Source of the DNA: a virus
Reading direction: 5' to 3' (one strand)
Virus record (IMG/VR): IMGVR_UViG_3300032087_004763
Location: 78,382 to 142,381 of that record
DNA: 64,000 bases
Shown: positions 1 to 64,000 of the stretch, in pieces
Position numbering within the stretch: position 1 is the first letter of the stretch
How the letters are laid out: each line of letters starts with the position of its first letter
Translations under genes and position numbers: made by a program
Notes under the pieces: generated by a model
What the model saw: the letters and a program-made list of their open reading frames with translations, nothing else
The model's database searches: none
Told to the model about the DNA's origin: nothing

Positions 1-516
1 TTTTGTAGGCCATGTGACATCCGTCGGAAATCCTGATTGGCCTGGTATATCTCTTAAAGCTTGTCGATACGTAATCATTGCAGTTGAAGGGTTTCTATCA
101 GATACCATTTCGAAATCAGTTTGCATTAAAAGGACATCGCGCTTATTTCTTATCATATTAGCTAATTCATCATTTGACAAATCTTGAACAGTCCAACCAA
201 CTGTAATTGTAGTCTCTGTTTCTGTATTTGTCTTCACTAATTTTTGAGTTGACGTGTCATATGTAGGCTCAGTTTCGTACACAACTTCTTTTAGGCTACC
301 AGTATCAGTAGTTAACTCAAAATTACTACTGCTACTTAATTTATCCCAGTGGGAGATAGCTTCTTCTACACCTTCTTTTGCAACCTCATGTATTATTGTA
401 TCGTTAAAATCGTCAACTGCTCGTCTCACATAATAGTCTGGGTTATTCTCTTTAGAATACCGTATCATGATCTGTGAACTAACTTGATCTAATTTTGTAA
501 TTTTATATGAAATCAT
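1..516 (-). CDS. Tail fibre assembly chaperone (3'-truncated by window edge)
   Basis: Not in ORF track. Manual translation from ATG 516 is open to the edge: MISYKITK...RNKRDVLLMQTD...YRQALRDIPGQSGFPTDVTWPTK, the typical tail-assembly-chaperone C-terminus. Confidence 0.8.
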   Translation of the reverse strand, partial: MISYKITKLDQVSSQIMIRYSKENNPDYYVRRAVDDFNDTIIHEVAKEGVEEAISHWDKLSSSSNFELTTDTGSLKEVVYETEPTYDTSTQKLVKTNTETETTITVGWTVQDLSNDELANMIRNKRDVLLMQTDFEMVSDRNPSTAMITYRQALRDIPGQSGFPTDVTWPTK

Positions 517-527
517 TATAAATCCTA

Positions 528-1202
528 CTATGTAAATTTAATAAATGCCGATCCGGTATTATTACTCTGATATCGTATTGCGGTCCATAATTTTTGTAAA
601 TCATCACTTGCACTTGGATTGCTTTGTACGAAACTCCAATAATACCGGGTTGTGGATCTTTCGTTCAAAAGTCTTGTATGTGTACCATAATAGTTTCGAG
701 CTGTTCTATTAAATGAAACATCGACTGTTCCTAAACCACCAGATACACCGTCTGTTGCTTTCACGTGCATAGTGTTCCATCCATAATCAGCACTATTTGA
801 ACTCGATAGCACTAAGATAATCGGATTTCCAGAGACGCCTGTACCAGCATAGTTAGCGATTGTGAATCCAGTTATATTATTAGATATACCTGGATTAGTT
901 TTACTTATAGCACCAAAAGCTGCATACCAATCATCGGCTGGTGCTTCTGGATATAAAAAGTCTCCACCGTTCAATGCCTGATAACCGTGCCTCTCAGCTC
1001 CAAATGTAGTATCTTCTCTTACAGTAACAGTAGCGCTTCGAGTTGTGGCACCATAAAAATCATCAAGTGCTATTTCACCAGATGATGGAACACCAGTATA
1101 TCCATCAACACCATAGTACTCGTTGAGTCCGTGAGGCGTCGATCCACCAAACTCAGTTGCGATATCCTGTATGTCAATTGCTCCAGATGTTTGTAGAGGC
1201 AT
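528..1202 (-). CDS. Tail fibre tip/adhesin-like virion protein
   Basis: N-terminus MPLQTSGAI..DIATEFGG..PHGLNEYY..GVPSSGEI..DDFYG is typical of marine phage fibre-tip proteins; lies in the fibre operon. Confidence 0.6.
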   Translation of the reverse strand: MPLQTSGAIDIQDIATEFGGSTPHGLNEYYGVDGYTGVPSSGEIALDDFYGATTRSATVTVREDTTFGAERHGYQALNGGDFLYPEAPADDWYAAFGAISKTNPGISNNITGFTIANYAGTGVSGNPIILVLSSSNSADYGWNTMHVKATDGVSGGLGTVDVSFNRTARNYYGTHTRLLNERSTTRYYWSFVQSNPSASDDLQKLWTAIRYQSNNTGSAFIKFT

Positions 1203-1945
1203 TACATTGATCCATATGCTGTGACGTTTCCGACAACGGTCAGGTTGCCAGATGCATCGAGTTTCATTTTATTTGTACCACCAGTTGCAAAGTATAACAC
1301 TCCGCTTGACTCAGTGATTGTCCAGTTACCAAGATCGACTGTTGCTGCATTTACCTTTCCGCTGACAGTCAAATCATTTGATGTTGCGTTAAACGTAAGC
1401 CCAGCATCTCCGCCAAATGATCCACTGTTATTAAACTGAACTTGAGTGTTTGATCCACCCGGTGAAGTACTCCCACCACCTCCACCACCAAATGTGCCAG
1501 TAGGCAATCTATCAGAATCAATAGTACCAGCGGTAATTTTTGATGCATTGAGTGATGGTATTCTAGCTGCATCAAATGTACCAGATGTAATTTTAGACGT
1601 TGCTAGATTAGGTATGTCAGATGCCGATAAAGATAATCTAGCTGAAGGAACTGTACCACTACTAAGTTTCGATGCATTTAAATTAGTTAGGCTTGCGCCA
1701 GATCCAGAAAACGTTGTTCCTGTTACAGTACCACTTACAATGACACCAGCTGCATCAGTCTTTAGCTTTGTACTACCTTGGTGCATTAACTCAAAGGTAC
1801 CATCACTATCCTTAGTAGTCAGCTTTGTTGCTCTTTCTTCTTTCTTAGATATAGCAGCTACAAATTCATCGGAGTCTGCAGCAGTGAATGCTACTACAGA
1901 CTTAGTCTTAGTACGAGGATTATATACGGTCTTAAATTTTGCCAT
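1202..1945 (-). CDS. Tail fibre protein
   Basis: L(N/A)xSK(I/L)TSGT repeats and PGGSNTQVQFNNSGSFGG fibre motif. Confidence 0.75.
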   Translation of the reverse strand: MAKFKTVYNPRTKTKSVVAFTAADSDEFVAAISKKEERATKLTTKDSDGTFELMHQGSTKLKTDAAGVIVSGTVTGTTFSGSGASLTNLNASKLSSGTVPSARLSLSASDIPNLATSKITSGTFDAARIPSLNASKITAGTIDSDRLPTGTFGGGGGGSTSPGGSNTQVQFNNSGSFGGDAGLTFNATSNDLTVSGKVNAATVDLGNWTITESSGVLYFATGGTNKMKLDASGNLTVVGNVTAYGSM

Positions 1946-3804
1946 TAGGAAATTACTCCGAATTCTTCTGTAAGCGACCCTGTTAAGCCTGTTATATTAT
2001 TAGCAGATCCGCTCGAAAATGTTATCGAGTATGGAACAAAACTTGTTGCATGCCCTTGAAAAAAGTAAGGTCCGTTGAAATCATCAGCCACAAGGTTTAC
2101 TACCCAATCATTAGTATCAGTTTGGTACATATCTAGCGTAAAGCTTCTAATTGAATAATTTGAACCAAGCCCTGTTAAAAGATCAGTAGTACTAGCAGAT
2201 GCTTTAGTGCCTAAAGTTGAGTTATAATATACTCCGGTCCAAGTAACAGATGCACCACTTGTTTGAACAGTCAATATCGGGCTATTTGGACCACTCGAAG
2301 CTGTAATATCGTGAGCTACCCATCTCAAATGTGTCTGAGCTGATGTTGATGCATTTGGCACCGAGTTAGAAATAGTTAAACTAGTAGCCGCATTACCGCT
2401 TGTCGTAATATCAGTATACAATTTAACAGGAACGCTACCGGTGTTATCAGGAAAAGTAATTGTTCGATCAGCTGTTGGATCAGTAACAGTGAGTGTTGTT
2501 TCGTGTGCGTCTGCTGTAGCACCTTCAAATATAATATCTCCTGTTATATCAATCTGGCCCGTGACATTAATACCTGCGGAGTCTGTTTCAAGCTTTACGC
2601 CATTATTAGCACGAAGTGCGCACTTAGTTGTTACACCTCCTTCAAATGAAGCTGCTATTTGCGATGTACCATTATTATTAGTTGTAATTATTTGAATATC
2701 GTCGGTCTGCTTACGAGCCCAAATATAATTAAATCCGGGCGTATGTAACATAACAAGATCATCTTCGTCGCCCATTCCTAATACGCCTGCACCTAATGTG
2801 TTACCACTGATCACACTTAAAGCATTACCATCGTTTCTTAACAATAATGACGGCGGAGAGGTAGCACCTGTCTCGAGAACGACATCTTCATACATGCTAA
2901 CACTATTTGAATCAAATGTTGCAACTGGAAAATTATTTGTTCTAATAGAAACATGTTGACCGGCTCTTGCATTCAATATTGTTTTACCAGCAGAGTCTTG
3001 GTAAAGTGCAGTACGATCAATATGGCCACCCTGATCCTCATGACAAAATACTGCAACGTTAGTAGCACCTGCAAATCCACCACCAACTTTCGCGCGCCCA
3101 AAAGTTGCATGGAGATCTTGGCTAGGATGCCCTTGGATACTATTATCTGCAACTTTTAAAGCTGTTGTGCCAGCAACTTGAAGTAATAAATCACCAGTTC
3201 CATTTTCATTAATTATACTATTACTTCCATTATGAAAAATTTCAAGATCGCTACTAGTACCGAAATTAAGTTTTTCATTATCATTGAATACAACAGTCTT
3301 GACACCGGCAGAATCTAGACCGCTACCACCACCAAATACGCCAAGTGGTAATCTTGCAGAGTCAATTGTACCACTACCAATATTGTCTGCATTTAAAGAT
3401 GTAAGCGCCGATCCAGAACCGTAGAACCTACCGTCAGTAGTGGTTATATCACCGGTAACCGTGATTGAGTCAGCGTTGAGTCCACCAGTTATCTGAACGA
3501 TATGTTTAGCTGTGTCAGTACTTGAGTCAGTACCAATGAGAACATGACCTGAGAACTCTGCTAAACGAATCTCACCGTCGTCATCAACTTCGATTGATGG
3601 GATACCTGAGATATCGTTGACCGAGAATATAGTTCCACCCATACTATCGGCAATAGAGAAAAGCTGACCAACCTGACCTTCGAATGATAACGTGTCACTC
3701 GACAACATATTTGCTGTGATAGTATTGGTTTTGTCTGAATCGACGAATGCGATGTTTTGTGATTGTAGTCCGTTCTTGACTACAAATCTTTTGTCGTTAG
3801 CCAT
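1945..3804 (-). CDS. Tail fibre protein
   Basis: MANDKRFVVKNGL N-terminus; LSFEGQVGQLFSI and FEGATADAHETTLTVTDPTADRTITFPD fibre modules. Start taken at ATG 3804. Confidence 0.8.
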   Translation of the reverse strand: MANDKRFVVKNGLQSQNIAFVDSDKTNTITANMLSSDTLSFEGQVGQLFSIADSMGGTIFSVNDISGIPSIEVDDDGEIRLAEFSGHVLIGTDSSTDTAKHIVQITGGLNADSITVTGDITTTDGRFYGSGSALTSLNADNIGSGTIDSARLPLGVFGGGSGLDSAGVKTVVFNDNEKLNFGTSSDLEIFHNGSNSIINENGTGDLLLQVAGTTALKVADNSIQGHPSQDLHATFGRAKVGGGFAGATNVAVFCHEDQGGHIDRTALYQDSAGKTILNARAGQHVSIRTNNFPVATFDSNSVSMYEDVVLETGATSPPSLLLRNDGNALSVISGNTLGAGVLGMGDEDDLVMLHTPGFNYIWARKQTDDIQIITTNNNGTSQIAASFEGGVTTKCALRANNGVKLETDSAGINVTGQIDITGDIIFEGATADAHETTLTVTDPTADRTITFPDNTGSVPVKLYTDITTSGNAATSLTISNSVPNASTSAQTHLRWVAHDITASSGPNSPILTVQTSGASVTWTGVYYNSTLGTKASASTTDLLTGLGSNYSIRSFTLDMYQTDTNDWVVNLVADDFNGPYFFQGHATSFVPYSITFSSGSANNITGLTGSLTEEFGVIS

Positions 3805-3829
3805 CCGGTTCACTCTCCCCTGTTATGGC
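3800..3829 (-). promoter_or_regulatory. Leader hairpin GCCAU-20 nt-AUGGC enclosing GGGGAGAGUGAACC and the start codon
   Basis: 5-bp inverted repeat whose 3' arm contains the AUG; sits just downstream of late promoter 3839-3846. Confidence 0.4.
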
Positions 3830-3838
3830 GTTTACTTT

Positions 3839-3846
3839 TATTTATA
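3839..3846 (-). promoter_or_regulatory. T4-type late promoter TATAAATA
   Basis: Exact gp55-type consensus upstream of a fibre gene. Confidence 0.7.
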
Positions 3847-4501
3847 TTGGAAACCTTCCACGTAACGCATTATAATTTTGTTTAACTTCATCGGCACTTA
3901 ACATTCTATTATATGCTGTAAAATGTAGTAGATCACCTTTTAATTCATTTCCAGAATATGAATTACATATTTTAGTAAAATTTAAACTTGCAGATGAATT
4001 GTAACCAGATAGAGTGGTTGCCTGTACACCATCTCGATAAATGTATCCAACTCCACTTCCATCTTGTCCTGCTACAATATACCTCCATGTATCAGCTGAT
4101 AATGTAGTACTCATTGACTTAGATACATCATTGTCTTTAAAAGAAAACGTTGTGCTATTTTGTCCGTATATTCCTATTTCATAATTTGCATTAGCATTAT
4201 CATCTTTAAATAAAAAATTCCACCAAGTTTCTTCTTGAGATGATGGTACTCGTACAATAAAAGATATACAAAATCCAGTTGAACCACTCAGACTTGTTGA
4301 AGATGACATAGTAATGCCATCACCTGTTCCATTTGCTTGAAGACCAGCTGATCGATCAATGGTTGATCCAGTAATTGTGCCAGTTTTGGATCCAACAGTG
4401 TCTGTAATAGATGAACCAGATTCATAACTTTTTTTACTACTAAAATCAATAGAGAAAGCAATATTATTTTTTGCAATGTTAGGTCCAGAATGTGCAGCCA
4501 T
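3842..4501 (-). CDS. LamG/concanavalin A-like lectin domain virion protein
   Basis: W.YIVA...IYRDG and YNRMLSADEVKQNYNALRGRF motifs. Confidence 0.8.
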   Translation of the reverse strand: MAAHSGPNIAKNNIAFSIDFSSKKSYESGSSITDTVGSKTGTITGSTIDRSAGLQANGTGDGITMSSSTSLSGSTGFCISFIVRVPSSQEETWWNFLFKDDNANANYEIGIYGQNSTTFSFKDNDVSKSMSTTLSADTWRYIVAGQDGSGVGYIYRDGVQATTLSGYNSSASLNFTKICNSYSGNELKGDLLHFTAYNRMLSADEVKQNYNALRGRFPI

Positions 4502-5205
4502 TAGAGCCCGAACCTCCCTCGTAATGCATTATAGTTTTGTTTGACTTCGGATGATGATAATGATTTATTGTATAGTCTAATACTATAACACCCCATGTCT
4601 GCTGCTTGGCTAGCGGCAAAACCACCAAGAACTGAATCTTGTTCTTGGTTCAATACCCATCCCTCTGTTGATGTTAAATTATTTGCAGCCGTATAATTGC
4701 CACTAAGCACTCCGTTTTTATAATAATCTTGTGAACTTCCTTTGTGTACAATAGTTAATAAAAGTTTTTCACCGGCTGAATACGATATATCAGAACCTGA
4801 GTTTTTTGATTCATTAAAAGGAGTAATCTTTGAGTCAGCTTGTCTTGCAATGTAATAATTATTATCTGATGTTGTGGCCATACTATTAAAATATGTTGGA
4901 GCAGCAGAGGAAGGAGTGGCATCAAGTCGAATCCAAAATTCTAATGACCAGTAAGTTCCATCAGATAAATTGTTTAAAGCACTAACAGGTAAAGTAATGT
5001 AGTCAGAAGTTTGAGAACCGTTCATATTAAAACATCCCAAATTTTCTGTTGTGTGTGACACAGAACCAACTATAGATGCATTATATGCATTCCCACTTAA
5101 ATCACTCCAAGTAGTTCCACTGCCTGAATACGATCTCGTATTAGCAGCATCTAAACAAAGTTGCAATCCATCTGTCACAATCCTAGAACCGTGATTCAAG
5201 CTCAT
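4501..5205 (-). CDS. LamG/concanavalin A-like lectin domain virion protein
   Basis: IVTDGLQLCLDAAN.RSYSGSGTTWSDLSGN N-terminus and LSSSEVKQNYNALRGRF C-terminus. Confidence 0.85.
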   Translation of the reverse strand: MSLNHGSRIVTDGLQLCLDAANTRSYSGSGTTWSDLSGNAYNASIVGSVSHTTENLGCFNMNGSQTSDYITLPVSALNNLSDGTYWSLEFWIRLDATPSSAAPTYFNSMATTSDNNYYIARQADSKITPFNESKNSGSDISYSAGEKLLLTIVHKGSSQDYYKNGVLSGNYTAANNLTSTEGWVLNQEQDSVLGGFAASQAADMGCYSIRLYNKSLSSSEVKQNYNALRGRFGL

Positions 5206-5977
5206 AGACCAAACCTTCCTTTCATCGCATTATAATTTTGCTTCAGCTCATCAGCCGACAATCCTCGGCCATACGCAGAGATAGTAGCAATCAACGAATT
5301 TAATACGGGTGCTGAACCAATATTTCCACTTGTATTCACATTTCTTGATCCAATTGCAATATCATTCGTAGTACCGTTTCTAGTTCTTGTAATACTGCTA
5401 AAAGCTCCTGTTTTTATTTGAACTGCATCGATATATAATCTGGCAGTAGTTCCATCTCCTGTATATGCAATATGCATCCATCGACCAGTGAGATCAGTAT
5501 TAGAATATCCAGTAACAGTATTTGCTCTCATTAAAATATAACCACCACTTGGATTAGAAGACTCAGCAGTTGCTGAAACTGATTCAATTCCTCCTGCAGT
5601 ATCAATCCATAATCCATTCGTAGCACCAGAATACCAACCGCTTTGTGCTTTATTAATCAGCGTACCATAATTCCCTAAAGATTGAACATACACCCAACCA
5701 CAAAGAGTAAAGTTAGTTGATGAACCAAACACTGCAGATTCAATTTCTGAATCATGAGGTACTGATGCATAACTTCCGCTGTCAAAGTCAAGCGAACCTT
5801 TATTGTTTGCATCGAATGATGCCAATGGGCTACCTTTAGTAGTCGCATTCCTTCCGTTACCACTTAGATCTGTCCAAGTTGTACCACTACCTGGATATGA
5901 TCTAGAATTTGCTGCGTCTAGATGCAACATAAGACTATCAGTTACAATTCTAGAACCGTGATTCAAGCTCATAGACC
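5183..5977. repeat. 28-bp exact direct repeat (5183-5210 and 5950-5977) spanning LamG gene junctions
   Basis: ctagaaccgtgattcaagctcatagacc occurs at both junctions. Confidence 0.9.
5202..5972 (-). CDS. LamG/concanavalin A-like lectin domain virion protein
   Basis: Paralogue of neighbours; WMHIAYT..DG..ARLYID LamG motif. Confidence 0.85.
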   Translation of the reverse strand: MSLNHGSRIVTDSLMLHLDAANSRSYPGSGTTWTDLSGNGRNATTKGSPLASFDANNKGSLDFDSGSYASVPHDSEIESAVFGSSTNFTLCGWVYVQSLGNYGTLINKAQSGWYSGATNGLWIDTAGGIESVSATAESSNPSGGYILMRANTVTGYSNTDLTGRWMHIAYTGDGTTARLYIDAVQIKTGAFSSITRTRNGTTNDIAIGSRNVNTSGNIGSAPVLNSLIATISAYGRGLSADELKQNYNAMKGRFGL

Positions 5978-6766
5978 GAACCTCGCTTTCTGTGCATTGT
6001 AATTCTGTAGAACCTCGTCAGCTGACAAAGCCTTTCCGTATATCCTGCAGATATCGATATATCCATACCACCCGTTATTAAACTGCACTGTACCCTCAAC
6101 ATTGCTACTAATTGCAAATGGTCTAGCGGTATCATCACCGTATGTTGCTTCTGTAAGCGAGGTAGTACCAGTTGTCTTTGCTTCACCGTTGATGTAAAGA
6201 ACCCTTTTACCTGTTCCACCATCATACGTTCCAACAATATGAAACCATTTGTTAAAGTAGTCTGCATCGCTAGTAAAATTAAATCTTGTACCCACGGCTG
6301 CATTATTTGGGTTTATTTGAAATTCAACTCTGTTATGTCCTGGGGTTGCACTACTTGCTCCATCTTTTCTCACAGCAAGCCCTGTATAATCACTGAAATC
6401 AGTAGACATAATTCTATATAATGATCCGCTGCCATCTCCTAAAGAATACACCCACGCTTCATATGTCAACCTTCCAGTAGTTTCACCTAGATATAAACTT
6501 GGATCTTTTGAGATATTGCTTTCAGGAAAAGCAATCGCAGTAGTTCCACTTTGTGCAAACAGCAAATGTCTTTGGCCAGGGAATGTAGTATCATCTACAG
6601 TAGGTGCATTACTTCCTGCACCATCACCGAATGTTCCGTGATATCCTTGACCAGACATATCAAAATATGTTACGCCAGATCCAGGATAAGATTTTTTGTT
6701 TGCAATGTCAACATGCAACACAAGTTTGTCAAGAACAATTCTATTTGAATTATATACAATCGCCAT
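5969..6766 (-). CDS. LamG/concanavalin A-like lectin domain virion protein
   Basis: WFHIVGTYDG...LYING and RIYGKALSADEVLQNY motifs. Confidence 0.85.
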   Translation of the reverse strand: MAIVYNSNRIVLDKLVLHVDIANKKSYPGSGVTYFDMSGQGYHGTFGDGAGSNAPTVDDTTFPGQRHLLFAQSGTTAIAFPESNISKDPSLYLGETTGRLTYEAWVYSLGDGSGSLYRIMSTDFSDYTGLAVRKDGASSATPGHNRVEFQINPNNAAVGTRFNFTSDADYFNKWFHIVGTYDGGTGKRVLYINGEAKTTGTTSLTEATYGDDTARPFAISSNVEGTVQFNNGWYGYIDICRIYGKALSADEVLQNYNAQKARFGL

Positions 6767-6768
6767 TC

Positions 6769-9700
6769 TTAGGCCTCAATCAATGTTTCTACAACTTTGT
6801 ATCTTGTCGATGTCGCACTTGTACCGGTTGCAAGAAGTCTTACATCTGATCCGCTAATATCAACATCGTATGTTGCAAGATCACTGTCAGTCGTAATCGT
6901 ACCATACTCAGTCGCAACCGCGGTTGTTCCATCATGTGTCACGAGTAATTCAGAGATCTGTCTCTTCGTACCTTGTGATGCAGTCACGATAAACTTCGCA
7001 CCGCAATAGGATGCATGAGCAAATTCAGCGATCGATGTCTGACTAACAGATGCGACCTCGGCTGAATCACCATCGAGTGTATACGATCCGAATGCACCTA
7101 TTGTGACAGGAACATCAATATCAAATGAAGATCCAGATAACGTCATCTTCTGACCGTTATTAATTCTGAAATTCATATTCTGGCCACTAGAAGCATTTAA
7201 CCATACTTGACCACTTCCATTCTGTATTAGTGCATAGTCATTTGTGCTATTTTTATCTACATGACTAAATCCGGCAATATCGCTAAAACCCATGTAACCG
7301 ATATGAGCTCTACCGATAACAGCTGAGATATCAGTGTCTGGGTATACCTCAAACTTTTCAGTAGGACTCGTAGTACCGAGACCTAAGTTACCCGCACTTA
7401 TGTGATTATCAGTGCCGTCAGTGTAAAATGCTATTTTTTCTACACCCGAGTCATACATGTGGAATCTACCACCATTAGTAGATTTTTCAGCGATTCTTAC
7501 AATATCATTAGTACTTGAATTTGCTTGAATAGATAAACCAGATGAGGTAGAAGATACTGAACTAGATTTTATTGTTAAAGGAGATGTAGGAGCAGTTAAG
7601 CCGATACCAACACGATTGTTTGCTGCATCAACATGTAATGTATTCGTGTCAACCGTGAGATCATTGACAACTGTTAGATCGCCAGAATTACTCAGGATCA
7701 TTTTGTTACTGTTATTGTGCTGATTAACAGTACCGAAATTAAAATGTAAAGATCCATCCCCGGCGCCGCCAGTGGTCTTTCTAGCAATACTCCACACATC
7801 AGTGTTAGCAGATGTACTAGCACCTTCAACAAAGTTAATAGAACTTCCCCAAGTACCATCAGATGATGACACGAGATCAAACTGAGCATCTGTTGCTTCT
7901 ACTACAGCTACACCATAAGTTGTCGCGACACCGACATTTTGATCTACAATATGGAAGCTTCTCTGTGGTGAAGCCACGTTAATACCAACTTTATTATTAG
8001 CAGCATCAACGACTAGTGTATTCGTGTCAACCGTGAGATTACCTGATATCGTAGCAGAGTCAGCATTCACAGTACCAGTAACGGTGACACCGTAAGGCGT
8101 GGTTTCTAACTTTTTAGCGGTGCTCTCATATAGTTCAACGCCATTAGTACCACCAAATATTTTGGTGTGATTAATCAGAGCTGTACCTGATTGACCAATT
8201 TCTAACGCATTGCTTTGATTCCATTCAAGTAATGTTCTAATATATCCGTTATCAGCACCGATAATTCTAGTACCAGTAGTTAATGCTATACCAACATCAT
8301 TAGCTGTATCAGGGCCCCCTCCGGCCGGATCATAAGTTACACCACCACTAAGTTCAATAGCGGCTGTACTTTGAATCAATTCACTAGTAGAGAATCCAAG
8401 AGAATCCCCAAGAATAACATTACCGCCAATACCGAGTTCACCATTAACTGAACCAGCATCACCGATATCTAATCTTGGTGTAGAGTCGGCACTTGGCTGG
8501 AATGTGATCATCGCAGACATATCACGTGGTGTGCCACCAGTACCGGCATCATACTGACCGATACCTACTCGGTTTCCGTTTGTCAGCATATACATTGCAG
8601 TACCGCTCTGCTGACTACGCATCAATATATTTGGATGCCAACCAGTGTACGCAGCGTTTGGTCTTAATTCTATATTGGTCTGGCCAGGAGTTCTTTCGTA
8701 TCTCCATGTGCCGGTAAGATTACTAGTACTACTAGTGGTGGTTTGAGTAACTATACCTGTAAGATTCAGAGGACCAGTTGATACTGAGTCCGAGACAAGA
8801 CTACCAGTGACAGTGGCACCGTAAGCCGTTGTTTCTAACTTCTTACTATTGTCATGGTATACTTCTACTGCTCCGTCACCTTTACATATGAGGAAGTTTT
8901 CAGTACTTCCTGACTTTCGTAGATATAACCAGTTTCCGCGAATTATAGTTGAGCCGGTTCCATCAATAAAATTAATATTTGACGAATTGTTGTGGTATAT
9001 TTTTAAATCTTCACCAGCACCAAACGTTAACCTATTAAGATCACCTAAATTAATAGAATCAGCTACAAGACTACCAGTAACAGTGACACCACCTTCTGTA
9101 GTTTCAAGTCGAGTTACGTTATCATATCTAAGCTTCACGTCACCATTTGCAGTGAATGATGCCATTTGTTCATTGTCAGCTGGATTCTTAAATAAAATCT
9201 GGCTGGTTTTAAAAATTAAAGAACCGGTTCCACCTTCATCAATGTAGCTATGAGAGCCATTATGATAAATCTGGAGGTCATTAGCATCTCCAAGTTTTAT
9301 TCTTGCATTATCGGCTAGACTAATTGAGTCAGCTATAAGACTACCGGTAACAGTAACGCCATCTGATTCAGTGGTAAGCTTCTCGGTACCGTAGTAATAG
9401 AGTCTAACTTTACCTTCACTTCCATCAGCCTTAAAATATAAAGCTGTGGAACCAGTACCGTCATCTGTTCTTATACTAACATCTTGATCATTCGCGTTTT
9501 GTGTTATCTGCAATTCGCCAGTGTAACTTCGAATTCTTGAAACACTTCCAGTATGATCAAGTCTTAAATCATTATTGTCACCTAAATTTATTAAACCGTC
9601 ATCTGGCAAGGTTAGATTTGTAACAGTTGCAGAGTCAGCTACGAGACTACCAACTACATTTACACCACCTTCTGTTGTCGCAAATCTTTCTACACCGTTA

Positions 9701-11799
9701 TAATAAAGTTCTGCCTCAGCATTTTGTCTAACAACTAAACCATTTTTGTTCTCTGCAGCATTCATGATTTGGAATGTATTAGAGAGAACCTTTAGATTAC
9801 CAGTACCCTGATCATTAATATAACTATTAGACCCATCATGATAAATTTTAAGATCTGAATCAGCACCAAACGTTGCCATTACGTTATCACTAAAATTCAA
9901 ATTACCAGATGTTTTAGCGTCTTCTACATTACTTCTTAAAAATCCACTCGATTGAATATTGTCAAGCGTGTCTGCGTCTAATCCGTTACCGGATCCTTCA
10001 TCAGCAGTTGTTAATACTCTATTTCCAGAACTAGTGATAGTTCTATTGAAATCAAACTCAGCATTTGAATGATCGTATGTCAGTGATGGAGTGTCTACAA
10101 TGTTTGACCCACCCCATGTAATACCACCGCCATTCAGTGCAGAACTATCTGCTGCACTATCTCCAATGACAATGTTCTTGTCGTTAAGAGTAACGGTTGT
10201 AGAGTTAATTGTAGTCTGAGTTCCTTCAACTTGAAGGTTACCAAGAATCTTAACGGTCCCAGTTGCATCACCGATTGCTGCTGGATCAATGATAAACTCT
10301 GCAGGACCTCTTACCTGATTAAAGGTTGGATTTGCAGATGAGTCAAGTGGTTGAAAGTGAGCTTTTACTTCTGCAGCTGATGGACCGGTGTATGTAAATG
10401 CACCAGTTCCGCTATTATATGAAAAACTGCCATCACCGCCTGCATCGGTTGCAGAAAACATTCCACGCACATTAGCCGAGTCAATATCGATTGTACGATT
10501 AGCAGCAATTGTTCCACCACCAGTAAGACCTTTACCAGCAACTACGGATACGGTTGAGTGATCAATGTGTTCATTGGCTACGAATCCAGATAAATTATCG
10601 TGAACTATATCACCGTCTGTTGTAGTGATCTCTCCTGTAGTAGAATTGTATGTAATACCTGTACCACCGGATATGGCATTCTTTGCATCCGAATCAGCAC
10701 GGGCAGTCGTGTAATAAAGGTTACTACCTTCCGATAAATTACTGGTTGACTTTGTGGCTAGTCTTACATCAAATGCACTATCAGCCCTAACAGTGGTATA
10801 GTAAAGGTTCGTACCCTCTGGTAAGTTTGAGGTTGACGCATCTCCCAAGTCACTATCAAAATTTGCCTTAGTGTATACTTGTTCGACATCAAACGTAAAT
10901 TGACCAGTAGCAGAATTGTAACTTAAATCACCGCCTGCACTTAACGCCCCACGGATCTCCGAGATTCTATCATCTGAGTCATGGAATGTAGTTGCAAAAG
11001 AGTTGCCATCTGCAGTATTGATCGTAAAGACGCCAGTAGCTGAATCGTATGATGTGCTTGACACACCAGCAACATTAACAGTTCCGGCTGAATCAATCTG
11101 ACCTCGAGCATTAACTGTGAGGACTGGAACCTTAGACGCTGATCCATAGACAGCTGAGTCAACTCCGGTGTTTGTGATACTTAATGTATTTGATGCGCTA
11201 TCGAATGTAAGACCAGTTCCGCCAAGCGCAGTTTCATCAAGAGCCGTATTGAAATCAGAGTCAAAGTTTGCTTTCGAATAAGTTGCTTCGACGTCAATTG
11301 AAAACTCACCTGTAGAACTATTGTAGGTAATATCACCAGCACCACTGAAGAAGCTTCTGATCTGACTCTGAGATCCAGATAGATCAAACCCAACTGCGGT
11401 ACCAATAGAATCTGTAACAGAGAAAGTACCTGACTGATCTTTGATTGCAAGACCGCCAAGGTTCAGAGTACTACCACTTAGATATAAGTCCCTCCATTTT
11501 GCTGCAGCGGATCCGAGGTCATACGTGCTATCAGCCGATGGAATAAGGCTACTTGATATGGTGGTAAAGACTGGTGATGACGTATTTACGAATTTTTGTG
11601 ACGATGAATCAAACTGAATGAAGTCGTTATTTGAGGCGCCTGATATTACTACATCGCTAAGACCATCAAATGAAGATCCGGCTTGCACAACAGATCGAAT
11701 CGGCGTTCCAACCGTAATACTTTTGACAATAGTTGTTCTGTCTGTAGAGGTGACCTTGACCGATCCAATCGTTCTTCCAGATAAGGTAATCTTTGACAT
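6769..11799 (-). CDS. Long tail fibre protein (1676 aa)
   Basis: S/T/G-rich; repeated NLxEGxNLYYT, KANFDSD and GxxxDLxIYHxGSxSYI...KLETTxxGVTVTG modules; 22-bp internal repeat near 7640 and 8018. Confidence 0.85.
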   Translation of the reverse strand: MSKITLSGRTIGSVKVTSTDRTTIVKSITVGTPIRSVVQAGSSFDGLSDVVISGASNNDFIQFDSSSQKFVNTSSPVFTTISSSLIPSADSTYDLGSAAAKWRDLYLSGSTLNLGGLAIKDQSGTFSVTDSIGTAVGFDLSGSQSQIRSFFSGAGDITYNSSTGEFSIDVEATYSKANFDSDFNTALDETALGGTGLTFDSASNTLSITNTGVDSAVYGSASKVPVLTVNARGQIDSAGTVNVAGVSSTSYDSATGVFTINTADGNSFATTFHDSDDRISEIRGALSAGGDLSYNSATGQFTFDVEQVYTKANFDSDLGDASTSNLPEGTNLYYTTVRADSAFDVRLATKSTSNLSEGSNLYYTTARADSDAKNAISGGTGITYNSTTGEITTTDGDIVHDNLSGFVANEHIDHSTVSVVAGKGLTGGGTIAANRTIDIDSANVRGMFSATDAGGDGSFSYNSGTGAFTYTGPSAAEVKAHFQPLDSSANPTFNQVRGPAEFIIDPAAIGDATGTVKILGNLQVEGTQTTINSTTVTLNDKNIVIGDSAADSSALNGGGITWGGSNIVDTPSLTYDHSNAEFDFNRTITSSGNRVLTTADEGSGNGLDADTLDNIQSSGFLRSNVEDAKTSGNLNFSDNVMATFGADSDLKIYHDGSNSYINDQGTGNLKVLSNTFQIMNAAENKNGLVVRQNAEAELYYNGVERFATTEGGVNVVGSLVADSATVTNLTLPDDGLINLGDNNDLRLDHTGSVSRIRSYTGELQITQNANDQDVSIRTDDGTGSTALYFKADGSEGKVRLYYYGTEKLTTESDGVTVTGSLIADSISLADNARIKLGDANDLQIYHNGSHSYIDEGGTGSLIFKTSQILFKNPADNEQMASFTANGDVKLRYDNVTRLETTEGGVTVTGSLVADSINLGDLNRLTFGAGEDLKIYHNNSSNINFIDGTGSTIIRGNWLYLRKSGSTENFLICKGDGAVEVYHDNSKKLETTAYGATVTGSLVSDSVSTGPLNLTGIVTQTTTSSTSNLTGTWRYERTPGQTNIELRPNAAYTGWHPNILMRSQQSGTAMYMLTNGNRVGIGQYDAGTGGTPRDMSAMITFQPSADSTPRLDIGDAGSVNGELGIGGNVILGDSLGFSTSELIQSTAAIELSGGVTYDPAGGGPDTANDVGIALTTGTRIIGADNGYIRTLLEWNQSNALEIGQSGTALINHTKIFGGTNGVELYESTAKKLETTPYGVTVTGTVNADSATISGNLTVDTNTLVVDAANNKVGINVASPQRSFHIVDQNVGVATTYGVAVVEATDAQFDLVSSSDGTWGSSINFVEGASTSANTDVWSIARKTTGGAGDGSLHFNFGTVNQHNNSNKMILSNSGDLTVVNDLTVDTNTLHVDAANNRVGIGLTAPTSPLTIKSSSVSSTSSGLSIQANSSTNDIVRIAEKSTNGGRFHMYDSGVEKIAFYTDGTDNHISAGNLGLGTTSPTEKFEVYPDTDISAVIGRAHIGYMGFSDIAGFSHVDKNSTNDYALIQNGSGQVWLNASSGQNMNFRINNGQKMTLSGSSFDIDVPVTIGAFGSYTLDGDSAEVASVSQTSIAEFAHASYCGAKFIVTASQGTKRQISELLVTHDGTTAVATEYGTITTDSDLATYDVDISGSDVRLLATGTSATSTRYKVVETLIEA

Positions 11800-11807
11800 G
11801 ATCTACC

Positions 11808-12162
11808 TCACTTAGTTACAGAAGGACTGACTTGGATTCTACCTTCTAAAATCCTTTCTCTGATAGTTGTCGCACTTGAATCTAGATAAGATATCTCTAC
11901 ATCATAAACATATCGACCTGCTTTTAATGCATCAGTTTGAGTGTTTGTTAGACTCAAAGAAATAATGCCGTCCGTCGGAGGACTTGCAACAATTGCAGTG
12001 AATGCAGTTGTGTCAGAATCGCCGCTATTGTAGTTCTTCTTCATCTTAGCTGCGACTGAATGATCGGTCAGATTTTTCTTTGCACCTTGAGTGTCGACGC
12101 ATTCTAATTGTATAGTGACGTCTGCACCCTGATCTATGGTGAATTCTTCGTAAGTGGCCATG
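11808..12162 (-). CDS. Virion structural protein (BppU-like, fibre/baseplate attachment)
   Basis: IDQGAD...LKAGRYVYDVEI...RILEGRIQVSPSVT; start at MATYEEF after GAGG. Confidence 0.7.
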
Positions 12163-12226
12163 AAATACCTCGGTGATTTCTTTGTCGGACTTTCGCCCCT
12201 GCCTTGGATAAATAGACAATATAGTT

Positions 12227-12234
12227 TATTTATA
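12227..12234 (-). promoter_or_regulatory. T4-type late promoter TATAAATA
   Basis: Consensus upstream of the fibre operon. Confidence 0.7.
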
Positions 12235-12261
12235 ATACTTTGTTTTAGAACGGAGAAATTT

Positions 12262-12546
12262 ATGGCAAGATATATTGTCACATCAAAAGTCATTGGTGAT
12301 CCAACAACAAATCCTAAATTAAGTACCTTTAGTAACGGTCAAGCAACTACTATACTAGGAGAATATGTCGCTGCTGGAAAATTAGAGGTCTTATTTGACA
12401 CAATTAGTGGTAATGAAAGAACGATCTCGCTGGCATTTAAGAATAAAACTACTTGCACTGAAGTAAGATCGAAGCTCAAAGCACTTGGCGATTTTCGTAG
12501 AACTGATGTCAACTGGGAGATTCTCAGTGAAGGATTTGAAAGTTAA
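12262..12546 (+). CDS. Hypothetical protein heading a plus-strand accessory operon
   Basis: GGAG RBS before ATG 12262; stop overlaps the next start. Confidence 0.6.
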   Translation: MARYIVTSKVIGDPTTNPKLSTFSNGQATTILGEYVAAGKLEVLFDTISGNERTISLAFKNKTTCTEVRSKLKALGDFRRTDVNWEILSEGFES

Positions 12547-13097
12547 TGGAATACTATAAGACTCGCCTTCCTTACAATCAGGAAGAGTTGCAGAATCTAT
12601 TTGATGAGATAGATGAGCAACTGGAGTACATTTACTATGGTAGGAGTAAGAAATCTGGTTTGTTCCAGGGTATTATTCCTGAGTGCGAGATAACTAAAAA
12701 TATCATGGATGACATTGAAGGGTCATTACATTGTTCATTTATAAAAGTAAATCCTGGGTGTGATTTGAAAGCGCATACTGATACAAGAGGAGTTGGAATC
12801 AACTATCCTGTCCGTGTACCCGAGGGAAGCTACAATATACAATACGACGCCGAAGCCGAAGGAACAAGAATCCGCCAAGCTTACATGGGAAGAAGCAAGG
12901 AGTCAACAGCACAACTTTTTCTCAAAGCAAAAGAGATCTCAAGGTTTTATCTTGACCAGCCAACGGTGTTAAATACACATGTTCCTCATGGAGTCACGGG
13001 TGGTGATACACAACGAGTCGTATTGAGTGTTTCAATGAAGCCCGAGTACGATGAGTTTAATGATGTAGTTGAGAGGTTACAGGCAAGTGGATTCTAA
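12546..13097 (+). CDS. Cupin/2OG-Fe(II) oxygenase-like protein
   Basis: HTD...PH facial triad and R.VLSVS end. Confidence 0.65.
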   Translation: MEYYKTRLPYNQEELQNLFDEIDEQLEYIYYGRSKKSGLFQGIIPECEITKNIMDDIEGSLHCSFIKVNPGCDLKAHTDTRGVGINYPVRVPEGSYNIQYDAEAEGTRIRQAYMGRSKESTAQLFLKAKEISRFYLDQPTVLNTHVPHGVTGGDTQRVVLSVSMKPEYDEFNDVVERLQASGF

Positions 13098-13758
13098 AAC
13101 ACAACAACTAATCGTATTTTATTCAGTGCAAGTGTTAGCACTCTTTGCACTCGTATCTTTGCAACCAAACTTTATTCTTCTGTTCTTTGGTTGGATCACA
13201 TTCTGTGGTCTTGCATCTGCAGTCATTATGCATCGAGGCCTAGCACATCGAACATTTAAAGTAAGTCCGTGGATGACGATACTATCATGTCTTGCGGTAC
13301 AGGGTTCTCCGTTATGGTGGATTGCAATTCATCGCAGACATCATGATCACACTGATGGAGACCTCGATGTACATTCACCTAATCACGGAATATTCCATAG
13401 CTATATCGGATGGTTACACAAGGACGTAAAGATTAATCCACGATATATCAAAGACTATCTAAGAGATTCGACCACTAAAAAAATTGACAAATACTATGTA
13501 CATATCGTCGCGTTTATGTTATTATTGTGTTTAGTGTTCCCATCCCTTATTTGGTTCTGGTTAGTTCCTGCAGCCTGGAGTTTCCATCAGGAAGCGATAG
13601 TTAACCTGTTCTGTCACTACAAAAAGATTCGTAATATCGAGTGGCTGGGTCTTCTCACATGGGGTCAGGCAATCCATAAAAATCATCATGACAAGCAAAA
13701 CACGTTTCTCTTTGGTAAGAATGATCCATGCAAAATTTTTACGTGGTTGACAAACTAG
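13087..13758 (+). CDS. Membrane fatty acid desaturase (delta-9 type)
   Basis: His boxes HRGLAH, HRRHH, HKNHH; QGSPLWW and D.HSP motifs; transmembrane stretches. Start approximate (GTG 13087). Confidence 0.9.
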   Translation: MDSKTQQLIVFYSVQVLALFALVSLQPNFILLFFGWITFCGLASAVIMHRGLAHRTFKVSPWMTILSCLAVQGSPLWWIAIHRRHHDHTDGDLDVHSPNHGIFHSYIGWLHKDVKINPRYIKDYLRDSTTKKIDKYYVHIVAFMLLLCLVFPSLIWFWLVPAAWSFHQEAIVNLFCHYKKIRNIEWLGLLTWGQAIHKNHHDKQNTFLFGKNDPCKIFTWLTN

Positions 13759-14228
13759 AACTCCCACTATGGCAAAAAGAGTTTGATGACTTCATTCAGT
13801 ATCAGCAAGAGAGCGGCCACCGACTTGCGAAGAACTATCGATATGATTACTTACAAAGGTCTGATGAGTTAACAATACTTGTAGATGACGACGACCGCAT
13901 CGCTGGTCTCGCCTGCATGCTAAAATGGAATGATGTTGCGACCCGAGTAATGTATCGCTGGGCGAGAGACCGAAGAATTGAAAGAACTGACCACGTGTAT
14001 GGCGATCTATCAAAAGCTATATTATCACATCAGCTTCCACTTGTAAACACTCCTTATGCATTTATTGGCCTCGATGGTAATCGTAAAAGGACAAATAAGA
14101 AGTGGGCGGATGCTGCAGGTTGGCAGGTAACAGAGGGAAGAGTACTACCCAAACATCATCAGCATATAGCTTATATTAAACTCAAGGAGACAGATGAACC
14201 ATTCGCCTGTGAAAGAGCTTGGCCTTAG
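13728..14228 (+). CDS. Hypothetical protein, possibly GNAT-fold
   Basis: Overlapping operon member; alpha/beta pattern only weakly GNAT-like. Confidence 0.4.
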   Translation: MQNFYVVDKLELPLWQKEFDDFIQYQQESGHRLAKNYRYDYLQRSDELTILVDDDDRIAGLACMLKWNDVATRVMYRWARDRRIERTDHVYGDLSKAILSHQLPLVNTPYAFIGLDGNRKRTNKKWADAAGWQVTEGRVLPKHHQHIAYIKLKETDEPFACERAWP

Positions 14229-14634
14229 ATTAATTAATCCACCACCAGCAATCAACTGGAAACGATTTAGATATGAATCTTATGCCTGGGACATTATACG
14301 ATATCCTACCAACTATCCTACTCTCAATGTAAAAAGATATAGACAACATATTGGTATAAGTATTCCAGAGCATAAGGATACAATTGAGTATTGTTCATAT
14401 AACTGGAAGATTTTAGGTGATGAACCAATCGTAATTGATGGTAAAGAATATCACTATGAGTCTGCTTTAGTAGATGTATCACGGCCGCACTCAGTACCGG
14501 CGTCAGGTAAGACAAGAGAGATATTTCGAATATCCTCGGTATCAAAATCCTATGAAGAGATATTAGAGCAACTAAGCTATTTTAAATATGGACAGGAAGT
14601 AACATACGAAGAGATGCTTGAGGCGATGGCATGA
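14194..14634 (+). CDS. Cupin/2OG-Fe(II) oxygenase-like protein
   Basis: PEHKD...PHSV...R.IFRIS. Confidence 0.6.
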   Translation: MNHSPVKELGLRLINPPPAINWKRFRYESYAWDIIRYPTNYPTLNVKRYRQHIGISIPEHKDTIEYCSYNWKILGDEPIVIDGKEYHYESALVDVSRPHSVPASGKTREIFRISSVSKSYEEILEQLSYFKYGQEVTYEEMLEAMA

Positions 14635-15095
14635 TTATCGAATTGTTAGAAACCGATCAAGAGATTGATTTAGAATATCTAAGACTTGAATATAAGCATG
14701 CGCCAAAGGTAGTAAAGAATAATCGTGCGGGTGTTAATCTCAAAGCAGTTGAGGGTGTTGATCCGCTCGAGGCGATGTATGACATCAACGTAGGTGAATA
14801 TGAGTGGCTCATTAGCGGTTACACTAAGGAACTAATAGAGTCACTCGGAGAGTTTACTAGATGTAGGTATCTCTCTATTGGACCACAGTTTTGTATGAAG
14901 ATCCATTCAGATTACAAAGAGAGATACCATATTCCCATACACACAAACGAATATTGTGGATTTTTTGATAAACATCTAAACACATATAAGATGGAAGTGG
15001 GTAAGCTATATCGCCTCAACGCTACACACCCGCACTCGGCATTCAATATCGATAGGAATGAATGGAGAACTCATCTCATCCTAGAAAAAGCTTGA
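14631..15095 (+). CDS. Aspartyl/asparaginyl beta-hydroxylase-like 2OG-Fe(II) oxygenase
   Basis: HSD...RYHIPIHTN...HSAFN...RTHLI pattern. Confidence 0.75.
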   Translation: MIIELLETDQEIDLEYLRLEYKHAPKVVKNNRAGVNLKAVEGVDPLEAMYDINVGEYEWLISGYTKELIESLGEFTRCRYLSIGPQFCMKIHSDYKERYHIPIHTNEYCGFFDKHLNTYKMEVGKLYRLNATHPHSAFNIDRNEWRTHLILEKA

Positions 15096-15773
15096 GTAAT
15101 GTCTCCAACTATCAGGCCTATTCATCATATGAGTGAAATGAACGTATTTAATATCTGGATGAAACTCATCTAAAAATATATAATCATTTCCGGTAACATC
15201 GATGTATTGATTTGTGATTTTACTTTGCCATCTAGCATAGTCAAAAGAATCCATTTGCTCATTACTCATCCATCTTGTAAACCACGCATTTGGCATTAGT
15301 TTTAGTTTTAGGTTTTTCTTTACGTGGTCTTCTACAAAGAACTGCTCACCATTTACAGGGCCTTTTGTAGTACCGTTTTCAATATAGTGCCTTTGCCACT
15401 TGTCAGTATTCGACATAAACTCATCATAGATATATCGGCAGTCTTGAGGATAGTATTTAAAAAAACCGCCATTGATTTTATAATCGGGAGTTGAATCTCT
15501 CCACCATCCTGGCATAGCAACAAACTCACCACGTTCGATAGGATATTCAAATATCTTCTTGTAGTCATTCACCAAAAGCACATCGATATCCATAACACAG
15601 ATTGGTTCATCAATATCGAGTGACATACCGTACATCTTATTCCATTGTAAGATTACATCATCACGTATCGGTTCGCGAATCCAAATAAACTCATATTCAG
15701 GTAGTTTAGATTCTAGATAAGTTTCGTACTCAGGCCCATATCGATCACCGATTCTAACTGCTACTATCTTCAT
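15081..15773 (-). CDS. Glycosyltransferase (GT-A)
   Basis: G.RY..EY, WNKM, MDIDV (DxD), INGG, GEQ, VHF motifs. Confidence 0.7.
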   Translation of the reverse strand: MKIVAVRIGDRYGPEYETYLESKLPEYEFIWIREPIRDDVILQWNKMYGMSLDIDEPICVMDIDVLLVNDYKKIFEYPIERGEFVAMPGWWRDSTPDYKINGGFFKYYPQDCRYIYDEFMSNTDKWQRHYIENGTTKGPVNGEQFFVEDHVKKNLKLKLMPNAWFTRWMSNEQMDSFDYARWQSKITNQYIDVTGNDYIFLDEFHPDIKYVHFTHMMNRPDSWRHYSSFF

Positions 15774-16828
15774 CAACTTACTGCTATAATACCTTCGTCA
15801 TTTTTCATAGAGCATATTCTTTTACACTTACTCATTGCTGTAGATTTATCTTCTAATGATTCAAAGAGTAAATAAGAAAACCATTCGCTATTTACTATTT
15901 CCTTTAATGATTTGTCTTTTAGCATAAAGTTTCCATTAAGAAAAGACTTCCATATTCCTGTTGGTTCTACTTCACTGTGTGACCCAAGGTAACAGCATGG
16001 ATAGACTTGCGTGGTATTTAATATTTGTAAAGAACCTGCTTCAGCTTTTACACAAGTAATATAATCATAGTCTTCAGCTAAATGTACAGTCCTGTGATCC
16101 CTAGTTCTTCTTCTTAGTGCTTTGGGGTCTCTTCTAAATCTAGGATTAGTAGACTGTTCTAAACTCTCGAGCTCGCCATTTTCATTCTTAAATTCCCATA
16201 TTGGCCCCTGTTTAAACCTATTCGATTCTATAGGAAGTACATCAAAGCATCCATAGTCATTAACCATTTTTACAATGTCGTCAAAATATTTTTCATTGTG
16301 TTTGAATATGATCGTTAAAACTGTAACTCTAGCTCCACTTAATGCAAAGGACTGTAAATTGTTTAAAACTTTTTTTAAATCAGTTCCTCTTCTATATTTT
16401 TCATGCATTTCTTGATTAATACCATCAACGTCAAAAGTCACTTTTAATCTATCTGAATCAATACTCCCTAGTTTATACCACCAGTCTTCATCACGCATAC
16501 TACCATTACTATTCATTGAAACTGTAGTCAACGAAGAACTTTGAAAGATATATTCAACTATTTCGAGTATATCTTTGCACATCCCTGGATCACCATACGT
16601 ACCAGAGAAGTGAATATTTTTGATATGATTTAGATCCTCGACACTAAAATATGATTTAAAATCGTCAATACTCCATGAGTTGATTTCAAACGGTCTCTTA
16701 GTAGATTTCCCTAATGTTCCCCACCTATCAGTCCTGAGACATTGAGGGCATTTAGCATTACAATATGTAGTTGCCTCAACAATGAGAGATAAAGATTTAT
16801 TTTCGTATGCTTCTGCCCAAGTCTTCAT
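15773..16828 (-). CDS. Radical SAM protein with Cys-rich twitch/SPASM-like tail
   Basis: CNAKCPQC, G..GDP, YPCC and C..IC motifs. Confidence 0.9.
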   Translation of the reverse strand: MKTWAEAYENKSLSLIVEATTYCNAKCPQCLRTDRWGTLGKSTKRPFEINSWSIDDFKSYFSVEDLNHIKNIHFSGTYGDPGMCKDILEIVEYIFQSSSLTTVSMNSNGSMRDEDWWYKLGSIDSDRLKVTFDVDGINQEMHEKYRRGTDLKKVLNNLQSFALSGARVTVLTIIFKHNEKYFDDIVKMVNDYGCFDVLPIESNRFKQGPIWEFKNENGELESLEQSTNPRFRRDPKALRRRTRDHRTVHLAEDYDYITCVKAEAGSLQILNTTQVYPCCYLGSHSEVEPTGIWKSFLNGNFMLKDKSLKEIVNSEWFSYLLFESLEDKSTAMSKCKRICSMKNDEGIIAVS

Positions 16829-17385
16829 TTACCTACTACCATGAATCGATTAAATTTTTCTAATTTCAATTCACCAGCATAGTGTATATCAATAAAGTCC
16901 AGTTCGTCTAAAAAATCATCTAAACTATTTTTACAATTAATGTGTTCATCAATCTCAAAGTAGTTATTTGATTGTAATGTAATCCAGCTTCTATGTTCAT
17001 TTATTTCCAATATTTTATTTATGTAATCCTGTTCTACATGCTCACAGCTGGTACATATAACAGAATTAAATAAACCATTTTTCTTCCTAAAGTAGTCTAA
17101 CATATCATCAGTAGCAAACTCAACATCAGGATATAGAATCTTTCCATATTTTTTACAGCCTGGATCTATATCAACAGATCTGGCGTTTCCTAATTTATTC
17201 GCTAGATTACCATACCAACCACCGAGTATCAAATGATGATCGGCTTCATTTGGAATATGTTCTACCAACCACTCCTTACTTTTCTCTTGGTTTTCATTAA
17301 CGCTGTTTATGACATCTAAGATTCTAAATGGATCATCATAATATGCTTTTTTAATTGCCTTGAAAATATTGTCCAAAATCTTCAC
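16825..17385 (-). CDS. Class I SAM-dependent methyltransferase
   Basis: LILGGWYG, SVDID, ICTSCEH, LQSNN motifs. Confidence 0.75.
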   Translation of the reverse strand: MKILDNIFKAIKKAYYDDPFRILDVINSVNENQEKSKEWLVEHIPNEADHHLILGGWYGNLANKLGNARSVDIDPGCKKYGKILYPDVEFATDDMLDYFRKKNGLFNSVICTSCEHVEQDYINKILEINEHRSWITLQSNNYFEIDEHINCKNSLDDFLDELDFIDIHYAGELKLEKFNRFMVVGK

Positions 17386-17887
17386 CGTTATACGTTACAA
17401 GAGGGGTTGGTTCTTTCCAAGGATTTGCATGAGACGACATAATACCATCTTCGAACAAATCATAGTCGATCTTTTCCCAAAATAAAAACCTATCTACACC
17501 TTTATACTTTCGCATAAAGAAGTCTTTATTCTTGAGAAAGTAATCCCATATATGTGATTGATCTCCTTCCCAATACATCATCGATGAGTTAATAATAGTA
17601 TTGCCACTCCTCCAATAATATTTTGGATTGTCTCTTTTCCAGTATGCTGACCAGATAAGAAAAGGTTTTTTCTCAAAATGAGGAATAGGTCCATGAACAA
17701 TAGTATCTATGTCAATATAGAGACATGGGCCAGGAATCGTAAATAACGCCATTTTATTCCAGACGCCATTTAGTTTAAGAAGCTCACCTCTATAAGTGAT
17801 ATGTTCATCAGCAGGAATTGCGTTATGAATAGCATCGTTCATATCGTCGGTAAATTTATCACCAACGTTACATGTTATGAGTTTCAT
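17351..17887 (-). CDS. Glycosyltransferase (GT-A)
   Basis: WNKMALF, YIDID, INSSMMYW, GVDRF. Confidence 0.7.
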   Translation of the reverse strand: MKLITCNVGDKFTDDMNDAIHNAIPADEHITYRGELLKLNGVWNKMALFTIPGPCLYIDIDTIVHGPIPHFEKKPFLIWSAYWKRDNPKYYWRSGNTIINSSMMYWEGDQSHIWDYFLKNKDFFMRKYKGVDRFLFWEKIDYDLFEDGIMSSHANPWKEPTPLVTYNGEDFGQYFQGN

Positions 17888-18345
17888 TCTATGAATTTAA
17901 TAAGCTCTGAAATTACTTCTTTGTATGTTTTAGCTTGTCTTAGTTTAGTCTTTGATCTACTAGAGTCTGCAACTATGGACGATTCAAATATAACCAATTT
18001 AAATTCGAATAGCTCTTTTTTATCAATCTGATCTGCATCGCGAGTAAGTGCATTTAATAATTCTGTAGCCAAAGTCGAATTGTTTTCGGTATAGATTAGT
18101 CCGTCTTCTTTTGCAATCTGAATAACTGCTTGTTTAAATGCCTTCCTTTGGATTTTACGCTCTTCTACAGTATTATTATAGATGTCGTCTAGGGATGTGT
18201 GATTAAGTAGTTCTTGATATCTATGATGACTAGTATCATTTAGTATGTTTTCTTCTATCTCTTTATCACCATCTAACCAAGTTATTTGAATAGTGTCTTC
18301 ATTTGCATTAGTAAAATATGCGTTCTTATATACCCAATGTTTCAT
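17884..18345 (-). CDS. Hypothetical protein
   Basis: ORF coupled to neighbours. Confidence 0.6.
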   Translation of the reverse strand: MKHWVYKNAYFTNANEDTIQITWLDGDKEIEENILNDTSHHRYQELLNHTSLDDIYNNTVEERKIQRKAFKQAVIQIAKEDGLIYTENNSTLATELLNALTRDADQIDKKELFEFKLVIFESSIVADSSRSKTKLRQAKTYKEVISELIKFIE

Positions 18346-18346
18346 A

Positions 18347-19276
18347 TTATGATCTGTGAATCCTCAAAAAATATGTTGCTATCGTTTGGGGTGAACCTGC
18401 AGGCACATCTTGTGCTCTATAGTCATTAGCACTAACTTCTAATTGTCTTGTTGTTTGACTGTCTAATCTTGTATCTACCATACCAGATCCACGCGTCTCG
18501 CCACTACCAGAAGCTCCAATATTATATGATAGCTGATAGCCACTCGTGTTTGTTACGACATATCTTATATATGCTTGTAGTAATGAATCAAAGTCTGATT
18601 TAGAAAACGTCTGAAAATTATCACTTACTGTTAGATTTGCAATTGGCCTATTATATGACGCCTCAGCTCCGTCGATCTGCATAAGATAGTAACTTTGAAT
18701 CGTAGTTGGCTGATCAGCGGTCTCATTTACAGTATTATACGCTGCAGCATTTGCCCTTGTGTCTTCGTAAACAGGATTTGATGAGACTAACGTATGACCA
18801 GCGAGAGATGTATCAGTATGTATTCGATACGTGCCACCCTGAGCAGTTCCTGTAGAAGCCGAAGCTAAATTAATTGCAGCAGGTAAGATGAAAGTATCTA
18901 GAAAATCTTGATCAGTCATTACTCTTAGCGCACTACCAGTCCAATACATCGGTCTTGTAAATCCACTTGGAAGGGTTGCCGCTGATGTTGATGCAACAGT
19001 TTGAGCAGTACGATTTATATCAATTGTTTTAGTAGATACATTAGGTGGATTAGGATACGGATTTCCGGTTGCGTTAGACGATGTACTACCAGCAATCAGT
19101 CGAGTATCACTAATTTGACCGATGTTTGGAGATACATTTGATGAGCTTACTGATAATGTAACAGAAGGATTCAACGAATACTGATATGAGACTTGTGCGA
19201 CAACTTCATCCACTTGTGCGGATGACATTTCTCGCAGGTTTCCAGCGCTAAAGTATAATGGACTTCTAACAGCCAT
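18347..19276 (-). CDS. Virion structural protein
   Basis: S/T/A-rich; in structural operon. Confidence 0.6.
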   Translation of the reverse strand: MAVRSPLYFSAGNLREMSSAQVDEVVAQVSYQYSLNPSVTLSVSSSNVSPNIGQISDTRLIAGSTSSNATGNPYPNPPNVSTKTIDINRTAQTVASTSAATLPSGFTRPMYWTGSALRVMTDQDFLDTFILPAAINLASASTGTAQGGTYRIHTDTSLAGHTLVSSNPVYEDTRANAAAYNTVNETADQPTTIQSYYLMQIDGAEASYNRPIANLTVSDNFQTFSKSDFDSLLQAYIRYVVTNTSGYQLSYNIGASGSGETRGSGMVDTRLDSQTTRQLEVSANDYRAQDVPAGSPQTIATYFLRIHRS

Positions 19277-19278
19277 GG

Positions 19279-19812
19279 TTATGACCCTGGACTAAATAGT
19301 GTCTTTACTACTGATCCTGTAGAATCTAATATCTGAAGAGATACTACTGAGTTAAATTTAGCCGACGTAAGAGTTGAATTAGCAATCTTGCCATTTGTTA
19401 CATTTAGGTTTGCAATTTTAGCAGTAGTAACATTAGTGTCTGCAATCAGCGCGGTTGTTACACCTAGACTAGAAATATTAAACTTTCCAGCACTATCATA
19501 GTCTAAACCAACGCCAGCTTTAAAGTGATAATCTTGACTCAGACCAAACGTTCCAGAAGCAGAGTCAAATGTTATAGACACGCCGTGCGCAGAGTCAGCA
19601 GCATTAGCGCTGATTCCACTTTTGAAGATCGCTTTAATTTCATCCGAGTCATCGAATGGTACGACAATGTTCCTTACCGTATTAATCGCATCAACAACAT
19701 TACTGTCGCCAGTTATAAGTAAGGCGGTATCACCAACATCGTCTGAGATAGCATTTGTCTTAGTAACAAGTGTTGATACTGGATCCGATAAATTAATTAC
19801 TGTCTTAGCCAT
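19279..19812 (-). CDS. Fibre/collar-like structural protein
   Basis: VTTAKIA repeats; INLSD..STLVTKTN N-terminus. Confidence 0.6.
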   Translation of the reverse strand: MAKTVINLSDPVSTLVTKTNAISDDVGDTALLITGDSNVVDAINTVRNIVVPFDDSDEIKAIFKSGISANAADSAHGVSITFDSASGTFGLSQDYHFKAGVGLDYDSAGKFNISSLGVTTALIADTNVTTAKIANLNVTNGKIANSTLTSAKFNSVVSLQILDSTGSVVKTLFSPGS

Positions 19813-20035
19813 TTGTAGCCTCTAATATTTTATTTAAGAGATGTTTAATCTCTTTGACGTCATCCTTTAGTTCTGTAACTTCGGTTTCAAGCCGTGCAGT
19901 TTTTTCTCTTTCCTCGAGCCAAGCCTTTTTTCTTTTTCTTGCTTGACTCATTTCCTTACTATTTATGTTTAAAATAGCACCAGATGCTTTGTCTCTTACA
20001 AATCCAGGATGACCTTTTACATTCACATAAGCCAT
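19805..20035 (-). CDS. Conserved small coiled-coil protein of T4-like phages
   Basis: VKGHPGFVRD..SGAILN plus C-terminal heptads. Confidence 0.65.
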   Translation of the reverse strand: MAYVNVKGHPGFVRDKASGAILNINSKEMSQARKRKKAWLEEREKTARLETEVTELKDDVKEIKHLLNKILEATNG

Positions 20036-20036
20036 A

Positions 20037-21620
20037 TTATGTTACCATCGCGATGGCTCTGAGGTCTCTGATTCTGGCGACCTTTGAACTGTTGGTTGTC
20101 TTGAATACAATCTTTAGCTGGAATGATGAGAATGGAGTCAAATCACCACCAATGCCACCGACCAAATAAGTATATTCTCTGAATATATTCGGATCTTCAT
20201 CTGCAGCGATAGAGGTTTCTTTAGCAACTAATGTGTATGGTTGATCAGTAATAACTTCATCAGAATTTGCAGTCCTAAAGTACATATCAAAGTCAGCCTC
20301 ATTTGGCCTGTTAGCAGCCAATAGAATCTTAAGACCTACTGCAGTTTCAGCAAGGTTGATAGTCTTTGTAATATGCTTCGAAGCAGCTGTTCCGTTTCGT
20401 GCATCAGTCTCTTGTACAAAGGTTAGTGCTGTTCCAGCAGAATCTTGATTGTCGATAATGTTTTCAAGAGAAGCAATTGAAGATCTTTGTAAATCAATAA
20501 TTGGTGAAACGTCCGAATCTTCGGTCGACATTTGAACTCTGAACTGAACTGATTTAGTACCAGAGTTATGCGTAGTTTCATTTCTAGCCGTAGCAATTAG
20601 TTCTGGTATTTCTGACTTTAAATACTCGTTTGTGATAACGGTTGCAAATGTCGCATCAGTTGCATAGGCCGCATTTGTAGCAGAGTTTCTATTTGTACCA
20701 AATGATGCACCAGATGTTAGCTTAACAGCAGTAGTGAGTGAAGTATCTTCAGGCACTAAGTTAGCAACACTAAAATTATACTCATTCATCATCACTTGAC
20801 GATCTACGATTACTCCGGTACCTCCAGTTCTCAATGACGAAGATGCATTACTATCAGCTGCGAAAGTATAACCAGTATGATCAACGCCTGTAATTGTACG
20901 CTCACCAATTATACTAGTTCCTTTCATACCATTATACGTTGTATTTGAATCAAGTCCACTAATAAAGACTTTATCATTTCTTACAAATCCATGGTCTGGG
21001 TGTAGCATAGTAACAGTAGTCCCACCAGAATCAGTGAGGATAGGATTGCTTCCTAGCAACACTCTTCCTGGATCTGCATTTTCTAAGAATGCAGTATAGG
21101 TAGTATTTTTCGTAAACCTTGCCTTATTCAATTTCATCATTAAGTCGAGAGTAGTATCAGGATTCCATATTGCGGCACTCGTAGTTGTAAAAAGATCGTC
21201 TAATCCGGCTGCCTTATTTACTCTTCTTCCAGTGGTACCTATGACAAAGTCATAAGACCTAGCCCCGTATAAACGATAGTCAGAGCTACGCGAGTGCGTA
21301 GCAATCGCATATTGATATCCTGGACTGAGAAAAATTGGTTCGTCAAATGTAAATTTAGTAGGAGCAGATTGAATGCCACTTAAAGAAGCCGAGTCGCCAA
21401 CAGCAGGTGTACTAACACTATCCGCGGATAAAAATACTTCACTTCCTGGCATACTAATCGGTTGAGGAACTCTATTTTCAACTGAATGTAATGTAACGAA
21501 GACTGGTGCCGCTGTGGTACCGGTTGGTTTTTTAGCAAAAAACAATTCCACTGAAGTAAGAAATAATCCTTTTTTATATCTTACTGGATCAATTGTAAAA
21601 GTTTGTGCAATCGGTTTCAT
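20037..21620 (-). CDS. DUF4815/VrlC-like structural protein, C-terminal part
   Basis: PIAQTF start, LTSVELFF, SPIIDLQR, F.SFQLKIV...RIRDLRAIA end; own GAGGA RBS. Confidence 0.75.
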   Translation of the reverse strand: MKPIAQTFTIDPVRYKKGLFLTSVELFFAKKPTGTTAAPVFVTLHSVENRVPQPISMPGSEVFLSADSVSTPAVGDSASLSGIQSAPTKFTFDEPIFLSPGYQYAIATHSRSSDYRLYGARSYDFVIGTTGRRVNKAAGLDDLFTTTSAAIWNPDTTLDLMMKLNKARFTKNTTYTAFLENADPGRVLLGSNPILTDSGGTTVTMLHPDHGFVRNDKVFISGLDSNTTYNGMKGTSIIGERTITGVDHTGYTFAADSNASSSLRTGGTGVIVDRQVMMNEYNFSVANLVPEDTSLTTAVKLTSGASFGTNRNSATNAAYATDATFATVITNEYLKSEIPELIATARNETTHNSGTKSVQFRVQMSTEDSDVSPIIDLQRSSIASLENIIDNQDSAGTALTFVQETDARNGTAASKHITKTINLAETAVGLKILLAANRPNEADFDMYFRTANSDEVITDQPYTLVAKETSIAADEDPNIFREYTYLVGGIGGDLTPFSSFQLKIVFKTTNSSKVARIRDLRAIAMVT

Positions 21621-21635
21621 TTATATTCCTCGTTA

Positions 21636-24600
21636 TTAGAATGGGCTAGATCCAGCTGAACCACCTGCAGCGTCAGCGTCAGCTTGAGTATCCCTATCAT
21701 CATTATCTGCTCTTCCACCACTTGAGTAAGAATAGAATCCGTTATTATAATTATGATATCCGCCAGTGCGTTTCCCGCGGGATCCTCCACCACCGCCGTC
21801 ATCGTCTCGTTGTACGACACCCCTTGCAAGAGTCACGTGACGTGTAGATTCAAAGGTTCTTTCAGATACGTTTATAATGCCTTGTGCCGAGAATGTAAAG
21901 AATGCAGACGAAGTAGATCCATCATCATTATTTTCTGATATATCAAGTAACTTAAATAACACATCTCCAGCTCTAAATCGTAAAGCTGCAGTTGATGGAA
22001 TTACAAACGAACCTATGATTTCACCTTCGCCATTAGATATAAGCGTGGTAGAACCATCAGGATGACCAGTAGACTTTGTTAACGTGCTTCCAAGATCAAC
22101 TGATGTAGTTGAATAATCTACGAAAGAAGTCTCCGATCTTACCCAGTCTGCAACTGATTCTTCACCGAAGTATGCAAAGTGTTGAGTATTGGGACTTAAA
22201 CCTCGTGCTCTAAAGTAAACCTTAATAGACCTCATATAAGGTATGAATTTTTTCTCAAGAATTACTTCATTAATCTTATCTCTAACAACCTTTGACCCAG
22301 TGATTACTTTACCTGTGGACCCATACCAGCTATATTTAGAATCATTTCTACTTCTAACAGTTACTGATCCTTTGCTAGTAACAACATCTTCTAATTCAAT
22401 CACAATATCAGGAACATACTCTGTCTCAAACCAGTTATCAGATGCTGGAGACATCTTCATACGACCTGAATTAGTTAATACTCCAAAAGGATTTACGCCG
22501 ATCTCTTGGCTCACTAAGTCTTGATCAACGAAAGCTTCTTCAGTATATGGACAAATGATATAATCACCAACCCGAGTCGCGGTATTGCCAGCGTTGTCAG
22601 CGTCATATATTAGTCGAACAGATGCTTCACTGAATCTAGGAGTAAGTTCTTTTTCTCCCTGATCAATTGATGCCCTATACCCTGGATTAAAGGTATCAGA
22701 GAAATTATAATTTGCAAAGTTGTCAGCTAAGAAGCCAGCTTTTGTTCTAGCATTACCGGCTGAATCTAAAACTTCAATAGATGATGTCTCGTTTTCTAAT
22801 AAACTTAGAGTAGTTAATTCTACTACATCATCAATACGCTTTTCAAGCTTACCGATATCCTGCATTGTGTAATTTTTAGTATCGTTCTTTTGAAGCGATA
22901 CATCATCTTTGTCTAGCGTATATGGCTTGAGACTCATATCATAAAGAGTTAATGTTCCAGGTGGTTGAATAGGCGGCCTTGGATCCAACGCACTTACACC
23001 AGTTATCTGTCTATATTGACCAAATTTAAGTGTTGATCGGTCAACATTAGCTATGCCAATGACTAGTTTATCTTTTCTTGGAAGATAATATTCAACGTCA
23101 GCTCGAATAACGTCTGTTGTTTGTGGCAATAGATTGACAATACCACCTGTTCCGCTATACTGACCGTTAGTACCTTCTACAGGTCTGAAATCAAGAACGT
23201 CTCTGAGATTAATAATCTCACCGTTAACCTTTGTAAAGTCTGGGATATCATCATAGTTAATTGCACCTTGATATGAATTAACTGTAAATAAATCTCCAGC
23301 ACCGTGAGAGAATCTTCTAAATGTTGTAGCAATACTTCCTGCAGGAATAGTAACACCAGGGTTTGCTACAATTCTTGATCTAGCATAAAAGTTATCACGC
23401 TGTCCGTTGTCGAATGTGAAGTTATCTGATATATCTGCACCGAGTGCACTATCAACTGCAATAGATTGTATTTCATGAACGTCTGCAAATCCAAGGTCAA
23501 TAAATGCTAGTCCATTACCATCAGAATCAGCTTGAGTTGGCCAAGTTTTTGTTACAGTCTGTGCAGCTTCGAGAGTTTTTTGTCTAGATGAAAGATTAGC
23601 TCCAGCAATTGCAATGTAAGCAAGCAATTCGTAATCCCCGTTTCCGGTTGCAATACTAGATATTTCTACCTGGTTACCGGTTGGTGATCCAATTAAATTA
23701 AACGTAGCAGTCGTTACTGCACCATCAGTCTTTGCAAGAATCCAATCACCAGTATTTGTAAATATGTCACCTGTTCCACCAGCATTCTCAGTAACAGTGC
23801 TACCACTATATGTGAATGTAATTCTCTTTTGTACTGTAAGTGATAGATCAGACACGCCATTAACAGTAGGCCGAGTTGATGGGAGAGGGAATAGTAATGA
23901 GTTATTTGATGTCTCTTTTAACTGAGCTATTCCATCTTCGGTTACAATGTTTACAAAGTCTGTTGTGCTTGTTCCAAAACTTCTTGTGTCTCTAAAGCTT
24001 TGACCATTAGCCATGTTGATATCAAACAAGAAGAACTTGTGTGCTGAGTCAGCTTCTTCGACGGCTCTTACTCTTGCGCCACCAATCACGGACCCAGTAT
24101 GACCATAATTATTCATTAAGTTAATTGAATCAAACGTGTCAATATTTGGTAATCCGGCATTATTAGCAGTATTACCAATAACAAAATTACCGTATTGTGC
24201 AATAATTGGCTGATTGTTTTCAGTTCTTGTATCTCTAGCTTTTTGAATACGAAGTTTAGTTCTTGGCAATTCAAGGCGATAACCATCAACATACGCAGTA
24301 CCGCCACTCAGTTCTAAGTCTAAGTTCGAGTCATTACCACTTACTTCACTAAACTTAGCAGTGATGTTGTTTATTGTATAATTACCTGACTCTTCTTTTG
24401 TCCTAGTTGCCATAACATCGTAGATTGTATTGTAACCGTTTGATGTTGTGGCTTGTTTTGAAATCTCTCCATCACTAATTGTAGCAAGATATACAAAGTT
24501 TTCTGCCGATGTTACTTTAGATTTTTTAGCTAGTGAAAGAGTTATTTTGTAACGATCCGCACCAGGAGCAGAGATATTTGGCGAAGCTCCTTGATTATCA

Positions 24601-25313
24601 TATAGGGCGCTTTCATCATCAGTCGTAATTACTTGTTCTGATATTTTAAATCCAACTTCAATATTAATACTAAATGGAAAATATTTCCCTAGTACTAACT
24701 CTTGTGCTTCAGCTGTTACAAAGTGATTTTTAACAAAGAAAGTTCCAGGTGCAATTTGTAAAATAGTTCCAGTATTAGCAGCAGAGCCAGTTGATGGGCT
24801 ATCGGCTGTTAATGTAATACCAAGAGTTGAGTTTGTAAATGAAGCACCGTCTTGTACTACAACAGGCGAAGTGCCTGATGTTCCAGCTGATGTATCAGTA
24901 TATTCAACAAAAAGTGTGGGAGGATTATCTCCAGCGCCATCATCTCTTGCAGAAGCCGCAAAGGCTTTTCTCACTATAAATTTAATGGCAGTCGTGTCAC
25001 CGGTGAATTCTTTACCGACAAGATCGGAGAAAGAAAGACCAGCTGCACTTAATGTAGTAGCCGCTGCTGTAGTGAGTTTAATAGAAGGAAATCTAAGTAT
25101 ATGAAGGTTCCCACCTTCGACTGCGGCGCCTTCTACAAAAATGTTACTTCCGAACCGACCGATCTCTTCTTGAATAATTGTCTGCATTTGAGTAAGCTCT
25201 CTCGCTTGAAGAGCTCTACCCGCATTGAATAATATACGATGATAATGATCGCTGTCTTTGAAATCATCTTTGTATGTAGTTCCAAATGTTGTTGTAGTAA
25301 CATTAGTAGCCAT
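21636..25313 (-). CDS. DUF4815/VrlC-like large structural protein, N-terminal part
   Basis: YKDDF...RILF..GRALQARELTQMQTIIQ, APGADRYKI, RTKEESGNY, LRDVLDFRP, LTTLSLLE. Confidence 0.85.
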   Translation of the reverse strand: MATNVTTTTFGTTYKDDFKDSDHYHRILFNAGRALQARELTQMQTIIQEEIGRFGSNIFVEGAAVEGGNLHILRFPSIKLTTAAATTLSAAGLSFSDLVGKEFTGDTTAIKFIVRKAFAASARDDGAGDNPPTLFVEYTDTSAGTSGTSPVVVQDGASFTNSTLGITLTADSPSTGSAANTGTILQIAPGTFFVKNHFVTAEAQELVLGKYFPFSINIEVGFKISEQVITTDDESALYDNQGASPNISAPGADRYKITLSLAKKSKVTSAENFVYLATISDGEISKQATTSNGYNTIYDVMATRTKEESGNYTINNITAKFSEVSGNDSNLDLELSGGTAYVDGYRLELPRTKLRIQKARDTRTENNQPIIAQYGNFVIGNTANNAGLPNIDTFDSINLMNNYGHTGSVIGGARVRAVEEADSAHKFFLFDINMANGQSFRDTRSFGTSTTDFVNIVTEDGIAQLKETSNNSLLFPLPSTRPTVNGVSDLSLTVQKRITFTYSGSTVTENAGGTGDIFTNTGDWILAKTDGAVTTATFNLIGSPTGNQVEISSIATGNGDYELLAYIAIAGANLSSRQKTLEAAQTVTKTWPTQADSDGNGLAFIDLGFADVHEIQSIAVDSALGADISDNFTFDNGQRDNFYARSRIVANPGVTIPAGSIATTFRRFSHGAGDLFTVNSYQGAINYDDIPDFTKVNGEIINLRDVLDFRPVEGTNGQYSGTGGIVNLLPQTTDVIRADVEYYLPRKDKLVIGIANVDRSTLKFGQYRQITGVSALDPRPPIQPPGTLTLYDMSLKPYTLDKDDVSLQKNDTKNYTMQDIGKLEKRIDDVVELTTLSLLENETSSIEVLDSAGNARTKAGFLADNFANYNFSDTFNPGYRASIDQGEKELTPRFSEASVRLIYDADNAGNTATRVGDYIICPYTEEAFVDQDLVSQEIGVNPFGVLTNSGRMKMSPASDNWFETEYVPDIVIELEDVVTSKGSVTVRSRNDSKYSWYGSTGKVITGSKVVRDKINEVILEKKFIPYMRSIKVYFRARGLSPNTQHFAYFGEESVADWVRSETSFVDYSTTSVDLGSTLTKSTGHPDGSTTLISNGEGEIIGSFVIPSTAALRFRAGDVLFKLLDISENNDDGSTSSAFFTFSAQGIINVSERTFESTRHVTLARGVVQRDDDGGGGGSRGKRTGGYHNYNNGFYSYSSGGRADNDDRDTQADADAAGGSAGSSPF

Positions 25314-25325
25314 AAATTTTTAACC

Positions 25326-26711
25326 CTAAATGGTAATGATAACCTTAATATCTTCAGTCTGCGACGATGATCGTGTGACAGCGGCCCTGTTTTCAATATA
25401 GAGAACCTCACCGCTGAATTTATCTATAGTATAGTTTGGAGCTGCAGAATCCACTGTTCCTGTTCCACTACCACCAGTTTCTGTTGCTGTTTCTCCATCA
25501 CTAAATGACTTAAATCCAGTCGCTTCAGTCTGATGATAGAATACACTACTATCAGTAATTCCATCAATGAATGCAGTAGCACCAGATGAACCACCGACAA
25601 TCTTATTGTCTACTGTGAATGTAGCAGCAGAGACACCATTAAGTTTAAGTGAGCGAAGTGCAATACCAGAAGTACTACCAAAAATCGGTGTAGGCTGACC
25701 AGATGCGCTGTCTCCAACTTCTAAATTTTTCATTAAAACAATTTGTCTAAAATCTTGATCGGTGATAAAATTACCACCCTCAGTTCCTGCAGGTTTTGCA
25801 TTAAACATAATTGAGCTTGATCTGAGATCATCACGAGGATCATATCCGATCCCCTTCTGTGTAGTGATAATAGGCCGATAATCAGCTCCTGATCCACCGC
25901 CTCCAGTGAAAACAATCTCAGCTAAATCATATCCTGTTCCACCAGCCTCTGCACTATCTAGCTCAACCTTTACTACTTCACCGGCACTTACCGTGGCAAC
26001 TAGTCTTGCAGTTCTACCCGTTCCGTTAACAGTAACAGTTGGAGCTGAAGTATAACCACTTCCACCACTTACCTTAAGAGCTCCAGTGATCGCACCACTT
26101 ACAGCGTTTTCGCGAACCTCAGCCTGGAATCGTTTTGCATCTGATAAAGAAGTATCAGATGATGAATCTACTAATGGAGAAAACTGAATAGGAACGAATC
26201 CAGACGACAAGAAATTATTAGCAGAAGTAGCATCGACAGTATAAAGGTATTTCCAAATATATCCATCAGACGTTTGGAATGGTTTTGTCTTTGCTACACC
26301 AGCGTCATTATAGCTTGGCTTAATAGTTGACGGTTGAGCTATTCCAGCCGCGTTCTTTGATTGTTGAATTACAATATAGACATCGTTGTCATCAGTCAGT
26401 ACATAGTGAGCCGGTGAAGAATTGCCGGCCTGTGAATCTGAATATGCAGGATAAATTGTAGACGTTGACCAGTTGTGACGAGTTACGACAAATGAAGTTG
26501 CATTCACTATCTTAATAGATTGAAGGTTCTCACGAGCAAGTCTTTCCTCACGGATCGTGCGTACTGGGTTAACCACTGTATCACTTGAATCATACGCATC
26601 AGATTTACCAATTCCAATATAATACTGATCTGAATCAGTAGCATTCGTCACTTCATCAAAGAGAAGATTTACTACCTTTTTTCGAAAAGAATCAGTTACA
26701 ATTGCTGTCAT
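25326..26711 (-). CDS. Baseplate wedge subunit (T4 gp8-like)
   Basis: MTAIVTD.FR, DGYIWKYLY, SGEVLYIENR...R...QTEDIKVII. Confidence 0.85.
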   Translation of the reverse strand: MTAIVTDSFRKKVVNLLFDEVTNATDSDQYYIGIGKSDAYDSSDTVVNPVRTIREERLARENLQSIKIVNATSFVVTRHNWSTSTIYPAYSDSQAGNSSPAHYVLTDDNDVYIVIQQSKNAAGIAQPSTIKPSYNDAGVAKTKPFQTSDGYIWKYLYTVDATSANNFLSSGFVPIQFSPLVDSSSDTSLSDAKRFQAEVRENAVSGAITGALKVSGGSGYTSAPTVTVNGTGRTARLVATVSAGEVVKVELDSAEAGGTGYDLAEIVFTGGGGSGADYRPIITTQKGIGYDPRDDLRSSSIMFNAKPAGTEGGNFITDQDFRQIVLMKNLEVGDSASGQPTPIFGSTSGIALRSLKLNGVSAATFTVDNKIVGGSSGATAFIDGITDSSVFYHQTEATGFKSFSDGETATETGGSGTGTVDSAAPNYTIDKFSGEVLYIENRAAVTRSSSQTEDIKVIITI

Positions 26712-26723
26712 GTTTATTTCCTA

Positions 26724-27662
26724 TTAAGCTAGAGTTATTTCACCCTGATTTCCGATTAAGAACCAATTTGCTCCGTCCCATACGCACTGGCATCCGTCGT
26801 TTTGTGCAAGTGCGAATGAGGTTCCTTGTGCAAAATTTGAAGGAGTAACAGTCATAGCACCAGCGCCCTTATTTGTAAAGATCTTGTACTCACCAACCGT
26901 TGTTCCATCTCCTAAAGTTACTGCTATTGCACTTCCTCTATTACCTATGATAAAGGTTGTATCATCAATATCTGTAGCTGCTACTGTAGCTGCTGTTACA
27001 GTCGTTGCTGTATAGGCAGCTTTTGAAAATTTTACGGATCCAGTTCCCTTTGCATCAACATTTAAATTAATATTAGTGTTTGTACCAGTTGCTGAAATAG
27101 ATGGAGGATTACCGGTAGCAGCATTACTAATTGTTATCTCATTTACTGCAGATCCTGTTCTACTCAGAATCAACATCTCGTTTCCAGACGAGTCGTTAAT
27201 CGACTGTTGAATAATTGGTCTATATGCAGTCGGATTCGTGAGCGTCTTATTTGTTAGTGTATCTGTCGTTGCTCTACCGACAAGCGTATCAGTTGATGTC
27301 GGTAAAGTAAGTGTTCCTGAGTTTGATATAGAAGAAATAACAGGCGTCGTAAGCGTCTTATTTGTTAACGTAACCGTGTTTGTATCAAGTACGATATTAC
27401 CCGATGCATCAGGTAATCTAGCAACATTATCTGCAGTAGGATTAGTTACCCCAAGACGAGTTTCAAATGCATTTGCTGATGATCCTTCAAATGCAATAAC
27501 GCTGTCCTCGATCGTTATCTGAGAACCAAGCGTTGTGCTATCACCGCCAAGATATGTGTATATCTCAGAGAAGTTGCTATTAATCTTGTCAGCGGCTTGA
27601 CGAAGTGTATCACCGGTCTTATCGTTCGCAGCAGAACCCGTGCTAATATTTTGCTTTGCCAT
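26724..27662 (-). CDS. Baseplate wedge/tail fibre connector (gp9/gp10-like)
   Basis: MAKQNISTGSAANDKTGDTLR.AA.KIN.NF.EIY; TLTNKTLT repeats. Confidence 0.8.
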   Translation of the reverse strand: MAKQNISTGSAANDKTGDTLRQAADKINSNFSEIYTYLGGDSTTLGSQITIEDSVIAFEGSSANAFETRLGVTNPTADNVARLPDASGNIVLDTNTVTLTNKTLTTPVISSISNSGTLTLPTSTDTLVGRATTDTLTNKTLTNPTAYRPIIQQSINDSSGNEMLILSRTGSAVNEITISNAATGNPPSISATGTNTNINLNVDAKGTGSVKFSKAAYTATTVTAATVAATDIDDTTFIIGNRGSAIAVTLGDGTTVGEYKIFTNKGAGAMTVTPSNFAQGTSFALAQNDGCQCVWDGANWFLIGNQGEITLA

Positions 27663-27688
27663 ATCTACCTACTAAAAATCTATAGTTT

Positions 27689-27696
27689 TATTTATA
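27689..27696 (-). promoter_or_regulatory. T4-type late promoter TATAAATA
   Basis: Consensus upstream of the gp9-like gene. Confidence 0.7.
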
Positions 27697-28665
27697 TCAG
27701 AAATTCGAGTCACTTAAATATCTAGTGAATATTGATGCATCCATTGTCTCGGTCGTAATCGTAGTATCTGGTCCAATTGAGTCAGCACTATCATCAAACG
27801 TAAACGAGTTCGGTGACATAATTTGTAATACATTGTCATATGTATTATCAAGTTCTGTAGTGGTCAACGAACTATAGTTACTAATTGGGTCATTCAATAT
27901 TATTCTACCCGAACTATCACCAATAGAAAGCGTAGCGGTCAATGGTTCATCTAGTGCAAACATCGAGATTGATGCTTCTTGACCCTGAATCACGATTGCT
28001 TCGGCTTCAGCTAATGGATTTTGTCCAATCGCTGTCGGAGTAATAGACGCTGGATTTTCGAGTAATACTTCTCCCTCAAAATAAAATCCAGCTGGATGTA
28101 CAAACTTTTTATACAGAGTCTCATACTCTCTTGTAGATAGACCCGTCTTAACTAAAATAGAAAAGACCTGATAACGCGTATTATTTGTAATAAATTTTTG
28201 GCTTTCAAATCCTATATGATGTGATAAGAAATTATTATCTGCATCATTAATAGTCAGTACATCTTTCTTAGGATACTCAATTGCTGCTTCTTGGTTGAAG
28301 AAACCTCTGAAGAATCCTTCGGCTGATACTAATGTTCCCTTTGATTGATAGAACAATGCTAACAATCTTGTCATCAATCTTGGTTGTTTAAAGAATGATA
28401 CGTTAGTAAGACCGTCACCGATCTCACCAAGTAGAAGGTCTAGATTAGAAAGATCAGTTTGACTTACATCCTTAAGAGAAAATATATCATGTATTATTCT
28501 ATCGTATGCTTTATCGTCTGTACCACTTACAAAATCATAATATTTTTCTAAAAAAGTTATTAGATTAGGATAATCTTCTTGCGCATACTCTGGTAAGACG
28601 TCTTTTATCTTTGATTGAAAAAACGGTAGATCTCTTCTATTTTGATCTTCTATAATGTGTGTCAT
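27697..28665 (-). CDS. Baseplate wedge subunit (gp7-like, short)
   Basis: LPEY..EDYP.LI.FLEKYY, FYQSKGT, YQ.FS, FVHPAGF. Confidence 0.75.
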   Translation of the reverse strand: MTHIIEDQNRRDLPFFQSKIKDVLPEYAQEDYPNLITFLEKYYDFVSGTDDKAYDRIIHDIFSLKDVSQTDLSNLDLLLGEIGDGLTNVSFFKQPRLMTRLLALFYQSKGTLVSAEGFFRGFFNQEAAIEYPKKDVLTINDADNNFLSHHIGFESQKFITNNTRYQVFSILVKTGLSTREYETLYKKFVHPAGFYFEGEVLLENPASITPTAIGQNPLAEAEAIVIQGQEASISMFALDEPLTATLSIGDSSGRIILNDPISNYSSLTTTELDNTYDNVLQIMSPNSFTFDDSADSIGPDTTITTETMDASIFTRYLSDSNF

Positions 28666-30497
28666 GTGATGACAGCCGCTGTGTTCTGATAATCGATAGT
28701 AGCATTTGCAAATGATTTGTCAGTATCAATTGTAATGATATAATTTCTTAATGGCCGAATCGTTGCTTGATTTGCCGGTGTAGCAGTTATGTGAATACTA
28801 GAGCCAGCAAACGCACTCGGATTAAATCCAGTAATATCAACTTTACCTTTTGCAGGATTATAACTTCCTGCATTATCTTTGATAACAACCTCATCAGAAT
28901 TGATGATCTCAAGTGTATTAGATTCAAGTTTGTTTCTTAATGTACAAGTCTGACCGTTAAGTGTAAAGGAAGTAGAAGTGACTCTATACTCGACATCATC
29001 ATTCGCAGCGATAGCAACAGGATAACTCAAGGAATAATCAGCTAGAAGATTCAGGGTAGGAGAGAATCTTAACTGCATCTTAACATCCATTTTTGAGTCA
29101 AGAATCGCTGTGCTTATTCCATCCACTTCAGCGAGCAATGCTGACCTTCTAAAGACCTTATCGAATGTATTAAGATTTGAGGTAATATAATTATTAATTA
29201 CCGTTTGTACATTCGATTCCGTAGTTTCTACAGTTGTACCTGATAAATCAGGATCAAAATTAAATGTAGTGACTAACTCTAGAAAGACATCGGTCGGATC
29301 GCTAAAGACGGTGTCAATTGACATGATTGCAATATTGTCACCAAGTTGTGTTTGAATTTGGCTTTTTGTCGCAGTCTTAGTTGCTTCGGTGATACCATCC
29401 TTAAATTTAAGACTCACATAAACTCTTCCATAAACTGGAGGAACGTTATCGTTTCCACCCCAAGCAGAGACATCAGATATCACAGATGAATATTTTGATT
29501 TGATTAAAGCTTTGTAATCCTCGGCTGTTACAAGTCGTTGTTGTGTCGCAAACGCAAGAGGTGCATTTCCTTTAATAGAAGCTATTGATTCCTTCTCATC
29601 ACCGCCTGCAGAGTTACTCACAGTAGTGACAGATAAATCATAATCAACTGATGGACTTCCAAAAGATATCTGTGCATTTGGAGAAAAAACTGATGCTCCA
29701 TTTGCATCTGCACCTGAACTTGTAAGATACGTTATCTCAATTTTATTTCCTGATGAAGGAGATTTACCGAGTACATTACCGTCACTGAAAATAACATCAT
29801 AGAATCCATTAGGTGCTTCTCTTACAATGTAAACAGTCGAATTTGAATTAATCCTTGCTGTGTCATTAATATTGACATAAGTAGTTGATTCGGCTGATGT
29901 AGTTGTATCAAACACCTTGACTGTCATTGTTGTAGTGTCGATTGTTTTATCTGGGATAATATAAACTTGTTAACCAGTTTTGTCACCAACTAAAAATGTT
30001 TTTGTTTTAAGTGTCCCTTCCTTAATAGAGAGAGTAGAACTTCCAGCAGAAGTTTTAAACTGAAAATTACCAGATCCGTCATTAGTAGCAATATGATCTT
30101 CTAATGTTTGAAATGTATAAGAGACTTCATCGAGCGTAGCAGTAAACTTTGTGTTCTTCGGAAGTGTAACAGTTGACGTCAGTGTATCGCTTGATGCTAC
30201 TGATATCGACACGTTAGCAGCCGAAGCAGTCTTCGATCTTGGATAGTATCCTAGGTTTTCTGCATGGGTAACAACAGAACTTCTTAACTGCGCAGAAGAA
30301 AGAAACGCTTCATTGAGTCCCATGTTTGCAATGAGACCATTAACATGTGTATTATATGCTAGTACATCTAAAATATTAGAAAGGCCTGACCCTTCAAAAT
30401 CATAGTCAGAAAATTCTGACTGAGATTGAAAATAAGATTTTAGGCTTGATTTAATCTGATCAAAATCTAAATCAGACGACTTGATAGCGGTGCTCAT
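28662..30497 (-). CDS. Baseplate wedge subunit gp6, interrupted by one in-frame TAA (29970-29972)
   Basis: LDFDQIK..LK.Y, DYDFEGSGLS.ILDVLAYNTH in the first part; QRLVTAEDY and YGRVYVS in the second. Both ORFs are in the same frame: KTG*QVYIIPDKTIDTTTM. Confidence 0.85.
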
Positions 30498-30938
30498 TTA
30501 TCTCAACCTCACTAGATCTACTTCTAATACTACGTTTTCTAGAGTCGTAATGACGGTAAACTCAACGTTGACAGTCATCGAATTAAAATCTGGATTAAGC
30601 GATACGTTAACTGCTTTTACTCTTGCCCTTGGCTCATAGTTCTCAATCGCTTGTGCGACTTGTTCTTGTATGTCTAATTCAGAAAACTCTTCTGACAGCT
30701 CAAATAAAAACTCATTTAATCCACCGCCAAAGTACGGATCAAAAGGTTTCTCTGTTGGGTTTGTCATCAGAATATTCTTGACAGATTGCTTTACGGCTGC
30801 AGCATCTGTTTTTTTAAAGATATCACCAGATGACTTCTTTGCAAAAGTCAAATCAATATCTTTGTATAGTCTTGTAACCGAAGATGTTAACGGTACCTTT
30901 GCTAGATTACCGTCTTCGATTGAAAATGCTTTTGCCAT
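30498..30938 (-). CDS. Baseplate wedge subunit gp25
   Basis: YKDIDLTF, AVKQSVKNILMTN..EKPF.P.FG, IENYEPR. Confidence 0.9.
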   Translation of the reverse strand: MAKAFSIEDGNLAKVPLTSSVTRLYKDIDLTFAKKSSGDIFKKTDAAAVKQSVKNILMTNPTEKPFDPYFGGGLNEFLFELSEEFSELDIQEQVAQAIENYEPRARVKAVNVSLNPDFNSMTVNVEFTVITTLENVVLEVDLVRLR

Positions 30939-30957
30939 AGTAGAAACTCTTTTCTTT

Positions 30958-30965
30958 TATTTATA
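30958..30965 (-). promoter_or_regulatory. T4-type late promoter TATAAATA
   Basis: Consensus upstream of gp25. Confidence 0.7.
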
Positions 30966-30971
30966 ACTCTT

Positions 30972-31634
30972 TTAAGCAATTGCGGTTAAAGTCAATACCG
31001 GTTTCGATAAATCTAAAGACGCTTGTCCATCCGATCTTGCAAGAGGGCGATATGGTGCATGCCATTCTCCATAGTGACTAGTATTATACCGTCTGGTTTT
31101 TATTGCAAGTGTTTTACTTGTGGTCCAAGACGTAAAATATGCCTTATCCAAATCTTCAGTATCTGCATTACAATTAATAACAAATTCCATATCAATCCTA
31201 TCAGCCTGAATGGCTTCAAGATGAAATTCATACGATCTGACTGAAACATTGTCAATGACAAAATCCATATAGTTAATTGGATCCCCAGCTATAATTGCAT
31301 ATGCTGCAGTTAATTTATAAATTACTTTTGTGGCAGCTGGTGGTGGAATGTAAGTAATCGAGCTTCCTGGCATTGTCTCAAACGTATTACTATTATTTCC
31401 ATCAATCCACTGAGCAGTAACCTCAGGCCATGTAAATGTTCCAGACGCTCCAGTCAATTGTGATCCATCACATATGCTTGACAACTGTTCAATAATTGTT
31501 CCTTTAGGATAGCTGTTAATTACTAGTTGCGAATATGAAATTGTTCCAGTAGTACTAATATTCCCAGCCGTGACCGTTCCAGGAGTAGTAATATTACCAC
31601 TTATATTTAAATTTTCTACTGATAAATTACTCAT
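30972..31634 (-). CDS. Putative virion protein
   Basis: Fibre-like N-terminus; GSSITY.PP.ATKVIYK. Confidence 0.55.
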   Translation of the reverse strand: MSNLSVENLNISGNITTPGTVTAGNISTTGTISYSQLVINSYPKGTIIEQLSSICDGSQLTGASGTFTWPEVTAQWIDGNNSNTFETMPGSSITYIPPPAATKVIYKLTAAYAIIAGDPINYMDFVIDNVSVRSYEFHLEAIQADRIDMEFVINCNADTEDLDKAYFTSWTTSKTLAIKTRRYNTSHYGEWHAPYRPLARSDGQASLDLSKPVLTLTAIA

Positions 31635-31642
31635 TTTATCTC

Positions 31643-32443
31643 CTATGATTTTTGATATATTTCAGATAATTTAATAATACTTACGCCCTGTTCATCACCT
31701 TGTGCTGGAGGACCTGATCCAACATCATTTAAGACAAAACTCATGGATGAGGTGGGTGCATTACTTGATCCAAATGCAATACCGTATCTTAGCTCGTTAG
31801 TAGTTGCTGGTTTGTCAAAGTATATAAAACTATGCTGCTGCGAAGTGTTACCAATATGCGCATATACTCCCCAATAGTTTGGATGATGTTTATTATTATA
31901 ACCTTCATATCCTGCTGTAGTAATTAGCTCGCCGTCTTTTACTATTCTAAATCCACTATCAGCGCTTGTAGAGATACCATTAATTGATACCTCCATCATA
32001 ATTAAACTAGTTGTGTACTTAGGTTTAATTTTAGTTTCTAATGGAGTTATTATTGCACCAGGAAATGGATGATTTGAAGCTACGTAGTATTGTGAGGCAG
32101 CATCTTCTCGAGTAAAAACAGTTTGTATTATCTCACCATGTCTATTATCTTCTGAAAAATTTTGAAAGATATTTGGATCCATTATAAACAGATCAGCAGA
32201 ATCATCAAGTGTTACCGTAATACCAGATGGAATCGTCAATGTGTCTGCAGTAAAAAGCGCACTCTGACCAGCAGACAAACTAAGATTTTTAGTAACCTGA
32301 TTTGACCCTAAACGAACGGGTGGATCAGTAAATTCTACAATTTTATTTGCATCGGTCGATGCCGTTCGTGGTAAAAAATAAATCACCTCGCCACTCGAAT
32401 CAACGAAAGCAAGCTTATTATCTTTTACAATCATATCAGTCAT
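31643..32443 (-). CDS. Putative virion/fibre-like protein
   Basis: G.IIQTV...IKPKYTTSLI...DKPATTNELRY...S.IKLSEI fibre-tip-like domain. Confidence 0.55.
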   Translation of the reverse strand: MTDMIVKDNKLAFVDSSGEVIYFLPRTASTDANKIVEFTDPPVRLGSNQVTKNLSLSAGQSALFTADTLTIPSGITVTLDDSADLFIMDPNIFQNFSEDNRHGEIIQTVFTREDAASQYYVASNHPFPGAIITPLETKIKPKYTTSLIMMEVSINGISTSADSGFRIVKDGELITTAGYEGYNNKHHPNYWGVYAHIGNTSQQHSFIYFDKPATTNELRYGIAFGSSNAPTSSMSFVLNDVGSGPPAQGDEQGVSIIKLSEIYQKS

Positions 32444-32446
32444 AAT

Positions 32447-33163
32447 TTATCCCTTGGGTTTCGATGTTGTTCCAGCAGCAAGACCCGCGTTATCGACGTG
32501 AGTATGCTGAGTTTGTGTAATTCCGTTCACGGTAATCTCACCTGAACCAAATGTCTGATTTGTTGAGGATGCCTGTACATTTACCGCTGATCCGCCATCA
32601 ATGTACACACCATTCCCTTTAATCACAATCTGACCATCTGGATGAAATTCAATAAACGATCCTGACTTATGCCTAATGTGAATGCGTTCTGCATCTGGTG
32701 TATCATCAATCTCAATCACGTGACCAGATGTTGTTTGCGTTACTTTGTTGTTCGGGTACACGGCTGCGTACGGATCACCCGGGGCACCCGACACGCTCAC
32801 GGATTTTGTTAGTGTATTCTCACCACGAGTAAGTTTATTTGTTGATGGGGCATCTCTTCCATCACCTTCATACTTTGGCAATGATCCAAAGATAAGTGGT
32901 AATTGAGAATCACCACCATCAAGAAAAATACCAAACACAAGTGCATTAACTTGAATGCCTAACGGATTTCCTAACCCATTTGTTCCACCTTCAGTAATCG
33001 GTGTGACGACCTGGGCCCATGGTAAGTCATCATCTTTAATTAGATCCGTATCATCGTGAATTCCGTATATTCTAACCTTGATTCGAGCAAGTTGCTTTGG
33101 ATCGTTAATATCAACAACCTCTCCCATAAACCATCGTGTCTGATCGCCATAAAAATCTATCAT
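32447..33163 (-). CDS. Baseplate central spike gp5-like (OB fold + beta-helix, no lysozyme domain)
   Basis: WFMGEVVDINDP...R.KVRIYG.H, LPWA, YPNNKV..T.SGHVIEIDDTP..ERI...H.SG, C-terminal HTH. Confidence 0.85.
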   Translation of the reverse strand: MIDFYGDQTRWFMGEVVDINDPKQLARIKVRIYGIHDDTDLIKDDDLPWAQVVTPITEGGTNGLGNPLGIQVNALVFGIFLDGGDSQLPLIFGSLPKYEGDGRDAPSTNKLTRGENTLTKSVSVSGAPGDPYAAVYPNNKVTQTTSGHVIEIDDTPDAERIHIRHKSGSFIEFHPDGQIVIKGNGVYIDGGSAVNVQASSTNQTFGSGEITVNGITQTQHTHVDNAGLAAGTTSKPKG

Positions 33164-34467
33164 AAACGTTGATTTCCTAGTTTAAGACATGATAGTCTTA
33201 CATTACATCCTTCGCTCTTAAACACATATTGGGTAGCAAAGATTAGGTAGTCGCCTGATTTTTTAGGATCGATCTGCGATTCTTCTTTCCTTTCTGGTGA
33301 TGATACAGGAAACTCGAGTCTAATATTGTTACCAGTCGCTGAGGCAACATCACCATCAATAAAATCAATACCATGAACATCCACCTGTATAGGAGCCTTC
33401 TTGAGTAGACCAAACACTGCATCTGATATCACATTTAACTTGTACTCAGCCTTACTATTACTTTCTAGATACGAGTTTCGATTGTCAAAAGCAGAGGATC
33501 CACCGACACGCGTAATCATTCTTGAAGAATATTTATTGAACGATTGCTCATTGTGTTTATAGTCCGACGAGTACATTGGATTTGGCTGAGTGTCTTTAAA
33601 TAAATCTGAGTTGATTGCTGGTTTAATGAAGTCTTTTTCTATGTCAAAGTGAAACTTATTCTTTTGATTTTTTAGCGTATCAATGTATTGGTAATCTGCT
33701 CCAATGAATCCTCTTCTGATAAGCATCAATAGCTCATCAGTATTTTTTTGATCATAACCACGGATTGTTCTTCTTTGTACATCATGAGACTTTCCTCTCG
33801 AAGCACCAGAGAAATAACGATATGGAACATCAGCATTCATTACTGGTTGCTCTAAGAGTGAACCGAGATCTGCAAAGATAAGCTTGTTACCTACAAGCGT
33901 CGAGTACAGGTAAAATGGATATCCGTTATTAGTAGTTGCCCTTTGAGTAATCCATGACATTGCGCCTAATGGAGAAAGATTAGGAACAATCACTTTCATC
34001 GATTGCTTATCTGTTTCTGTACTGTATACTTCTTTACCTAGATAGTTTTTAGCAAGTTTTTTTACAATCTGAGTACACGTATTTGAGTACGGTCTGTTCA
34101 CGTTATATAAGCTTGAGATATATCCAATGTCTTCAATTAGATGAAGAACGACAAATCGATTATTGTCATTTACGTTTTGATCGATTTTGATACTGTCAAT
34201 ATAGAAAGTTTTTGTAATAGTGACTGCATTCTTTCTTATGCTTTTTATATTGACAGTAATTTTCTCAGCTCCAAGTACATCTGCACCTGAGATAAATTTT
34301 CTAGAATCCTCAAGGGCTAACACCGCAGTAAGGTATGGTTTACCCATATGCTCGTATATGTCAAGGTCGGTTACAGAAGGTGCTAAATCAACTGTACCGG
34401 TAATTCTATCTGACTCAAAGAGAATGCTTTCAAAAGCAAAATCTTTTGCTGCTTCTGTTGCTATCAA
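33160..34467 (-). CDS. Baseplate hub protein (gp27-like)
   Basis: Between gp5 and gp53; IYE....PYLTA, IVPNLSP, SGDYLI. Confidence 0.65.
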   Translation of the reverse strand: MIATEAAKDFAFESILFESDRITGTVDLAPSVTDLDIYEHMGKPYLTAVLALEDSRKFISGADVLGAEKITVNIKSIRKNAVTITKTFYIDSIKIDQNVNDNNRFVVLHLIEDIGYISSLYNVNRPYSNTCTQIVKKLAKNYLGKEVYSTETDKQSMKVIVPNLSPLGAMSWITQRATTNNGYPFYLYSTLVGNKLIFADLGSLLEQPVMNADVPYRYFSGASRGKSHDVQRRTIRGYDQKNTDELLMLIRRGFIGADYQYIDTLKNQKNKFHFDIEKDFIKPAINSDLFKDTQPNPMYSSDYKHNEQSFNKYSSRMITRVGGSSAFDNRNSYLESNSKAEYKLNVISDAVFGLLKKAPIQVDVHGIDFIDGDVASATGNNIRLEFPVSSPERKEESQIDPKKSGDYLIFATQYVFKSEGCNVRLSCLKLGNQRL

Positions 34468-35192
34468 CTTGCTATTGCCCCACGGAATGCATTAATGACT
34501 TGATTGATAGAGTCTGGTTTAATGATTCGAATATCCTTCAATTCATCATTCAGGGATATGTATCTGTCTTGATTAGTGATCTCATTAACAAGTACACCAG
34601 GTCCGACTGTAGGATCAATATCAACATATTCCTTATTAGAGTTTTCATAATGATGTGCAGCAAGATACTCTAATGAAGATGATGTAAGAGTGATTTGTTC
34701 TAGTACTCCATCGCTGTTTGTAGATGAAATAAGTTCACCTGCAGAGAAATTACCTACGATACTCGATAGTATTACCTGGCCTAAATCCACATTTTTATGT
34801 AAGATGGTTCCTGTTGCACCGGATACGACACCTTCTACAGTCTGACCTACTTTAAACTTTCCAGCGAGAGGCGTTCTCGTTACAAGCGTCGTATTTGGAT
34901 AATCAGCTATCGCCTTTGCTGTAATTTCTCTGTTTGTCAGTGGCCATCCTCTCTCACGGATATGATTGTTTAATGCAAAAAAAGTCCAGTGATAATCAGT
35001 TGTACCATAGAGTTTAAATGAAGTTTGATCAGGTCTTTCAAATTCTGATATCGTATAGTCAAAGTAAAACGCCACATTCTCTTTAACCTCATCTAGAACG
35101 CTAGCATATCGAGATATATTTACGAATACATCAGATAAAGTTTCGTTACCAAATTTATAATTAACCTTTGGAAAATATTGAAAGTACGGCAT
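34464..35192 (-). CDS. Baseplate wedge subunit gp53
   Basis: YFQYFPKV.Y, ERPDQ.S.KLYG..DYHWTF, N...K.IRIIKP. Confidence 0.85.
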   Translation of the reverse strand: MPYFQYFPKVNYKFGNETLSDVFVNISRYASVLDEVKENVAFYFDYTISEFERPDQTSFKLYGTTDYHWTFFALNNHIRERGWPLTNREITAKAIADYPNTTLVTRTPLAGKFKVGQTVEGVVSGATGTILHKNVDLGQVILSSIVGNFSAGELISSTNSDGVLEQITLTSSSLEYLAAHHYENSNKEYVDIDPTVGPGVLVNEITNQDRYISLNDELKDIRIIKPDSINQVINAFRGAIAS

Positions 35193-36292
35193 CAGAATGA
35201 TCCCTCTGTATTAGTGGATGCATTTAGTACAGTAAACTTAGATCCTTTCGTAGGTGGATTCGAGATCAGTTCAACTTTAATTCCAGGACCACCCTTTCTT
35301 TCACCGCCAGATGATGCATCAAATGGACTATCAATATCTTTCTTGCTAAGAGTCCGATGCTCTACAAAGTTTAGTGCAATATCGACTTCTGTTGGTGTTC
35401 CATCTGGATGGAATGTTGCAGATGTCGGGTTAAATGTTGTAGAAACCGTTTCAAGATAGCAGTCTTTCATATGTGTACCATTTTGAATGTACTGACCATT
35501 TACCTTTGTAAAGGCTTTAATTCTAAATAATTCTGGATATTCATATCCAAGTGAAATGCCACCAACTTCAATATCCTCTGGATATGCGTGGTATCTAAAG
35601 AAGTTTACAATGTCAGTAATCGCCTTTGACTCTTGTGCACTAACAGGTATTAATTTAAAATTAAACGTAAATCTTCTCAGATTGACTTGTTTAAACATTG
35701 CACGAATATTTGGATTGAGTGCTGCTTGAGCTGCAAGAGAAGTTACATTTCCAGCTGTCTCACCAGGAATTAAGTTACCAATTCGAACTGCACCCAAACG
35801 TGAAACGTCTCGACCTGTAATCGCTCCGATAAAATCAGATATACCCTCAGTGCCGGCCTCGATTGCTTTGGCTGTAGCTCCCGCTAATCCAGTGCCTTGT
35901 TCAAGCGCAGCGAGTCCTGTTGCTCCAGCAGCACCAAGACCTGGAGTCTCATATTGTATTACATCAGTAATCTGTATTGCCTGAGGTAGATATAAATCAC
36001 ATTTAGATCCAAGTTGAAGTGTTGCTGGATCTCCACCAGAAGCAGACTCAAGTACAGTCGCGACTTGTTCAGACTCTGCTTCTCCAGTTACAGCTGATTC
36101 GCCAAGAGCTTTTGCAGCCTCAGTTGTTTGAGTATTTAATTTAAGATCAAGCTTTGGTGGAATTATTTTTATGACTTGAAACTGCAATTTTGATGCATAT
36201 CTGTCTCTGTCTTCGATTGGAAATGCGAATCGACCTTTTGTGAAAGGACCACCAGCTACCTCTGAACCCAGCTCATTGTATCTAAATGCCAT
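35192..36292 (-). CDS. Baseplate tail tube cap (gp48-like)
   Basis: LYLP, NPN...MFK.V.LR.FTFNFKLIP.S..E, C.L, L.F.E. Confidence 0.85.
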   Translation of the reverse strand: MAFRYNELGSEVAGGPFTKGRFAFPIEDRDRYASKLQFQVIKIIPPKLDLKLNTQTTEAAKALGESAVTGEAESEQVATVLESASGGDPATLQLGSKCDLYLPQAIQITDVIQYETPGLGAAGATGLAALEQGTGLAGATAKAIEAGTEGISDFIGAITGRDVSRLGAVRIGNLIPGETAGNVTSLAAQAALNPNIRAMFKQVNLRRFTFNFKLIPVSAQESKAITDIVNFFRYHAYPEDIEVGGISLGYEYPELFRIKAFTKVNGQYIQNGTHMKDCYLETVSTTFNPTSATFHPDGTPTEVDIALNFVEHRTLSKKDIDSPFDASSGGERKGGPGIKVELISNPPTKGSKFTVLNASTNTEGSF

Positions 36293-36324
36293 GTGTAAAC
36301 CTATAGATAGAAATAGTTTAATTT

Positions 36325-36332
36325 TATTTATA
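36325..36332 (-). promoter_or_regulatory. T4-type late promoter TATAAATA
   Basis: Consensus upstream of gp48. Confidence 0.7.
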
Positions 36333-36339
36333 TGGTTTT

Positions 36340-36840
36340 ATGGCATATTCTGGCAGATATCAAGTCATCAATCTGAACAAGTATAAAGGTAATCCCGATA
36401 TGGTTGTCTATCGATCGCTATGGGAGAAGTACTGTTTTATCTGGTGTGATACCAACCCGAAGGTCAAAGCCTGGTCATCAGAAGAGGTAATCATACCGTA
36501 CTACTATGATGTCGATAAAAAGTATCACCGCTATTTTCCCGATCTCAAGATTGTCACTGAAGAGAAGACACTCCTCATTGAAATCAAACCAGACAAAGAA
36601 ACAAAACCGCCAGAAGGACAAAGAAAAACAAAGCGGTATATCACTGAAGGTCTGACCTACGTCAAGAACATGAATAAATGGAAGGCAGCCGAAGAATATT
36701 GTAAGGATCGGAACTGGGAGTTTCAGATCTGGACTGAAGACACCCTGATCGAGATGGGACTACTATCAAAGAAGATGCCTGGAAAGATCAAGAAGCCACT
36801 CAAGCGTTTACCTCCCTATCGCAAAAAACCTAAAAAATAG
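36340..36840 (+). CDS. Head completion nuclease gp4
   Basis: KYKGNP..VVYRSLWE, WSSEE, HRYFPD, EIKP, N.KW.AA, TE. Confidence 0.9.
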   Translation: MAYSGRYQVINLNKYKGNPDMVVYRSLWEKYCFIWCDTNPKVKAWSSEEVIIPYYYDVDKKYHRYFPDLKIVTEEKTLLIEIKPDKETKPPEGQRKTKRYITEGLTYVKNMNKWKAAEEYCKDRNWEFQIWTEDTLIEMGLLSKKMPGKIKKPLKRLPPYRKKPKK

Positions 36841-36841
36841 T

Positions 36842-36849
36842 TATAAATA
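36842..36849 (+). promoter_or_regulatory. T4-type late promoter TATAAATA
   Basis: Directly before gp2. Confidence 0.7.
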
Positions 36850-36854
36850 ACATC

Positions 36855-37412
36855 ATGGCAAATCTATTTCAGAAATTAGAGATCGAAGCTTTTAGAGCTG
36901 GTATTACTCCAAGGACAAAAGAATCTATGGCTTGGTTCCGTCAAAAGGCAACCGAGTTAGGTCGTATTGGACCAAATACAGTGATGAATGATGATGCAAT
37001 AACGATGAAAACAAATGTCGATACAACATCGTTGAAGGGCTTAGACCAGCCACTTGGTAATATGTACATGTATTACTATGATCCAAAGCATAAAGAAACG
37101 CTTCCATACTATGATAGGTTCCCATTAATCATCATGTATGGTAAAGCAAAGGGTGGGTTTTATGGCCTCAATCTTCATTATATGGCACCGCCTCTTCGAG
37201 CAAAGGCTCTTGATGCAATTCTTGGAGACGGATCATTACCAGGTAAATATGTCAAACCGATGATTAAACATTATTTGTTCGAACACGTAAAAAGTAGATT
37301 TGCTTTAGTAGATAAACCAGAGTGGGAGATTGCTACCTTTTTACCATTAGCACAATGGGAGAAAGCAAGGGCGAGTACAGTTTATGCTGAATCAAGACGG
37401 AAAATGAGATAA
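36855..37412 (+). CDS. DNA end protector protein gp2
   Basis: YDPKHKETLPYYDRFPL, GLNLHY, KHYL..HVKS. Confidence 0.9.
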   Translation: MANLFQKLEIEAFRAGITPRTKESMAWFRQKATELGRIGPNTVMNDDAITMKTNVDTTSLKGLDQPLGNMYMYYYDPKHKETLPYYDRFPLIIMYGKAKGGFYGLNLHYMAPPLRAKALDAILGDGSLPGKYVKPMIKHYLFEHVKSRFALVDKPEWEIATFLPLAQWEKARASTVYAESRRKMR

Positions 37413-38074
37413 TGGCAAGTATTAACGAACTAAAGGCAATGGCCTCTACAAAGCTTGGTTTCGCGAGGTCAAATAACTTTCTAGTTGAGCTTCCGCAACT
37501 AGGATCCAATCCATTTGGAAGACTTGCCGGGTTCATACCATCTGTTCCAGGTCTGACGCCTGATGCAGTTGCATCGACAAGAGAACTTAATGTTCTCTGT
37601 AAAAATGCACAAATACCAGGAAAACAAATTCTTTCGCAAGATCGTAGAATCGGTATGATCTTTGAGAAGGTTGCATACGGATACGCGGTTGGCGATGTAA
37701 GTCTTTCATTCTATATGTTAAATGATTATAGTGTTATGAACTATTTTGATACGTGGAAGAAATCAGTGGTTGATGAACAAAACCTTACAGTCGGTTACAA
37801 GAAAGATTATGCTAAGCCGGTAAAAATTCATCAATTAAGAAAACCGCTAAAAACTATAGGTAGAAATCTAGGACCAATCTCTGTTGACATTGGCCTCGGT
37901 TCTGGAAGTGTATATAGTGTTGAGTTAGTAGATGCATTTCCGACTACTATTGGTCAGATAGATTTTTCGAATGAGCTAGACGGATTAGTTGAATTGACCG
38001 TACAGCTCTCATACACAAATCACGTGAGAATTAAACCCTCTCAAAACTTTATTAATGTTGACTTTGGTTTCTAA
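37412..38074 (+). CDS. Tail tube/baseplate-tube initiator (gp54/gp19-like)
   Basis: G.ARSN.F.V, LC..AQIPG, L.DAFP..I, V..SY. Confidence 0.75.
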   Translation: MASINELKAMASTKLGFARSNNFLVELPQLGSNPFGRLAGFIPSVPGLTPDAVASTRELNVLCKNAQIPGKQILSQDRRIGMIFEKVAYGYAVGDVSLSFYMLNDYSVMNYFDTWKKSVVDEQNLTVGYKKDYAKPVKIHQLRKPLKTIGRNLGPISVDIGLGSGSVYSVELVDAFPTTIGQIDFSNELDGLVELTVQLSYTNHVRIKPSQNFINVDFGF

Positions 38075-38085
38075 GGAGATATATT

Positions 38086-38802
38086 ATGGCTTTGCCACAG
38101 TTAAACACATCACCGTCGTATACGACTAAGGTGCCGTCGACCGGTCAAGACGTTAACTTTAGACCGTTTTTAGTAAAAGAGCAGAAGGTTCTTCTGATTG
38201 CATATGAATCACAAGACAAATCTCAAATCATTAAAGGCATCCTAGATACATTAGACGCGTGTTTAGAAACAGACATCGATGTTCACGCACTAACTACGTT
38301 TGATGTTGACTATCTTTTTACTCAGATCCGTGGAAAGTCAGTAGGTGAGAGAGTCGACGTCAAGTTAAAGTGTCAGAGCTGTGAAGAGTATAACGATATT
38401 CAGATTGACCTAGATGACATTCAACCTCCTACAGCTAAAGATTCAACTAGGATTATCGAGCTAAATCAAACTGTTTCGCTGCAATTAAAGTACCCAAGCT
38501 ATTCTTTGTTCCTTCGCAATCCTAGCATGTTAAACTCCGAATCTAGTACCGAAACAATCATGGAAGTCATTATCTCTTGTATGCATGCGGTACTAACGAA
38601 TGATGAAAACATTCTGTTAAAGGACGAGCCAAGAGAAGAGGTTGTAAAATTCTTAGACTCAATGACAGCTGGTCAATTTGAAATGATCACGGATTTTGTA
38701 GAAAAAATGCCAGCTATGAACAAAAAAGTAAACTATGCTTGTGTTAAGTGTGGAGAAAAGAACGAGAAGGTATTGAGTGGCCTTGACGATTTTTTATCAT
38801 AG
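38086..38802 (+). CDS. Baseplate hub subunit gp26
   Basis: MALP, FRPFLVKEQKVLL, FD.DYLF..IR.KSVGE, two CxxC, GL.DF end. Confidence 0.9.
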   Translation: MALPQLNTSPSYTTKVPSTGQDVNFRPFLVKEQKVLLIAYESQDKSQIIKGILDTLDACLETDIDVHALTTFDVDYLFTQIRGKSVGERVDVKLKCQSCEEYNDIQIDLDDIQPPTAKDSTRIIELNQTVSLQLKYPSYSLFLRNPSMLNSESSTETIMEVIISCMHAVLTNDENILLKDEPREEVVKFLDSMTAGQFEMITDFVEKMPAMNKKVNYACVKCGEKNEKVLSGLDDFLS

Positions 38803-38990
38803 GCCTCTCACATGAATCATTGGAAAACTATTATCAGACTAACTTTCAGTTGATGCAGCATCATCGATACTCGTTAGCCGATATAGAAGGAATGATGCCG
38901 TGGGAGAGGGAGATTTATGTAATGCTTTTAATCAACCATATAAAAGAAGAGAACGAGAGAGCTAAACAAAATGGCAGCAATTACTCTTGA
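38790..38990 (+). CDS. Baseplate hub assembly chaperone gp51 (-1 frame of gp26; first ATG at 38853)
   Basis: Not in ORF track: (FFII)GLSHESLENYYQTNFQLMQHHRYSLADIEGMMPWEREIYV.LL, the gp51-type signature. Confidence 0.8.
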   Translation, partial: FFIIGLSHESLENYYQTNFQLMQHHRYSLADIEGMMPWEREIYVMLLINHIKEENERAKQNGSNYS

Positions 38991-40437
38991 AGACGTAAAT
39001 AAAAGTTTACAAAAACAGACCGAAATCTTAGACGATGATGGTAAATTTTCGGCAATGGTCGCCGGAAAAACGCACGCACACTTAGAAACCTTAAACAGCA
39101 GCGTTTCTTCTCTTTTAGGAATATTTAAATCAAAATTTGAAGGCGACGATATTGAAGCAGCTCGTGAAGGTAAGCCAGACGTCATACCTCAGTCAGCTGC
39201 AGCTGGCGGTAAAGGCGGGGATGGCGGTTTTGATTTTCTTGCTTTTGGTAAGGGTCTTTTAGCTGGTCTTTTAGCAGCCATTCCGGCGATTATTGCAGGT
39301 CTTGTTGGTGCTGTTGTTGCTTCTTTTAATGAGTTTGCAAATGATCTTGCCAGGACTTTAGCGGCTAAAAAAATATTTAATTTTCTTAAGATAAGTGACA
39401 AGGTCAGAGACATAATTAAAACTGGACTTACAGGCCTGATTGCTGGATTAAAGACTGCACTTTTCTCTGCTATGTATCTTGGCCAAGACGGGAAACCGAT
39501 TGCTAAAGTATTTAAAGGAATTCAAGGAGCACAAGGTGCAGGACCATTTGCGAAAGCGTTAAGAGGTATTAAAAGCATAGTCGAGTTAGTCGGTAAAGTA
39601 TTTAGTCCTATAGTAAAATTGGTTAGCGGACCGACCGGTAAACTACTAAGTGGTCTTGGAAAAGTAATGGGTACACTTGGAACTGTATTAAGAACTATAT
39701 TCTTGCCTATCGGTATTTTATTTACTGCTTATGATACTATTAAAGGTGCGGTAGAAGGTTTTCAAAAGGACGGTCCATTTGGAGCAATTACAGGAGGTCT
39801 TGGAGGATTAATTGGATCAATTATCGGTGCACCTATAGATTTACTATTATCAGCCGTTGATTGGATTGCTAAAAAATTAGGATGGAGTGAGGATCTGATT
39901 CCAGATAATTTTAACGTTCAGAAACTAATTCAAGACTTCTTTTCAAATATTCCAACACTAGTTAAACAAGCTTTTTCATACATAGGAGACGCTATTGAAA
40001 ATTTTGAGTTTGGAATACCCGACTTAAAATTTGGTAATCCTTTTGAAAATATAACAGAAAAAATTAAGAATTTAGATCTAACCTCACTCAATTTCCCAAA
40101 AATTGGTGATTTCTTTGGTATAGACATGAACTTAGGTGATAAGCTTAAAGGTGCCTTATTACAATTATTCGGTGGGGTTGGTACTGGTCCGCTAGCTAGT
40201 CTTGGAACAGACGATGAAGATCCTTTTGTTGAAAGTAGTCAACCGTCTACAGCAACTACACTCAGAGAAGGTGGTGATGAAATGAGAAGAGGCCGCGGTG
40301 CTATTCTTAATACCGGGCCTCCAGTTAGTGTTATTGATGCTTCATCACGGATTAACAGTAGTCAGCAAACTGCTATGAGTATACCGACTACTGCTATGGA
40401 TCATTCCGATCCATACATGACACCCGCGTTAACTTAA
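38971..40437 (+). CDS. Tape-measure/baseplate hub protein (gp29-like)
   Basis: A/G/K/L-rich amphipathic helices; follows gp26/gp51. Confidence 0.65.
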   Translation: MAAITLEDVNKSLQKQTEILDDDGKFSAMVAGKTHAHLETLNSSVSSLLGIFKSKFEGDDIEAAREGKPDVIPQSAAAGGKGGDGGFDFLAFGKGLLAGLLAAIPAIIAGLVGAVVASFNEFANDLARTLAAKKIFNFLKISDKVRDIIKTGLTGLIAGLKTALFSAMYLGQDGKPIAKVFKGIQGAQGAGPFAKALRGIKSIVELVGKVFSPIVKLVSGPTGKLLSGLGKVMGTLGTVLRTIFLPIGILFTAYDTIKGAVEGFQKDGPFGAITGGLGGLIGSIIGAPIDLLLSAVDWIAKKLGWSEDLIPDNFNVQKLIQDFFSNIPTLVKQAFSYIGDAIENFEFGIPDLKFGNPFENITEKIKNLDLTSLNFPKIGDFFGIDMNLGDKLKGALLQLFGGVGTGPLASLGTDDEDPFVESSQPSTATTLREGGDEMRRGRGAILNTGPPVSVIDASSRINSSQQTAMSIPTTAMDHSDPYMTPALT

Positions 40438-41324
40438 TCGCTGTTAGCTAACTTAGCAAAGTATGACATTGTGTCATCTTCATCCGTATCGAACGGAATC
40501 TCATCAGCCGTAACTGGCTCTAGCGGTGCTGGAGCTGGTTCATTGAGCTGAGCTTCCTGCTTGAGTGTAGGAGCACCTGCTTCTACCTCTTCACCAAGAA
40601 CCCGCATCAACTTGGCCTTGAGCTCATCATAAGTCTTGTAGTTCTTTGGATCAGTGAACTCATTGAGTGGGTGCAACTTACCATAGATCTCTTCAAGCTT
40701 GTCATCATCAGCTAATGCGGATGGTGACTCAAACTCAGACTTATCGTAGTTACGATAGCCCTCGACATTACGAATCTTCAACTTGAAGTTCGCACCTTCC
40801 CAGAAGTCAAATGGGTTGACAGGTGTCTCATCCTGGAATGCAGGCTGCATGACATCCATGATCTTATCAAAGATCTTCTTACCAAACTGATAGAGGAAGA
40901 CTTTGCCTTCGTTATCTGGATTTGCAGGATCACTGATGATCTGCACATTGGTGACATAATGTAGACGACGCTTCTGCGTACGTGCACGGTCTTTATCAGC
41001 CTCAATGCCAGTATTCCATAGACGTGAGTTTAGCTCACCGACTGGATCTGGTTGACCGATAGATGTGAGTGATCTCTCGATGTACCACATACCTGTAGGA
41101 CCTTTAAATCCGTGATCCCAATACCGTACCCACGGAAGATCCTCACCTTCAGGTGCTGGTAAGAAACGGAGAACTACATAACCATTGCCTGCCTTATCGA
41201 CAGCTGGCTTATAGATCCGCTCGTCACCATAGTTCTTCTTTTCTGTGGTTCCGCCAACAGATTCTGCGGCTGAGAGGAGTTTGTTGATTTGATCGCGATT
41301 GCGCTTGAGGTTTTCGAACGACAT
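40434..41324 (-). CDS. Single-stranded DNA-binding protein gp32
   Basis: DKAGNG..V.RFLP, HGFKGPTG.WYIE, FGKKIFDKI, PFDFWEGANFKLK, NYDKSEF, acidic tail ending SYF..LA. Confidence 0.95.
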   Translation of the reverse strand: MSFENLKRNRDQINKLLSAAESVGGTTEKKNYGDERIYKPAVDKAGNGYVVLRFLPAPEGEDLPWVRYWDHGFKGPTGMWYIERSLTSIGQPDPVGELNSRLWNTGIEADKDRARTQKRRLHYVTNVQIISDPANPDNEGKVFLYQFGKKIFDKIMDVMQPAFQDETPVNPFDFWEGANFKLKIRNVEGYRNYDKSEFESPSALADDDKLEEIYGKLHPLNEFTDPKNYKTYDELKAKLMRVLGEEVEAGAPTLKQEAQLNEPAPAPLEPVTADEIPFDTDEDDTMSYFAKLANSD

Positions 41325-41356
41325 ATATTTTCCTTGTATTGCTGAAATATTACTGT

Positions 41357-41397
41357 ATTATACACTATATCTGTACCGAAGTACAACATTATTTATA
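41357..41397 (-). promoter_or_regulatory. gp32 tandem promoters: late TATAAATA (41390-41397) plus early-type TGTACT-17-TATAAT
   Basis: Both motifs read directly. Confidence 0.65.
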
Positions 41398-41409
41398 CGA
41401 CTCCTGTCG

Positions 41410-41979
41410 CTATTTAAATGGTGGACCTATAAACCAAGTTACTAATGAATACCTTACACCTTTCGTAACTGGACGCACTCTATGCGAAAGATAAGAAGGA
41501 AAAAAGATCATCATTCCTTTTTTATTCTCAATAGGATCCTCATTATAAAACTGTAATTGTCCACCCTCAAAATCATCATTCAGAACAAGACTCATCGAGA
41601 GTTTACGTGTTCTTTTATGACGTATATTACCTGGCGGCCGGTCGTAATAAGAAATACCTAAACCATCAATATGATAATCATAATACTGATTTTCTTGATA
41701 TTGTGTAATCTGCATAGTCTCAGCAGCATCAATATCAAAATGAGTGAGTTGTTCATTGGCCGTGACCATAAAAGGCCAAATTAAATCGTATATCCTTTGA
41801 TCTTCTGTCCATACGATATTTGAATCACGTACACTGGGTTTAACGCTGCCTTTTAGATTCACTTTGCCTCTAGTCCATTGATCTTTTGGCAGGCTTAAGA
41901 TGTAGTTAATGTCGTCATCAGATATTACATCATCAAATCGCCAGTGGCTAAAATCATTTAATTCCATATTATCAGTCAA
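41410..41979 (-). CDS. 2OG-Fe(II) oxygenase (prolyl-4-hydroxylase-like)
   Basis: YHID, RKLS.S..LN..FEGG.L, FPS...H.V.PVTKG.RYSLV.W. Confidence 0.9.
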   Translation of the reverse strand: MTDNMELNDFSHWRFDDVISDDDINYILSLPKDQWTRGKVNLKGSVKPSVRDSNIVWTEDQRIYDLIWPFMVTANEQLTHFDIDAAETMQITQYQENQYYDYHIDGLGISYYDRPPGNIRHKRTRKLSMSLVLNDDFEGGQLQFYNEDPIENKKGMMIFFPSYLSHRVRPVTKGVRYSLVTWFIGPPFK

Positions 41980-42202
41980 ATGCTAATTCATTTGTTCTTG
42001 GTAAAAAGTTAAGCCTTCTCGCTTCTGCCTCTAGTTTGTCCTTGATAATCGGATTGATAAACTTTCGGCAGTCTTCTATCTCAATGTTATGCTTCTCACA
42101 TAACCATACTATAGCATCCATATAAGATAGACGTTTCTCAAAGACCGTCTGCTCGACGAGCTTCGAAAACTTTGCTTTTGTTAAGAAATTTTCTTCGATC
42201 AT
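41972..42202 (-). CDS. Late transcription coactivator gp33
   Basis: F...VE..V.....SYMDAI...CE...IE.E...K.I...IK.KLE.EA..LNFL. Confidence 0.85.
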   Translation of the reverse strand: MIEENFLTKAKFSKLVEQTVFEKRLSYMDAIVWLCEKHNIEIEDCRKFINPIIKDKLEAEARRLNFLPRTNELAFD

Positions 42203-42921
42203 ATTTTTCTACGTCTCGGTTTACGTTTTGCCTTTTGCTCTTCCTTGAATGCATCGAGATCGGCGATCATAGAATTAATTAACTTAATCCTACGACTGAG
42301 TTCTCGCCGACCAAGATGTTTGTAGGCATCATGAGCTTCCTTACATGATTTATTGTATGCGTCTTCGTACTCAGGTAACATACGCTTCAAATAGGATTTA
42401 ACTGGCTCAACAGCCATACCTTTCAACTCATGAATACGGAATGATGCAACGATGTCAAGTGTTGCCTTTTCACCATCGTACCATCCGTCTTCTAATTTAT
42501 CAATATCGACCATAACAGTACGCTCGAGCTTGATTAGAAGTCTTTCTTTTGGAGACAGCACTCGCTTTGGCGGTGCGTCATCCGGTTGTTTCTTCTTGAG
42601 GATCTCCTTACCTTTCTCAATGAGTTCCTCGAAATATTGTTTGATATGCTCTGGATATCTAGCTGTCTTCTCGTCAAACTCAAGACCATTTGACATCCAA
42701 TGAATAGCTGCACCGATTCCTGTATACATCTGGAAACAGTACTCAGGATTTGCAAGAATCGCTGTGTAGTCTTTCTTATTATAATTCTTACGTACCCACT
42801 TCTTTACGATCTTACCGATATCTTTTCTATCGAGATCATAGCTAAAATAGTAGCTGCACTTGTCAAACCCTTGATCAAGTGGAATACCTTTCATTCCAGT
42901 AAGTATACGTTTCTTAGCCAT
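42199..42921 (-). CDS. Hypothetical protein
   Basis: 240-aa basic ORF coupled to neighbours. Confidence 0.6.
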   Translation of the reverse strand: MAKKRILTGMKGIPLDQGFDKCSYYFSYDLDRKDIGKIVKKWVRKNYNKKDYTAILANPEYCFQMYTGIGAAIHWMSNGLEFDEKTARYPEHIKQYFEELIEKGKEILKKKQPDDAPPKRVLSPKERLLIKLERTVMVDIDKLEDGWYDGEKATLDIVASFRIHELKGMAVEPVKSYLKRMLPEYEDAYNKSCKEAHDAYKHLGRRELSRRIKLINSMIADLDAFKEEQKAKRKPRRRKI

Positions 42922-43474
42922 TTGCTACATTCAATCCTGTTAGTATATCATGATTACCGAATGTACCTACCGCAAATGAATTAAATGCGATAGAGATTCT
43001 CATCTTACTTATCGGGTGTGGTGGTACATAGTGTAATAACGAAGATGGAAAGAGTATCAGGTCATTATCTTTGACCGACAACTTATATCTTGAATCTCTA
43101 TTATTGAAAGATGACTCACTATCGGATATAAGTGTGACTTCATCATCTGCGCTTACATAGAACACACCACTCACGATGCTGTTTACATGTCTATGTGGGT
43201 GTGTAAATTGATTCTTTTCAGTGAAGTTAACCCAACTCTGTGTGACGTATGGTTCAACATTTTTTTCTTTTAGGACATTTCTATAATACTGATTTAGCCT
43301 TTTTATGATAAACTGTTTTACATCTGACATAAAATCTATGTCCAAGACATTTGTGTCTTCACTTACGTAATGACTTGTCCCCATCCTACGTTCTAAAAAA
43401 TGCAAATTACGACTGACTTCATCAGGATAATGATCAGTTGCAATTGTAGTAGGAAAGATCTGATGATACTGCAT
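42914..43474 (-). CDS. Putative 2OG-Fe(II) oxygenase (TIGR02466-like)
   Basis: SWVN, H.H.NS.VSGVFY, LILFPS.L.H.V, RISIAFN. Confidence 0.85.
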   Translation of the reverse strand: MQYHQIFPTTIATDHYPDEVSRNLHFLERRMGTSHYVSEDTNVLDIDFMSDVKQFIIKRLNQYYRNVLKEKNVEPYVTQSWVNFTEKNQFTHPHRHVNSIVSGVFYVSADDEVTLISDSESSFNNRDSRYKLSVKDNDLILFPSSLLHYVPPHPISKMRISIAFNSFAVGTFGNHDILTGLNVANG

Positions 43475-43800
43475 TAATTGCGTCTCATCGTAGCATAATC
43501 TACTGGATTATCGTCTTTACCTACTGGGACGATGTTGCTTTTGTGGAGGGTTGCGAGTCCTGTGATGTAGTCTCCTGAGTATTCCTTTGCCGCTGCTTTT
43601 GCTGTTGCATTCTGGTTGTTGTTGATTCCTTCGTATGAGGGGATGGATTCAGATACGCGTAGATACGGCCGGCTCGGAACATATTCTTTGAACTCCTGTG
43701 AGATTGGTGCTGATGCAAACTTCTTTGCGCGTTTTAGTTCTGTACTATATATAGAAAGCTTCTCTTCACGGAGAAGCTTTTTTCGTCTACTTACTGACAT
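43474..43800 (-). CDS. Conserved T4-like hypothetical protein
   Basis: YSG..I.G.AT.HKSN.VPV...MRR motif. Confidence 0.65.
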   Translation of the reverse strand: MSVSRRKKLLREEKLSIYSTELKRAKKFASAPISQEFKEYVPSRPYLRVSESIPSYEGINNNQNATAKAAAKEYSGDYITGLATLHKSNIVPVGKDDNPVDYATMRRN

Positions 43801-43982
43801 GTGTCAAATTCCTTCATTGCTGAATATGTGTCTAAGACACCTGAGCTCTGAATGGTATTATACACCTCAATGTCGGACATGTACACAGAATTTTCACGGG
43901 CTAGTTTTGCTGCAGCCTGACGCTCACGGTTAATCTTGTTACCGATGCGGCGGATCATCTTTAAACGTTGTGCTTTTGTCAT
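43791..43982 (-). CDS. Hypothetical protein
   Basis: GAGGA RBS upstream. Confidence 0.55.
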   Translation of the reverse strand: MTKAQRLKMIRRIGNKINRERQAAAKLARENSVYMSDIEVYNTIQSSGVLDTYSAMKEFDTCQ

Positions 43983-44127
43983 AATTTAATTTCCTCTCAA
44001 GTTCATGACGTAATGTGCGAAGCTCTTCAATACGATCTTCGACTAATTCTCTCTGCGAGACCTCTTCTAAGAATCCAAGGTCTTCATCAATTGTGTTTAT
44101 CTTTTGGATTATATCTTGATTTTCCAT
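43939..44127 (-). CDS. Hypothetical coiled-coil protein
   Basis: ORF track; overlaps a promoter-like motif. Confidence 0.4.
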   Translation of the reverse strand: MENQDIIQKINTIDEDLGFLEEVSQRELVEDRIEELRTLRHELERKLNYDKSTTFKDDPPHR

Positions 44128-44145
44128 AAATGTACACTACTTTTT
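44108..44145 (-). promoter_or_regulatory. Early-type promoter: A-tract, TGTACA-17-TATAAT
   Basis: Matches the motif family at 46004, 47892 and 62837. Confidence 0.5.
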
Positions 44146-44155
44146 GCAATTATTT

Positions 44156-44749
44156 TTAGACGCGTTCGATTTCGACATGTCCACATTTGCCTTCATCATA
44201 AAAAGTTTTCAATTTCCATTGAGGATTATCATTTAAGAATCTTTCGATTACTTTCCATAATGCATATCCATTTTGTTTAATATCATGGAATGCAATGTAT
44301 TTGTTTACACTATCAGCATGCATTTGTAGTTCACGAGTTAAGTGAGATGGGTAATGAAGACTATCAATATGAAGCATATCCACTTTATGTACTGACTTTT
44401 TATCAGTAGAGCTACCTTCATACATAATATATTCCATAGGATTCCTTCTCATATACTCTAGAGCAAGAGGTTCAAGGGCTTTTAGATCTTCTTTTTTATT
44501 TCCACCTCTCCATTTTTTAAGAGTAACATCAACTCCAACTATCTTTTTAGGATTCTGCATCATTAACATAATAAATGATGATCCTTGGTTAACACCTAAT
44601 TCTGAAATACTTTCGCTATCTTTAGCGCATTCTATTAATGCATTATTTCTATGCTCAGTAGTAGGAGCTACCCCATTAATAAATGTTTCTTGATAAAGAC
44701 TCCATACATCTTCAAGGGTCTCAGCGGAGTTATAGTTAGTGTCTCTCAT
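44156..44749 (-). CDS. Class I SAM methyltransferase (Methyltransf_24-like)
   Basis: ELGV..GSS, GVD, DMLHIDSLH, IAFHD. Confidence 0.8.
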   Translation of the reverse strand: MRDTNYNSAETLEDVWSLYQETFINGVAPTTEHRNNALIECAKDSESISELGVNQGSSFIMLMMQNPKKIVGVDVTLKKWRGGNKKEDLKALEPLALEYMRRNPMEYIMYEGSSTDKKSVHKVDMLHIDSLHYPSHLTRELQMHADSVNKYIAFHDIKQNGYALWKVIERFLNDNPQWKLKTFYDEGKCGHVEIERV

Positions 44750-44757
44750 AATTATTC

Positions 44758-45021
44758 CTAGTTCTTGTAAATATTGTATAGATGAGTTTCAAATTGTTCG
44801 ACCTTCTCAATACGATTTGGCCAATAAATGTATTCCTTCTCTGGATTTTTCTTTAGATTATTTAAGAGAGGAGCAACTGCATTGTATAGCTTATCGATCT
44901 TTGCTTGCATCTCTTCTGCAGTTGATGATGCAGTTTGTGCAGTCGCAGTTGCCTTTTGAACGGCTTCTAGTTCGGTCTCGTCAACAGCTGTAAAACCAAA
45001 ATCAAAAAAATCTTCTGACAT
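44758..45021 (-). CDS. Conserved T4-like hypothetical protein
   Basis: FDFGFTAVDE.EL...PLL.NLK.NPEK.YI.WPNR. Confidence 0.7.
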   Translation of the reverse strand: MSEDFFDFGFTAVDETELEAVQKATATAQTASSTAEEMQAKIDKLYNAVAPLLNNLKKNPEKEYIYWPNRIEKVEQFETHLYNIYKN

Positions 45022-45062
45022 AATAGACTCCTTTATGGTCTATTTATCTAAAAAATAAAAGC

Positions 45063-45216
45063 GGAACGGGGAGACTAGGGTAACTCCCAAGGGGGTACTA
45101 TCTGATGTACCTTTCATCTTAGACCCCCAACAACCGTGCAGCCCGCTAAGGCATTGCCGCTAAGCACTTCCAGTCTACCTTACCCCCCATCAGAGAGAGG
45201 TATTCGGTCACGTTCC
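45063..45216 (-). ncRNA. Multi-stem structured ncRNA, possibly manA-like
   Basis: Closing GGAACG/CGUUCC; hairpin UACCUCUC/GGGGGGUA; AGACUGG/CUAGUCU; GUGC/GCAC; GGGGGU/ACCCCC with inner GAUG/CAUC; U-tract follows. GC-rich and non-coding, downstream of the tRNA. Confidence 0.7.
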
Positions 45217-45241
45217 TATCGGCGCTGCAGGCACCGAACTC

Positions 45242-45317
45242 TGGCCTCGTCGGCAGGATTCGAACCTGCGACCCTCTGCTTAGAAGGCAGATGTTCTATC
45301 CACTGAACTACGACGAG
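45242..45317 (-). tRNA. tRNA-Arg (UCU)
   Basis: 76 nt; acceptor CUCGUCG/CGACGAG; anticodon arm UCUGC-CU UCU AA-GCAGA; GGUUCGAAUCC T-arm; encoded CCA. Confidence 0.95.
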
Positions 45318-45320
45318 TAA

Positions 45321-45388
45321 AACTTATAAGGATGGCTACTCCTACAGAGAGAGGAGAGAGATGGCAGAAGTAGCCATTCTTATAAGTT
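45321..45388 (-). ncRNA. Hairpin RNA (25-bp stem, 18-nt anti-SD/anti-AUG loop), candidate antisense sRNA
   Basis: 24 of 25 stem positions pair (2 G-U); loop CAUCUCUCUCCUCUCUCU; 19 nt complementary to 59064-59084. Confidence 0.7.
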
Positions 45389-45576
45389 CACACCGGATTC
45401 CGATTGATATAGGAATCCACAATTTCTTTAAAGTTGTTGAGTGTGATCTCACCCCACTCATTCAAACTAATTCTCTGACCGTTCTCACGAAACTCCATGT
45501 AACGGTCAACAATAACTAATTCATCTAGCTCAAGCTTATAGACGAATCCTTTATACGCATACAATGACTGTGCCAT
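45388..45576 (-). CDS. Hypothetical protein
   Basis: GAGGAG RBS; coupled to the upstream stop. Confidence 0.55.
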   Translation of the reverse strand: MAQSLYAYKGFVYKLELDELVIVDRYMEFRENGQRISLNEWGEITLNNFKEIVDSYINRNPV

Positions 45577-45980
45577 TATACCATCTCCTCTAAGTAAGCA
45601 TAAGCTTCGTATGGAAGAGGCTCGCAGTCATCTGGAAGGCCTTTCTTCATTTCGGCCTCATAAGCCTCGGCCTCTTTCTCGAGCTCATACTGCTCGTTAA
45701 GCTGCTTAACGATATTATCGTAAGTAGCCTTTAACTCCTCGAGAGTCTTCTCGTCCCAATCGAAACGTAAGCGGCAGCCATACAGCTCCTTTGAAGCATC
45801 GCTGATATTGTTGATCAACGAGTTACGCTCGAAGTCCTCGACCGTAAAGATGCCCATCTCGTTCCAATGCGAGATATCGTCAGTCCACTTTGACATCCAC
45901 AGACCAGGCTCCTGAGCCATCATCACGTCTGCGTGAGCATTCAAAGACTCGATGTGCTGAAGTAATGTAGTCATATTCAT
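45576..45980 (-). CDS. Hypothetical early protein
   Basis: GAGAGGA RBS downstream of an early promoter; exact start uncertain. Confidence 0.65.
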   Translation of the reverse strand: MNMTTLLQHIESLNAHADVMMAQEPGLWMSKWTDDISHWNEMGIFTVEDFERNSLINNISDASKELYGCRLRFDWDEKTLEELKATYDNIVKQLNEQYELEKEAEAYEAEMKKGLPDDCEPLPYEAYAYLEEMV

Positions 45981-46003
45981 ATCCTCTCTCATTTGATGTA
46001 ACC

Positions 46004-46042
46004 ATTATATAGCGGGTAAATTCAAAAGTACATACTTTTTTT
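46004..46042 (-). promoter_or_regulatory. Early-type promoter: A-tract, TGTACT-17-TATAAT
   Basis: Repeated motif; would drive the hairpin/tRNA/ncRNA cassette. Confidence 0.7.
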
Positions 46043-46064
46043 CACATTATTTTTTCTTTTGATT

Positions 46065-46793
46065 TCAATGTTTTAGAGACATTTCGTAAATGTGATCGTA
46101 TAAGTTGATTTCTGCTTTCCATCCAAAAAGGTTTAATACTGTTGTGTCAGCTTTGTTATCAAGTCGTTCTGTCTCACCACCAACTTCAGGTCTATAGTCG
46201 ATATTAAAATACTCGGCTATATCTGTTAGCTTATTAGTAGTACCAGTTCCTACATCGATAACACCAATGAAGTCGCTATCGATCATAGTTTGAATCGCAC
46301 GTACCACGTCATCGACGTGTATGAAATCACGACTATGGTTTGTATTTAGATACTCCACCTCGTTATTCAGGATCTTTGGTATTAGCATCTCGCCTCTTGC
46401 TTGAGGACCGTATACTGTAGTAAATCTCAGTCCGACTGCATTATCATGCTCTAGTTGCTCCATGCAATATTTGCTCATCGCATAAGGATTCTTCCATGGC
46501 TCATGTGCAGTTGATGAGCTAGCATATATGATTCGAGTATCACTGTAATGTTGAAACAGCCTTTGAGTACCAATGACGTTGTTCTTCCAATATTCAGTAG
46601 GTCGATCAAGGCTATCCCTTACACCGGACATACCTGCCATGTGTACAACTAAATCTATATTATCAGGAAATTCTACTTCTAGTATGTCGTTACCGCTTTT
46701 AATATCAAGCCCGATGACATTATGGTTTTCTGAAAAGTAACGAAACAGGTGACCACCTATAAAGCCATCACTTCCTGTTAACAAGATATTCAT
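46065..46793 (-). CDS. NAD-dependent epimerase/dehydratase
   Basis: ILLTGSDGFIG, YASSS, YAMSK, LRF.TVYG, RDFIHVDD; start at MNILL. Confidence 0.9.
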   Translation of the reverse strand: MNILLTGSDGFIGGHLFRYFSENHNVIGLDIKSGNDILEVEFPDNIDLVVHMAGMSGVRDSLDRPTEYWKNNVIGTQRLFQHYSDTRIIYASSSTAHEPWKNPYAMSKYCMEQLEHDNAVGLRFTTVYGPQARGEMLIPKILNNEVEYLNTNHSRDFIHVDDVVRAIQTMIDSDFIGVIDVGTGTTNKLTDIAEYFNIDYRPEVGGETERLDNKADTTVLNLFGWKAEINLYDHIYEMSLKH

Positions 46794-47208
46794 TTTTGTA
46801 TTCCTCGCACAATGTTTCTTGAAGCCGATAGGCCTCTTCTTCCCATGGTAATGCCATATACTCATCAACAGTTGAATACAATGATATGTATTCCTCACCT
46901 TTCCATGACTTAGTGAACTTATTTACATCTTTTGTTTCACCACGTGCATACTGTTTGACGTGAACCATCTCGTGTGTGATAGCAGTAATAAAGTCATCAC
47001 CTTTTAGTCTACTATCTATCTCAAGAACAAAGGATCGCTTTGACTCAGCAAGACAGTATCCGTCTGCACGATCCATGTTCTTCTCCAGATAGAGAAGAAT
47101 ATCAAGTGTCTTCATTCGTGGCATCAACTTTTTGATACAAAATTCGATTACCATCTCTGCAGTCGTGCGCTTGAAGTGGCTGCCGCCAATTATCATAATG
47201 TCATTCAT
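46768..47208 (-). CDS. HExxH zinc metallopeptidase-like protein
   Basis: THEMVHVKQ, Y..LPWE.EA. Confidence 0.75.
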   Translation of the reverse strand: MNDIMIIGGSHFKRTTAEMVIEFCIKKLMPRMKTLDILLYLEKNMDRADGYCLAESKRSFVLEIDSRLKGDDFITAITHEMVHVKQYARGETKDVNKFTKSWKGEEYISLYSTVDEYMALPWEEEAYRLQETLCEEYKNEYLVNRK

Positions 47209-47696
47209 GCTGCAGCCTCTTTCTCTTTACGCTTCTGCTCGATCATAGGATTCACGAGATCTTGACGGAGATACCGATAGATCGTTCGGAAACATTCACC
47301 ATGACCGCGGTCTTTCTTCTGCTTATTTTTCAGATAAGGTGGGAACCAGTTGACGTAGGTGTACTGAATAAAGTGAGACACCTCGTGGGCCACAAGACAA
47401 AGTAAGATGTCAAGATTATCATTCACCTTGATACTGCCAATCACCGGATCATTGGTGAAACTCTTGTACTCACTCCACCCCGATCTACCGAACTGCCAAC
47501 ACAGTACGTTGATCGCAAGCTTATTATGACCAGCCCAAGAACGGCCGTTACGTCTTTTATAGACGTGCAGGCGGTTGACTGCATTCTTGACTGCAGACTT
47601 AGGAAGGTTCAACTCGTACTTCTTCTTACGAAGATGACGGACACAGATCTTGACCATGTCCTCGACAATCTTTTCTTTATCGCGTGGTATGCTCAT
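47205..47696 (-). CDS. HExxH (SprT-like) protein
   Basis: AHEVSH...HG..F. Confidence 0.65.
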   Translation of the reverse strand: MSIPRDKEKIVEDMVKICVRHLRKKKYELNLPKSAVKNAVNRLHVYKRRNGRSWAGHNKLAINVLCWQFGRSGWSEYKSFTNDPVIGSIKVNDNLDILLCLVAHEVSHFIQYTYVNWFPPYLKNKQKKDRGHGECFRTIYRYLRQDLVNPMIEQKRKEKEAAA

Positions 47697-47863
47697 TAGC
47701 GTACCACCTTTGCAATCGCACGTAACTCGCCTTTCACATTATCACACTTACGTGCAAGGTCGATACCTTTCATCATCGCGTGGCGCTTGCTAGTTCCGAA
47801 CACACGGAAAGACTCGTGGTACATTGCGTCAGGGCCAGAAACCGTAACATCAAATAAAGTCAT
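47696..47863 (-). CDS. Small hypothetical early protein (55 aa)
   Basis: Not in ORF track; GAGGAG RBS; MTLFDVTVSG...AKVVR. Confidence 0.6.
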   Translation of the reverse strand: MTLFDVTVSGPDAMYHESFRVFGTSKRHAMMKGIDLARKCDNVKGELRAIAKVVR

Positions 47864-47891
47864 ATTCATCTCCTCATCAATTTATGGTACC

Positions 47892-47930
47892 ATTCTATAA
47901 TATAACTGAGGAAATGTACATATCTTTTTT
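47892..47930 (-). promoter_or_regulatory. Early-type promoter: A-tract, TGTACA-17-TAGAAT
   Basis: Shares downstream GGTACCATAA with the 62837 copy. Confidence 0.7.
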
Positions 47931-47956
47931 CAAAAAAGATTTTGTAACGTTATCAA

Positions 47957-48097
47957 TTACTTACGTTGCTTTTTTACAGAAACTATCGGATTTCCCCATA
48001 ACTCGGCCGGAATATCTTCTCGACAAGGGTAGACATCTGATCGTTTTCCGATCAATGCTTCGTATGCAGCTTGTGCTTTCTTCTGATGTTCTGTCAT
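47957..48097 (-). CDS. Small hypothetical protein (46 aa)
   Basis: GAGG RBS; ATGA overlap with the upstream gene. Confidence 0.45.
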   Translation of the reverse strand: MTEHQKKAQAAYEALIGKRSDVYPCREDIPAELWGNPIVSVKKQRK

Positions 48098-48696
48098 TTA
48101 TGAACCTCGACTTTTACATTTCTTGGTTGATCGATCTTTAGATGATTGTGTTTATGGTGTAGGATAAATTCTGTATTCTTAAATTCATCGAAGATACCAC
48201 TCCATATTGGTCTCCAATTATTATTGAGTCGGACGTTAGTGGCTTCATCTCTTGGTGACGGCAGATAAAAATCTGAACACGATCTTAGATTCATATCAAA
48301 GATAGAATCAAATCCCCATAGATGTACGATATCCGGTTTAAATTTAGCGCATGCATAATGTGTCGCCATGTGACCACAATTAAAGTCTGTGTAGTTGTCT
48401 ACATATTTCGGGAGGGTCAAATAGAACTCTTTAACCTGTGTCGACATCTTTACATACCACTCAGGTTGTTTCTCCATCCAGACCTTTGGCCTTGCGCCAA
48501 GGATCCAGTCACCTGGGAGAGTTAGTTCTTCTTTTGTGAGTGCACGCATCATCTTAAAGTCTACCATGACTGTGCCGTATGCATTTTCTACAGGGAATGG
48601 AGGTATGTTACAAGTTAATACAAGGCCCTTCCTTGGCTCCTCATTATAACAGTTAGCATTGTCTCCATTTCCAATAATATGAACCACTCTAGGCAT
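48094..48696 (-). CDS. Sialyltransferase/DUF115-like sugar transferase
   Basis: HIIGNG...LTCN...D and N.GH.A...VHLWGFD pattern. Confidence 0.55.
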   Translation of the reverse strand: MPRVVHIIGNGDNANCYNEEPRKGLVLTCNIPPFPVENAYGTVMVDFKMMRALTKEELTLPGDWILGARPKVWMEKQPEWYVKMSTQVKEFYLTLPKYVDNYTDFNCGHMATHYACAKFKPDIVHLWGFDSIFDMNLRSCSDFYLPSPRDEATNVRLNNNWRPIWSGIFDEFKNTEFILHHKHNHLKIDQPRNVKVEVHK

Positions 48697-49391
48697 TATC
48701 TTCTCCAATACTCTGAAATCCAATCAACTGGCTTATATGTAGCTAATGGTGTTGTGATCGGTACACTCATTGCTTGTTCAATACTTGGCCGACCATGAAA
48801 ACATATAATAGAAGTTTTCTTGTCAGGCCTGTTAGGATATACTTGATACTTATATGACTTGAGTCTACCTGGATATAAGTGCTGTAATAGATCTCTTCGT
48901 AGAGGCGACATATAGTGATTAAGTAGTTCACCATCACCACGAAAATGCTTTTGATTCTCTTGCATTGACTGACTTAAATTTGACCATATGTCAGTATTCA
49001 TTCTTGAATCAAATGCCATGACGCCTGTTTGTAGCACATTTTTAAGATGAGGTTGATGAGAATTGACTGCTCCAACATCTTCAATACCCATAAACTTACC
49101 GTCATAATTCATTAGCCAGTCTAAGTCTCCGGTGATCAACGTATCAAGATCAAAGTACACAACACGATCACTTAGTCTCCATTTTGAATTGAATAGCTGT
49201 AGTTTATTCCACCATCCTTCGTATCCTTCGTCTAAAATACGAAAATCAACCTTCGGAAGCACATGATCAGTAAAACAAATAAACTCATGGTCAACAGTGG
49301 TATTACGTTCTACCATTGCTTTCAGGTTTAACACATAATCGTCAGAGAATTTATTTCCCCACGACACACATACTACACTTACCTTACTCAT
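48696..49391 (-). CDS. Glycosyltransferase (GT-A)
   Basis: WG.KF, GWWNKLQLF, YFDLD, GD, FHGRP. Confidence 0.8.
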   Translation of the reverse strand: MSKVSVVCVSWGNKFSDDYVLNLKAMVERNTTVDHEFICFTDHVLPKVDFRILDEGYEGWWNKLQLFNSKWRLSDRVVYFDLDTLITGDLDWLMNYDGKFMGIEDVGAVNSHQPHLKNVLQTGVMAFDSRMNTDIWSNLSQSMQENQKHFRGDGELLNHYMSPLRRDLLQHLYPGRLKSYKYQVYPNRPDKKTSIICFHGRPSIEQAMSVPITTPLATYKPVDWISEYWRR

Positions 49392-50044
49392 AAAATTTCA
49401 TACACCGAATCATAATTATGTTTAGCTATACATCCATGTTCTTTTTGAATCGTAGTAAACTTATCGTCAGCTTCGATTGGCCACGGAAAATACTCTTTAA
49501 TAAAAGGGAATGTTTGGTTATTCATGAATAAATCTACATGACATGGATTGAGTTCTGAGTGAATTAATAATTCATGTGCTGCAGCCGGAGTTATCATGTA
49601 AGCATGCGCTCCTGGCATATACCCATTTCCTTTTGAAAAGAGATTATATATGCCTTCATGCTTTGGAATTCTATATTGACCAAAACTTGGTTTACCAAGA
49701 TTCACAAATTTATGCAGATTGATATCGCTTGGTATTTCCTTTTTAAAGACTGCATCATGTTCTAGTATGAGAAGCCGCTCATTGCTTTCTCGACACTTTT
49801 TCCAAAGCTCTCTATGTGACAAGAAACAACACATTGCTGGTTTAATTCTAGCATACACATTATCGGTAAAGTTTATAGTTGGAAGTCCCTCCTCTCTGAA
49901 GATTTTGACTGGATCGTCTTCAGGTGTAATTGCTTCAAAGAAACTTGGATAATATCCAAATTTACGAGCAGACGCAGCGCATCTCTTTGCAACCTCTACA
50001 GACTTCTTGTTCTTAAACATTGTAATAATATAAGAATTGATCAT
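49388..50044 (-). CDS. Glycosyltransferase family 25
   Basis: CFLSH..LW, LILEHDA, GAHAYMITP.AA. Confidence 0.85.
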   Translation of the reverse strand: MINSYIITMFKNKKSVEVAKRCAASARKFGYYPSFFEAITPEDDPVKIFREEGLPTINFTDNVYARIKPAMCCFLSHRELWKKCRESNERLLILEHDAVFKKEIPSDINLHKFVNLGKPSFGQYRIPKHEGIYNLFSKGNGYMPGAHAYMITPAAAHELLIHSELNPCHVDLFMNNQTFPFIKEYFPWPIEADDKFTTIQKEHGCIAKHNYDSVYEIL

Positions 50045-50721
50045 AACGTTGTCGTCGATTCAATACCTTGAACTTTTGTATAATATGGATATACTACTTT
50101 CAATTCATGAGGAAAAAATTGATTACACATGATTGCATCATTTGGCCAAGCGCCTACCTGTTTTAATTTATCTAAAAGCTTCTGTGCAAAATATGGCTTG
50201 ATAATATATGCTGAATTACCAGCTAATCCTTGTGGTAGATCAAGTGCATTCGTAACATATGGTGCGTTTGTTATACCATTAGTAGAAGATGCATGCTGAT
50301 GATAAATTTTTGAGGAATGTGTGCTACCTCTTGGATCATTTAGGCCAAGAACACCGCCTTTCCAATAAAAAGGTTTGAACTTTCTTATGAACACTGCATC
50401 ATGTTCAAGAACCATAATGTCTTCTTGTAGTTCAATACTCTTTTTCCACAGGCGTGCGTGTGAGACCGTGCACGCAAATTTCTTTTCCATACTATTTGTC
50501 TTGTATGGCCTCAAGATCATTCCTGTTTCATGATCAATACCAAACTGATCATTCAAAGGATACGTCCATGACATTCGAGGAAGATCGGTTAAATGCTCTT
50601 TGAGTGTATCGGGTGATGTCTGTTGAAACAACTCAATATCAAGATCTGTAGACTCTATGCAGCGATTAGCGGCTGCAACTGATACAGGATTCTTTTCATC
50701 ATATATTAGAAAACATTTCAT
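50041..50721 (-). CDS. Glycosyltransferase family 25
   Basis: C..SH..LW, VLEHDA, G.SAYIIKP. Confidence 0.85.
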   Translation of the reverse strand: MKCFLIYDEKNPVSVAAANRCIESTDLDIELFQQTSPDTLKEHLTDLPRMSWTYPLNDQFGIDHETGMILRPYKTNSMEKKFACTVSHARLWKKSIELQEDIMVLEHDAVFIRKFKPFYWKGGVLGLNDPRGSTHSSKIYHQHASSTNGITNAPYVTNALDLPQGLAGNSAYIIKPYFAQKLLDKLKQVGAWPNDAIMCNQFFPHELKVVYPYYTKVQGIESTTTL

Positions 50722-51107
50722 ATTACGTACGTCGTTACATCAGTTTCTATTTTTTTAACTTCAGGATATGTATCTCTCTTCACGACAATAGAAGAACTAT
50801 CCTTATCAGTTCCGTGAATCTTAGGTACTAACCCCTCTTTCGGCTCTCTTAGATTTACCATTAATTCATATGTTGGTAATTCATTCTGCACAGTCATATA
50901 TATGAATTTATTCTTGGCATGCTTTACTAGCTCTGGTGAATCCTTCTCTGCGGCAAATCTAACGTTACTCCAATCACTCATCTTTGGCCTTTTGAGGTCT
51001 TTTGTTTTACCAAAAATAAATTCTACCTCGCGATGCTTACAAATAAGCGGCACCCAATAATCTCTGAATATATCAGAATCAGTTACGTCAGCAATAAATG
51101 TAATCAT
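50718..51107 (-). CDS. Hypothetical protein in the glycan cluster
   Basis: ATGA-coupled ORF. Confidence 0.55.
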   Translation of the reverse strand: MITFIADVTDSDIFRDYWVPLICKHREVEFIFGKTKDLKRPKMSDWSNVRFAAEKDSPELVKHAKNKFIYMTVQNELPTYELMVNLREPKEGLVPKIHGTDKDSSSIVVKRDTYPEVKKIETDVTTYVI

Positions 51108-51844
51108 ACTAACTCCGGCATTTTAAATTTTGATGCATTAATAAAGTGTTGTATCTTACCTCTAGGATGTTCTGGTGGCCATTGCCTAGTTGCAAGACTA
51201 TTCCATGTCCAGTCAAGTTCGGTTACATTGAAAACAGGATTCGATAACTGTAAGTTGAGATACATCTGTTCGGTGTATCGAGTATGCATATAGTAGTGAT
51301 CTACCGAAGTAAAATGTTCTCTTGCCTTGAGTCTGCCTTCCTTACTCCATAGCTGCACCCCGCCATTCATATATCTAAATTTTTCTTTTGGATATAGTGC
51401 AGACTTAGGGAACATCCAATCGTCGCCGAATAGCTTCTTACCATAAGCAATGATACCTCTCTCATGACCTGGTGATTCCATCACTCTTTGCATCCATCCT
51501 GCAGCAGACTTATGTATACCAAGTTCGTGCACCATTGCAATATCACCGATCTCAAAATCAAAAATATTCTCATTAGTTTTAATTAGAATGTCTAGGTCAA
51601 TGGATAGTATATTATCAAACTGATCAAAGAACGGATCATACACAACTTTAAGCGCATCGAGACGTGGATCTAAATGTTTAAAGTACCTATCATGAGTAAG
51701 TAGATATTGAGCATTGCATTTCTTAGCGTACGATTTTGCAGATTTAGATCCTGCCTTTGCCCAATCAGGCATCTCTACGCCACCTAGATGTGCATCGTTC
51801 GCTTCATACGGTATATAGTATTGAAAAATTAAATTATTTGTCAT
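51104..51844 (-). CDS. Glycosyltransferase (GT8/GT34-like)
   Basis: IDLDI, MNGGV, EQ, WN, HF. Confidence 0.75.
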   Translation of the reverse strand: MTNNLIFQYYIPYEANDAHLGGVEMPDWAKAGSKSAKSYAKKCNAQYLLTHDRYFKHLDPRLDALKVVYDPFFDQFDNILSIDLDILIKTNENIFDFEIGDIAMVHELGIHKSAAGWMQRVMESPGHERGIIAYGKKLFGDDWMFPKSALYPKEKFRYMNGGVQLWSKEGRLKAREHFTSVDHYYMHTRYTEQMYLNLQLSNPVFNVTELDWTWNSLATRQWPPEHPRGKIQHFINASKFKMPELV

Positions 51845-52278
51845 AAAAAATCATACCCTGTCCATGCTTCTTTCGTGGATCGTCTCTCAATATATTCTTC
51901 TAGTGTCTTTGTAGTTGACTCATCACTCACTCTATCAAAGTATGCAATTTCCTTGCACCACTTTTCTCCGACGACTTTTTTACCTTTCCAATCTGAACCT
52001 ATTACTCTGACATCTGGATTATAACTCTTAATGATGTCAATTAACTCTTCGTCTGAGCTAAAGAACCTTACTTCATCAACTGCTTTTAGATTTGATATGA
52101 TCATTGATCTAACATATGCATTGTTAACCGGCCGATCGTAACCTTTTGCTTGGCTAATTCTTTCGTCAGTGTCAAGTGCAACTAAGAGATAATCACCTAA
52201 AGATTTTGCATAGTTTAAAAGTTCAATATGACCGGTATGTAATACATCGTAGGCACCGTTAGCCATTATATATTTCAT
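51841..52278 (-). CDS. Cytidylyl/adenylyltransferase (TagD/RfaE-like)
   Basis: G.YDVLH.GH, KG..RP, GSDW, STT. Confidence 0.9.
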   Translation of the reverse strand: MKYIMANGAYDVLHTGHIELLNYAKSLGDYLLVALDTDERISQAKGYDRPVNNAYVRSMIISNLKAVDEVRFFSSDEELIDIIKSYNPDVRVIGSDWKGKKVVGEKWCKEIAYFDRVSDESTTKTLEEYIERRSTKEAWTGYDFL

Positions 52279-52997
52279 TTAATAACACCTCTTTGCAAAT
52301 TCCTAACATAGTATTCTCGGCCTTTCCATCCGGCAAAGTGAACAAAATTCATATTCGTATAGTCTTCAGTATACGGATAGCAGTCTACCATGTAGTTCCA
52401 TTTAGGAGATAGTGTATACGACATTGTCGGATTCCAAAATCTCCATTCATTCATATACGCTTGATCCGTGTGTATAGGAGGTAACTCTCGTTTCTTACAT
52501 TTATCTCGAACAAAGTTTCGTAGACTCTCACCAGCTGCTTTGTTTACAATTTGTACACCACCGTTGATAAACTTATCGTGGAAAGGAACACTCCAGTTTT
52601 TACCTTTATCTTCGACTCCGCCATGACCAAGAACATTTGGTAAAGGTTCAGCTGATTCTGGAATGAATATATCATTGTCAAGAGATACAATTCGATCATA
52701 CTCAGGTAGACCCATATTTAAATATCTGATGAGAGTAGAACATTTATTTTTTCCACCCTGGCTATAATCGTGATGTAGGTCCTTTGTGTTCTTATTAAAA
52801 AAATGAATGTCAATATCTGTTGGATATTCCGTGATCATCTTATAGTCATATCCATATTTTTCACAATATCGTTTTACAGTTGGGACACACACAGACTCCA
52901 TAGTCTCTGCAGCCTTTGCAGCATACGGTGAGTTTCTAGGATCGTACACATAACCAAATGTGTTACCGACTTTAACTTGTATGATTAGAGTTTTCAT
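52275..52997 (-). CDS. Glycosyltransferase (GT8/GT34-like)
   Basis: YC.KYGYDY, LDND, INGGV, DQ, WN, VHFAG. Confidence 0.75.
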   Translation of the reverse strand: MKTLIIQVKVGNTFGYVYDPRNSPYAAKAAETMESVCVPTVKRYCEKYGYDYKMITEYPTDIDIHFFNKNTKDLHHDYSQGGKNKCSTLIRYLNMGLPEYDRIVSLDNDIFIPESAEPLPNVLGHGGVEDKGKNWSVPFHDKFINGGVQIVNKAAGESLRNFVRDKCKKRELPPIHTDQAYMNEWRFWNPTMSYTLSPKWNYMVDCYPYTEDYTNMNFVHFAGWKGREYYVRNLQRGVIK

Positions 52998-53802
52998 TCA
53001 TTACCTTCATGCATGATTCAAATATCTCGTCAACAGTAATTGAATCATTTGCTTCTTTACAATGTGCACAATCATACATCGATCCGCACGGTGTCATATG
53101 ATGTTTATATGTATGATGTATGTTAGTGTCATATGACATGACATTTGTATCTACTAGTCCACCTTGAATTACAACACATGGTATCTTAAATCCAGCAAAT
53201 ATATGCTGTAACAGTCCATCATATGTTATACCAAACTGAGACTTTTCCATAATCGCTGCAGCGACCCTAACATTTTGAGTTTCAATGTTAACAGAATTTT
53301 TTAGTTCGGGCTCACGGTATTTTTTGTCTGTTGGTTTTAACCTTACACATTCAATATGTTTTGATAGTCTATTTGCCAGCTCTTGATATTTTTTAAACCC
53401 CCAGTTTTTATTACTAGAGAAAAATGTAGATTTATAGTCTGGATTCACTATACAAAAGTTACCTATACCATAGGTAGATATAATATTATCCGCTTCATCT
53501 TGTTCTTTTTGCGTGAGTCTTAATCTAAATGGCGTAGGCTTGAAGTTTCGGAAGATAATCTTTTGACCAAGTATGGTTTTCTCTTTTCTTATGCCATAAT
53601 AATCTACGTGCACATCAGATAAAGCATTTGTATCTCTAGCATTTACGTATAGTGAATCAACCGTCTTTTCACTTGTAATAAACTCAACATTATCAAACAT
53701 AGGTGACCATCCCGATCCATATATCGGAATAATTTTCTTTCCAGTCTTTTTGTGTATTTCCTCGGCCTTGCCTAGAAATATTAAATCATCACCCCAACCC
53801 AT
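52972..53802 (-). CDS. Glycosyltransferase (GT9-like, GT-B)
   Basis: G.GDD, KNW, ITYDG.LQH, PC...C..C end. Confidence 0.7.
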   Translation of the reverse strand: MGWGDDLIFLGKAEEIHKKTGKKIIPIYGSGWSPMFDNVEFITSEKTVDSLYVNARDTNALSDVHVDYYGIRKEKTILGQKIIFRNFKPTPFRLRLTQKEQDEADNIISTYGIGNFCIVNPDYKSTFFSSNKNWGFKKYQELANRLSKHIECVRLKPTDKKYREPELKNSVNIETQNVRVAAAIMEKSQFGITYDGLLQHIFAGFKIPCVVIQGGLVDTNVMSYDTNIHHTYKHHMTPCGSMYDCAHCKEANDSITVDEIFESCMKVMNENSNHTS

Positions 53803-54532
53803 TATATAGATCAGTCCTTTTAAAATATTCTATTTGATCCTTACTCGGATTCTCACAATAATTCATCATCGCACCACGACGAAATAATTCCCTTGCCATA
53901 AATGCAACGTTCCAGCTATCAGGAAATCTCTTGTCATTCTCTCTATTCCGTATGTTTATGTAAACGTGCAGGCTTTCAATTGGCTTTACTAATTTTGCTA
54001 TATGCATCATTCCTGAATCTGCACCTACATGGTATTTTGCTTTCGATAAAATATATGCTGCTTCTCTTACTGTAAATCTCCGATTACCAATGTCTATTAT
54101 ATCATACTTTTGCTCTTTATAAAACCCCTCAATGCGTTTTATTCTATCTTTGTCCCAGCGATCAACTAATCTGTAGAGCTGGCCTGCATCCCATTGAGTT
54201 GTGACAAAGTTTTCTGGTAGATCAATATTGACCTCAGGTATTTTATTTTTAGTTCTAATATCTGGAATTTGAGATGTGAGGTGTATATATTGGGTTACGT
54301 GGGCCAGACCGGGATAATAATAAAATATTTCATCAGGTTTGTGTGTACTGTTAAGAGACACTTCTCCAATATCAATTAGATCATTTGCAAAAGAGGTAAC
54401 TTCAGCATTGCCTTTACTATGTAATGCAACTTTTGTTCCTAGTACTTTACTATACATATGACAGAAAAGAACCATATCAATTGCGTCACCTAATGGTCTA
54501 GGTGCTGGATTAGCTATGATAGCAGTGTTCAT
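53789..54532 (-). CDS. Glycosyltransferase (GT9-like)
   Basis: LGD, HVGADSGMMH.A. Confidence 0.7.
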   Translation of the reverse strand: MNTAIIANPAPRPLGDAIDMVLFCHMYSKVLGTKVALHSKGNAEVTSFANDLIDIGEVSLNSTHKPDEIFYYYPGLAHVTQYIHLTSQIPDIRTKNKIPEVNIDLPENFVTTQWDAGQLYRLVDRWDKDRIKRIEGFYKEQKYDIIDIGNRRFTVREAAYILSKAKYHVGADSGMMHIAKLVKPIESLHVYINIRNRENDKRFPDSWNVAFMARELFRRGAMMNYCENPSKDQIEYFKRTDLYNGLG

Positions 54533-55215
54533 ATTCCGTATGAAGTGCTTAAGTTTACACTATTAAATTTTACCGGACTTGGACTCACATACTGCATTCG
54601 AACAGTGCTTGAATTAATCATGAAATCTGATTGGTCCATTCCGTGAGTACTGATAGCTGATAAAAGTTTCTTTGCACCTTTTGGTGTGACGGCATATGCT
54701 CCTGTACCAGGTGCCATCTTACTGTTCTTCCAGATATTATCTTTGTGATATAGCAGTGGATAATTTTCAGGAAGATCACATACACCAAAGCTATCAAACT
54801 GATAATTCTTATATTGTTGTAATGCTAGCTTATTTGGTGGTCTAAAAACATATTGTGCATTCAAGATGAGGTAATCATCAAAGTCATAATTGTCCCATCT
54901 ATCTAAACACACTGCATCATGCTCTAAGAATACCATCGGAGTGTTTTTTGTGATTACCTCTCTCCAGAAAGCAATATGATTAATCGCGCAGGCCATCTTT
55001 GTGCAATACTTCTTATAGTCCTGCCGTTTGAAGTCATGTAGTCTACTCTCTTCAATAACTTTATGTTCAAACTCAGCGATCTGTTGCACAGTCTTAGCTG
55101 TCATCCCTTCATTTAGTTTAACATCCCATCCATATTTTTGAAATGATTTAAGAGATTGTCGTGCTTGTTTTTCAGAGTCTTCGTGACCCTTAATATAAGT
55201 GATTTGACCTTTCAC
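54529..55215 (-). CDS. Glycosyltransferase family 25
   Basis: CA.NH..FW, FLEHDA, GTGAYAVTP.GA.KLL. Confidence 0.85.
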   Translation of the reverse strand: MKGQITYIKGHEDSEKQARQSLKSFQKYGWDVKLNEGMTAKTVQQIAEFEHKVIEESRLHDFKRQDYKKYCTKMACAINHIAFWREVITKNTPMVFLEHDAVCLDRWDNYDFDDYLILNAQYVFRPPNKLALQQYKNYQFDSFGVCDLPENYPLLYHKDNIWKNSKMAPGTGAYAVTPKGAKKLLSAISTHGMDQSDFMINSSTVRMQYVSPSPVKFNSVNLSTSYGI

Positions 55216-55847
55216 ATATTTTCCTTACAATAGATATTATCATGTCCAGACTTGGCTACTCTCCTATAGCCTAGTGATTCTAAGATCTTATGTGCAGCAT
55301 CTGAGTTGTAGATTGGCGGTTGGTATTTAGGTAGATACTCAATCATAATGACAGGCGAGTGTTCAGTTAATGTTTTTTTAGCTCCATCAACAACATAATA
55401 CTCATAGCTTTCTACATCAATCTTAATAAAATTAATTGGCTGATCGAAACTAAAACTATCTAACGGTTTAATATTGATTTCGCGTGTCTTAGCGTTTAAC
55501 TGCCATTTTCTTCGAGGATGTTTTATAAGGGAGGATCCACCAGTTTTTTCTTCCATTACATACATATTTTCTTTTGATTTAACGTTTCCCAGACCACAGT
55601 TATGCACGGTCACGTTTTTTAAATCTTCTGTATTGGCAAGTGTATATTCATAAAATAACGGTTCAAAAGAATGTACTAGTTTAAAGTCATTTGCCATTAA
55701 CCGAGACATTGTTCCTACATGGGCTCCGATGTCTAGTGCTAATCCAAATTGAGATATGTGTTTTTTACTTTCATGATATGCATCATGGTTTGGTATTACG
55801 TTTAAGTCTTGTACGTCACCAGGTGGTTTTTTAAATTTAAAATTCAT
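55212..55847 (-). CDS. FkbM family methyltransferase
   Basis: LDIGAHVG, SFEP, IKIDVE.YE..V..G, P.IMIE. Confidence 0.9.
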   Translation of the reverse strand: MNFKFKKPPGDVQDLNVIPNHDAYHESKKHISQFGLALDIGAHVGTMSRLMANDFKLVHSFEPLFYEYTLANTEDLKNVTVHNCGLGNVKSKENMYVMEEKTGGSSLIKHPRRKWQLNAKTREINIKPLDSFSFDQPINFIKIDVESYEYYVVDGAKKTLTEHSPVIMIEYLPKYQPPIYNSDAAHKILESLGYRRVAKSGHDNIYCKENM

Positions 55848-56665
55848 ATTGCAATACCTTTGTAATGACTCATATATTTTTGAAGACGCGAATATTCCCA
55901 TACACAATGCGTTTGTGCAGATGCAAGGTGATGAGTTTCAAGATTGACTTCTTTTTTCAATTTACTATTGACATAATCAAAAGCGTGACAATCGGTCCAG
56001 CCTTCGTAGAGATTATATATTTCACCATCTTCATATAGTTTTCTGTATTCACTCCACCATAAATCGTTATGCTCATGGTGTGTGTCCCAGATAATGAATC
56101 CACTCTCCATGTGTTTATGCGGGTATCTTGATAGGTAGTAATTATGTGCTTTACTTTCTACGAGTGATGGAAAAAAGTCCTCAGGTATCTTTTTATTGAT
56201 ACTGACATCGGCATCCATGGATATTAAGTATCGTTCCTTAACTCTATCAATTGCGTCGAGTAGCGCAAATGGTGGATGGCAAAATCTAACAGCATCAAAC
56301 TCGTAGTCATAATGTTTACGATTAATAATGGTGCTATCGATTTTATAGCTATAATGCGTTTTCTTTTTCTCTATCCATCTATGTTTTGATATAGATTTAA
56401 ACTGTTCTACCTTATCTAAACGATGCGGAACAAACTCTACCTTTGACGTGTTTTCTGGTAGATTATCACCTTCGTAATAGACAAGTAGAGATGCATTTGA
56501 TGGGAGTCTTTCTTCGGCTTGTTGTGCAAGTCTCATTCCAAATGAGATAGTTTCATTGCCGTTCTTTTCCCAATGCCTTCTCGCTTTATCATTCAATGTT
56601 GATAGATCAATATTATCGATCTTTCTAATGACATCCTTAAATGTAGTTACTATCTTAAATTTCAT
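55844..56665 (-). CDS. Glycosyltransferase (GT-A)
   Basis: DAVRFCH, MDAD, ESGF, W.DC..FD, H.KG. Confidence 0.7.
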   Translation of the reverse strand: MKFKIVTTFKDVIRKIDNIDLSTLNDKARRHWEKNGNETISFGMRLAQQAEERLPSNASLLVYYEGDNLPENTSKVEFVPHRLDKVEQFKSISKHRWIEKKKTHYSYKIDSTIINRKHYDYEFDAVRFCHPPFALLDAIDRVKERYLISMDADVSINKKIPEDFFPSLVESKAHNYYLSRYPHKHMESGFIIWDTHHEHNDLWWSEYRKLYEDGEIYNLYEGWTDCHAFDYVNSKLKKEVNLETHHLASAQTHCVWEYSRLQKYMSHYKGIAI

Positions 56666-57632
56666 ATAACACTTCGTTGATTATGTTTGCGTTGTTTTTA
56701 ATTTCATCTATGGTCTGACCTGGATTGATATGAACATAGAATACTTCTTCACTCTTTCTTAGTGCATTTTTTCCAGTAGTAGTATGCTTAAATACCGGTT
56801 GATATGACATAGGCTTAAATGAATGTCTTGCTCGAATGCCTTTGCTTTTGAGCATCTTAACAACCATATTTGCATCATGATGTTTCATATCATAAACCCA
56901 GACAACTGCCCTATTATCAGGCATCTGGTTTTTTTCATCGATATAAAAATTATACAGGTCACATATCTGCTGTCTCTTATCTAGATTTTCATCCACATTT
57001 GCAAGGGACTCAAGTACCATTGAAGCCTGAGAATTTGTACAACGATAGTTGAATCCTATCCTTTCATGGTAGTAGTTATGCGTATCGCCAAAACTCATAG
57101 ACCTCATGTCTTTTGCTTTCTTAATTAGGGCTTCGTCATCGGATACTATAATACCACCTTCTTCAGCATGGATTATTTTATTCTGATAGAACGAGAAGCA
57201 ACCAATATCAAATGATCCTATAGGTTTTGCACTAGAGTACGCGCCTTGTGCTTCACAAGCATCTTCGATAACACGTACATCAAATTCTTCAGCAATACTC
57301 ATTACCTCGGCCATATTGACAACTCGGCCATATACATGTGTTACCATCAACACACGGATTTTTGGATCACCTCTAAGATGTTCTCTTACATGTTCTAGAT
57401 TGATAAGAAGATTATCGTCGCAGTCTACAAAGACTGGAGTGAGTCTAGCATAGTAGACAGCCATACCGCTTGCGTACATAGTAAACTCTGGAACTATAAC
57501 TTTACTATCCTTTGGAAGTTCCAATGCTTCTAAAGCTAAATGTAAAGCTGCAGTTCCAGTATTGACTGCGCATGCATGATTTACGCCTACATGATCTGCA
57601 TAGGCTACTTCAAGCGCTTCATATGGTTGCAT
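56655..57632 (-). CDS. DegT/DnrJ/EryC1 PLP sugar aminotransferase (perosamine synthase-like)
   Basis: GTAALHLAL, VIEDACEA.G, FSFY.NK....EGG, GFNYR. Confidence 0.92.
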   Translation of the reverse strand: MQPYEALEVAYADHVGVNHACAVNTGTAALHLALEALELPKDSKVIVPEFTMYASGMAVYYARLTPVFVDCDDNLLINLEHVREHLRGDPKIRVLMVTHVYGRVVNMAEVMSIAEEFDVRVIEDACEAQGAYSSAKPIGSFDIGCFSFYQNKIIHAEEGGIIVSDDEALIKKAKDMRSMSFGDTHNYYHERIGFNYRCTNSQASMVLESLANVDENLDKRQQICDLYNFYIDEKNQMPDNRAVVWVYDMKHHDANMVVKMLKSKGIRARHSFKPMSYQPVFKHTTTGKNALRKSEEVFYVHINPGQTIDEIKNNANIINEVLYEI

Positions 57633-58606
57633 TACCAGTCCCAACGATTACCGTTATCTCTGAAATAATTAACTGTTCTTATGAGAGCTTCTTCTAATGA
57701 GACTTCTGGTCTACTCTCGATCACTTTATATAATTTAGTATTATCTGATTGTAAATGCCAGATCTCCCACGGTCTTACCTTCTCTTGGTCTACTTCAATA
57801 TCAATAGATGGCCATCCCATAATTTTACCAATCATTTCTGCAAGGTCATATATCTTAACTCCGTCTTCACTTCCCATATTGTAGACCTCACCAAACTGAC
57901 CGTTCTCAAGTAGATCAACCGCCATTCGTACAGCGTCTTTTGCATATTGGAAGTCACGGAATGAATTGTTACCGATTCGAAGAGTTCTCGATTTATGTAG
58001 CTGTGAGATAATCTCTGGTATAACGTACTCATGAGTCTCTCTTTCACCGACACAATTAAACTGGCGCATTGCGATTGCAGGTGTATTTGCCTCACGCCAT
58101 CTTACTTGAACTAATCCATCTGCAGCTAATTTAGATACACCGTAGGTCGAATGAGGTTCTACAGGATCAGACTCTTTGATCTTTCCGTCTAGATTGCCAT
58201 AGATCTCTGCAGAGGATACCTGAAGTAATCCTTTGATATCAGCTTGTTCACAAGCCGTAATTACCTTGAGTACGGCTGTAGCATTGATATCAAAGAAGTG
58301 AGCAGGTCTTTGAAAACATTCTGGGATATAAGGTTCTGCAGCATAATTGAAGACATACTCAATATTATGCTTTGTAAAGATTTTTGCCAGGTCGCTAGCC
58401 TCATCCCTGATATCATGCCAAACAAATGTAGCATCTGGATGAATATGTTTCTTTAGACCTGATATTAGATTATCGAGTACGAGTACCTGACAGTTTTTTG
58501 TTTCAATGAGGTAGTCAACAAGATGCGAACCTAAAAATCCAGCACCACCAATCACACAAACATTTTTATTACTAACATCTCTATTCATAATTATCGCTTT
58601 TTCCAT
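57632..58606 (-). CDS. NDP-sugar 4,6-dehydratase/epimerase
   Basis: GGAGFLG, SSAEIYG, YGVSK, RDFQY, YNMGS; start may be ATG 58588. Confidence 0.92.
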   Translation of the reverse strand: MEKAIIMNRDVSNKNVCVIGGAGFLGSHLVDYLIETKNCQVLVLDNLISGLKKHIHPDATFVWHDIRDEASDLAKIFTKHNIEYVFNYAAEPYIPECFQRPAHFFDINATAVLKVITACEQADIKGLLQVSSAEIYGNLDGKIKESDPVEPHSTYGVSKLAADGLVQVRWREANTPAIAMRQFNCVGERETHEYVIPEIISQLHKSRTLRIGNNSFRDFQYAKDAVRMAVDLLENGQFGEVYNMGSEDGVKIYDLAEMIGKIMGWPSIDIEVDQEKVRPWEIWHLQSDNTKLYKVIESRPEVSLEEALIRTVNYFRDNGNRWDW

Positions 58607-58761
58607 TCAACACACGTATATGTATATTTTCCGTCGAGCTCATCAGTCATAGCCTTTCCGACATCTCGACACTCAGCCCAGCTTGTAAACCATCCTTGGT
58701 CATAAGCTATAACCTCAGGATTTTGTCCTGAGGTCATTATCATAACTAAAAGTACCCACAT
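58591..58761 (-). CDS. Small protein with hydrophobic N-terminus and two Cys (56 aa)
   Basis: Not in ORF track; MWVLLVMIMTSG...C...C. Confidence 0.5.
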   Translation of the reverse strand: MWVLLVMIMTSGQNPEVIAYDQGWFTSWAECRDVGKAMTDELDGKYTYTCVEWKKR

Positions 58762-58764
58762 AAT

Positions 58765-59073
58765 CTATTTCTTTTTCAGTGCATCCGCTCCAAAGAAAGC
58801 CGAAACTAAAACTGCAATTGATGCAAAATAAGTTGGAGCGATATCAGCAATCAGTTCAGCTGCTGTATCGAGCCCAAACAAAGATGTCATAAATATCCCG
58901 AACGGATACAATAACAAACCAAAAAGTGCGAACCAAGCCATCTTGCGGATCGCATCACGCTGAGCATCAGCGTCTTCCATTTCCTTTCTCATATTCCAAA
59001 GGTACATCTCATGTTCTTCATTACTAACTACCCCATCACCATTCGTATCTGCTGGGTGTTGACCTTCTGCCAT
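58765..59073 (-). CDS. EF-hand-like plus two-TM membrane protein (holin-like)
   Basis: DTNGDGVVSNEE loop, two hydrophobic helices, basic KKK C-terminus; AGGAGAG RBS. Confidence 0.6.
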   Translation of the reverse strand: MAEGQHPADTNGDGVVSNEEHEMYLWNMRKEMEDADAQRDAIRKMAWFALFGLLLYPFGIFMTSLFGLDTAAELIADIAPTYFASIAVLVSAFFGADALKKK

Positions 59074-59102
59074 ATCTCTCTCCTATGGTAGATTGTTTAT
59101 AG

Positions 59103-59492
59103 TTATGCGTTATCGTCAATCCATGAAGTAGAACTTTCATCCCATATCCACATTTCATTACCACTTGGATTAGCGGGAGGTTGTGACGGTGGTTCCCATA
59201 TACATGTTGTTTCATTTAATGTCCAAGAATTATACACCTGTGGTGAAATAAATGCATCTCTTGATGAATCGTATATTAAGCCGATACCCGCATAATTTTT
59301 ACGTGGATTTGTAATTCCTTGTAGTGTTCCGGTTTTATAAGTTTGTTTCCAAGTGCCGGCTTCCATATTGTTTAAGTATGCAGCACCGATAGATTCTTGC
59401 ACAATACCATCGCTGTCTTTAGCAATACCATCTTCAAGAGTAACTACCTTCTCAACTACATTATTTGATCCTAGTTTTGCAAAATGTATCAT
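59103..59492 (-). CDS. Companion protein of Gly-rich fibre adhesin
   Basis: HFAKL, WKQT, RKNYAGIG..YD...DAFI.P...SW.L.E.T..W. Confidence 0.7.
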   Translation of the reverse strand: MIHFAKLGSNNVVEKVVTLEDGIAKDSDGIVQESIGAAYLNNMEAGTWKQTYKTGTLQGITNPRKNYAGIGLIYDSSRDAFISPQVYNSWTLNETTCIWEPPSQPPANPSGNEMWIWDESSTSWIDDNA

Positions 59493-60481
59493 GAGAATGT
59501 TATACTCCCGTTCCCAGTAAACGTGTATACTGTATCTGTACCCACAGTAGCTGTAGACGGTGATCCTGTAGTACCTGATACCGTATAGGAATTAGGTACT
59601 CTTATAATTGCTATACCATCTGAACCAGCACCACCTAGACCAGTACCACCATAGGCCCCACCTCCACCGCCACTTCCGTATCCGGTTGCATCAGCTCCAT
59701 TATTACCAGTTCCGACATTACCATCACCGCCACCGCCAGAGCCTCCTGATCCAACCGTGATGGAGCTACTACCGGCCCCACCTCCACCGCCACCAGCGTA
59801 TGTTACACTCGAACCAGTGATATCGGATGCCTTGCCGTCACCTCCATCTCCGGCTGAAGAAAAACCCACTGCATCTGCACCTGCGCTGCCGGCCCCACCG
59901 CCGCCACCGCCGCCATCATTACTATCTCCGACATTACAACCAGTGCCGCCATCATTACCATATCCGTAGGTTCCTGATGCTCCTGCTTGAGATGGCTGAT
60001 TTCCAGTGCCCCCCGGCTGCGGGTTGACTCTATCAGAACCTCCGCCGCCTGATCCGCCATCTGCGCCATTCGCAATAGAGCTTGAACCGTGAGATCCACC
60101 ACCACCACCGCCTTTTGCGGTTAGGCTGAATGCAGTAGTATCAGAACCATTGCTCCCCTTGACGCTACTAGATGCAGCTCCTGCACCGCCAGAACCTACT
60201 ACAATATTGTAAGTACCAGCCGCGGGCTGTAGTGTAGGATTATCAATCATACCGCCGGCTCCTCCACCTCCACCGGTGAAACACCCGCCGCCACCACCGC
60301 CGGCAACAAGTAGTACTCTAACTGCAGGAGGTAGTGGATCATTATCTCCTGACCAACCATCACCATCTTCTTGTCGGTCATGAACGAAGTTCAGAGAATA
60401 TATTCCACCGTGAGTATTATCAGATGAAGCTGTCTTTGGGTTCTTTTTACCTATAAGACTGCCGTTATAACGATTGGCCAT
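59489..60481 (-). CDS. Glycine-rich tail adhesin/receptor-binding protein
   Basis: LLVAGGGGG and YAGGGGG polyglycine motifs; GSDGI.IIR. Confidence 0.8.
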   Translation of the reverse strand: MANRYNGSLIGKKNPKTASSDNTHGGIYSLNFVHDRQEDGDGWSGDNDPLPPAVRVLLVAGGGGGGCFTGGGGGAGGMIDNPTLQPAAGTYNIVVGSGGAGAASSSVKGSNGSDTTAFSLTAKGGGGGGSHGSSSIANGADGGSGGGGSDRVNPQPGGTGNQPSQAGASGTYGYGNDGGTGCNVGDSNDGGGGGGGAGSAGADAVGFSSAGDGGDGKASDITGSSVTYAGGGGGGAGSSSITVGSGGSGGGGDGNVGTGNNGADATGYGSGGGGGAYGGTGLGGAGSDGIAIIRVPNSYTVSGTTGSPSTATVGTDTVYTFTGNGSITFS

Positions 60482-60835
60482 TTATGATATCTCTTGATAC
60501 GAGCAGACAGCCTCAAGGTCTGATGCTGCACTTGCAGTCAACCTTAATGCGTCGCCTTCTTCTAGAAAGATTGATTTATGCAGCACGTCGATCGTAGTAT
60601 CAGCGGGGACTGTAATTGTCTTTGCTATATGATATGCGGTTGAGCTTCTATATACGTCGACGTTAACCGTAGCATCATTAGTACCATCAACATTTGATAT
60701 GTACAAAGCAGTGACTTTGAATATTTTATTGCTTGATGCTGAATTAGTGACAATGGCTGTAGCTGATGTTCCTATCGCCTGAACTGCTAATTTCCCTACA
60801 GCTGTAGAGACATTAAATATATTTGGGTTTGCCAT
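60482..60835 (-). CDS. Virion structural protein
   Basis: MANPNI.NV, NVDG, VPAD.T, LEEGD.L, SY.EIS. Confidence 0.7.
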   Translation of the reverse strand: MANPNIFNVSTAVGKLAVQAIGTSATAIVTNSASSNKIFKVTALYISNVDGTNDATVNVDVYRSSTAYHIAKTITVPADTTIDVLHKSIFLEEGDALRLTASAASDLEAVCSYQEIS

Positions 60836-61041
60836 TAATCATCTCCTGACAATATTGTATTGTACGTAATAATAGCACCTGCCGCTCGATCAATCACGTA
60901 ATCAGAATCTATTAACGCAATGACTGCTGCTGAATCGGTGCCGCCACCAACACCGGCTGCAAGTGCTCCAGCGGTAAGATTAGCGTCAGCATCAATTTCC
61001 TTTGCTAGCTTTGCAAGTAAACGGTTCCTGGTATTCGACAT
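60835..61041 (-). CDS. Small virion protein
   Basis: Downstream of a late promoter; TDSAAV..IDSDYV. Confidence 0.55.
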   Translation of the reverse strand: MSNTRNRLLAKLAKEIDADANLTAGALAAGVGGGTDSAAVIALIDSDYVIDRAAGAIITYNTILSGDD

Positions 61042-61069
61042 AATTTAATCTCTATGAAAGTAATATTAT

Positions 61070-61585
61070 CTATTTATACCTCAAAGCTTCTTCGAGTTGG
61101 ACAAATAGATATTCTTCTAGATCATCTTCATTTGCTTGATACCGAATACCGATACCACCTTTTGATTCCCATGCTTTAATATTAGATGGCTTGTCATCAA
61201 TCAAGATGTTTGGCATTCCATCAAGCCGATTCGTCGCATAATTTTCTTTACGACCAGTCACAATGAACCGATCAGCGCCTGGAAACCAATGATGTTCTTC
61301 TAACCAACGACGCTTCCAATACGCTGAGTTATCACGATCACCACGTAAAGGTGATGTGTTAATTCCCCAGTTTTCTCCACGTGTGAGTACGCGTACATGC
61401 TGAATTAGTTGTCCAGATGTTTCGAATGGGTCAAGTGTATAGAAGAAGTTAGTACCTTGAAGATCAAGTATTGATTTTTCTTTCACTAGTTTCCAATGTG
61501 GTACTCCGTGAAACCGTTCGAGGCCTCCGAAGAAGTCGGCGATTACGCCATCCATATCTACATATATCATTTTTCTCTTATCCAT
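61070..61585 (-). CDS. 5'(3')-deoxyribonucleotidase (HAD family)
   Basis: YVDMDGV.ADF, K..W, ILIDD...N...W...GG.GI. Confidence 0.85.
   Translation of the reverse strand: MDKRKMIYVDMDGVIADFFGGLERFHGVPHWKLVKEKSILDLQGTNFFYTLDPFETSGQLIQHVRVLTRGENWGINTSPLRGDRDNSAYWKRRWLEEHHWFPGADRFIVTGRKENYATNRLDGMPNILIDDKPSNIKAWESKGGIGIRYQANEDDLEEYLFVQLEEALRYK
61071..61078 (-). promoter_or_regulatory. T4-type late promoter TATAAATA
   Basis: Consensus ahead of the adhesin module. Confidence 0.7.
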
Positions 61586-61953
61586 ACTGAGTCAGTAGCA
61601 AGTCTAAAGCTACCGAGAAATTCAAAATTATATCCTGATCCCCATTGTTCTGGTGCGACCAAGCTCACCCACGTGGCGCCATCTTCTTTCTTATACAGAT
61701 GGTAGACTTCACCAACCTTTGGGCTAAAACTAATATTGGCTGTGTAGATCAGCTCGTTGTCTGCAGCTGTCTCTACCAGTTTCTTAAATTCTGCTTCAAG
61801 CTCTTCGTACCGAGTCTTGAGTTTGTTCTGTGCTTCCTTGACCTTGACCTCACGATAGTCCTTTGTATCAGGTAGCGTGATCGCTGGAGCAGCAACGTTA
61901 TCGCCATACGCCATGGTCATCTTGTTATCTGCTACACGATCTGGTTTCTTCAT
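61567..61953 (-). CDS. DUF2452-like protein
   Basis: IY.A..SF.P.VG..YHLY....SL..P.QW. Confidence 0.7.
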   Translation of the reverse strand: MKKPDRVADNKMTMAYGDNVAAPAITLPDTKDYREVKVKEAQNKLKTRYEELEAEFKKLVETAADNELIYTANISFSPKVGEVYHLYKKEDGATWVSLVAPEQWGSGYNFEFLGSFRLATDSVWIREK

Positions 61954-62216
61954 AATACATGCCTCAAAAAAGCCGTGAAGAGCATAAAGCCCATCACGGA
62001 ATTAAGAATAATAAGAGCTCGGTCTTTCCAAGCAAGAGATACATATAGCCAACCTGCAGTACCAAGCCAGCTAAAAACAATGTCGTAAATTCGAGGGACT
62101 TCATCTACTGACCTACATGCAACTGCAATCAAAACAAAGACCGTGGCTATCCACTTAATATAGTAGACGTAGCCAGTGGTCTTAATGAGCGTTATGTTAT
62201 CAGACGGCTTCTTCAC
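61950..62216 (-). CDS. Small multi-TM membrane protein
   Basis: IKW.AT...GW..V...WKDRALI.LN. Confidence 0.7.
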   Translation of the reverse strand: MKKPSDNITLIKTTGYVYYIKWIATVFVLIAVACRSVDEVPRIYDIVFSWLGTAGWLYVSLAWKDRALIILNSVMGFMLFTAFLRHVL

Positions 62217-62401
62217 GAAGCCTCCCGATACTCTTCCATCTTAATCAGATGGGCCATGTAGACGAGTACCATCTGAGCACCCTTGAGTGAAGACTCGTAC
62301 TCAAACAAAGCAGTCTCGAACTGCTTGATCTGCTCCTCATTGAAAGCATTCATTGCAATACCTTCCATTAGAACCTTCTGGAATTCGTTTGAAATATTCA
62401 T
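62213..62401 (-). CDS. Hypothetical protein
   Basis: GGAG RBS; coupled ORF. Confidence 0.55.
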   Translation of the reverse strand: MNISNEFQKVLMEGIAMNAFNEEQIKQFETALFEYESSLKGAQMVLVYMAHLIKMEEYREAS

Positions 62402-62808
62402 ACTGTAATTTCTCCATTTTTCACTGCATTCTTAAAAGTCTTGTAATCTTCAAACATGAACTCCATGAGCTCACCATCCTTGTCAAACTTCCAGAATTCA
62501 CACTTACCTTTCATACTATTGTAACCAAGTGAAGGCGCAACACCACAAATCATTTCACCAGTTTCCATATCACAAACACGGAAGTCATCGTACAAATCGC
62601 CATCCATCGGGCAGTTATTCTTGAAGAACACATAGTTCTTGTCACCATCGATAACACCCATCTTTACAAGATAAGCAACACGACCTTTGAGCTTGAGCAT
62701 GCGTGACTTCAAACCCTTATCACGGCAGAACCAGTCAAAGAAACCAAAACAATCGTTTTCAGTTGTGCCTACAGGATCTGCCAAGAACTCGTTAATTGTG
62801 ATATTCAT
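62398..62808 (-). CDS. Hypothetical early protein
   Basis: GAGGAG RBS after an early promoter; FFDWFC...KNNCP...LYDDFR. Confidence 0.7.
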   Translation of the reverse strand: MNITINEFLADPVGTTENDCFGFFDWFCRDKGLKSRMLKLKGRVAYLVKMGVIDGDKNYVFFKNNCPMDGDLYDDFRVCDMETGEMICGVAPSLGYNSMKGKCEFWKFDKDGELMEFMFEDYKTFKNAVKNGEITV

Positions 62809-62836
62809 AATTTATCTCCTCATTGATTATGGTACC

Positions 62837-62875
62837 ATTATACCAAATCCTTCAGAAATGTACATACTTTTTTTT
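62837..62875 (-). promoter_or_regulatory. Early-type promoter: A-tract, TGTACA-16-TATAAT
   Basis: Repeated motif family. Confidence 0.7.
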
Positions 62876-62915
62876 ACTTTTTTTTCACAAAAGTTTTTAG
62901 AACGATATCAACAGC

Positions 62916-63584
62916 TTATGGCCAAAACTTACGGCGATTATACTTTTCGATTGTTTCATGCAGCATCTGTGTCCAGTTATCGCGATGCTCTTTAAAGACA
63001 AGCGGCTCATGATCGTCAACATCCATGACAACCGCTAGGTTTGTGACAGGCATGCCAGTACGCTCTTCGAACATAATCGCGTATGCAGCCATTTGACAGA
63101 AGTAATTTGAGATCTTTTCTTTCTTCTTTGGATACCGTGAGGTCTTCCAATCAAGTATTGAGACTACACCATCGAACTCAGCAATAGCGTCACAACGCCC
63201 AGCCAACTGAAGATGCTTGCTATACAGAGGAACTTCAATCCCAAAGATACGTCCAATCCGTGAGTCGAGTATGGGTTGAATGTTAGCCAAGCTCTGGCGA
63301 ATGTGTGGGAGATATTCTGTCGTATCTTTTCCATTTAAATAGTCCTCAATAATAGAATGCACTTTCGTGCCTCTACTTGAAGCACGACCACTTACTCTGT
63401 TAGCTTCCTCTTCGCCGACACGATTTCTCCAGGCTTGAATGGCTTCTTCTGTTAGGATACTTAAGACAGTAGTGACACTAGGAAAGGCACCGTCAGGAGT
63501 AGAGTATAATCTACCGCTGTCAGTGGACTCGGCATCTAAGTCATCGTACCCGAGATCAATTTGTTCATGTTGAAATACTCTCAT
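62916..63584 (-). CDS. PD-(D/E)XK (Cas4-like) exonuclease
   Basis: PSVTTVL, RGT.VH, E..LYS, AGR.D, DWKTS, Q..AY. Confidence 0.9.
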   Translation of the reverse strand: MRVFQHEQIDLGYDDLDAESTDSGRLYSTPDGAFPSVTTVLSILTEEAIQAWRNRVGEEEANRVSGRASSRGTKVHSIIEDYLNGKDTTEYLPHIRQSLANIQPILDSRIGRIFGIEVPLYSKHLQLAGRCDAIAEFDGVVSILDWKTSRYPKKKEKISNYFCQMAAYAIMFEERTGMPVTNLAVVMDVDDHEPLVFKEHRDNWTQMLHETIEKYNRRKFWP

Positions 63585-63586
63585 AT

Positions 63587-63820
63587 TTATACTTTAATCG
63601 TACTTTTACGTCCTGCACTTTTCTTAATTCGTTTTAAATGATCTTGCCAGTCCGATCCAGCACGGGTCATTGTGCTCTTATGATCGGTAATCGGATTCAA
63701 TGGTTGAAGCTGAATCTTAAGTTTCGGATTGTCTTCTTTGAACTGATCTAATTCAGACATCTTCATTTCGTGTTCAACGATCTCATCAGTATCGGTATTT
63801 CGAAAAACATATGTTGGCAT
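63587..63820 (-). CDS. FmdB-like small protein
   Basis: MPTY.F.N..T.E..E N-terminus. Confidence 0.65.
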   Translation of the reverse strand: MPTYVFRNTDTDEIVEHEMKMSELDQFKEDNPKLKIQLQPLNPITDHKSTMTRAGSDWQDHLKRIKKSAGRKSTIKV

Positions 63821-64000
63821 TACTCGTCAATCTCCCATCGCGATTGATATTCTAGTGCGTGACGACACGCGTGGATGTAATCCTTATCCTCATCTGATAA
63901 GACAGACCAGAATTTAGTAATAGTATATATGTGTTCATCAACCTCAAACTGTCTCTCTAAGTGCTTGTTGGACTCCATCATCTCTTGTAACTGGTCCATT
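63820..64000 (-). CDS. Hypothetical protein (possibly 5'-truncated)
   Basis: Open frame ...MDQLQEMMESN.HL...KFWSVLS.EDKDYI...WEIDE. Confidence 0.55.
   Translation of the reverse strand, partial: MDQLQEMMESNKHLERQFEVDEHIYTITKFWSVLSDEDKDYIHACRHALEYQSRWEIDE

Follow-up and report, generated by a model that had tools for sequence, protein, structure and literature searches.

In this uncultured marine T4-like phage, as in its clade relatives, the tripeptide Asp-Ser-(small residue) occurs in the fibres and outer baseplate proteins at a frequency 6-10 times above chance. Within the analyzed window (the whole stretch of 64,000 nucleotides), the original prediction had described a pervasive Asp-Ser (DS) motif in virion proteins. 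This observation holds, more strongly than the original prediction suggested, and the clearest signal comes from the tripeptide D-S-[A/D, also G/S]. A sequon for phage-encoded modification of the Ser is the leading reading of this motif, albeit a tentative one.

The hand counts on which the original prediction was based were all exact upon recounting (27 DS and 13 SD in the 1676-aa fibre; 9, 9, 6, 7 and 9, and 2 in the other proteins counted; none in gp32, 40434-41324). In whole-protein shuffles of the structural block of the window, the DS dipeptide itself was only modestly enriched (100 observed vs 73.6 expected, z 3.3), SD equalled expectation and DT was depleted. DSA (27 vs 5.8 expected, z 9.4) showed the top enrichment among all 8000 tripeptides and was accompanied by DSD (17 vs 5.2), while the non-structural proteins had no DSA excess (1 vs 2.4). 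Local composition was controlled by shuffling inside 20- or 40-residue windows in the outer virion proteins genome-wide, which gave 53 DSA vs about 8 expected (z 16-17), 26 DSD vs 6 and 141 DS vs 91, and again no enrichment of SD. The enrichment in structural proteins thus survives composition-preserving shuffles, local windows included.

Approximately one quarter of the DS sites belong to fibre modules, tandem or otherwise repeated, that only the studied genome has. Among the other 112 sites, A or D is still about 3-fold over-represented at position +2, and the equal DS excess of the relatives arises in different sequence contexts. Private tandem repeats do not explain the excess. The DS gains are located in unrelated folds and at non-homologous positions, where the outgroups have unrelated residues. 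Both Ser codon families are used in background proportions and no avoidance of GANTC was detected; therefore, selection acts at the amino-acid level and not at the DNA level.

The motif-carrying proteins listed here from the window are all encoded on the minus strand. The fibre group includes (i) a 247-aa protein with PHROG tail-fibre matches (1202-1945; 3 DS, all DSD, one of them in the module 'GTIDSDRLPTGTFGGG'), (ii) a 622-aa tail-fibre protein (1945-3813; 9 DS vs 4.9 expected, 5 of the 9 being DS[AD]), (iii) the 1676-aa fibre (6769-11799; 27 DS vs 15.0 expected, 16 of them DS[AD]), with the modules 'NLYYTTxRADS[AD]', 'ANFDSD' and 'VxADSATxxxLT', and (iv) a 177-aa fibre-like protein (19279-19812; 6 DS vs 2.1 expected), which is the densest in DS and whose orthologues in relatives contain up to 12 DS per 187 aa. 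These are followed by a 527-aa counterpart of the C-terminal region of VrlC/DUF4815 proteins (phrog_358; 20037-21620; 7 DS vs 3.1 expected), a 1225-aa DUF4815 (VrlC-like) peripheral baseplate protein (21636-25313; 9 DS, 5 of them DS[AD]), a gp8-like baseplate wedge protein (25326-26711; 9 DS vs 3.9 expected), a gp9/gp10-like protein (26724-27662; 3 DS vs 1.6 expected) and a gp7-like wedge protein (27697-28665; 4 DS vs 2.3 expected), the innermost protein with an excess. A separate 68-aa protein (60835-61041; 2 DS) contains the module 'GGGTDSAAVIALIDSDYV', which recurs in a 1052-aa fibre encoded outside the window.

The inner limit of the motif is sharp, and falls at the gp6-like inner wedge protein (28662-29927, minus strand; 1 DS vs 3.5 expected). 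Within one operon, DS[ADGS] is close to zero in gp6, gp25, gp5 and gp53, vs a 2- to 3-fold DS excess from the gp7-like protein to the 177-aa protein; in a neighbouring protein of about 318 aa and in the enzymes, DS[ADGS] is back at zero. The gp25-like, gp5 and gp53 genes beyond gp6 are free of DS[AD] in the relatives too. In the sheath protein, five of the six DS are placed in an insert that replaces the outer domains of T4 gp18, and the conserved core has none. The motif is confined to the fibres, the peripheral baseplate (gp7-like, gp9/10-like, gp8 and DUF4815 proteins) and the outer sheath insert, and is lacking in the enzymes and inner baseplate proteins.

Restriction to the host-facing parts of the particle would also suit a surface motif for binding ligands or ions, in which Asp-Ser pairs hold Ca2+ or Mg2+ of seawater, or a host-surface polysaccharide, with many weak contacts permitting reversible adsorption and no enzyme being involved. 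The DSD and DSDG variants do look like acidic metal-binding loops, and a clade-bound trait could mirror a shared host surface. However, the commonest form, DSA, has a single acidic residue and would hold an ion poorly, the sites occur one by one in unrelated loops and form no clustered coordination spheres, and there is no match to known binding-motif families. We consider such a binding role improbable.

The DS trait is bimodal (present or absent) and clade-bound. In the gp8 tree, 59 of the 61 rows of one large marine clade are DS-positive, and excess DS was found in all 120 database gp8 homologues with at least 45% identity. The outer virion proteins of one relative (G001) contain 35 DSA vs 6.4 expected (z 11, local shuffles), and the DS excess recurs in L008-L017, G002, G003, G005 and L075-L077. 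It is absent from the sister clade, to which cultured pelagiphages and cyanophages belong, HTVC008M and Mosig among them. The phage C48C1 is nested inside the DS-positive clade in ML trees, and has neither the motif nor GT25 glycosyltransferase genes; a single origin was not rejected by the AU test (p 0.12).

The gp8-like protein has 5-6 core DS positions that are retained across the clade, within variable loops. At these core sites (n=120 homologues), the conservation of D and S is 70-91%, between hypervariable, indel-rich flanks; position +2 is occupied by small residues only, Ser is replaced by Thr in only 11 of 720 cells, and D and S disappear jointly. Such two-residue islands in hypervariable loops are the signature of a short linear motif. 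DS retention between the studied phage and G001 is 0.54 (controls 0.19-0.41), vs 0.11 for C48C1 despite similar overall identity. The suggestion that the sites are not buried also agrees with the models, as far as can be judged from them, since the sites are predicted in loops, turns, helix starts and the outer sheath insert.

This setting also forms the basis of the main rival explanation, a lineage-specific structural idiom, in which D-S-[small] would be the tight turn or helix N-cap that the clade prefers in its outer virion proteins, which are rich in beta structure and loops: Asp would cap the backbone, Ser and the small residue would permit the turn, and the motif would be conserved as a loop stabilizer with no covalent modification. 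In models of low confidence, the 177-aa protein has its six DS without exception at strand-strand boundaries, turns or helix starts, and DSA-252 of gp8 comes straight after a strand. The mild preferences for Gly at +3 and for hydrophobic residues at -1/-2, the latter resembling the end of a beta-strand, point in the same direction, as do the positional conservation of many sites and a 10-residue periodic repeat in L013 with D/E/N-S-G/A at the turn, the first position of which is taken in alternation by D, E or N. On the other hand, general turn propensities are unlikely to be limited to one clade, and the sister-clade homologues place other residues at the same loops, without any excess. NSA, ESA and DTA would serve just as well as caps or turns, but were not enriched when tested beside DSA. 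Moreover, the motif occurs in unrelated folds, yet only on outward-facing parts of the particle, and just two or three residues are conserved inside otherwise free loops. We regard this purely structural role as rather unlikely.

The window contains an adjacent pair of GT25-family glycosyltransferase genes (218 and 226 aa; 49388-50721, minus strand) and a third GT25 paralogue (54529-55215, minus strand). The pair is found in synteny in G001, and G003 and G005 have it as well. The assignment is based on Pfam PF01755 (gathering cut-off 24 bits), with scores of 51.8 bits (49388-50044), 45.5 bits (50041-50721) and 36.9 bits (54529-55215); similarity to the solved GT25 protein 8xc8 is only weak (E 0.012). 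GT25 searches gave matches in G000, G001, G003, G005 and G007 and none in C48C1, Mosig, HTVC008M or G008. Among near-complete genomes, GT25 is thus present in 3 of 3 DS-positive vs 0 of 4 DS-negative ones, and additionally in two DS-positive fragments. None was found in several DS-positive fragments or in the 61%-complete G004, although incomplete sequences cannot prove absence. When 186 genes were filtered for presence in all three near-complete DS-positive genomes and absence from all four DS-negative ones, the survivors were the GT25 genes and three small or partial matches only.

No enzyme family other than GT25 thus co-varies with the DS trait. The association goes back to a single evolutionary event, or two at most, and, since a single origin was not rejected, shared ancestry could account for it. 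The predicted link with the glycosyltransferase cluster applies to the GT25 genes and not to the whole 10-kb cluster. The genes adjoining the GT25 pair, for a 209-aa protein and a phrog_1962 glycosyltransferase (48094-49391, minus strand), are conserved beside the pair in G001 but are not trait-specific, because both also occur in the DS-negative C48C1; G001 has not conserved the remainder of the glycosyltransferase and amino-sugar cluster. If D-S-[small] were a structural idiom, the GT25 genes would act on host lipopolysaccharide (LPS) or another glycan and their co-variation with the motif would be left unexplained, although the published view does assign the neighbouring glycosyltransferases to changes of the host surface (PMC7029224).

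A sequon could also be read by enzymes that attach no glycan. Among the fibre genes lies an enzyme island (12546-18345), whose enzymes are DS-poor. It contains genes encoding (i) a fatty-acid desaturase-like protein (13069-13758), (ii) an Asp_Arg_Hydrox-like protein (14631-15095), (iii) a GT-A-like protein (15081-15776), (iv) a radical SAM/SPASM protein (15773-16828) and (v) a methyltransferase-like protein (16825-17385), as well as unknowns. The radical SAM/SPASM gene, which is constant in the island of the studied phage, G001 and G002, might direct oxidation or cross-linking; a cytidylyltransferase (51841-52278) might transfer a phospho-alcohol; and the Asp_Arg_Hydrox-like product might hydroxylate Asp, as the original prediction had proposed in the alternative. 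However, the island is not trait-specific, because it is also present in the DS-negative Mosig, in which its genes, the radical SAM and hydroxylase-like ones included, have homologues. None of the genes invoked passes the seven-genome phyletic filter, and the radical SAM enzymes could be placed in none of the curated maturase subfamilies. Asp hydroxylation consequently gains no support, and a non-glycan sequon of any of these kinds seems very improbable.

Of the four refuting conditions named in the original prediction, the three examined in silico did not hold: the excess persists after composition correction, the GT25 genes co-occur with it and the sites appear exposed. Hence, a phage-encoded modification sequon is still a live hypothesis, and a better founded one. 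According to the proposed mechanism, D-S-[A/D/G/S] would be a short linear motif on exposed loops, turns and helix starts of outward-facing virion proteins, serving as an acceptor tag. Late in infection, a phage-encoded transferase in the cytoplasm would read Asp-Ser-small wherever a loop is accessible on a structural protein, whether already folded or still folding, and modify the Ser hydroxyl. The best candidates for this enzyme are the GT25-family proteins encoded at 49388-50721, and the glycan may then be extended by other, variable transferases from the 46-58.6 kb cluster, so that the host-facing surface of the particle would become sugar-coated. Against this role, the characterized bacterial GT25 enzymes are, to our knowledge, LPS/LOS galactosyltransferases. 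With due caution, we suggest that these marine T4-like phages, as a large and abundant clade, may sugar-coat their virions in this way, at a cytoplasmic Asp-Ser-(small residue) sequon read by a GT25 O-glycosyltransferase, with downstream transferases providing phage-specific glycans. If true, tailed phages of Gram-negative-type hosts would gain their first virion glycosylation system with a defined sequon, and virion decoration would become the assigned role of many marine-phage genes now classed as 'LPS-type auxiliary metabolic genes'.

The soluble transferases SdgB and SdgA add GlcNAc to Ser of the Ser-Asp repeat adhesins of staphylococci and thereby shield these surface-exposed proteins from proteases (Hazenbos et al. 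2013, PMC3794999). The proposed mechanism is similar in that a sugar would be placed on a Ser defined by an adjacent Asp, in surface-exposed proteins. However, the adhesins contain long uninterrupted SD repeats, whereas the phage has isolated D-S-small sites in loops, in the order D-S, with SD not enriched. SdgB/SdgA are also of the GT4 type (Glycos_transf_1), of which there is no gene in the studied phage or the searched relatives: PF00534 had no match in G000, G001, G002, C48C1 or Mosig (the control matched in 14 of 14 genomes). In the same five genomes, no Maf/MptE-like domain (PF01973) was detected at E<=0.01. Thus, neither of the known cytoplasmic protein O-glycosyltransferase families searched for, GT4/SdgB-like and Maf-like, seems to be represented.

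General O-glycosylation in Bacteroidota uses the sequon D-(S/T)-(A/I/L/V/M/T) (PMC8550257, PMC8729774) and works only on periplasm-exposed proteins, never in the cytoplasm (PMC8729774). DSA formally fits this sequon, in which Asp likewise precedes the modified residue, whereas it does not cover DSD, DSG and DSS, forms that in the studied phage are either in excess or accepted. The analogy, on which the original prediction had drawn, was rejected: D[ST][AILVMT] occurs 74 times vs 57.9 expected, with the excess derived wholly from DSA. In the structural block of the window, DS[AILVMT] gives 48 vs 29.1, which falls to about 21 vs 23 after subtraction of DSA, and the Thr variant DT[AILVMT] is not enriched (26 vs 28.8). 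T4-type virion proteins, such as those of the studied phage, assemble in the cytoplasm, while the Bacteroidota substrates are exported to the periplasm. The phage also encodes a permuted two-piece tmRNA, an arrangement known from Alphaproteobacteria, some Betaproteobacteria and some cyanobacteria; it hints at an alphaproteobacterial or cyanobacterial host and does not point to Bacteroidota. The hosts of the cultured relatives are SAR11, OM43 and cyanobacteria.

The genomic layout of positions 1202-21620 corresponds to the host recognition cluster (HRC) of pelagimyophages and cyanomyophages, defined as a hypervariable island after the VrlC/DUF4815 gene with tail fibres, glycosyltransferases and radical-SAM cassettes, the glycosyltransferases being interpreted as modifying the host O-chain (Zaragoza-Solas et al. 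2020, PMC7029224). Here, too, the pieces of DUF4815 stand beside fibre genes and genes for methyltransferase-like, GT-A-like and radical SAM/SPASM proteins, with the enzyme island as part of the cluster, and the layout is repeated in G001, G002 and L075-L077. That paper describes no virion motif and, unlike the studied phage, its cultured pelagiphages (HTVC008M, and likewise Mosig) belong to the DS-negative sister clade. The GT25 pair is located about 28 kb away, outside the HRC.

Phage-encoded virion glycosylation has been described in mycobacteriophages (Freeman et al. 2023, Cell Host Microbe, PMC10527164, as cited in PMC12801897). The likeness is that, as far as the citing source describes it, phage glycosyltransferases decorate the structural proteins of their own virions, a role that is putative for the studied phage. 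In those actinophages, the sites reportedly lie in C-terminal extensions of tail-tube and capsid subunits, and a defined short sequon is not reported. In contrast, the candidate targets proposed here are the fibres and peripheral baseplate proteins of a T4-like phage of the Gram-negative type, at a defined tripeptide.

The 142,381-bp viral contig that contains the window (genome positions 78382-142381; 84% complete according to the CheckV estimate) represents a T4-like myophage. A database search revealed no near-identical phage on record; the closest reference is Phage C48C1 (Kyanoviridae), with 38% identity in gp8, followed by the pelagiphages Mosig and HTVC008M. The window encodes gp53-like, gp6-like, gp7-like ("Baseplate_wedge"), gp9/10-like and gp8-like proteins, a gp5 OB domain protein (32447-33163), a DUF4815/VrlC-like protein split into pieces of 1225 and 527 aa, several long fibres, gp32 (40434-41324) and a single tRNA-Arg (anticodon TCT; 45242-45317, minus strand). 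It also carries a sugar cluster (~46-58.6 kb) with genes for three GT25, GT8-like and GT9-like proteins, an FkbM methyltransferase, a DegT aminotransferase, an NDP-sugar 4,6-dehydratase, an epimerase and a cytidylyltransferase. Outside the window, ARAGORN predicted a permuted (two-piece) tmRNA with the tag peptide ANDDVYALAA (genome 22120-22447, corresponding to L069:2120-2447; minus strand), which hints at an alphaproteobacterial host, or one from another permuted-tmRNA lineage, rather than a member of the Bacteroidota.

The original prediction listed hand counts of Asp-Ser (DS) in individual proteins, every one of which proved exact on recount. In whole-protein shuffles of the structural block of the window, the DS dipeptide was only 1.36-fold enriched (z 3.3), SD was at expectation, DT was depleted and D[ST] overall was not enriched. 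The most enriched of all tripeptides was DSA (27 vs 5.8 expected), with ADS and DSD next; the signal is carried by the tripeptide rather than by the DS dipeptide. The same test revealed no enrichment in non-structural proteins. When the shuffling was confined to windows of 20 or 40 residues, so that local composition was kept, the outer virion proteins contained 53 DSA vs ~8 expected (z 16-17). The predicted enrichment therefore persists after composition correction, and an artefact of composition was rejected. A cause at the DNA level was rejected as well: GANTC, which is contained in every GAY-TCN Asp-Ser codon pair, occurs 666 times (508 expected) and is neither avoided nor enriched regionally, and both TCN and AGY Ser codons are found at DS sites in background proportions. 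Between fibre genes (3842-6766) lie the genes of four tandem paralogues, Laminin_G_3 (concanavalin-like lectin) proteins 219-265 aa in length; these contain 0, 2, 3 and 0 DS and, unlike the products of the adjoining fibre genes, show no excess.

DS-rich virion proteins are also encoded outside the window, e.g. a 1052-aa fibre (genome 64289-67447, corresponding to L071:4289-7447; minus strand), in which 25 of the 30 DS are DS[AD]. The N-terminal 50 residues of this fibre match the N-terminus of Mtd, the major tropism determinant of a Bordetella phage (E 2.4e-7), and the remainder consists of short DSA-centred repeat modules; among solved structures, the Mtd-type segment gave the sole match and the modules gave none. 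Short modules recurring within and between the fibres of this phage account for approximately one quarter of the DS sites; they are "ITSGTIDSAR[IL]P" (in tandem), "DTDFVDSARVSSIITADVDA", "G[LI]DSAAVxxL[IV]DS[AD]YVQxR", "NLYYTTxRADS[AD]" and "ANFDSD". The two main tandem modules are private to this phage, and the private modules include "ITSGTIDSAR[IL]P" and "DTDFVDSARVSSIITADVDA". At the 112 DS outside modules, A or D at position +2 is still ~3x too frequent, and relatives show an equal excess in other sequence contexts; a single repeat expansion was therefore rejected as the whole explanation, as originally predicted. The stretch "KNIVIGDSAADSS" of the 1676-aa fibre (window ~10141-10179; residues ~541-553) resembles block I of GDSL/SGNH esterases (a hydrophobic run, then G-D-S) and, by this likeness, could belong to an esterase domain within the fibre; no Pfam domain was found at this stretch.

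The motif starts and stops abruptly inside one operon, in this genome, in the related uncultured genomes G001 and G002 and in three further contigs. In these six, the homologues of gp53, gp5, gp25 and gp6 have DS[AD] at ~0 and DS at or under expectation; in the gp7-like, gp9/10-like, gp8, DUF4815 and small fibre-like proteins, DS reaches 2-3x expectation; and in the ~318-aa protein next along and the adjoining enzymes the motif is again at zero. The sheath protein can be aligned with T4 gp18 only at residues 9-98 and 315-627, and five of its six DS are located within the unalignable insert (99-314) that stands in place of the T4 outer domains, with none in the conserved core. Such a location could also be occupied by a direct binding motif, a reading that we consider improbable.

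A stretch at the start of the record (genome 1-13600, L068, outside the window) comprises 19 consecutive ORFs (4338 aa), among them those of the RNR large and small subunits, RNase H and endonuclease V, with no DS vs 14.8 expected, making it the most depleted dipeptide there. The uncharacterised proteins of this stretch are possibly packaged. Since orthologues in the outgroups likewise have few DS (0-2 each), and DS is at ~0.7-0.9 of expectation in non-virion/non-peripheral orthologues of all genomes compared, the depletion is mainly a matter of background and only slightly unusual. The idea that DS has been purged from non-virion proteins was accordingly rejected as weak and not clade-specific.

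In seven reference T4-like phages, there is no excess of DSA in the homologous baseplate and fibre proteins. All IMG/VR loci with a gp8 identity of at least 41% do show it (DSA 5-12x, DS ~2x), and in a database search each of the best 120 gp8 homologues (at least 45% identity) contained 4-9 DS (mean 5.9 vs 3.0 expected). Across 80 IMG/VR loci along the identity gradient, the observed/expected ratio of DS[ADGS] is bimodal, falling at either 2-6 or 0.3-1.5. The gp8 tree contains one fully supported clade, in which 59 DS-positive rows are joined by a DS-negative pair, C48C1 and the locus L129, and another of 27 DS-negative rows (Mosig, HTVC008M, Melnitz, P-HM2 and pf16 among them) and a borderline one. 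A general feature of T4-like marine fibres was rejected because the excess is missing from the seven reference phages and from ~25 IMG/VR loci of the sister clade, which includes cultured pelagiphages and cyanophages. It is thus confirmed that D-S-[small residue] marks the virion proteins that face outward in one large clade of marine phages, from which one database search yielded 1282 gp8 homologues in marine and other metagenomes.

Two ML trees nest C48C1+L129 within the DS-positive clade, which would imply secondary loss. The AU test did not reject a single origin of the trait (ΔlnL 21.3, p 0.12), and a second independent event, the loss of the trait in C48C1, was set aside as not significant although ML favoured it. 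C48C1 (L001/W01, 120-156 kb) has no DSA excess and no GT25, but its fibre region retains a mild excess of DSD (13 vs 5, z 3.4); a 209-aa protein and a phrog_1962 glycosyltransferase are common to C48C1 and this phage. If C48C1 lost the trait, the DSD excess and the common genes may be its relic.

In gp8, DS[AD] occupies eight alignment columns, three clade-wide and five lineage-specific, at all of which the outgroups carry unrelated residues. For orthologue pairs, retention of DS at DS[AD] sites was 0.54 vs G001 (overall identity 0.56; control dipeptides 0.19-0.41), 0.94 vs locus L009 (controls ~0.5-0.6) and only 0.11 vs C48C1, though overall identity was similar (0.50). The alignment of 120 gp8 sequences contains five to six core DS positions that are 70-91% conserved amid hypervariable, indel-rich flanks, with A, G, D or S as the +2 residue. 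At these core sites D and S are retained or lost jointly (513 both, 57 D only, 32 S only, 118 neither), and substitution of Ser by Thr is rare. Judged from the alignments, the pattern is typical of a short linear motif located in loops and unlike that of a conserved structural segment, although a cap that anchors the loop could produce a similar one. The AlphaFold models (pLDDT 53 for gp8 and 38 for the fibre-like 177-aa protein, 19279-19812) were not good enough to map surfaces or search for folds and served as secondary-structure hints only; in them, DS sites appear to follow strands, lie between strands or stand just ahead of helices. A lineage-specific structural turn or cap is, in our opinion, a rather doubtful explanation; if the motif were structural only, it would still be an unusual clade-wide tripeptide idiom, selected in unrelated folds.

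GT25 genes, here an adjacent pair (49388-50721) and a third copy (54529-55215), are present in the DS-positive genomes (this phage, G001 and G003; completeness 84-100%) and in two fragments that are also DS-positive, G005 and G007, and are absent from the DS-negative C48C1, Mosig, HTVC008M and G008 (complete or 81% complete). A phyletic filter, which kept those of all 186 genes that occur in both G001 and G003 but in none of the four DS-negative genomes, left six: all three GT25 genes and three matches that are small or partial. This outcome points to a GT25-specific association with the trait, an association that rests on one or two evolutionary events. Co-occurrence with the glycosyltransferase (GT) cluster, as originally envisaged, holds for the GT25 genes in this seven-genome filter and was rejected for the whole GT and amino-sugar cluster (46-58.6 kb), of which only a four-gene core (48094-50721) recurs in G001.

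Outside the window, at genome 35966-40387, genes for a thymidylate-synthase homologue, a class II aldolase and a UDG-like protein are present that recur in G001 and are absent from C48C1, Mosig and HTVC008M; their predicted products would fit a DNA-hypermodification pathway. They were on the clade-specific list obtained with two genomes, ceased to track the trait once G003 and G008 were added, and were rejected as confounders in the seven-genome comparison. An island embedded among the fibres, syntenic in G001 and G002, contains GT-A-like (assigned by atlas features only), radical SAM/SPASM, methyltransferase-like and Asp_Arg_Hydrox-like genes. These are 26-53% identical to those of the DS-negative Mosig, so the island predates the trait and was rejected as a trait-specific factor. 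A non-glycan modification, for which the original prediction had named Asp hydroxylation, seems highly improbable. The radical SAM/SPASM gene is constant in the fibre island of three clade genomes (window 15773-16828, G002 L072:15095-15868, G001 ~101.3 kb); it reached no curated NCBIfam subfamily, all matches being far under the cut-offs. Neither a Maf-like enzyme nor a GT4-type gene gave a Pfam-level match.

We tentatively favour a putative GT25-linked Ser glycosylation sequon, a reading that falls somewhat short of probable. From the original proposal of DS as a sequon for phage-encoded O-glycosylation of the tail and baseplate, it keeps the motif excess and the co-variation with GT25, and drops the Bacteroidota analogy and the link to the whole cluster. 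If such a glycosylation tag exists, these ocean phages would bear a glycan coat on their host-contacting parts, which would influence host recognition, particle stickiness, protease resistance and decay rates. The "LPS biosynthesis" genes that are widespread in marine phages, at present taken to remodel the surface of the host, would also be interpreted differently. For experiments, the motif is a precise and cheap handle: the Ser sites are defined, the candidate enzyme consists of two genes, and nature supplies DS-negative controls (such as C48C1 and the cultured pelagiphages).

Virion glycosylation by phage-encoded enzymes was reportedly described in mycobacteriophages by Freeman et al. in 2023; that system is said to have no defined tripeptide, in contrast to this phage clade. 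The Bacteroidota D-(S/T)-x sequon or host system, invoked originally as the analogy, was rejected on the sequon and the compartment (PMC8729774) and, weakly, on the host (permuted tmRNA). In its layout, the fibre region of the window (1202-21620) matches the host recognition cluster published for pelagi- and cyanomyophages, a variable island that follows VrlC and contains fibres, GTs and radical-SAM cassettes; its GTs were assigned by the authors to modification of the host O-chain (PMC7029224). The nearest mechanistic precedent, which differs in that the phage has no GT4-type gene, is the staphylococcal SdgB/SdgA system, which places GlcNAc on Ser beside Asp in SD repeats and thereby shields the repeats from proteolysis (PMC3794999).

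Follow-up and report, generated by a model that had tools for sequence, protein, structure and literature searches.

Related systems and the locus under study

Among known systems, the c4 antisense repressor RNA of phages P1 and P7 comes closest (Hartmann et al. 1995, PNAS 92:5822, as cited in PMC4919922). Through its exposed loops, c4 binds the ribosome-binding region of the phage gene icd and blocks translation, and RNase P matures it from a longer transcript. The hairpin described here resembles c4 in being a small, structured, phage-encoded RNA whose loop would face the ribosome-binding region of another phage gene. The two also differ. While c4 acts on its own operon transcript in the immunity of a temperate phage, the candidate target here lies 4 to 14 kb away in a lytic T4-like phage, and while c4 is itself a tRNA-like substrate of RNase P, here RNase P would cut the neighboring tRNA. 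Further, unlike c4, the hairpin RNA overlaps a protein-coding gene in most relatives.

Type I toxin-antitoxin systems combine a small hydrophobic protein with an antisense RNA at its start region (PMC2887945). Here, likewise, a structured RNA shows complementarity to the ribosome-binding site of a gene for a small membrane protein. However, the type I RNA lies at or overlaps the toxin locus, whereas the two partners here are separated by 13.7 kb in the genome under study, and the 102-amino-acid target, a toxin only putatively, is longer than typical type I toxins. Because of this separation we do not retain the type I label used in a preliminary description of the sequence.

In the RNAIII and RsaE/RoxS type of RNA from Gram-positive bacteria, and in the prophage small RNA DicF, C/U-rich loops seed on Shine-Dalgarno regions. 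A pyrimidine-rich hairpin loop facing Shine-Dalgarno regions is the point of likeness, but those RNAs are chromosomal or prophage encoded, with their own promoter and terminator, whereas the hairpin has neither and belongs to a tRNA operon in a marine phage that is lytic. Processing of a tRNA precursor can also yield a regulatory RNA as a by-product, as with 3'ETS-leuZ, and the hairpin would arise in a similar way. In contrast to the hairpin, which lies 5' of its tRNA and would target an mRNA, 3'ETS-leuZ lies 3' of the tRNA and is a sponge for small RNAs. To our knowledge, almost no trans-acting regulatory RNAs have been described in lytic T4-like phages, and we know of none in the abundant marine phages related to HTVC008M (SAR11) and Melnitz (OM43).

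The window analyzed here is a 64,000-nucleotide stretch (bases 78382 to 142381) of a 142,381-bp phage contig with 40% G+C, referred to as G000. Judging by gene content and by the closest isolates, Methylophilales phage Melnitz and Pelagibacter phage HTVC008M, we assign this phage to the Kyanoviridae, among the marine T4-like phages of SAR11 and OM43. Table 1 collects the features of the locus.

Table 1. Positions of features discussed in the text; numbering is that of the window unless a relative is named
Feature	Position	Strand	Basis
RNA hairpin	45321-45388	-	MFE, z, covariation in 9 relatives; A.C mismatch conserved
Near-invariant anti-Shine-Dalgarno-like loop motif UCUCUCUCCUCUCUC; CUCCUC is the most conserved core	45347-45361	-	Identity across lineages
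Top of 5' stem arm, CUUCUGC; could lengthen the pairing over the target AUG via strand invasion	45364-45370	-	Complementarity
tRNA-Arg(UCU), CCA encoded	45242-45317	-	ARAGORN; Rfam tRNA 73 bits
62-aa 'YAYKGF' ORF upstream of hairpin, stop abuts hairpin; locus marker in relatives	45388-45576	-	Alignment searches
Relic start of small membrane-protein ORF, GTG AAC TTA TAA, closed at codon 4	45378-45392	-	Comparison with intact ORFs in L001, L083, L085, L088-L090, L303
Small two-helix membrane-protein gene	L001 674-829, L085 2021-2197, L088 1322-1552, L090 1350-1571, L303 11098-11331		Conserved, overlaps hairpin
Target gene: 102-aa protein, EF-hand-like DTNGDG loop, two hydrophobic helices	58765-59073	-	Translation, homologue context
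Proposed target site: GA-rich Shine-Dalgarno region, AUG, codons 2-3	59064-59084	-	Complementarity, shuffles, opening energies
Promoter-like sites TGTACA-N15-19-TANAAT	3998-4028, 43857-43885, 44108-44136, 47892-47920, 62837-62864	-	Enriched class
Closest promoter-like site upstream of hairpin, TGTACA-17-TAGAAT; candidate early promoter	47892-47920	-	Putative function

The hairpin and the small gene that overlaps it

The minus-strand hairpin has a 25-position stem with 24 pairs, two of them G-U, and one A.C mismatch; bases 45388 to 45364 pair with 45345 to 45321 around the 18-nt CU-rich loop CAUCUCUCUCCUCUCUCU (45363 to 45346). Refolding and ARAGORN confirmed the geometry claimed for it, a 25-bp stem with 24 pairs and an 18-nt loop that ends 3 nt before tRNA-Arg(UCU). 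Its first base is the last base of the stop codon of the 62-aa ORF. The minimum free energy is -32.6 kcal/mol (z = -7.7), none of 200 shuffles folded equally well, and keeping the loop open costs about 0.1 kcal/mol in an opening-energy calculation. An Rfam search at the hairpin returned no family, with only sub-threshold matches to microRNA models (28.9 bits against a gathering score of 100). A scan for intrinsic (Rho-independent) terminators gave none at 45321-45388, where the stem base is A+U-rich; UUUUA follows the hairpin in the window alone, and the relatives L083 and L085 lack a U tract. A plus-strand ORF of 52 aa (45361 to 45519) that starts in the loop was set aside as antisense within the conserved 62-aa gene.

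The promoter-like class TGTACA-N15-19-TANAAT was found five times against 0.59 expected, always on the gene (minus) strand, and is probably the early promoter consensus of this phage. Of the five copies, one precedes the hairpin by 2.5 kb and one precedes the target gene by 3.8 kb. The hairpin had been described as lying downstream of an early-type promoter; this holds in part, in that the class is enriched and a copy lies upstream, although the nearest one is 2.5 kb away and the early timing is what we infer from it. On the other side of the tRNA, directly after its CCA, a structured RNA of about 180 nt (45059-45236, minus strand) is a full-length match to the Rfam manA motif (41.2 bits, E 2e-8, under the gathering score of 55.2). 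It sits between the tRNA and an 87-aa ORF in the window, and manA-like RNA is also found 3' of tRNA-Arg in L084 and L303. The manA motif is a riboswitch candidate of marine T4-like cyanophages, located in potential 5' UTRs (Weinberg et al. 2010, PMC2864571).

Alignment of the 62-aa 'YAYKGF' ORF (A1) retrieved 12 viral and 25 metagenome loci. Every one of the 12 viral loci has the hairpin directly 3' of this ORF and 5' of tRNA-Arg, as do 20 of the 21 metagenome loci that were folded; the exception is L271. Across nine distinct sequences, 95.4% of cells were paired and 10 of 29 pairs showed double-sided changes; none of 500 shuffles did as well, and slid registers were 31 to 51% paired. The stem arms of the lineage of G001, G003, G007, and L303 are almost wholly different in sequence from those of the window, while the fold is identical. 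Numerous conserved G-U pairs are valid on the sense strand only. Since they would be A.C on the other strand, we rejected a DNA cruciform and an opposite-strand RNA as explanations and regard the hairpin, from these comparisons, as a conserved, phage-encoded structured RNA of the sense strand.

The 15-nt loop motif is identical in G000 to G003, G006 to G008, and L303, and this identity extends to records whose stems differ throughout. The few metagenome variants that differ do so outside CUCCUC, which all of them keep. L303 is mosaic in this module (10910-11331): its upstream ORF is of G002 type, its hairpin and small ORF are of G003 type, and its target has a G000-type N terminus, which suggests recombination among these phages. 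A scan of viral contigs with the bare loop motif gave mostly unrelated CT-rich sites among the matches listed. Among those matches, the unrelated viral contigs L125/L133/L217, L179, and L188 carry other long hairpins with UCUCUCUCCUCUCUC in the loop; phages may use CU-rich anti-Shine-Dalgarno loops with stable stems more widely, or the motif-directed search may itself have produced this picture.

Most relatives have the hairpin within a conserved hydrophobic ORF of 52 to 77 aa, at a distance of 70 to 140 nt from the tRNA. The start codon of this ORF (ATG or GTG) shares bases with the upstream stop (TAATG, GTGA) and is hidden in the stem base, and the ORF usually runs into the tRNA-Arg gene. 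Its changes across L001, L083, L085, G001 to G003, and L303 are synonymous and conservative, with no frameshifts. A PHROG search with the small membrane ORFs gave a weak holin match alone (E 0.02), on which we do not rely. In the window, L084, and L282, the small ORF has been destroyed (stop at codon 4, loop frameshift, 3' half deleted). The hairpin and the loop motif are nevertheless retained in these variants (window/L084, L282), now 3 to 4 nt from the tRNA, and the stem base, once coding, carries two double compensatory changes relative to the ORF-bearing relatives. This retention after loss of the ORF points to a function that belongs to the RNA structure and its loop themselves. By the same comparison the hairpin in the window is the remnant of a small membrane-protein gene, which the preliminary description had overlooked. 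That description had also proposed release of the hairpin by tRNA 5' processing; as a general rule this fails, because most relatives carry the hairpin within an ORF and 70 to 140 nt from the tRNA.

Thus, in most relatives the element is probably of dual use: besides an RNA role, it codes for the first helix of a small membrane protein, whose start codon it sequesters. In the window the RNA function alone is left. It is important to note that coding and start-codon sequestration could account for part of the conservation in ORF-bearing relatives. The hairpin could even be nothing other than a cis element of the small gene, which would be translated by coupling to the upstream ORF while its start codon is sequestered; the copy in the window would then be a decaying relic and its match to a distant gene incidental. 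The position of the ATG or GTG in the stem base, overlapping the upstream stop, is as this explanation would have it, and the small ORF evolves like a real gene. Masking a start codon, however, requires neither a 29-bp stem nor an invariant 15-nt loop, the hairpin stays intact with double compensatory changes where the ORF has been lost, and a GA tract 4 to 14 kb away that tracks the presence of the hairpin is left unexplained. We therefore consider a purely cis-acting element unlikely.

The stem itself raises another alternative: the hairpin could serve RNA processing or stability, as an RNase III-type site or as a protective stem at a 3' end, splitting the upstream early mRNA from the tRNA precursor and having no target in trans. 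With 25 to 29 bp, the stem has the roughly 20 bp or more of double-stranded RNA expected of an RNase III processing hairpin, and together with its conserved internal mismatch it resembles substrates of double-strand-specific RNases, among which are the RNase III sites of T7 and lambda. Moreover, the hairpin stands at the junction of mRNA and tRNA cluster in every relative, and RNase P cleavage in the window would leave it as a 3'-terminal stem. Such an element has no need of an invariant loop sequence, though, and in most relatives the stem is 70 to 140 nt from the tRNA and within an ORF. Nor is the hairpin terminator-like, given the negative scan in the window and the relatives without a U tract, and co-occurrence with GA-rich target start regions is not something that processing predicts. 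A processing element seems to us quite unlikely.

Proposed pairing with the start region of gene 58765-59073

Bases 45370 to 45352 of the hairpin (CUUCUGCCAU followed by CUCUCUCCU) are complementary to bases 59084 to 59064 (AGGAGAGAG[AU]AUGGCAGAAG). The duplex has 19 bp with one 2-nt bulge and spans the Shine-Dalgarno sequence, the AUG, and codons 2 and 3; 12 of the 19 pairing hairpin nucleotides are in the loop and 7 in the upper stem, exactly as had been claimed. Another site in the genome matches the hairpin over 13 nt (GAGAUGGCAGAAG); it lies inside a coding region and is no start site.

By hybridization energy alone, the target ranked first among the 236 start regions of the 142-kb genome (-33.4, compared with -25.0 for the next best), and its energy was reached by none of 814 composition-preserving shuffles. 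When opening costs were included, pairing through the loop only was optimal, with 11 bp, a hybrid energy of -18.6, and a net energy of -14.8 kcal/mol. Based on this accessibility-aware score, an approximation that sums duplex and opening energies, the target ranked 5/236 in G000, 8/220 in G001, 1/103 in G002, 8/103 in G003, 4/98 in G006, and 1/51 in G008. The prediction that it would rank first among start regions is thus borne out by hybridization energy and not by accessibility. RNAcofold of hairpin and target reported pairing of the flanks alone, as loop-target (kissing) pairs are pseudoknots in its model, and we did not use it further.

Strand invasion of the stem top, part of the original proposal, receives a mixed answer. 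Seven stem nucleotides are indeed complementary, and the extension CUUCUG:CAGAAG adds pairing in G000, G006, and G008, but it is absent from G001 to G003 and the optimum with opening costs is confined to the loop.

A generic (CU)8 probe ranked the target start region 1st to 3rd, so the signal is mostly that of a CU tract against a GA tract rather than of a specific sequence. A 16S anti-Shine-Dalgarno probe with an E. coli-type 3' end ranked it 3rd to 52nd; judged by this probe, greater Shine-Dalgarno strength alone does not account for the GA tract. Among all purine-rich 40-nt windows genome-wide, the target site came 1st in G001, G003, and G008 and 2nd in G000, and it was outside the top eight in G002 and G006. 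The second-best conserved family for loop pairing was the start region of the 62-aa ORF (GAGGAGAUGG), which was far weaker, with rank fractions of 0.02 to 0.35; kissing in cis between the hairpin loop and this region of the same transcript is conceivable.

We compared related records (the whole contigs G001 to G003 and G006 to G008, and later L303), using as a probe the loop of each genome extended by 8 nt at both ends. Across the eight hairpin-bearing records, hybridization was best with the start region of the target homologue, or was exceeded only by the antisense of the hairpin itself (1/236 in G000, 1/220 in G001, 1/103 in G002, 1/98 in G006, 1/52 in G008, and 1/29 in L303; best or best real in G003 and G007). 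The homologue in G006 is only 31% identical and has been relocated to 4 kb from the hairpin, instead of about 13 kb, yet it still has the GA tract. Among 52 families found in at least 4 of 5 records, the target family was an extreme outlier, with a mean log10 rank fraction of -2.03 compared with -1.16 for the next. The start-region ranks of the other 51 families were not preserved between records, which indicates that shared ancestry alone does not preserve such matches. Many equally good targets had been named in advance as a finding that would weigh against the pairing; on this point the outlying position of the target family speaks for it, whereas the (CU)8 result and accessibility-aware ranks of 1 to 8 do not.

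The target family comprises about 60 distinct start regions. Some types are represented by short contigs only and were set aside: an intermediate class of L044/L053 type (GGAGAGAG, -15.7), the L003/L017 type, with a plain Shine-Dalgarno sequence and the closest proteins, and lineages with a degenerate loop (L265, L281). Among the other records, the duplex of the loop motif with the translation initiation region (TIR) ranged from -15.5 to -21.8 kcal/mol where the hairpin is present (7 records) and from -5.4 to -14.5 where it is absent (8 records: G004, G009 to G012, HTVC008M, Melnitz, and L305). The two ranges do not overlap (U=0, p=0.0007), with the caveat that these statistics overstate independence if the bearers are one recombining group. 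They may be such a group: the target-protein tree is too short to show whether they form one clade and does not separate clades, although at least two changes are forced. Melnitz has no hairpin and yet has a moderately GA-rich start region (-14.5), compared with -5.4 to -9.5 in the other hairpin-less records. Searches found no hairpin in cultured phages, Melnitz and HTVC008M included, and no target homologue within 10 kb in L282.

Hairpin status was also predicted blind, from the start region alone, for a pair of long ENA contigs whose gene order is the same; both predictions were correct. L299/L303 has a GA-rich start region and, as predicted, the hairpin; L301/L305 has a plain Shine-Dalgarno sequence and, as predicted, no hairpin, with tRNA-Arg directly after an oxygenase gene. 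In this region of L305 (10898-11500), that gene, a 2OG-Fe(II) oxygenase, ends 2 nt before tRNA-Arg, and the record contains a run of N; the tRNA cluster of L305 is different, with Arg, Leu, Pro, and His. Base-by-base compensatory covariation between loop and target, which had been expected in relatives, was not found: the loop core is invariant, flank complementarity varies by lineage without matched changes, and the stem-top extension occurs in some lineages only.

Could the match be due to chance? Were the CU-rich loop conserved for other reasons, it would still be bound to match some GA-rich Shine-Dalgarno sequence, and both tracts could have been co-inherited in one phage lineage. The success of the (CU)8 probe, the accessibility-aware rank of 5/236 in the window's genome, a target-protein tree that cannot show independent origins, and the loop-motif hairpins of unrelated contigs are all compatible with this. 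Against it stand the lack of rank conservation in the other 51 families, the GA tract kept by the diverged and relocated G006 homologue, and the syntenic close relative L305, which is without both features, together with the two correct blind predictions. Of the three alternatives to pairing in trans, we hold chance complementarity to be the least probable, and improbable in itself.

Target protein and proposed function

The target protein belongs to a family of 2391 members. Pfam and PHROG searches with it returned no family and no holin match. No precomputed Pfam domain is present in any of the best 120 matches of the family, and some JGI records call its members 'FtsH-binding integral membrane protein'. 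In 5 of 5 non-T4-like phages (CRP-207, CRP-345, CRP-701, CRP-810, and Limnohabitans phage DC31), the homologues adjoin endolysin, holin ('holin family'), or spanin genes, a lysis-cassette context that supports the label 'holin-like' given to the target earlier. That label is not supported by the profile searches, nor by Melnitz and HTVC008M, where the homologue lies between baseplate-hub and tape-measure genes rather than lysis genes. In the window, gene 58765-59073 adjoins glycan genes.

Overall, the preliminary interpretation is partly supported. As the most likely function of the hairpin, a reading we hold with about even confidence, we propose that it pairs in trans with the mRNA of gene 58765-59073 at the GA-rich ribosome-binding region, which would reduce translation of that gene. 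The very stable stem presents an accessible CU-rich anti-Shine-Dalgarno-like loop. The RNA would be transcribed with the tRNA operon from a sigma-70-like promoter, and in this genome RNase P would make its 3' end three nucleotides past the stem. The loop would then pair with the target mRNA, occluding the Shine-Dalgarno sequence and, in this genome, the AUG as well. The predicted outcome is repression of target translation, by which a potentially membrane-damaging late or lysis protein may be kept silent early in infection.

A more elaborate reading, which we offer only tentatively, is that of a dual-function element. The mRNA segment coding for the first helix of a tiny membrane protein would fold, and its anti-Shine-Dalgarno loop would silence a lysis-cassette-type membrane protein in trans until late, as an RNA-based clock for lysis or membrane damage. 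The RNA role would outlive the coding one, and in the window's phage tRNA processing would trim the element to a free RNA.

A conserved hairpin, one predicted target, and a clear pattern of presence and absence in natural genomes make this a concrete and cheaply testable case. Should the target prove holin-like, lysis timing would include a layer of control by RNA. A further point of the case is that a coding sequence and what we read as a regulatory RNA occupy the same nucleotides, with the RNA outliving the gene.
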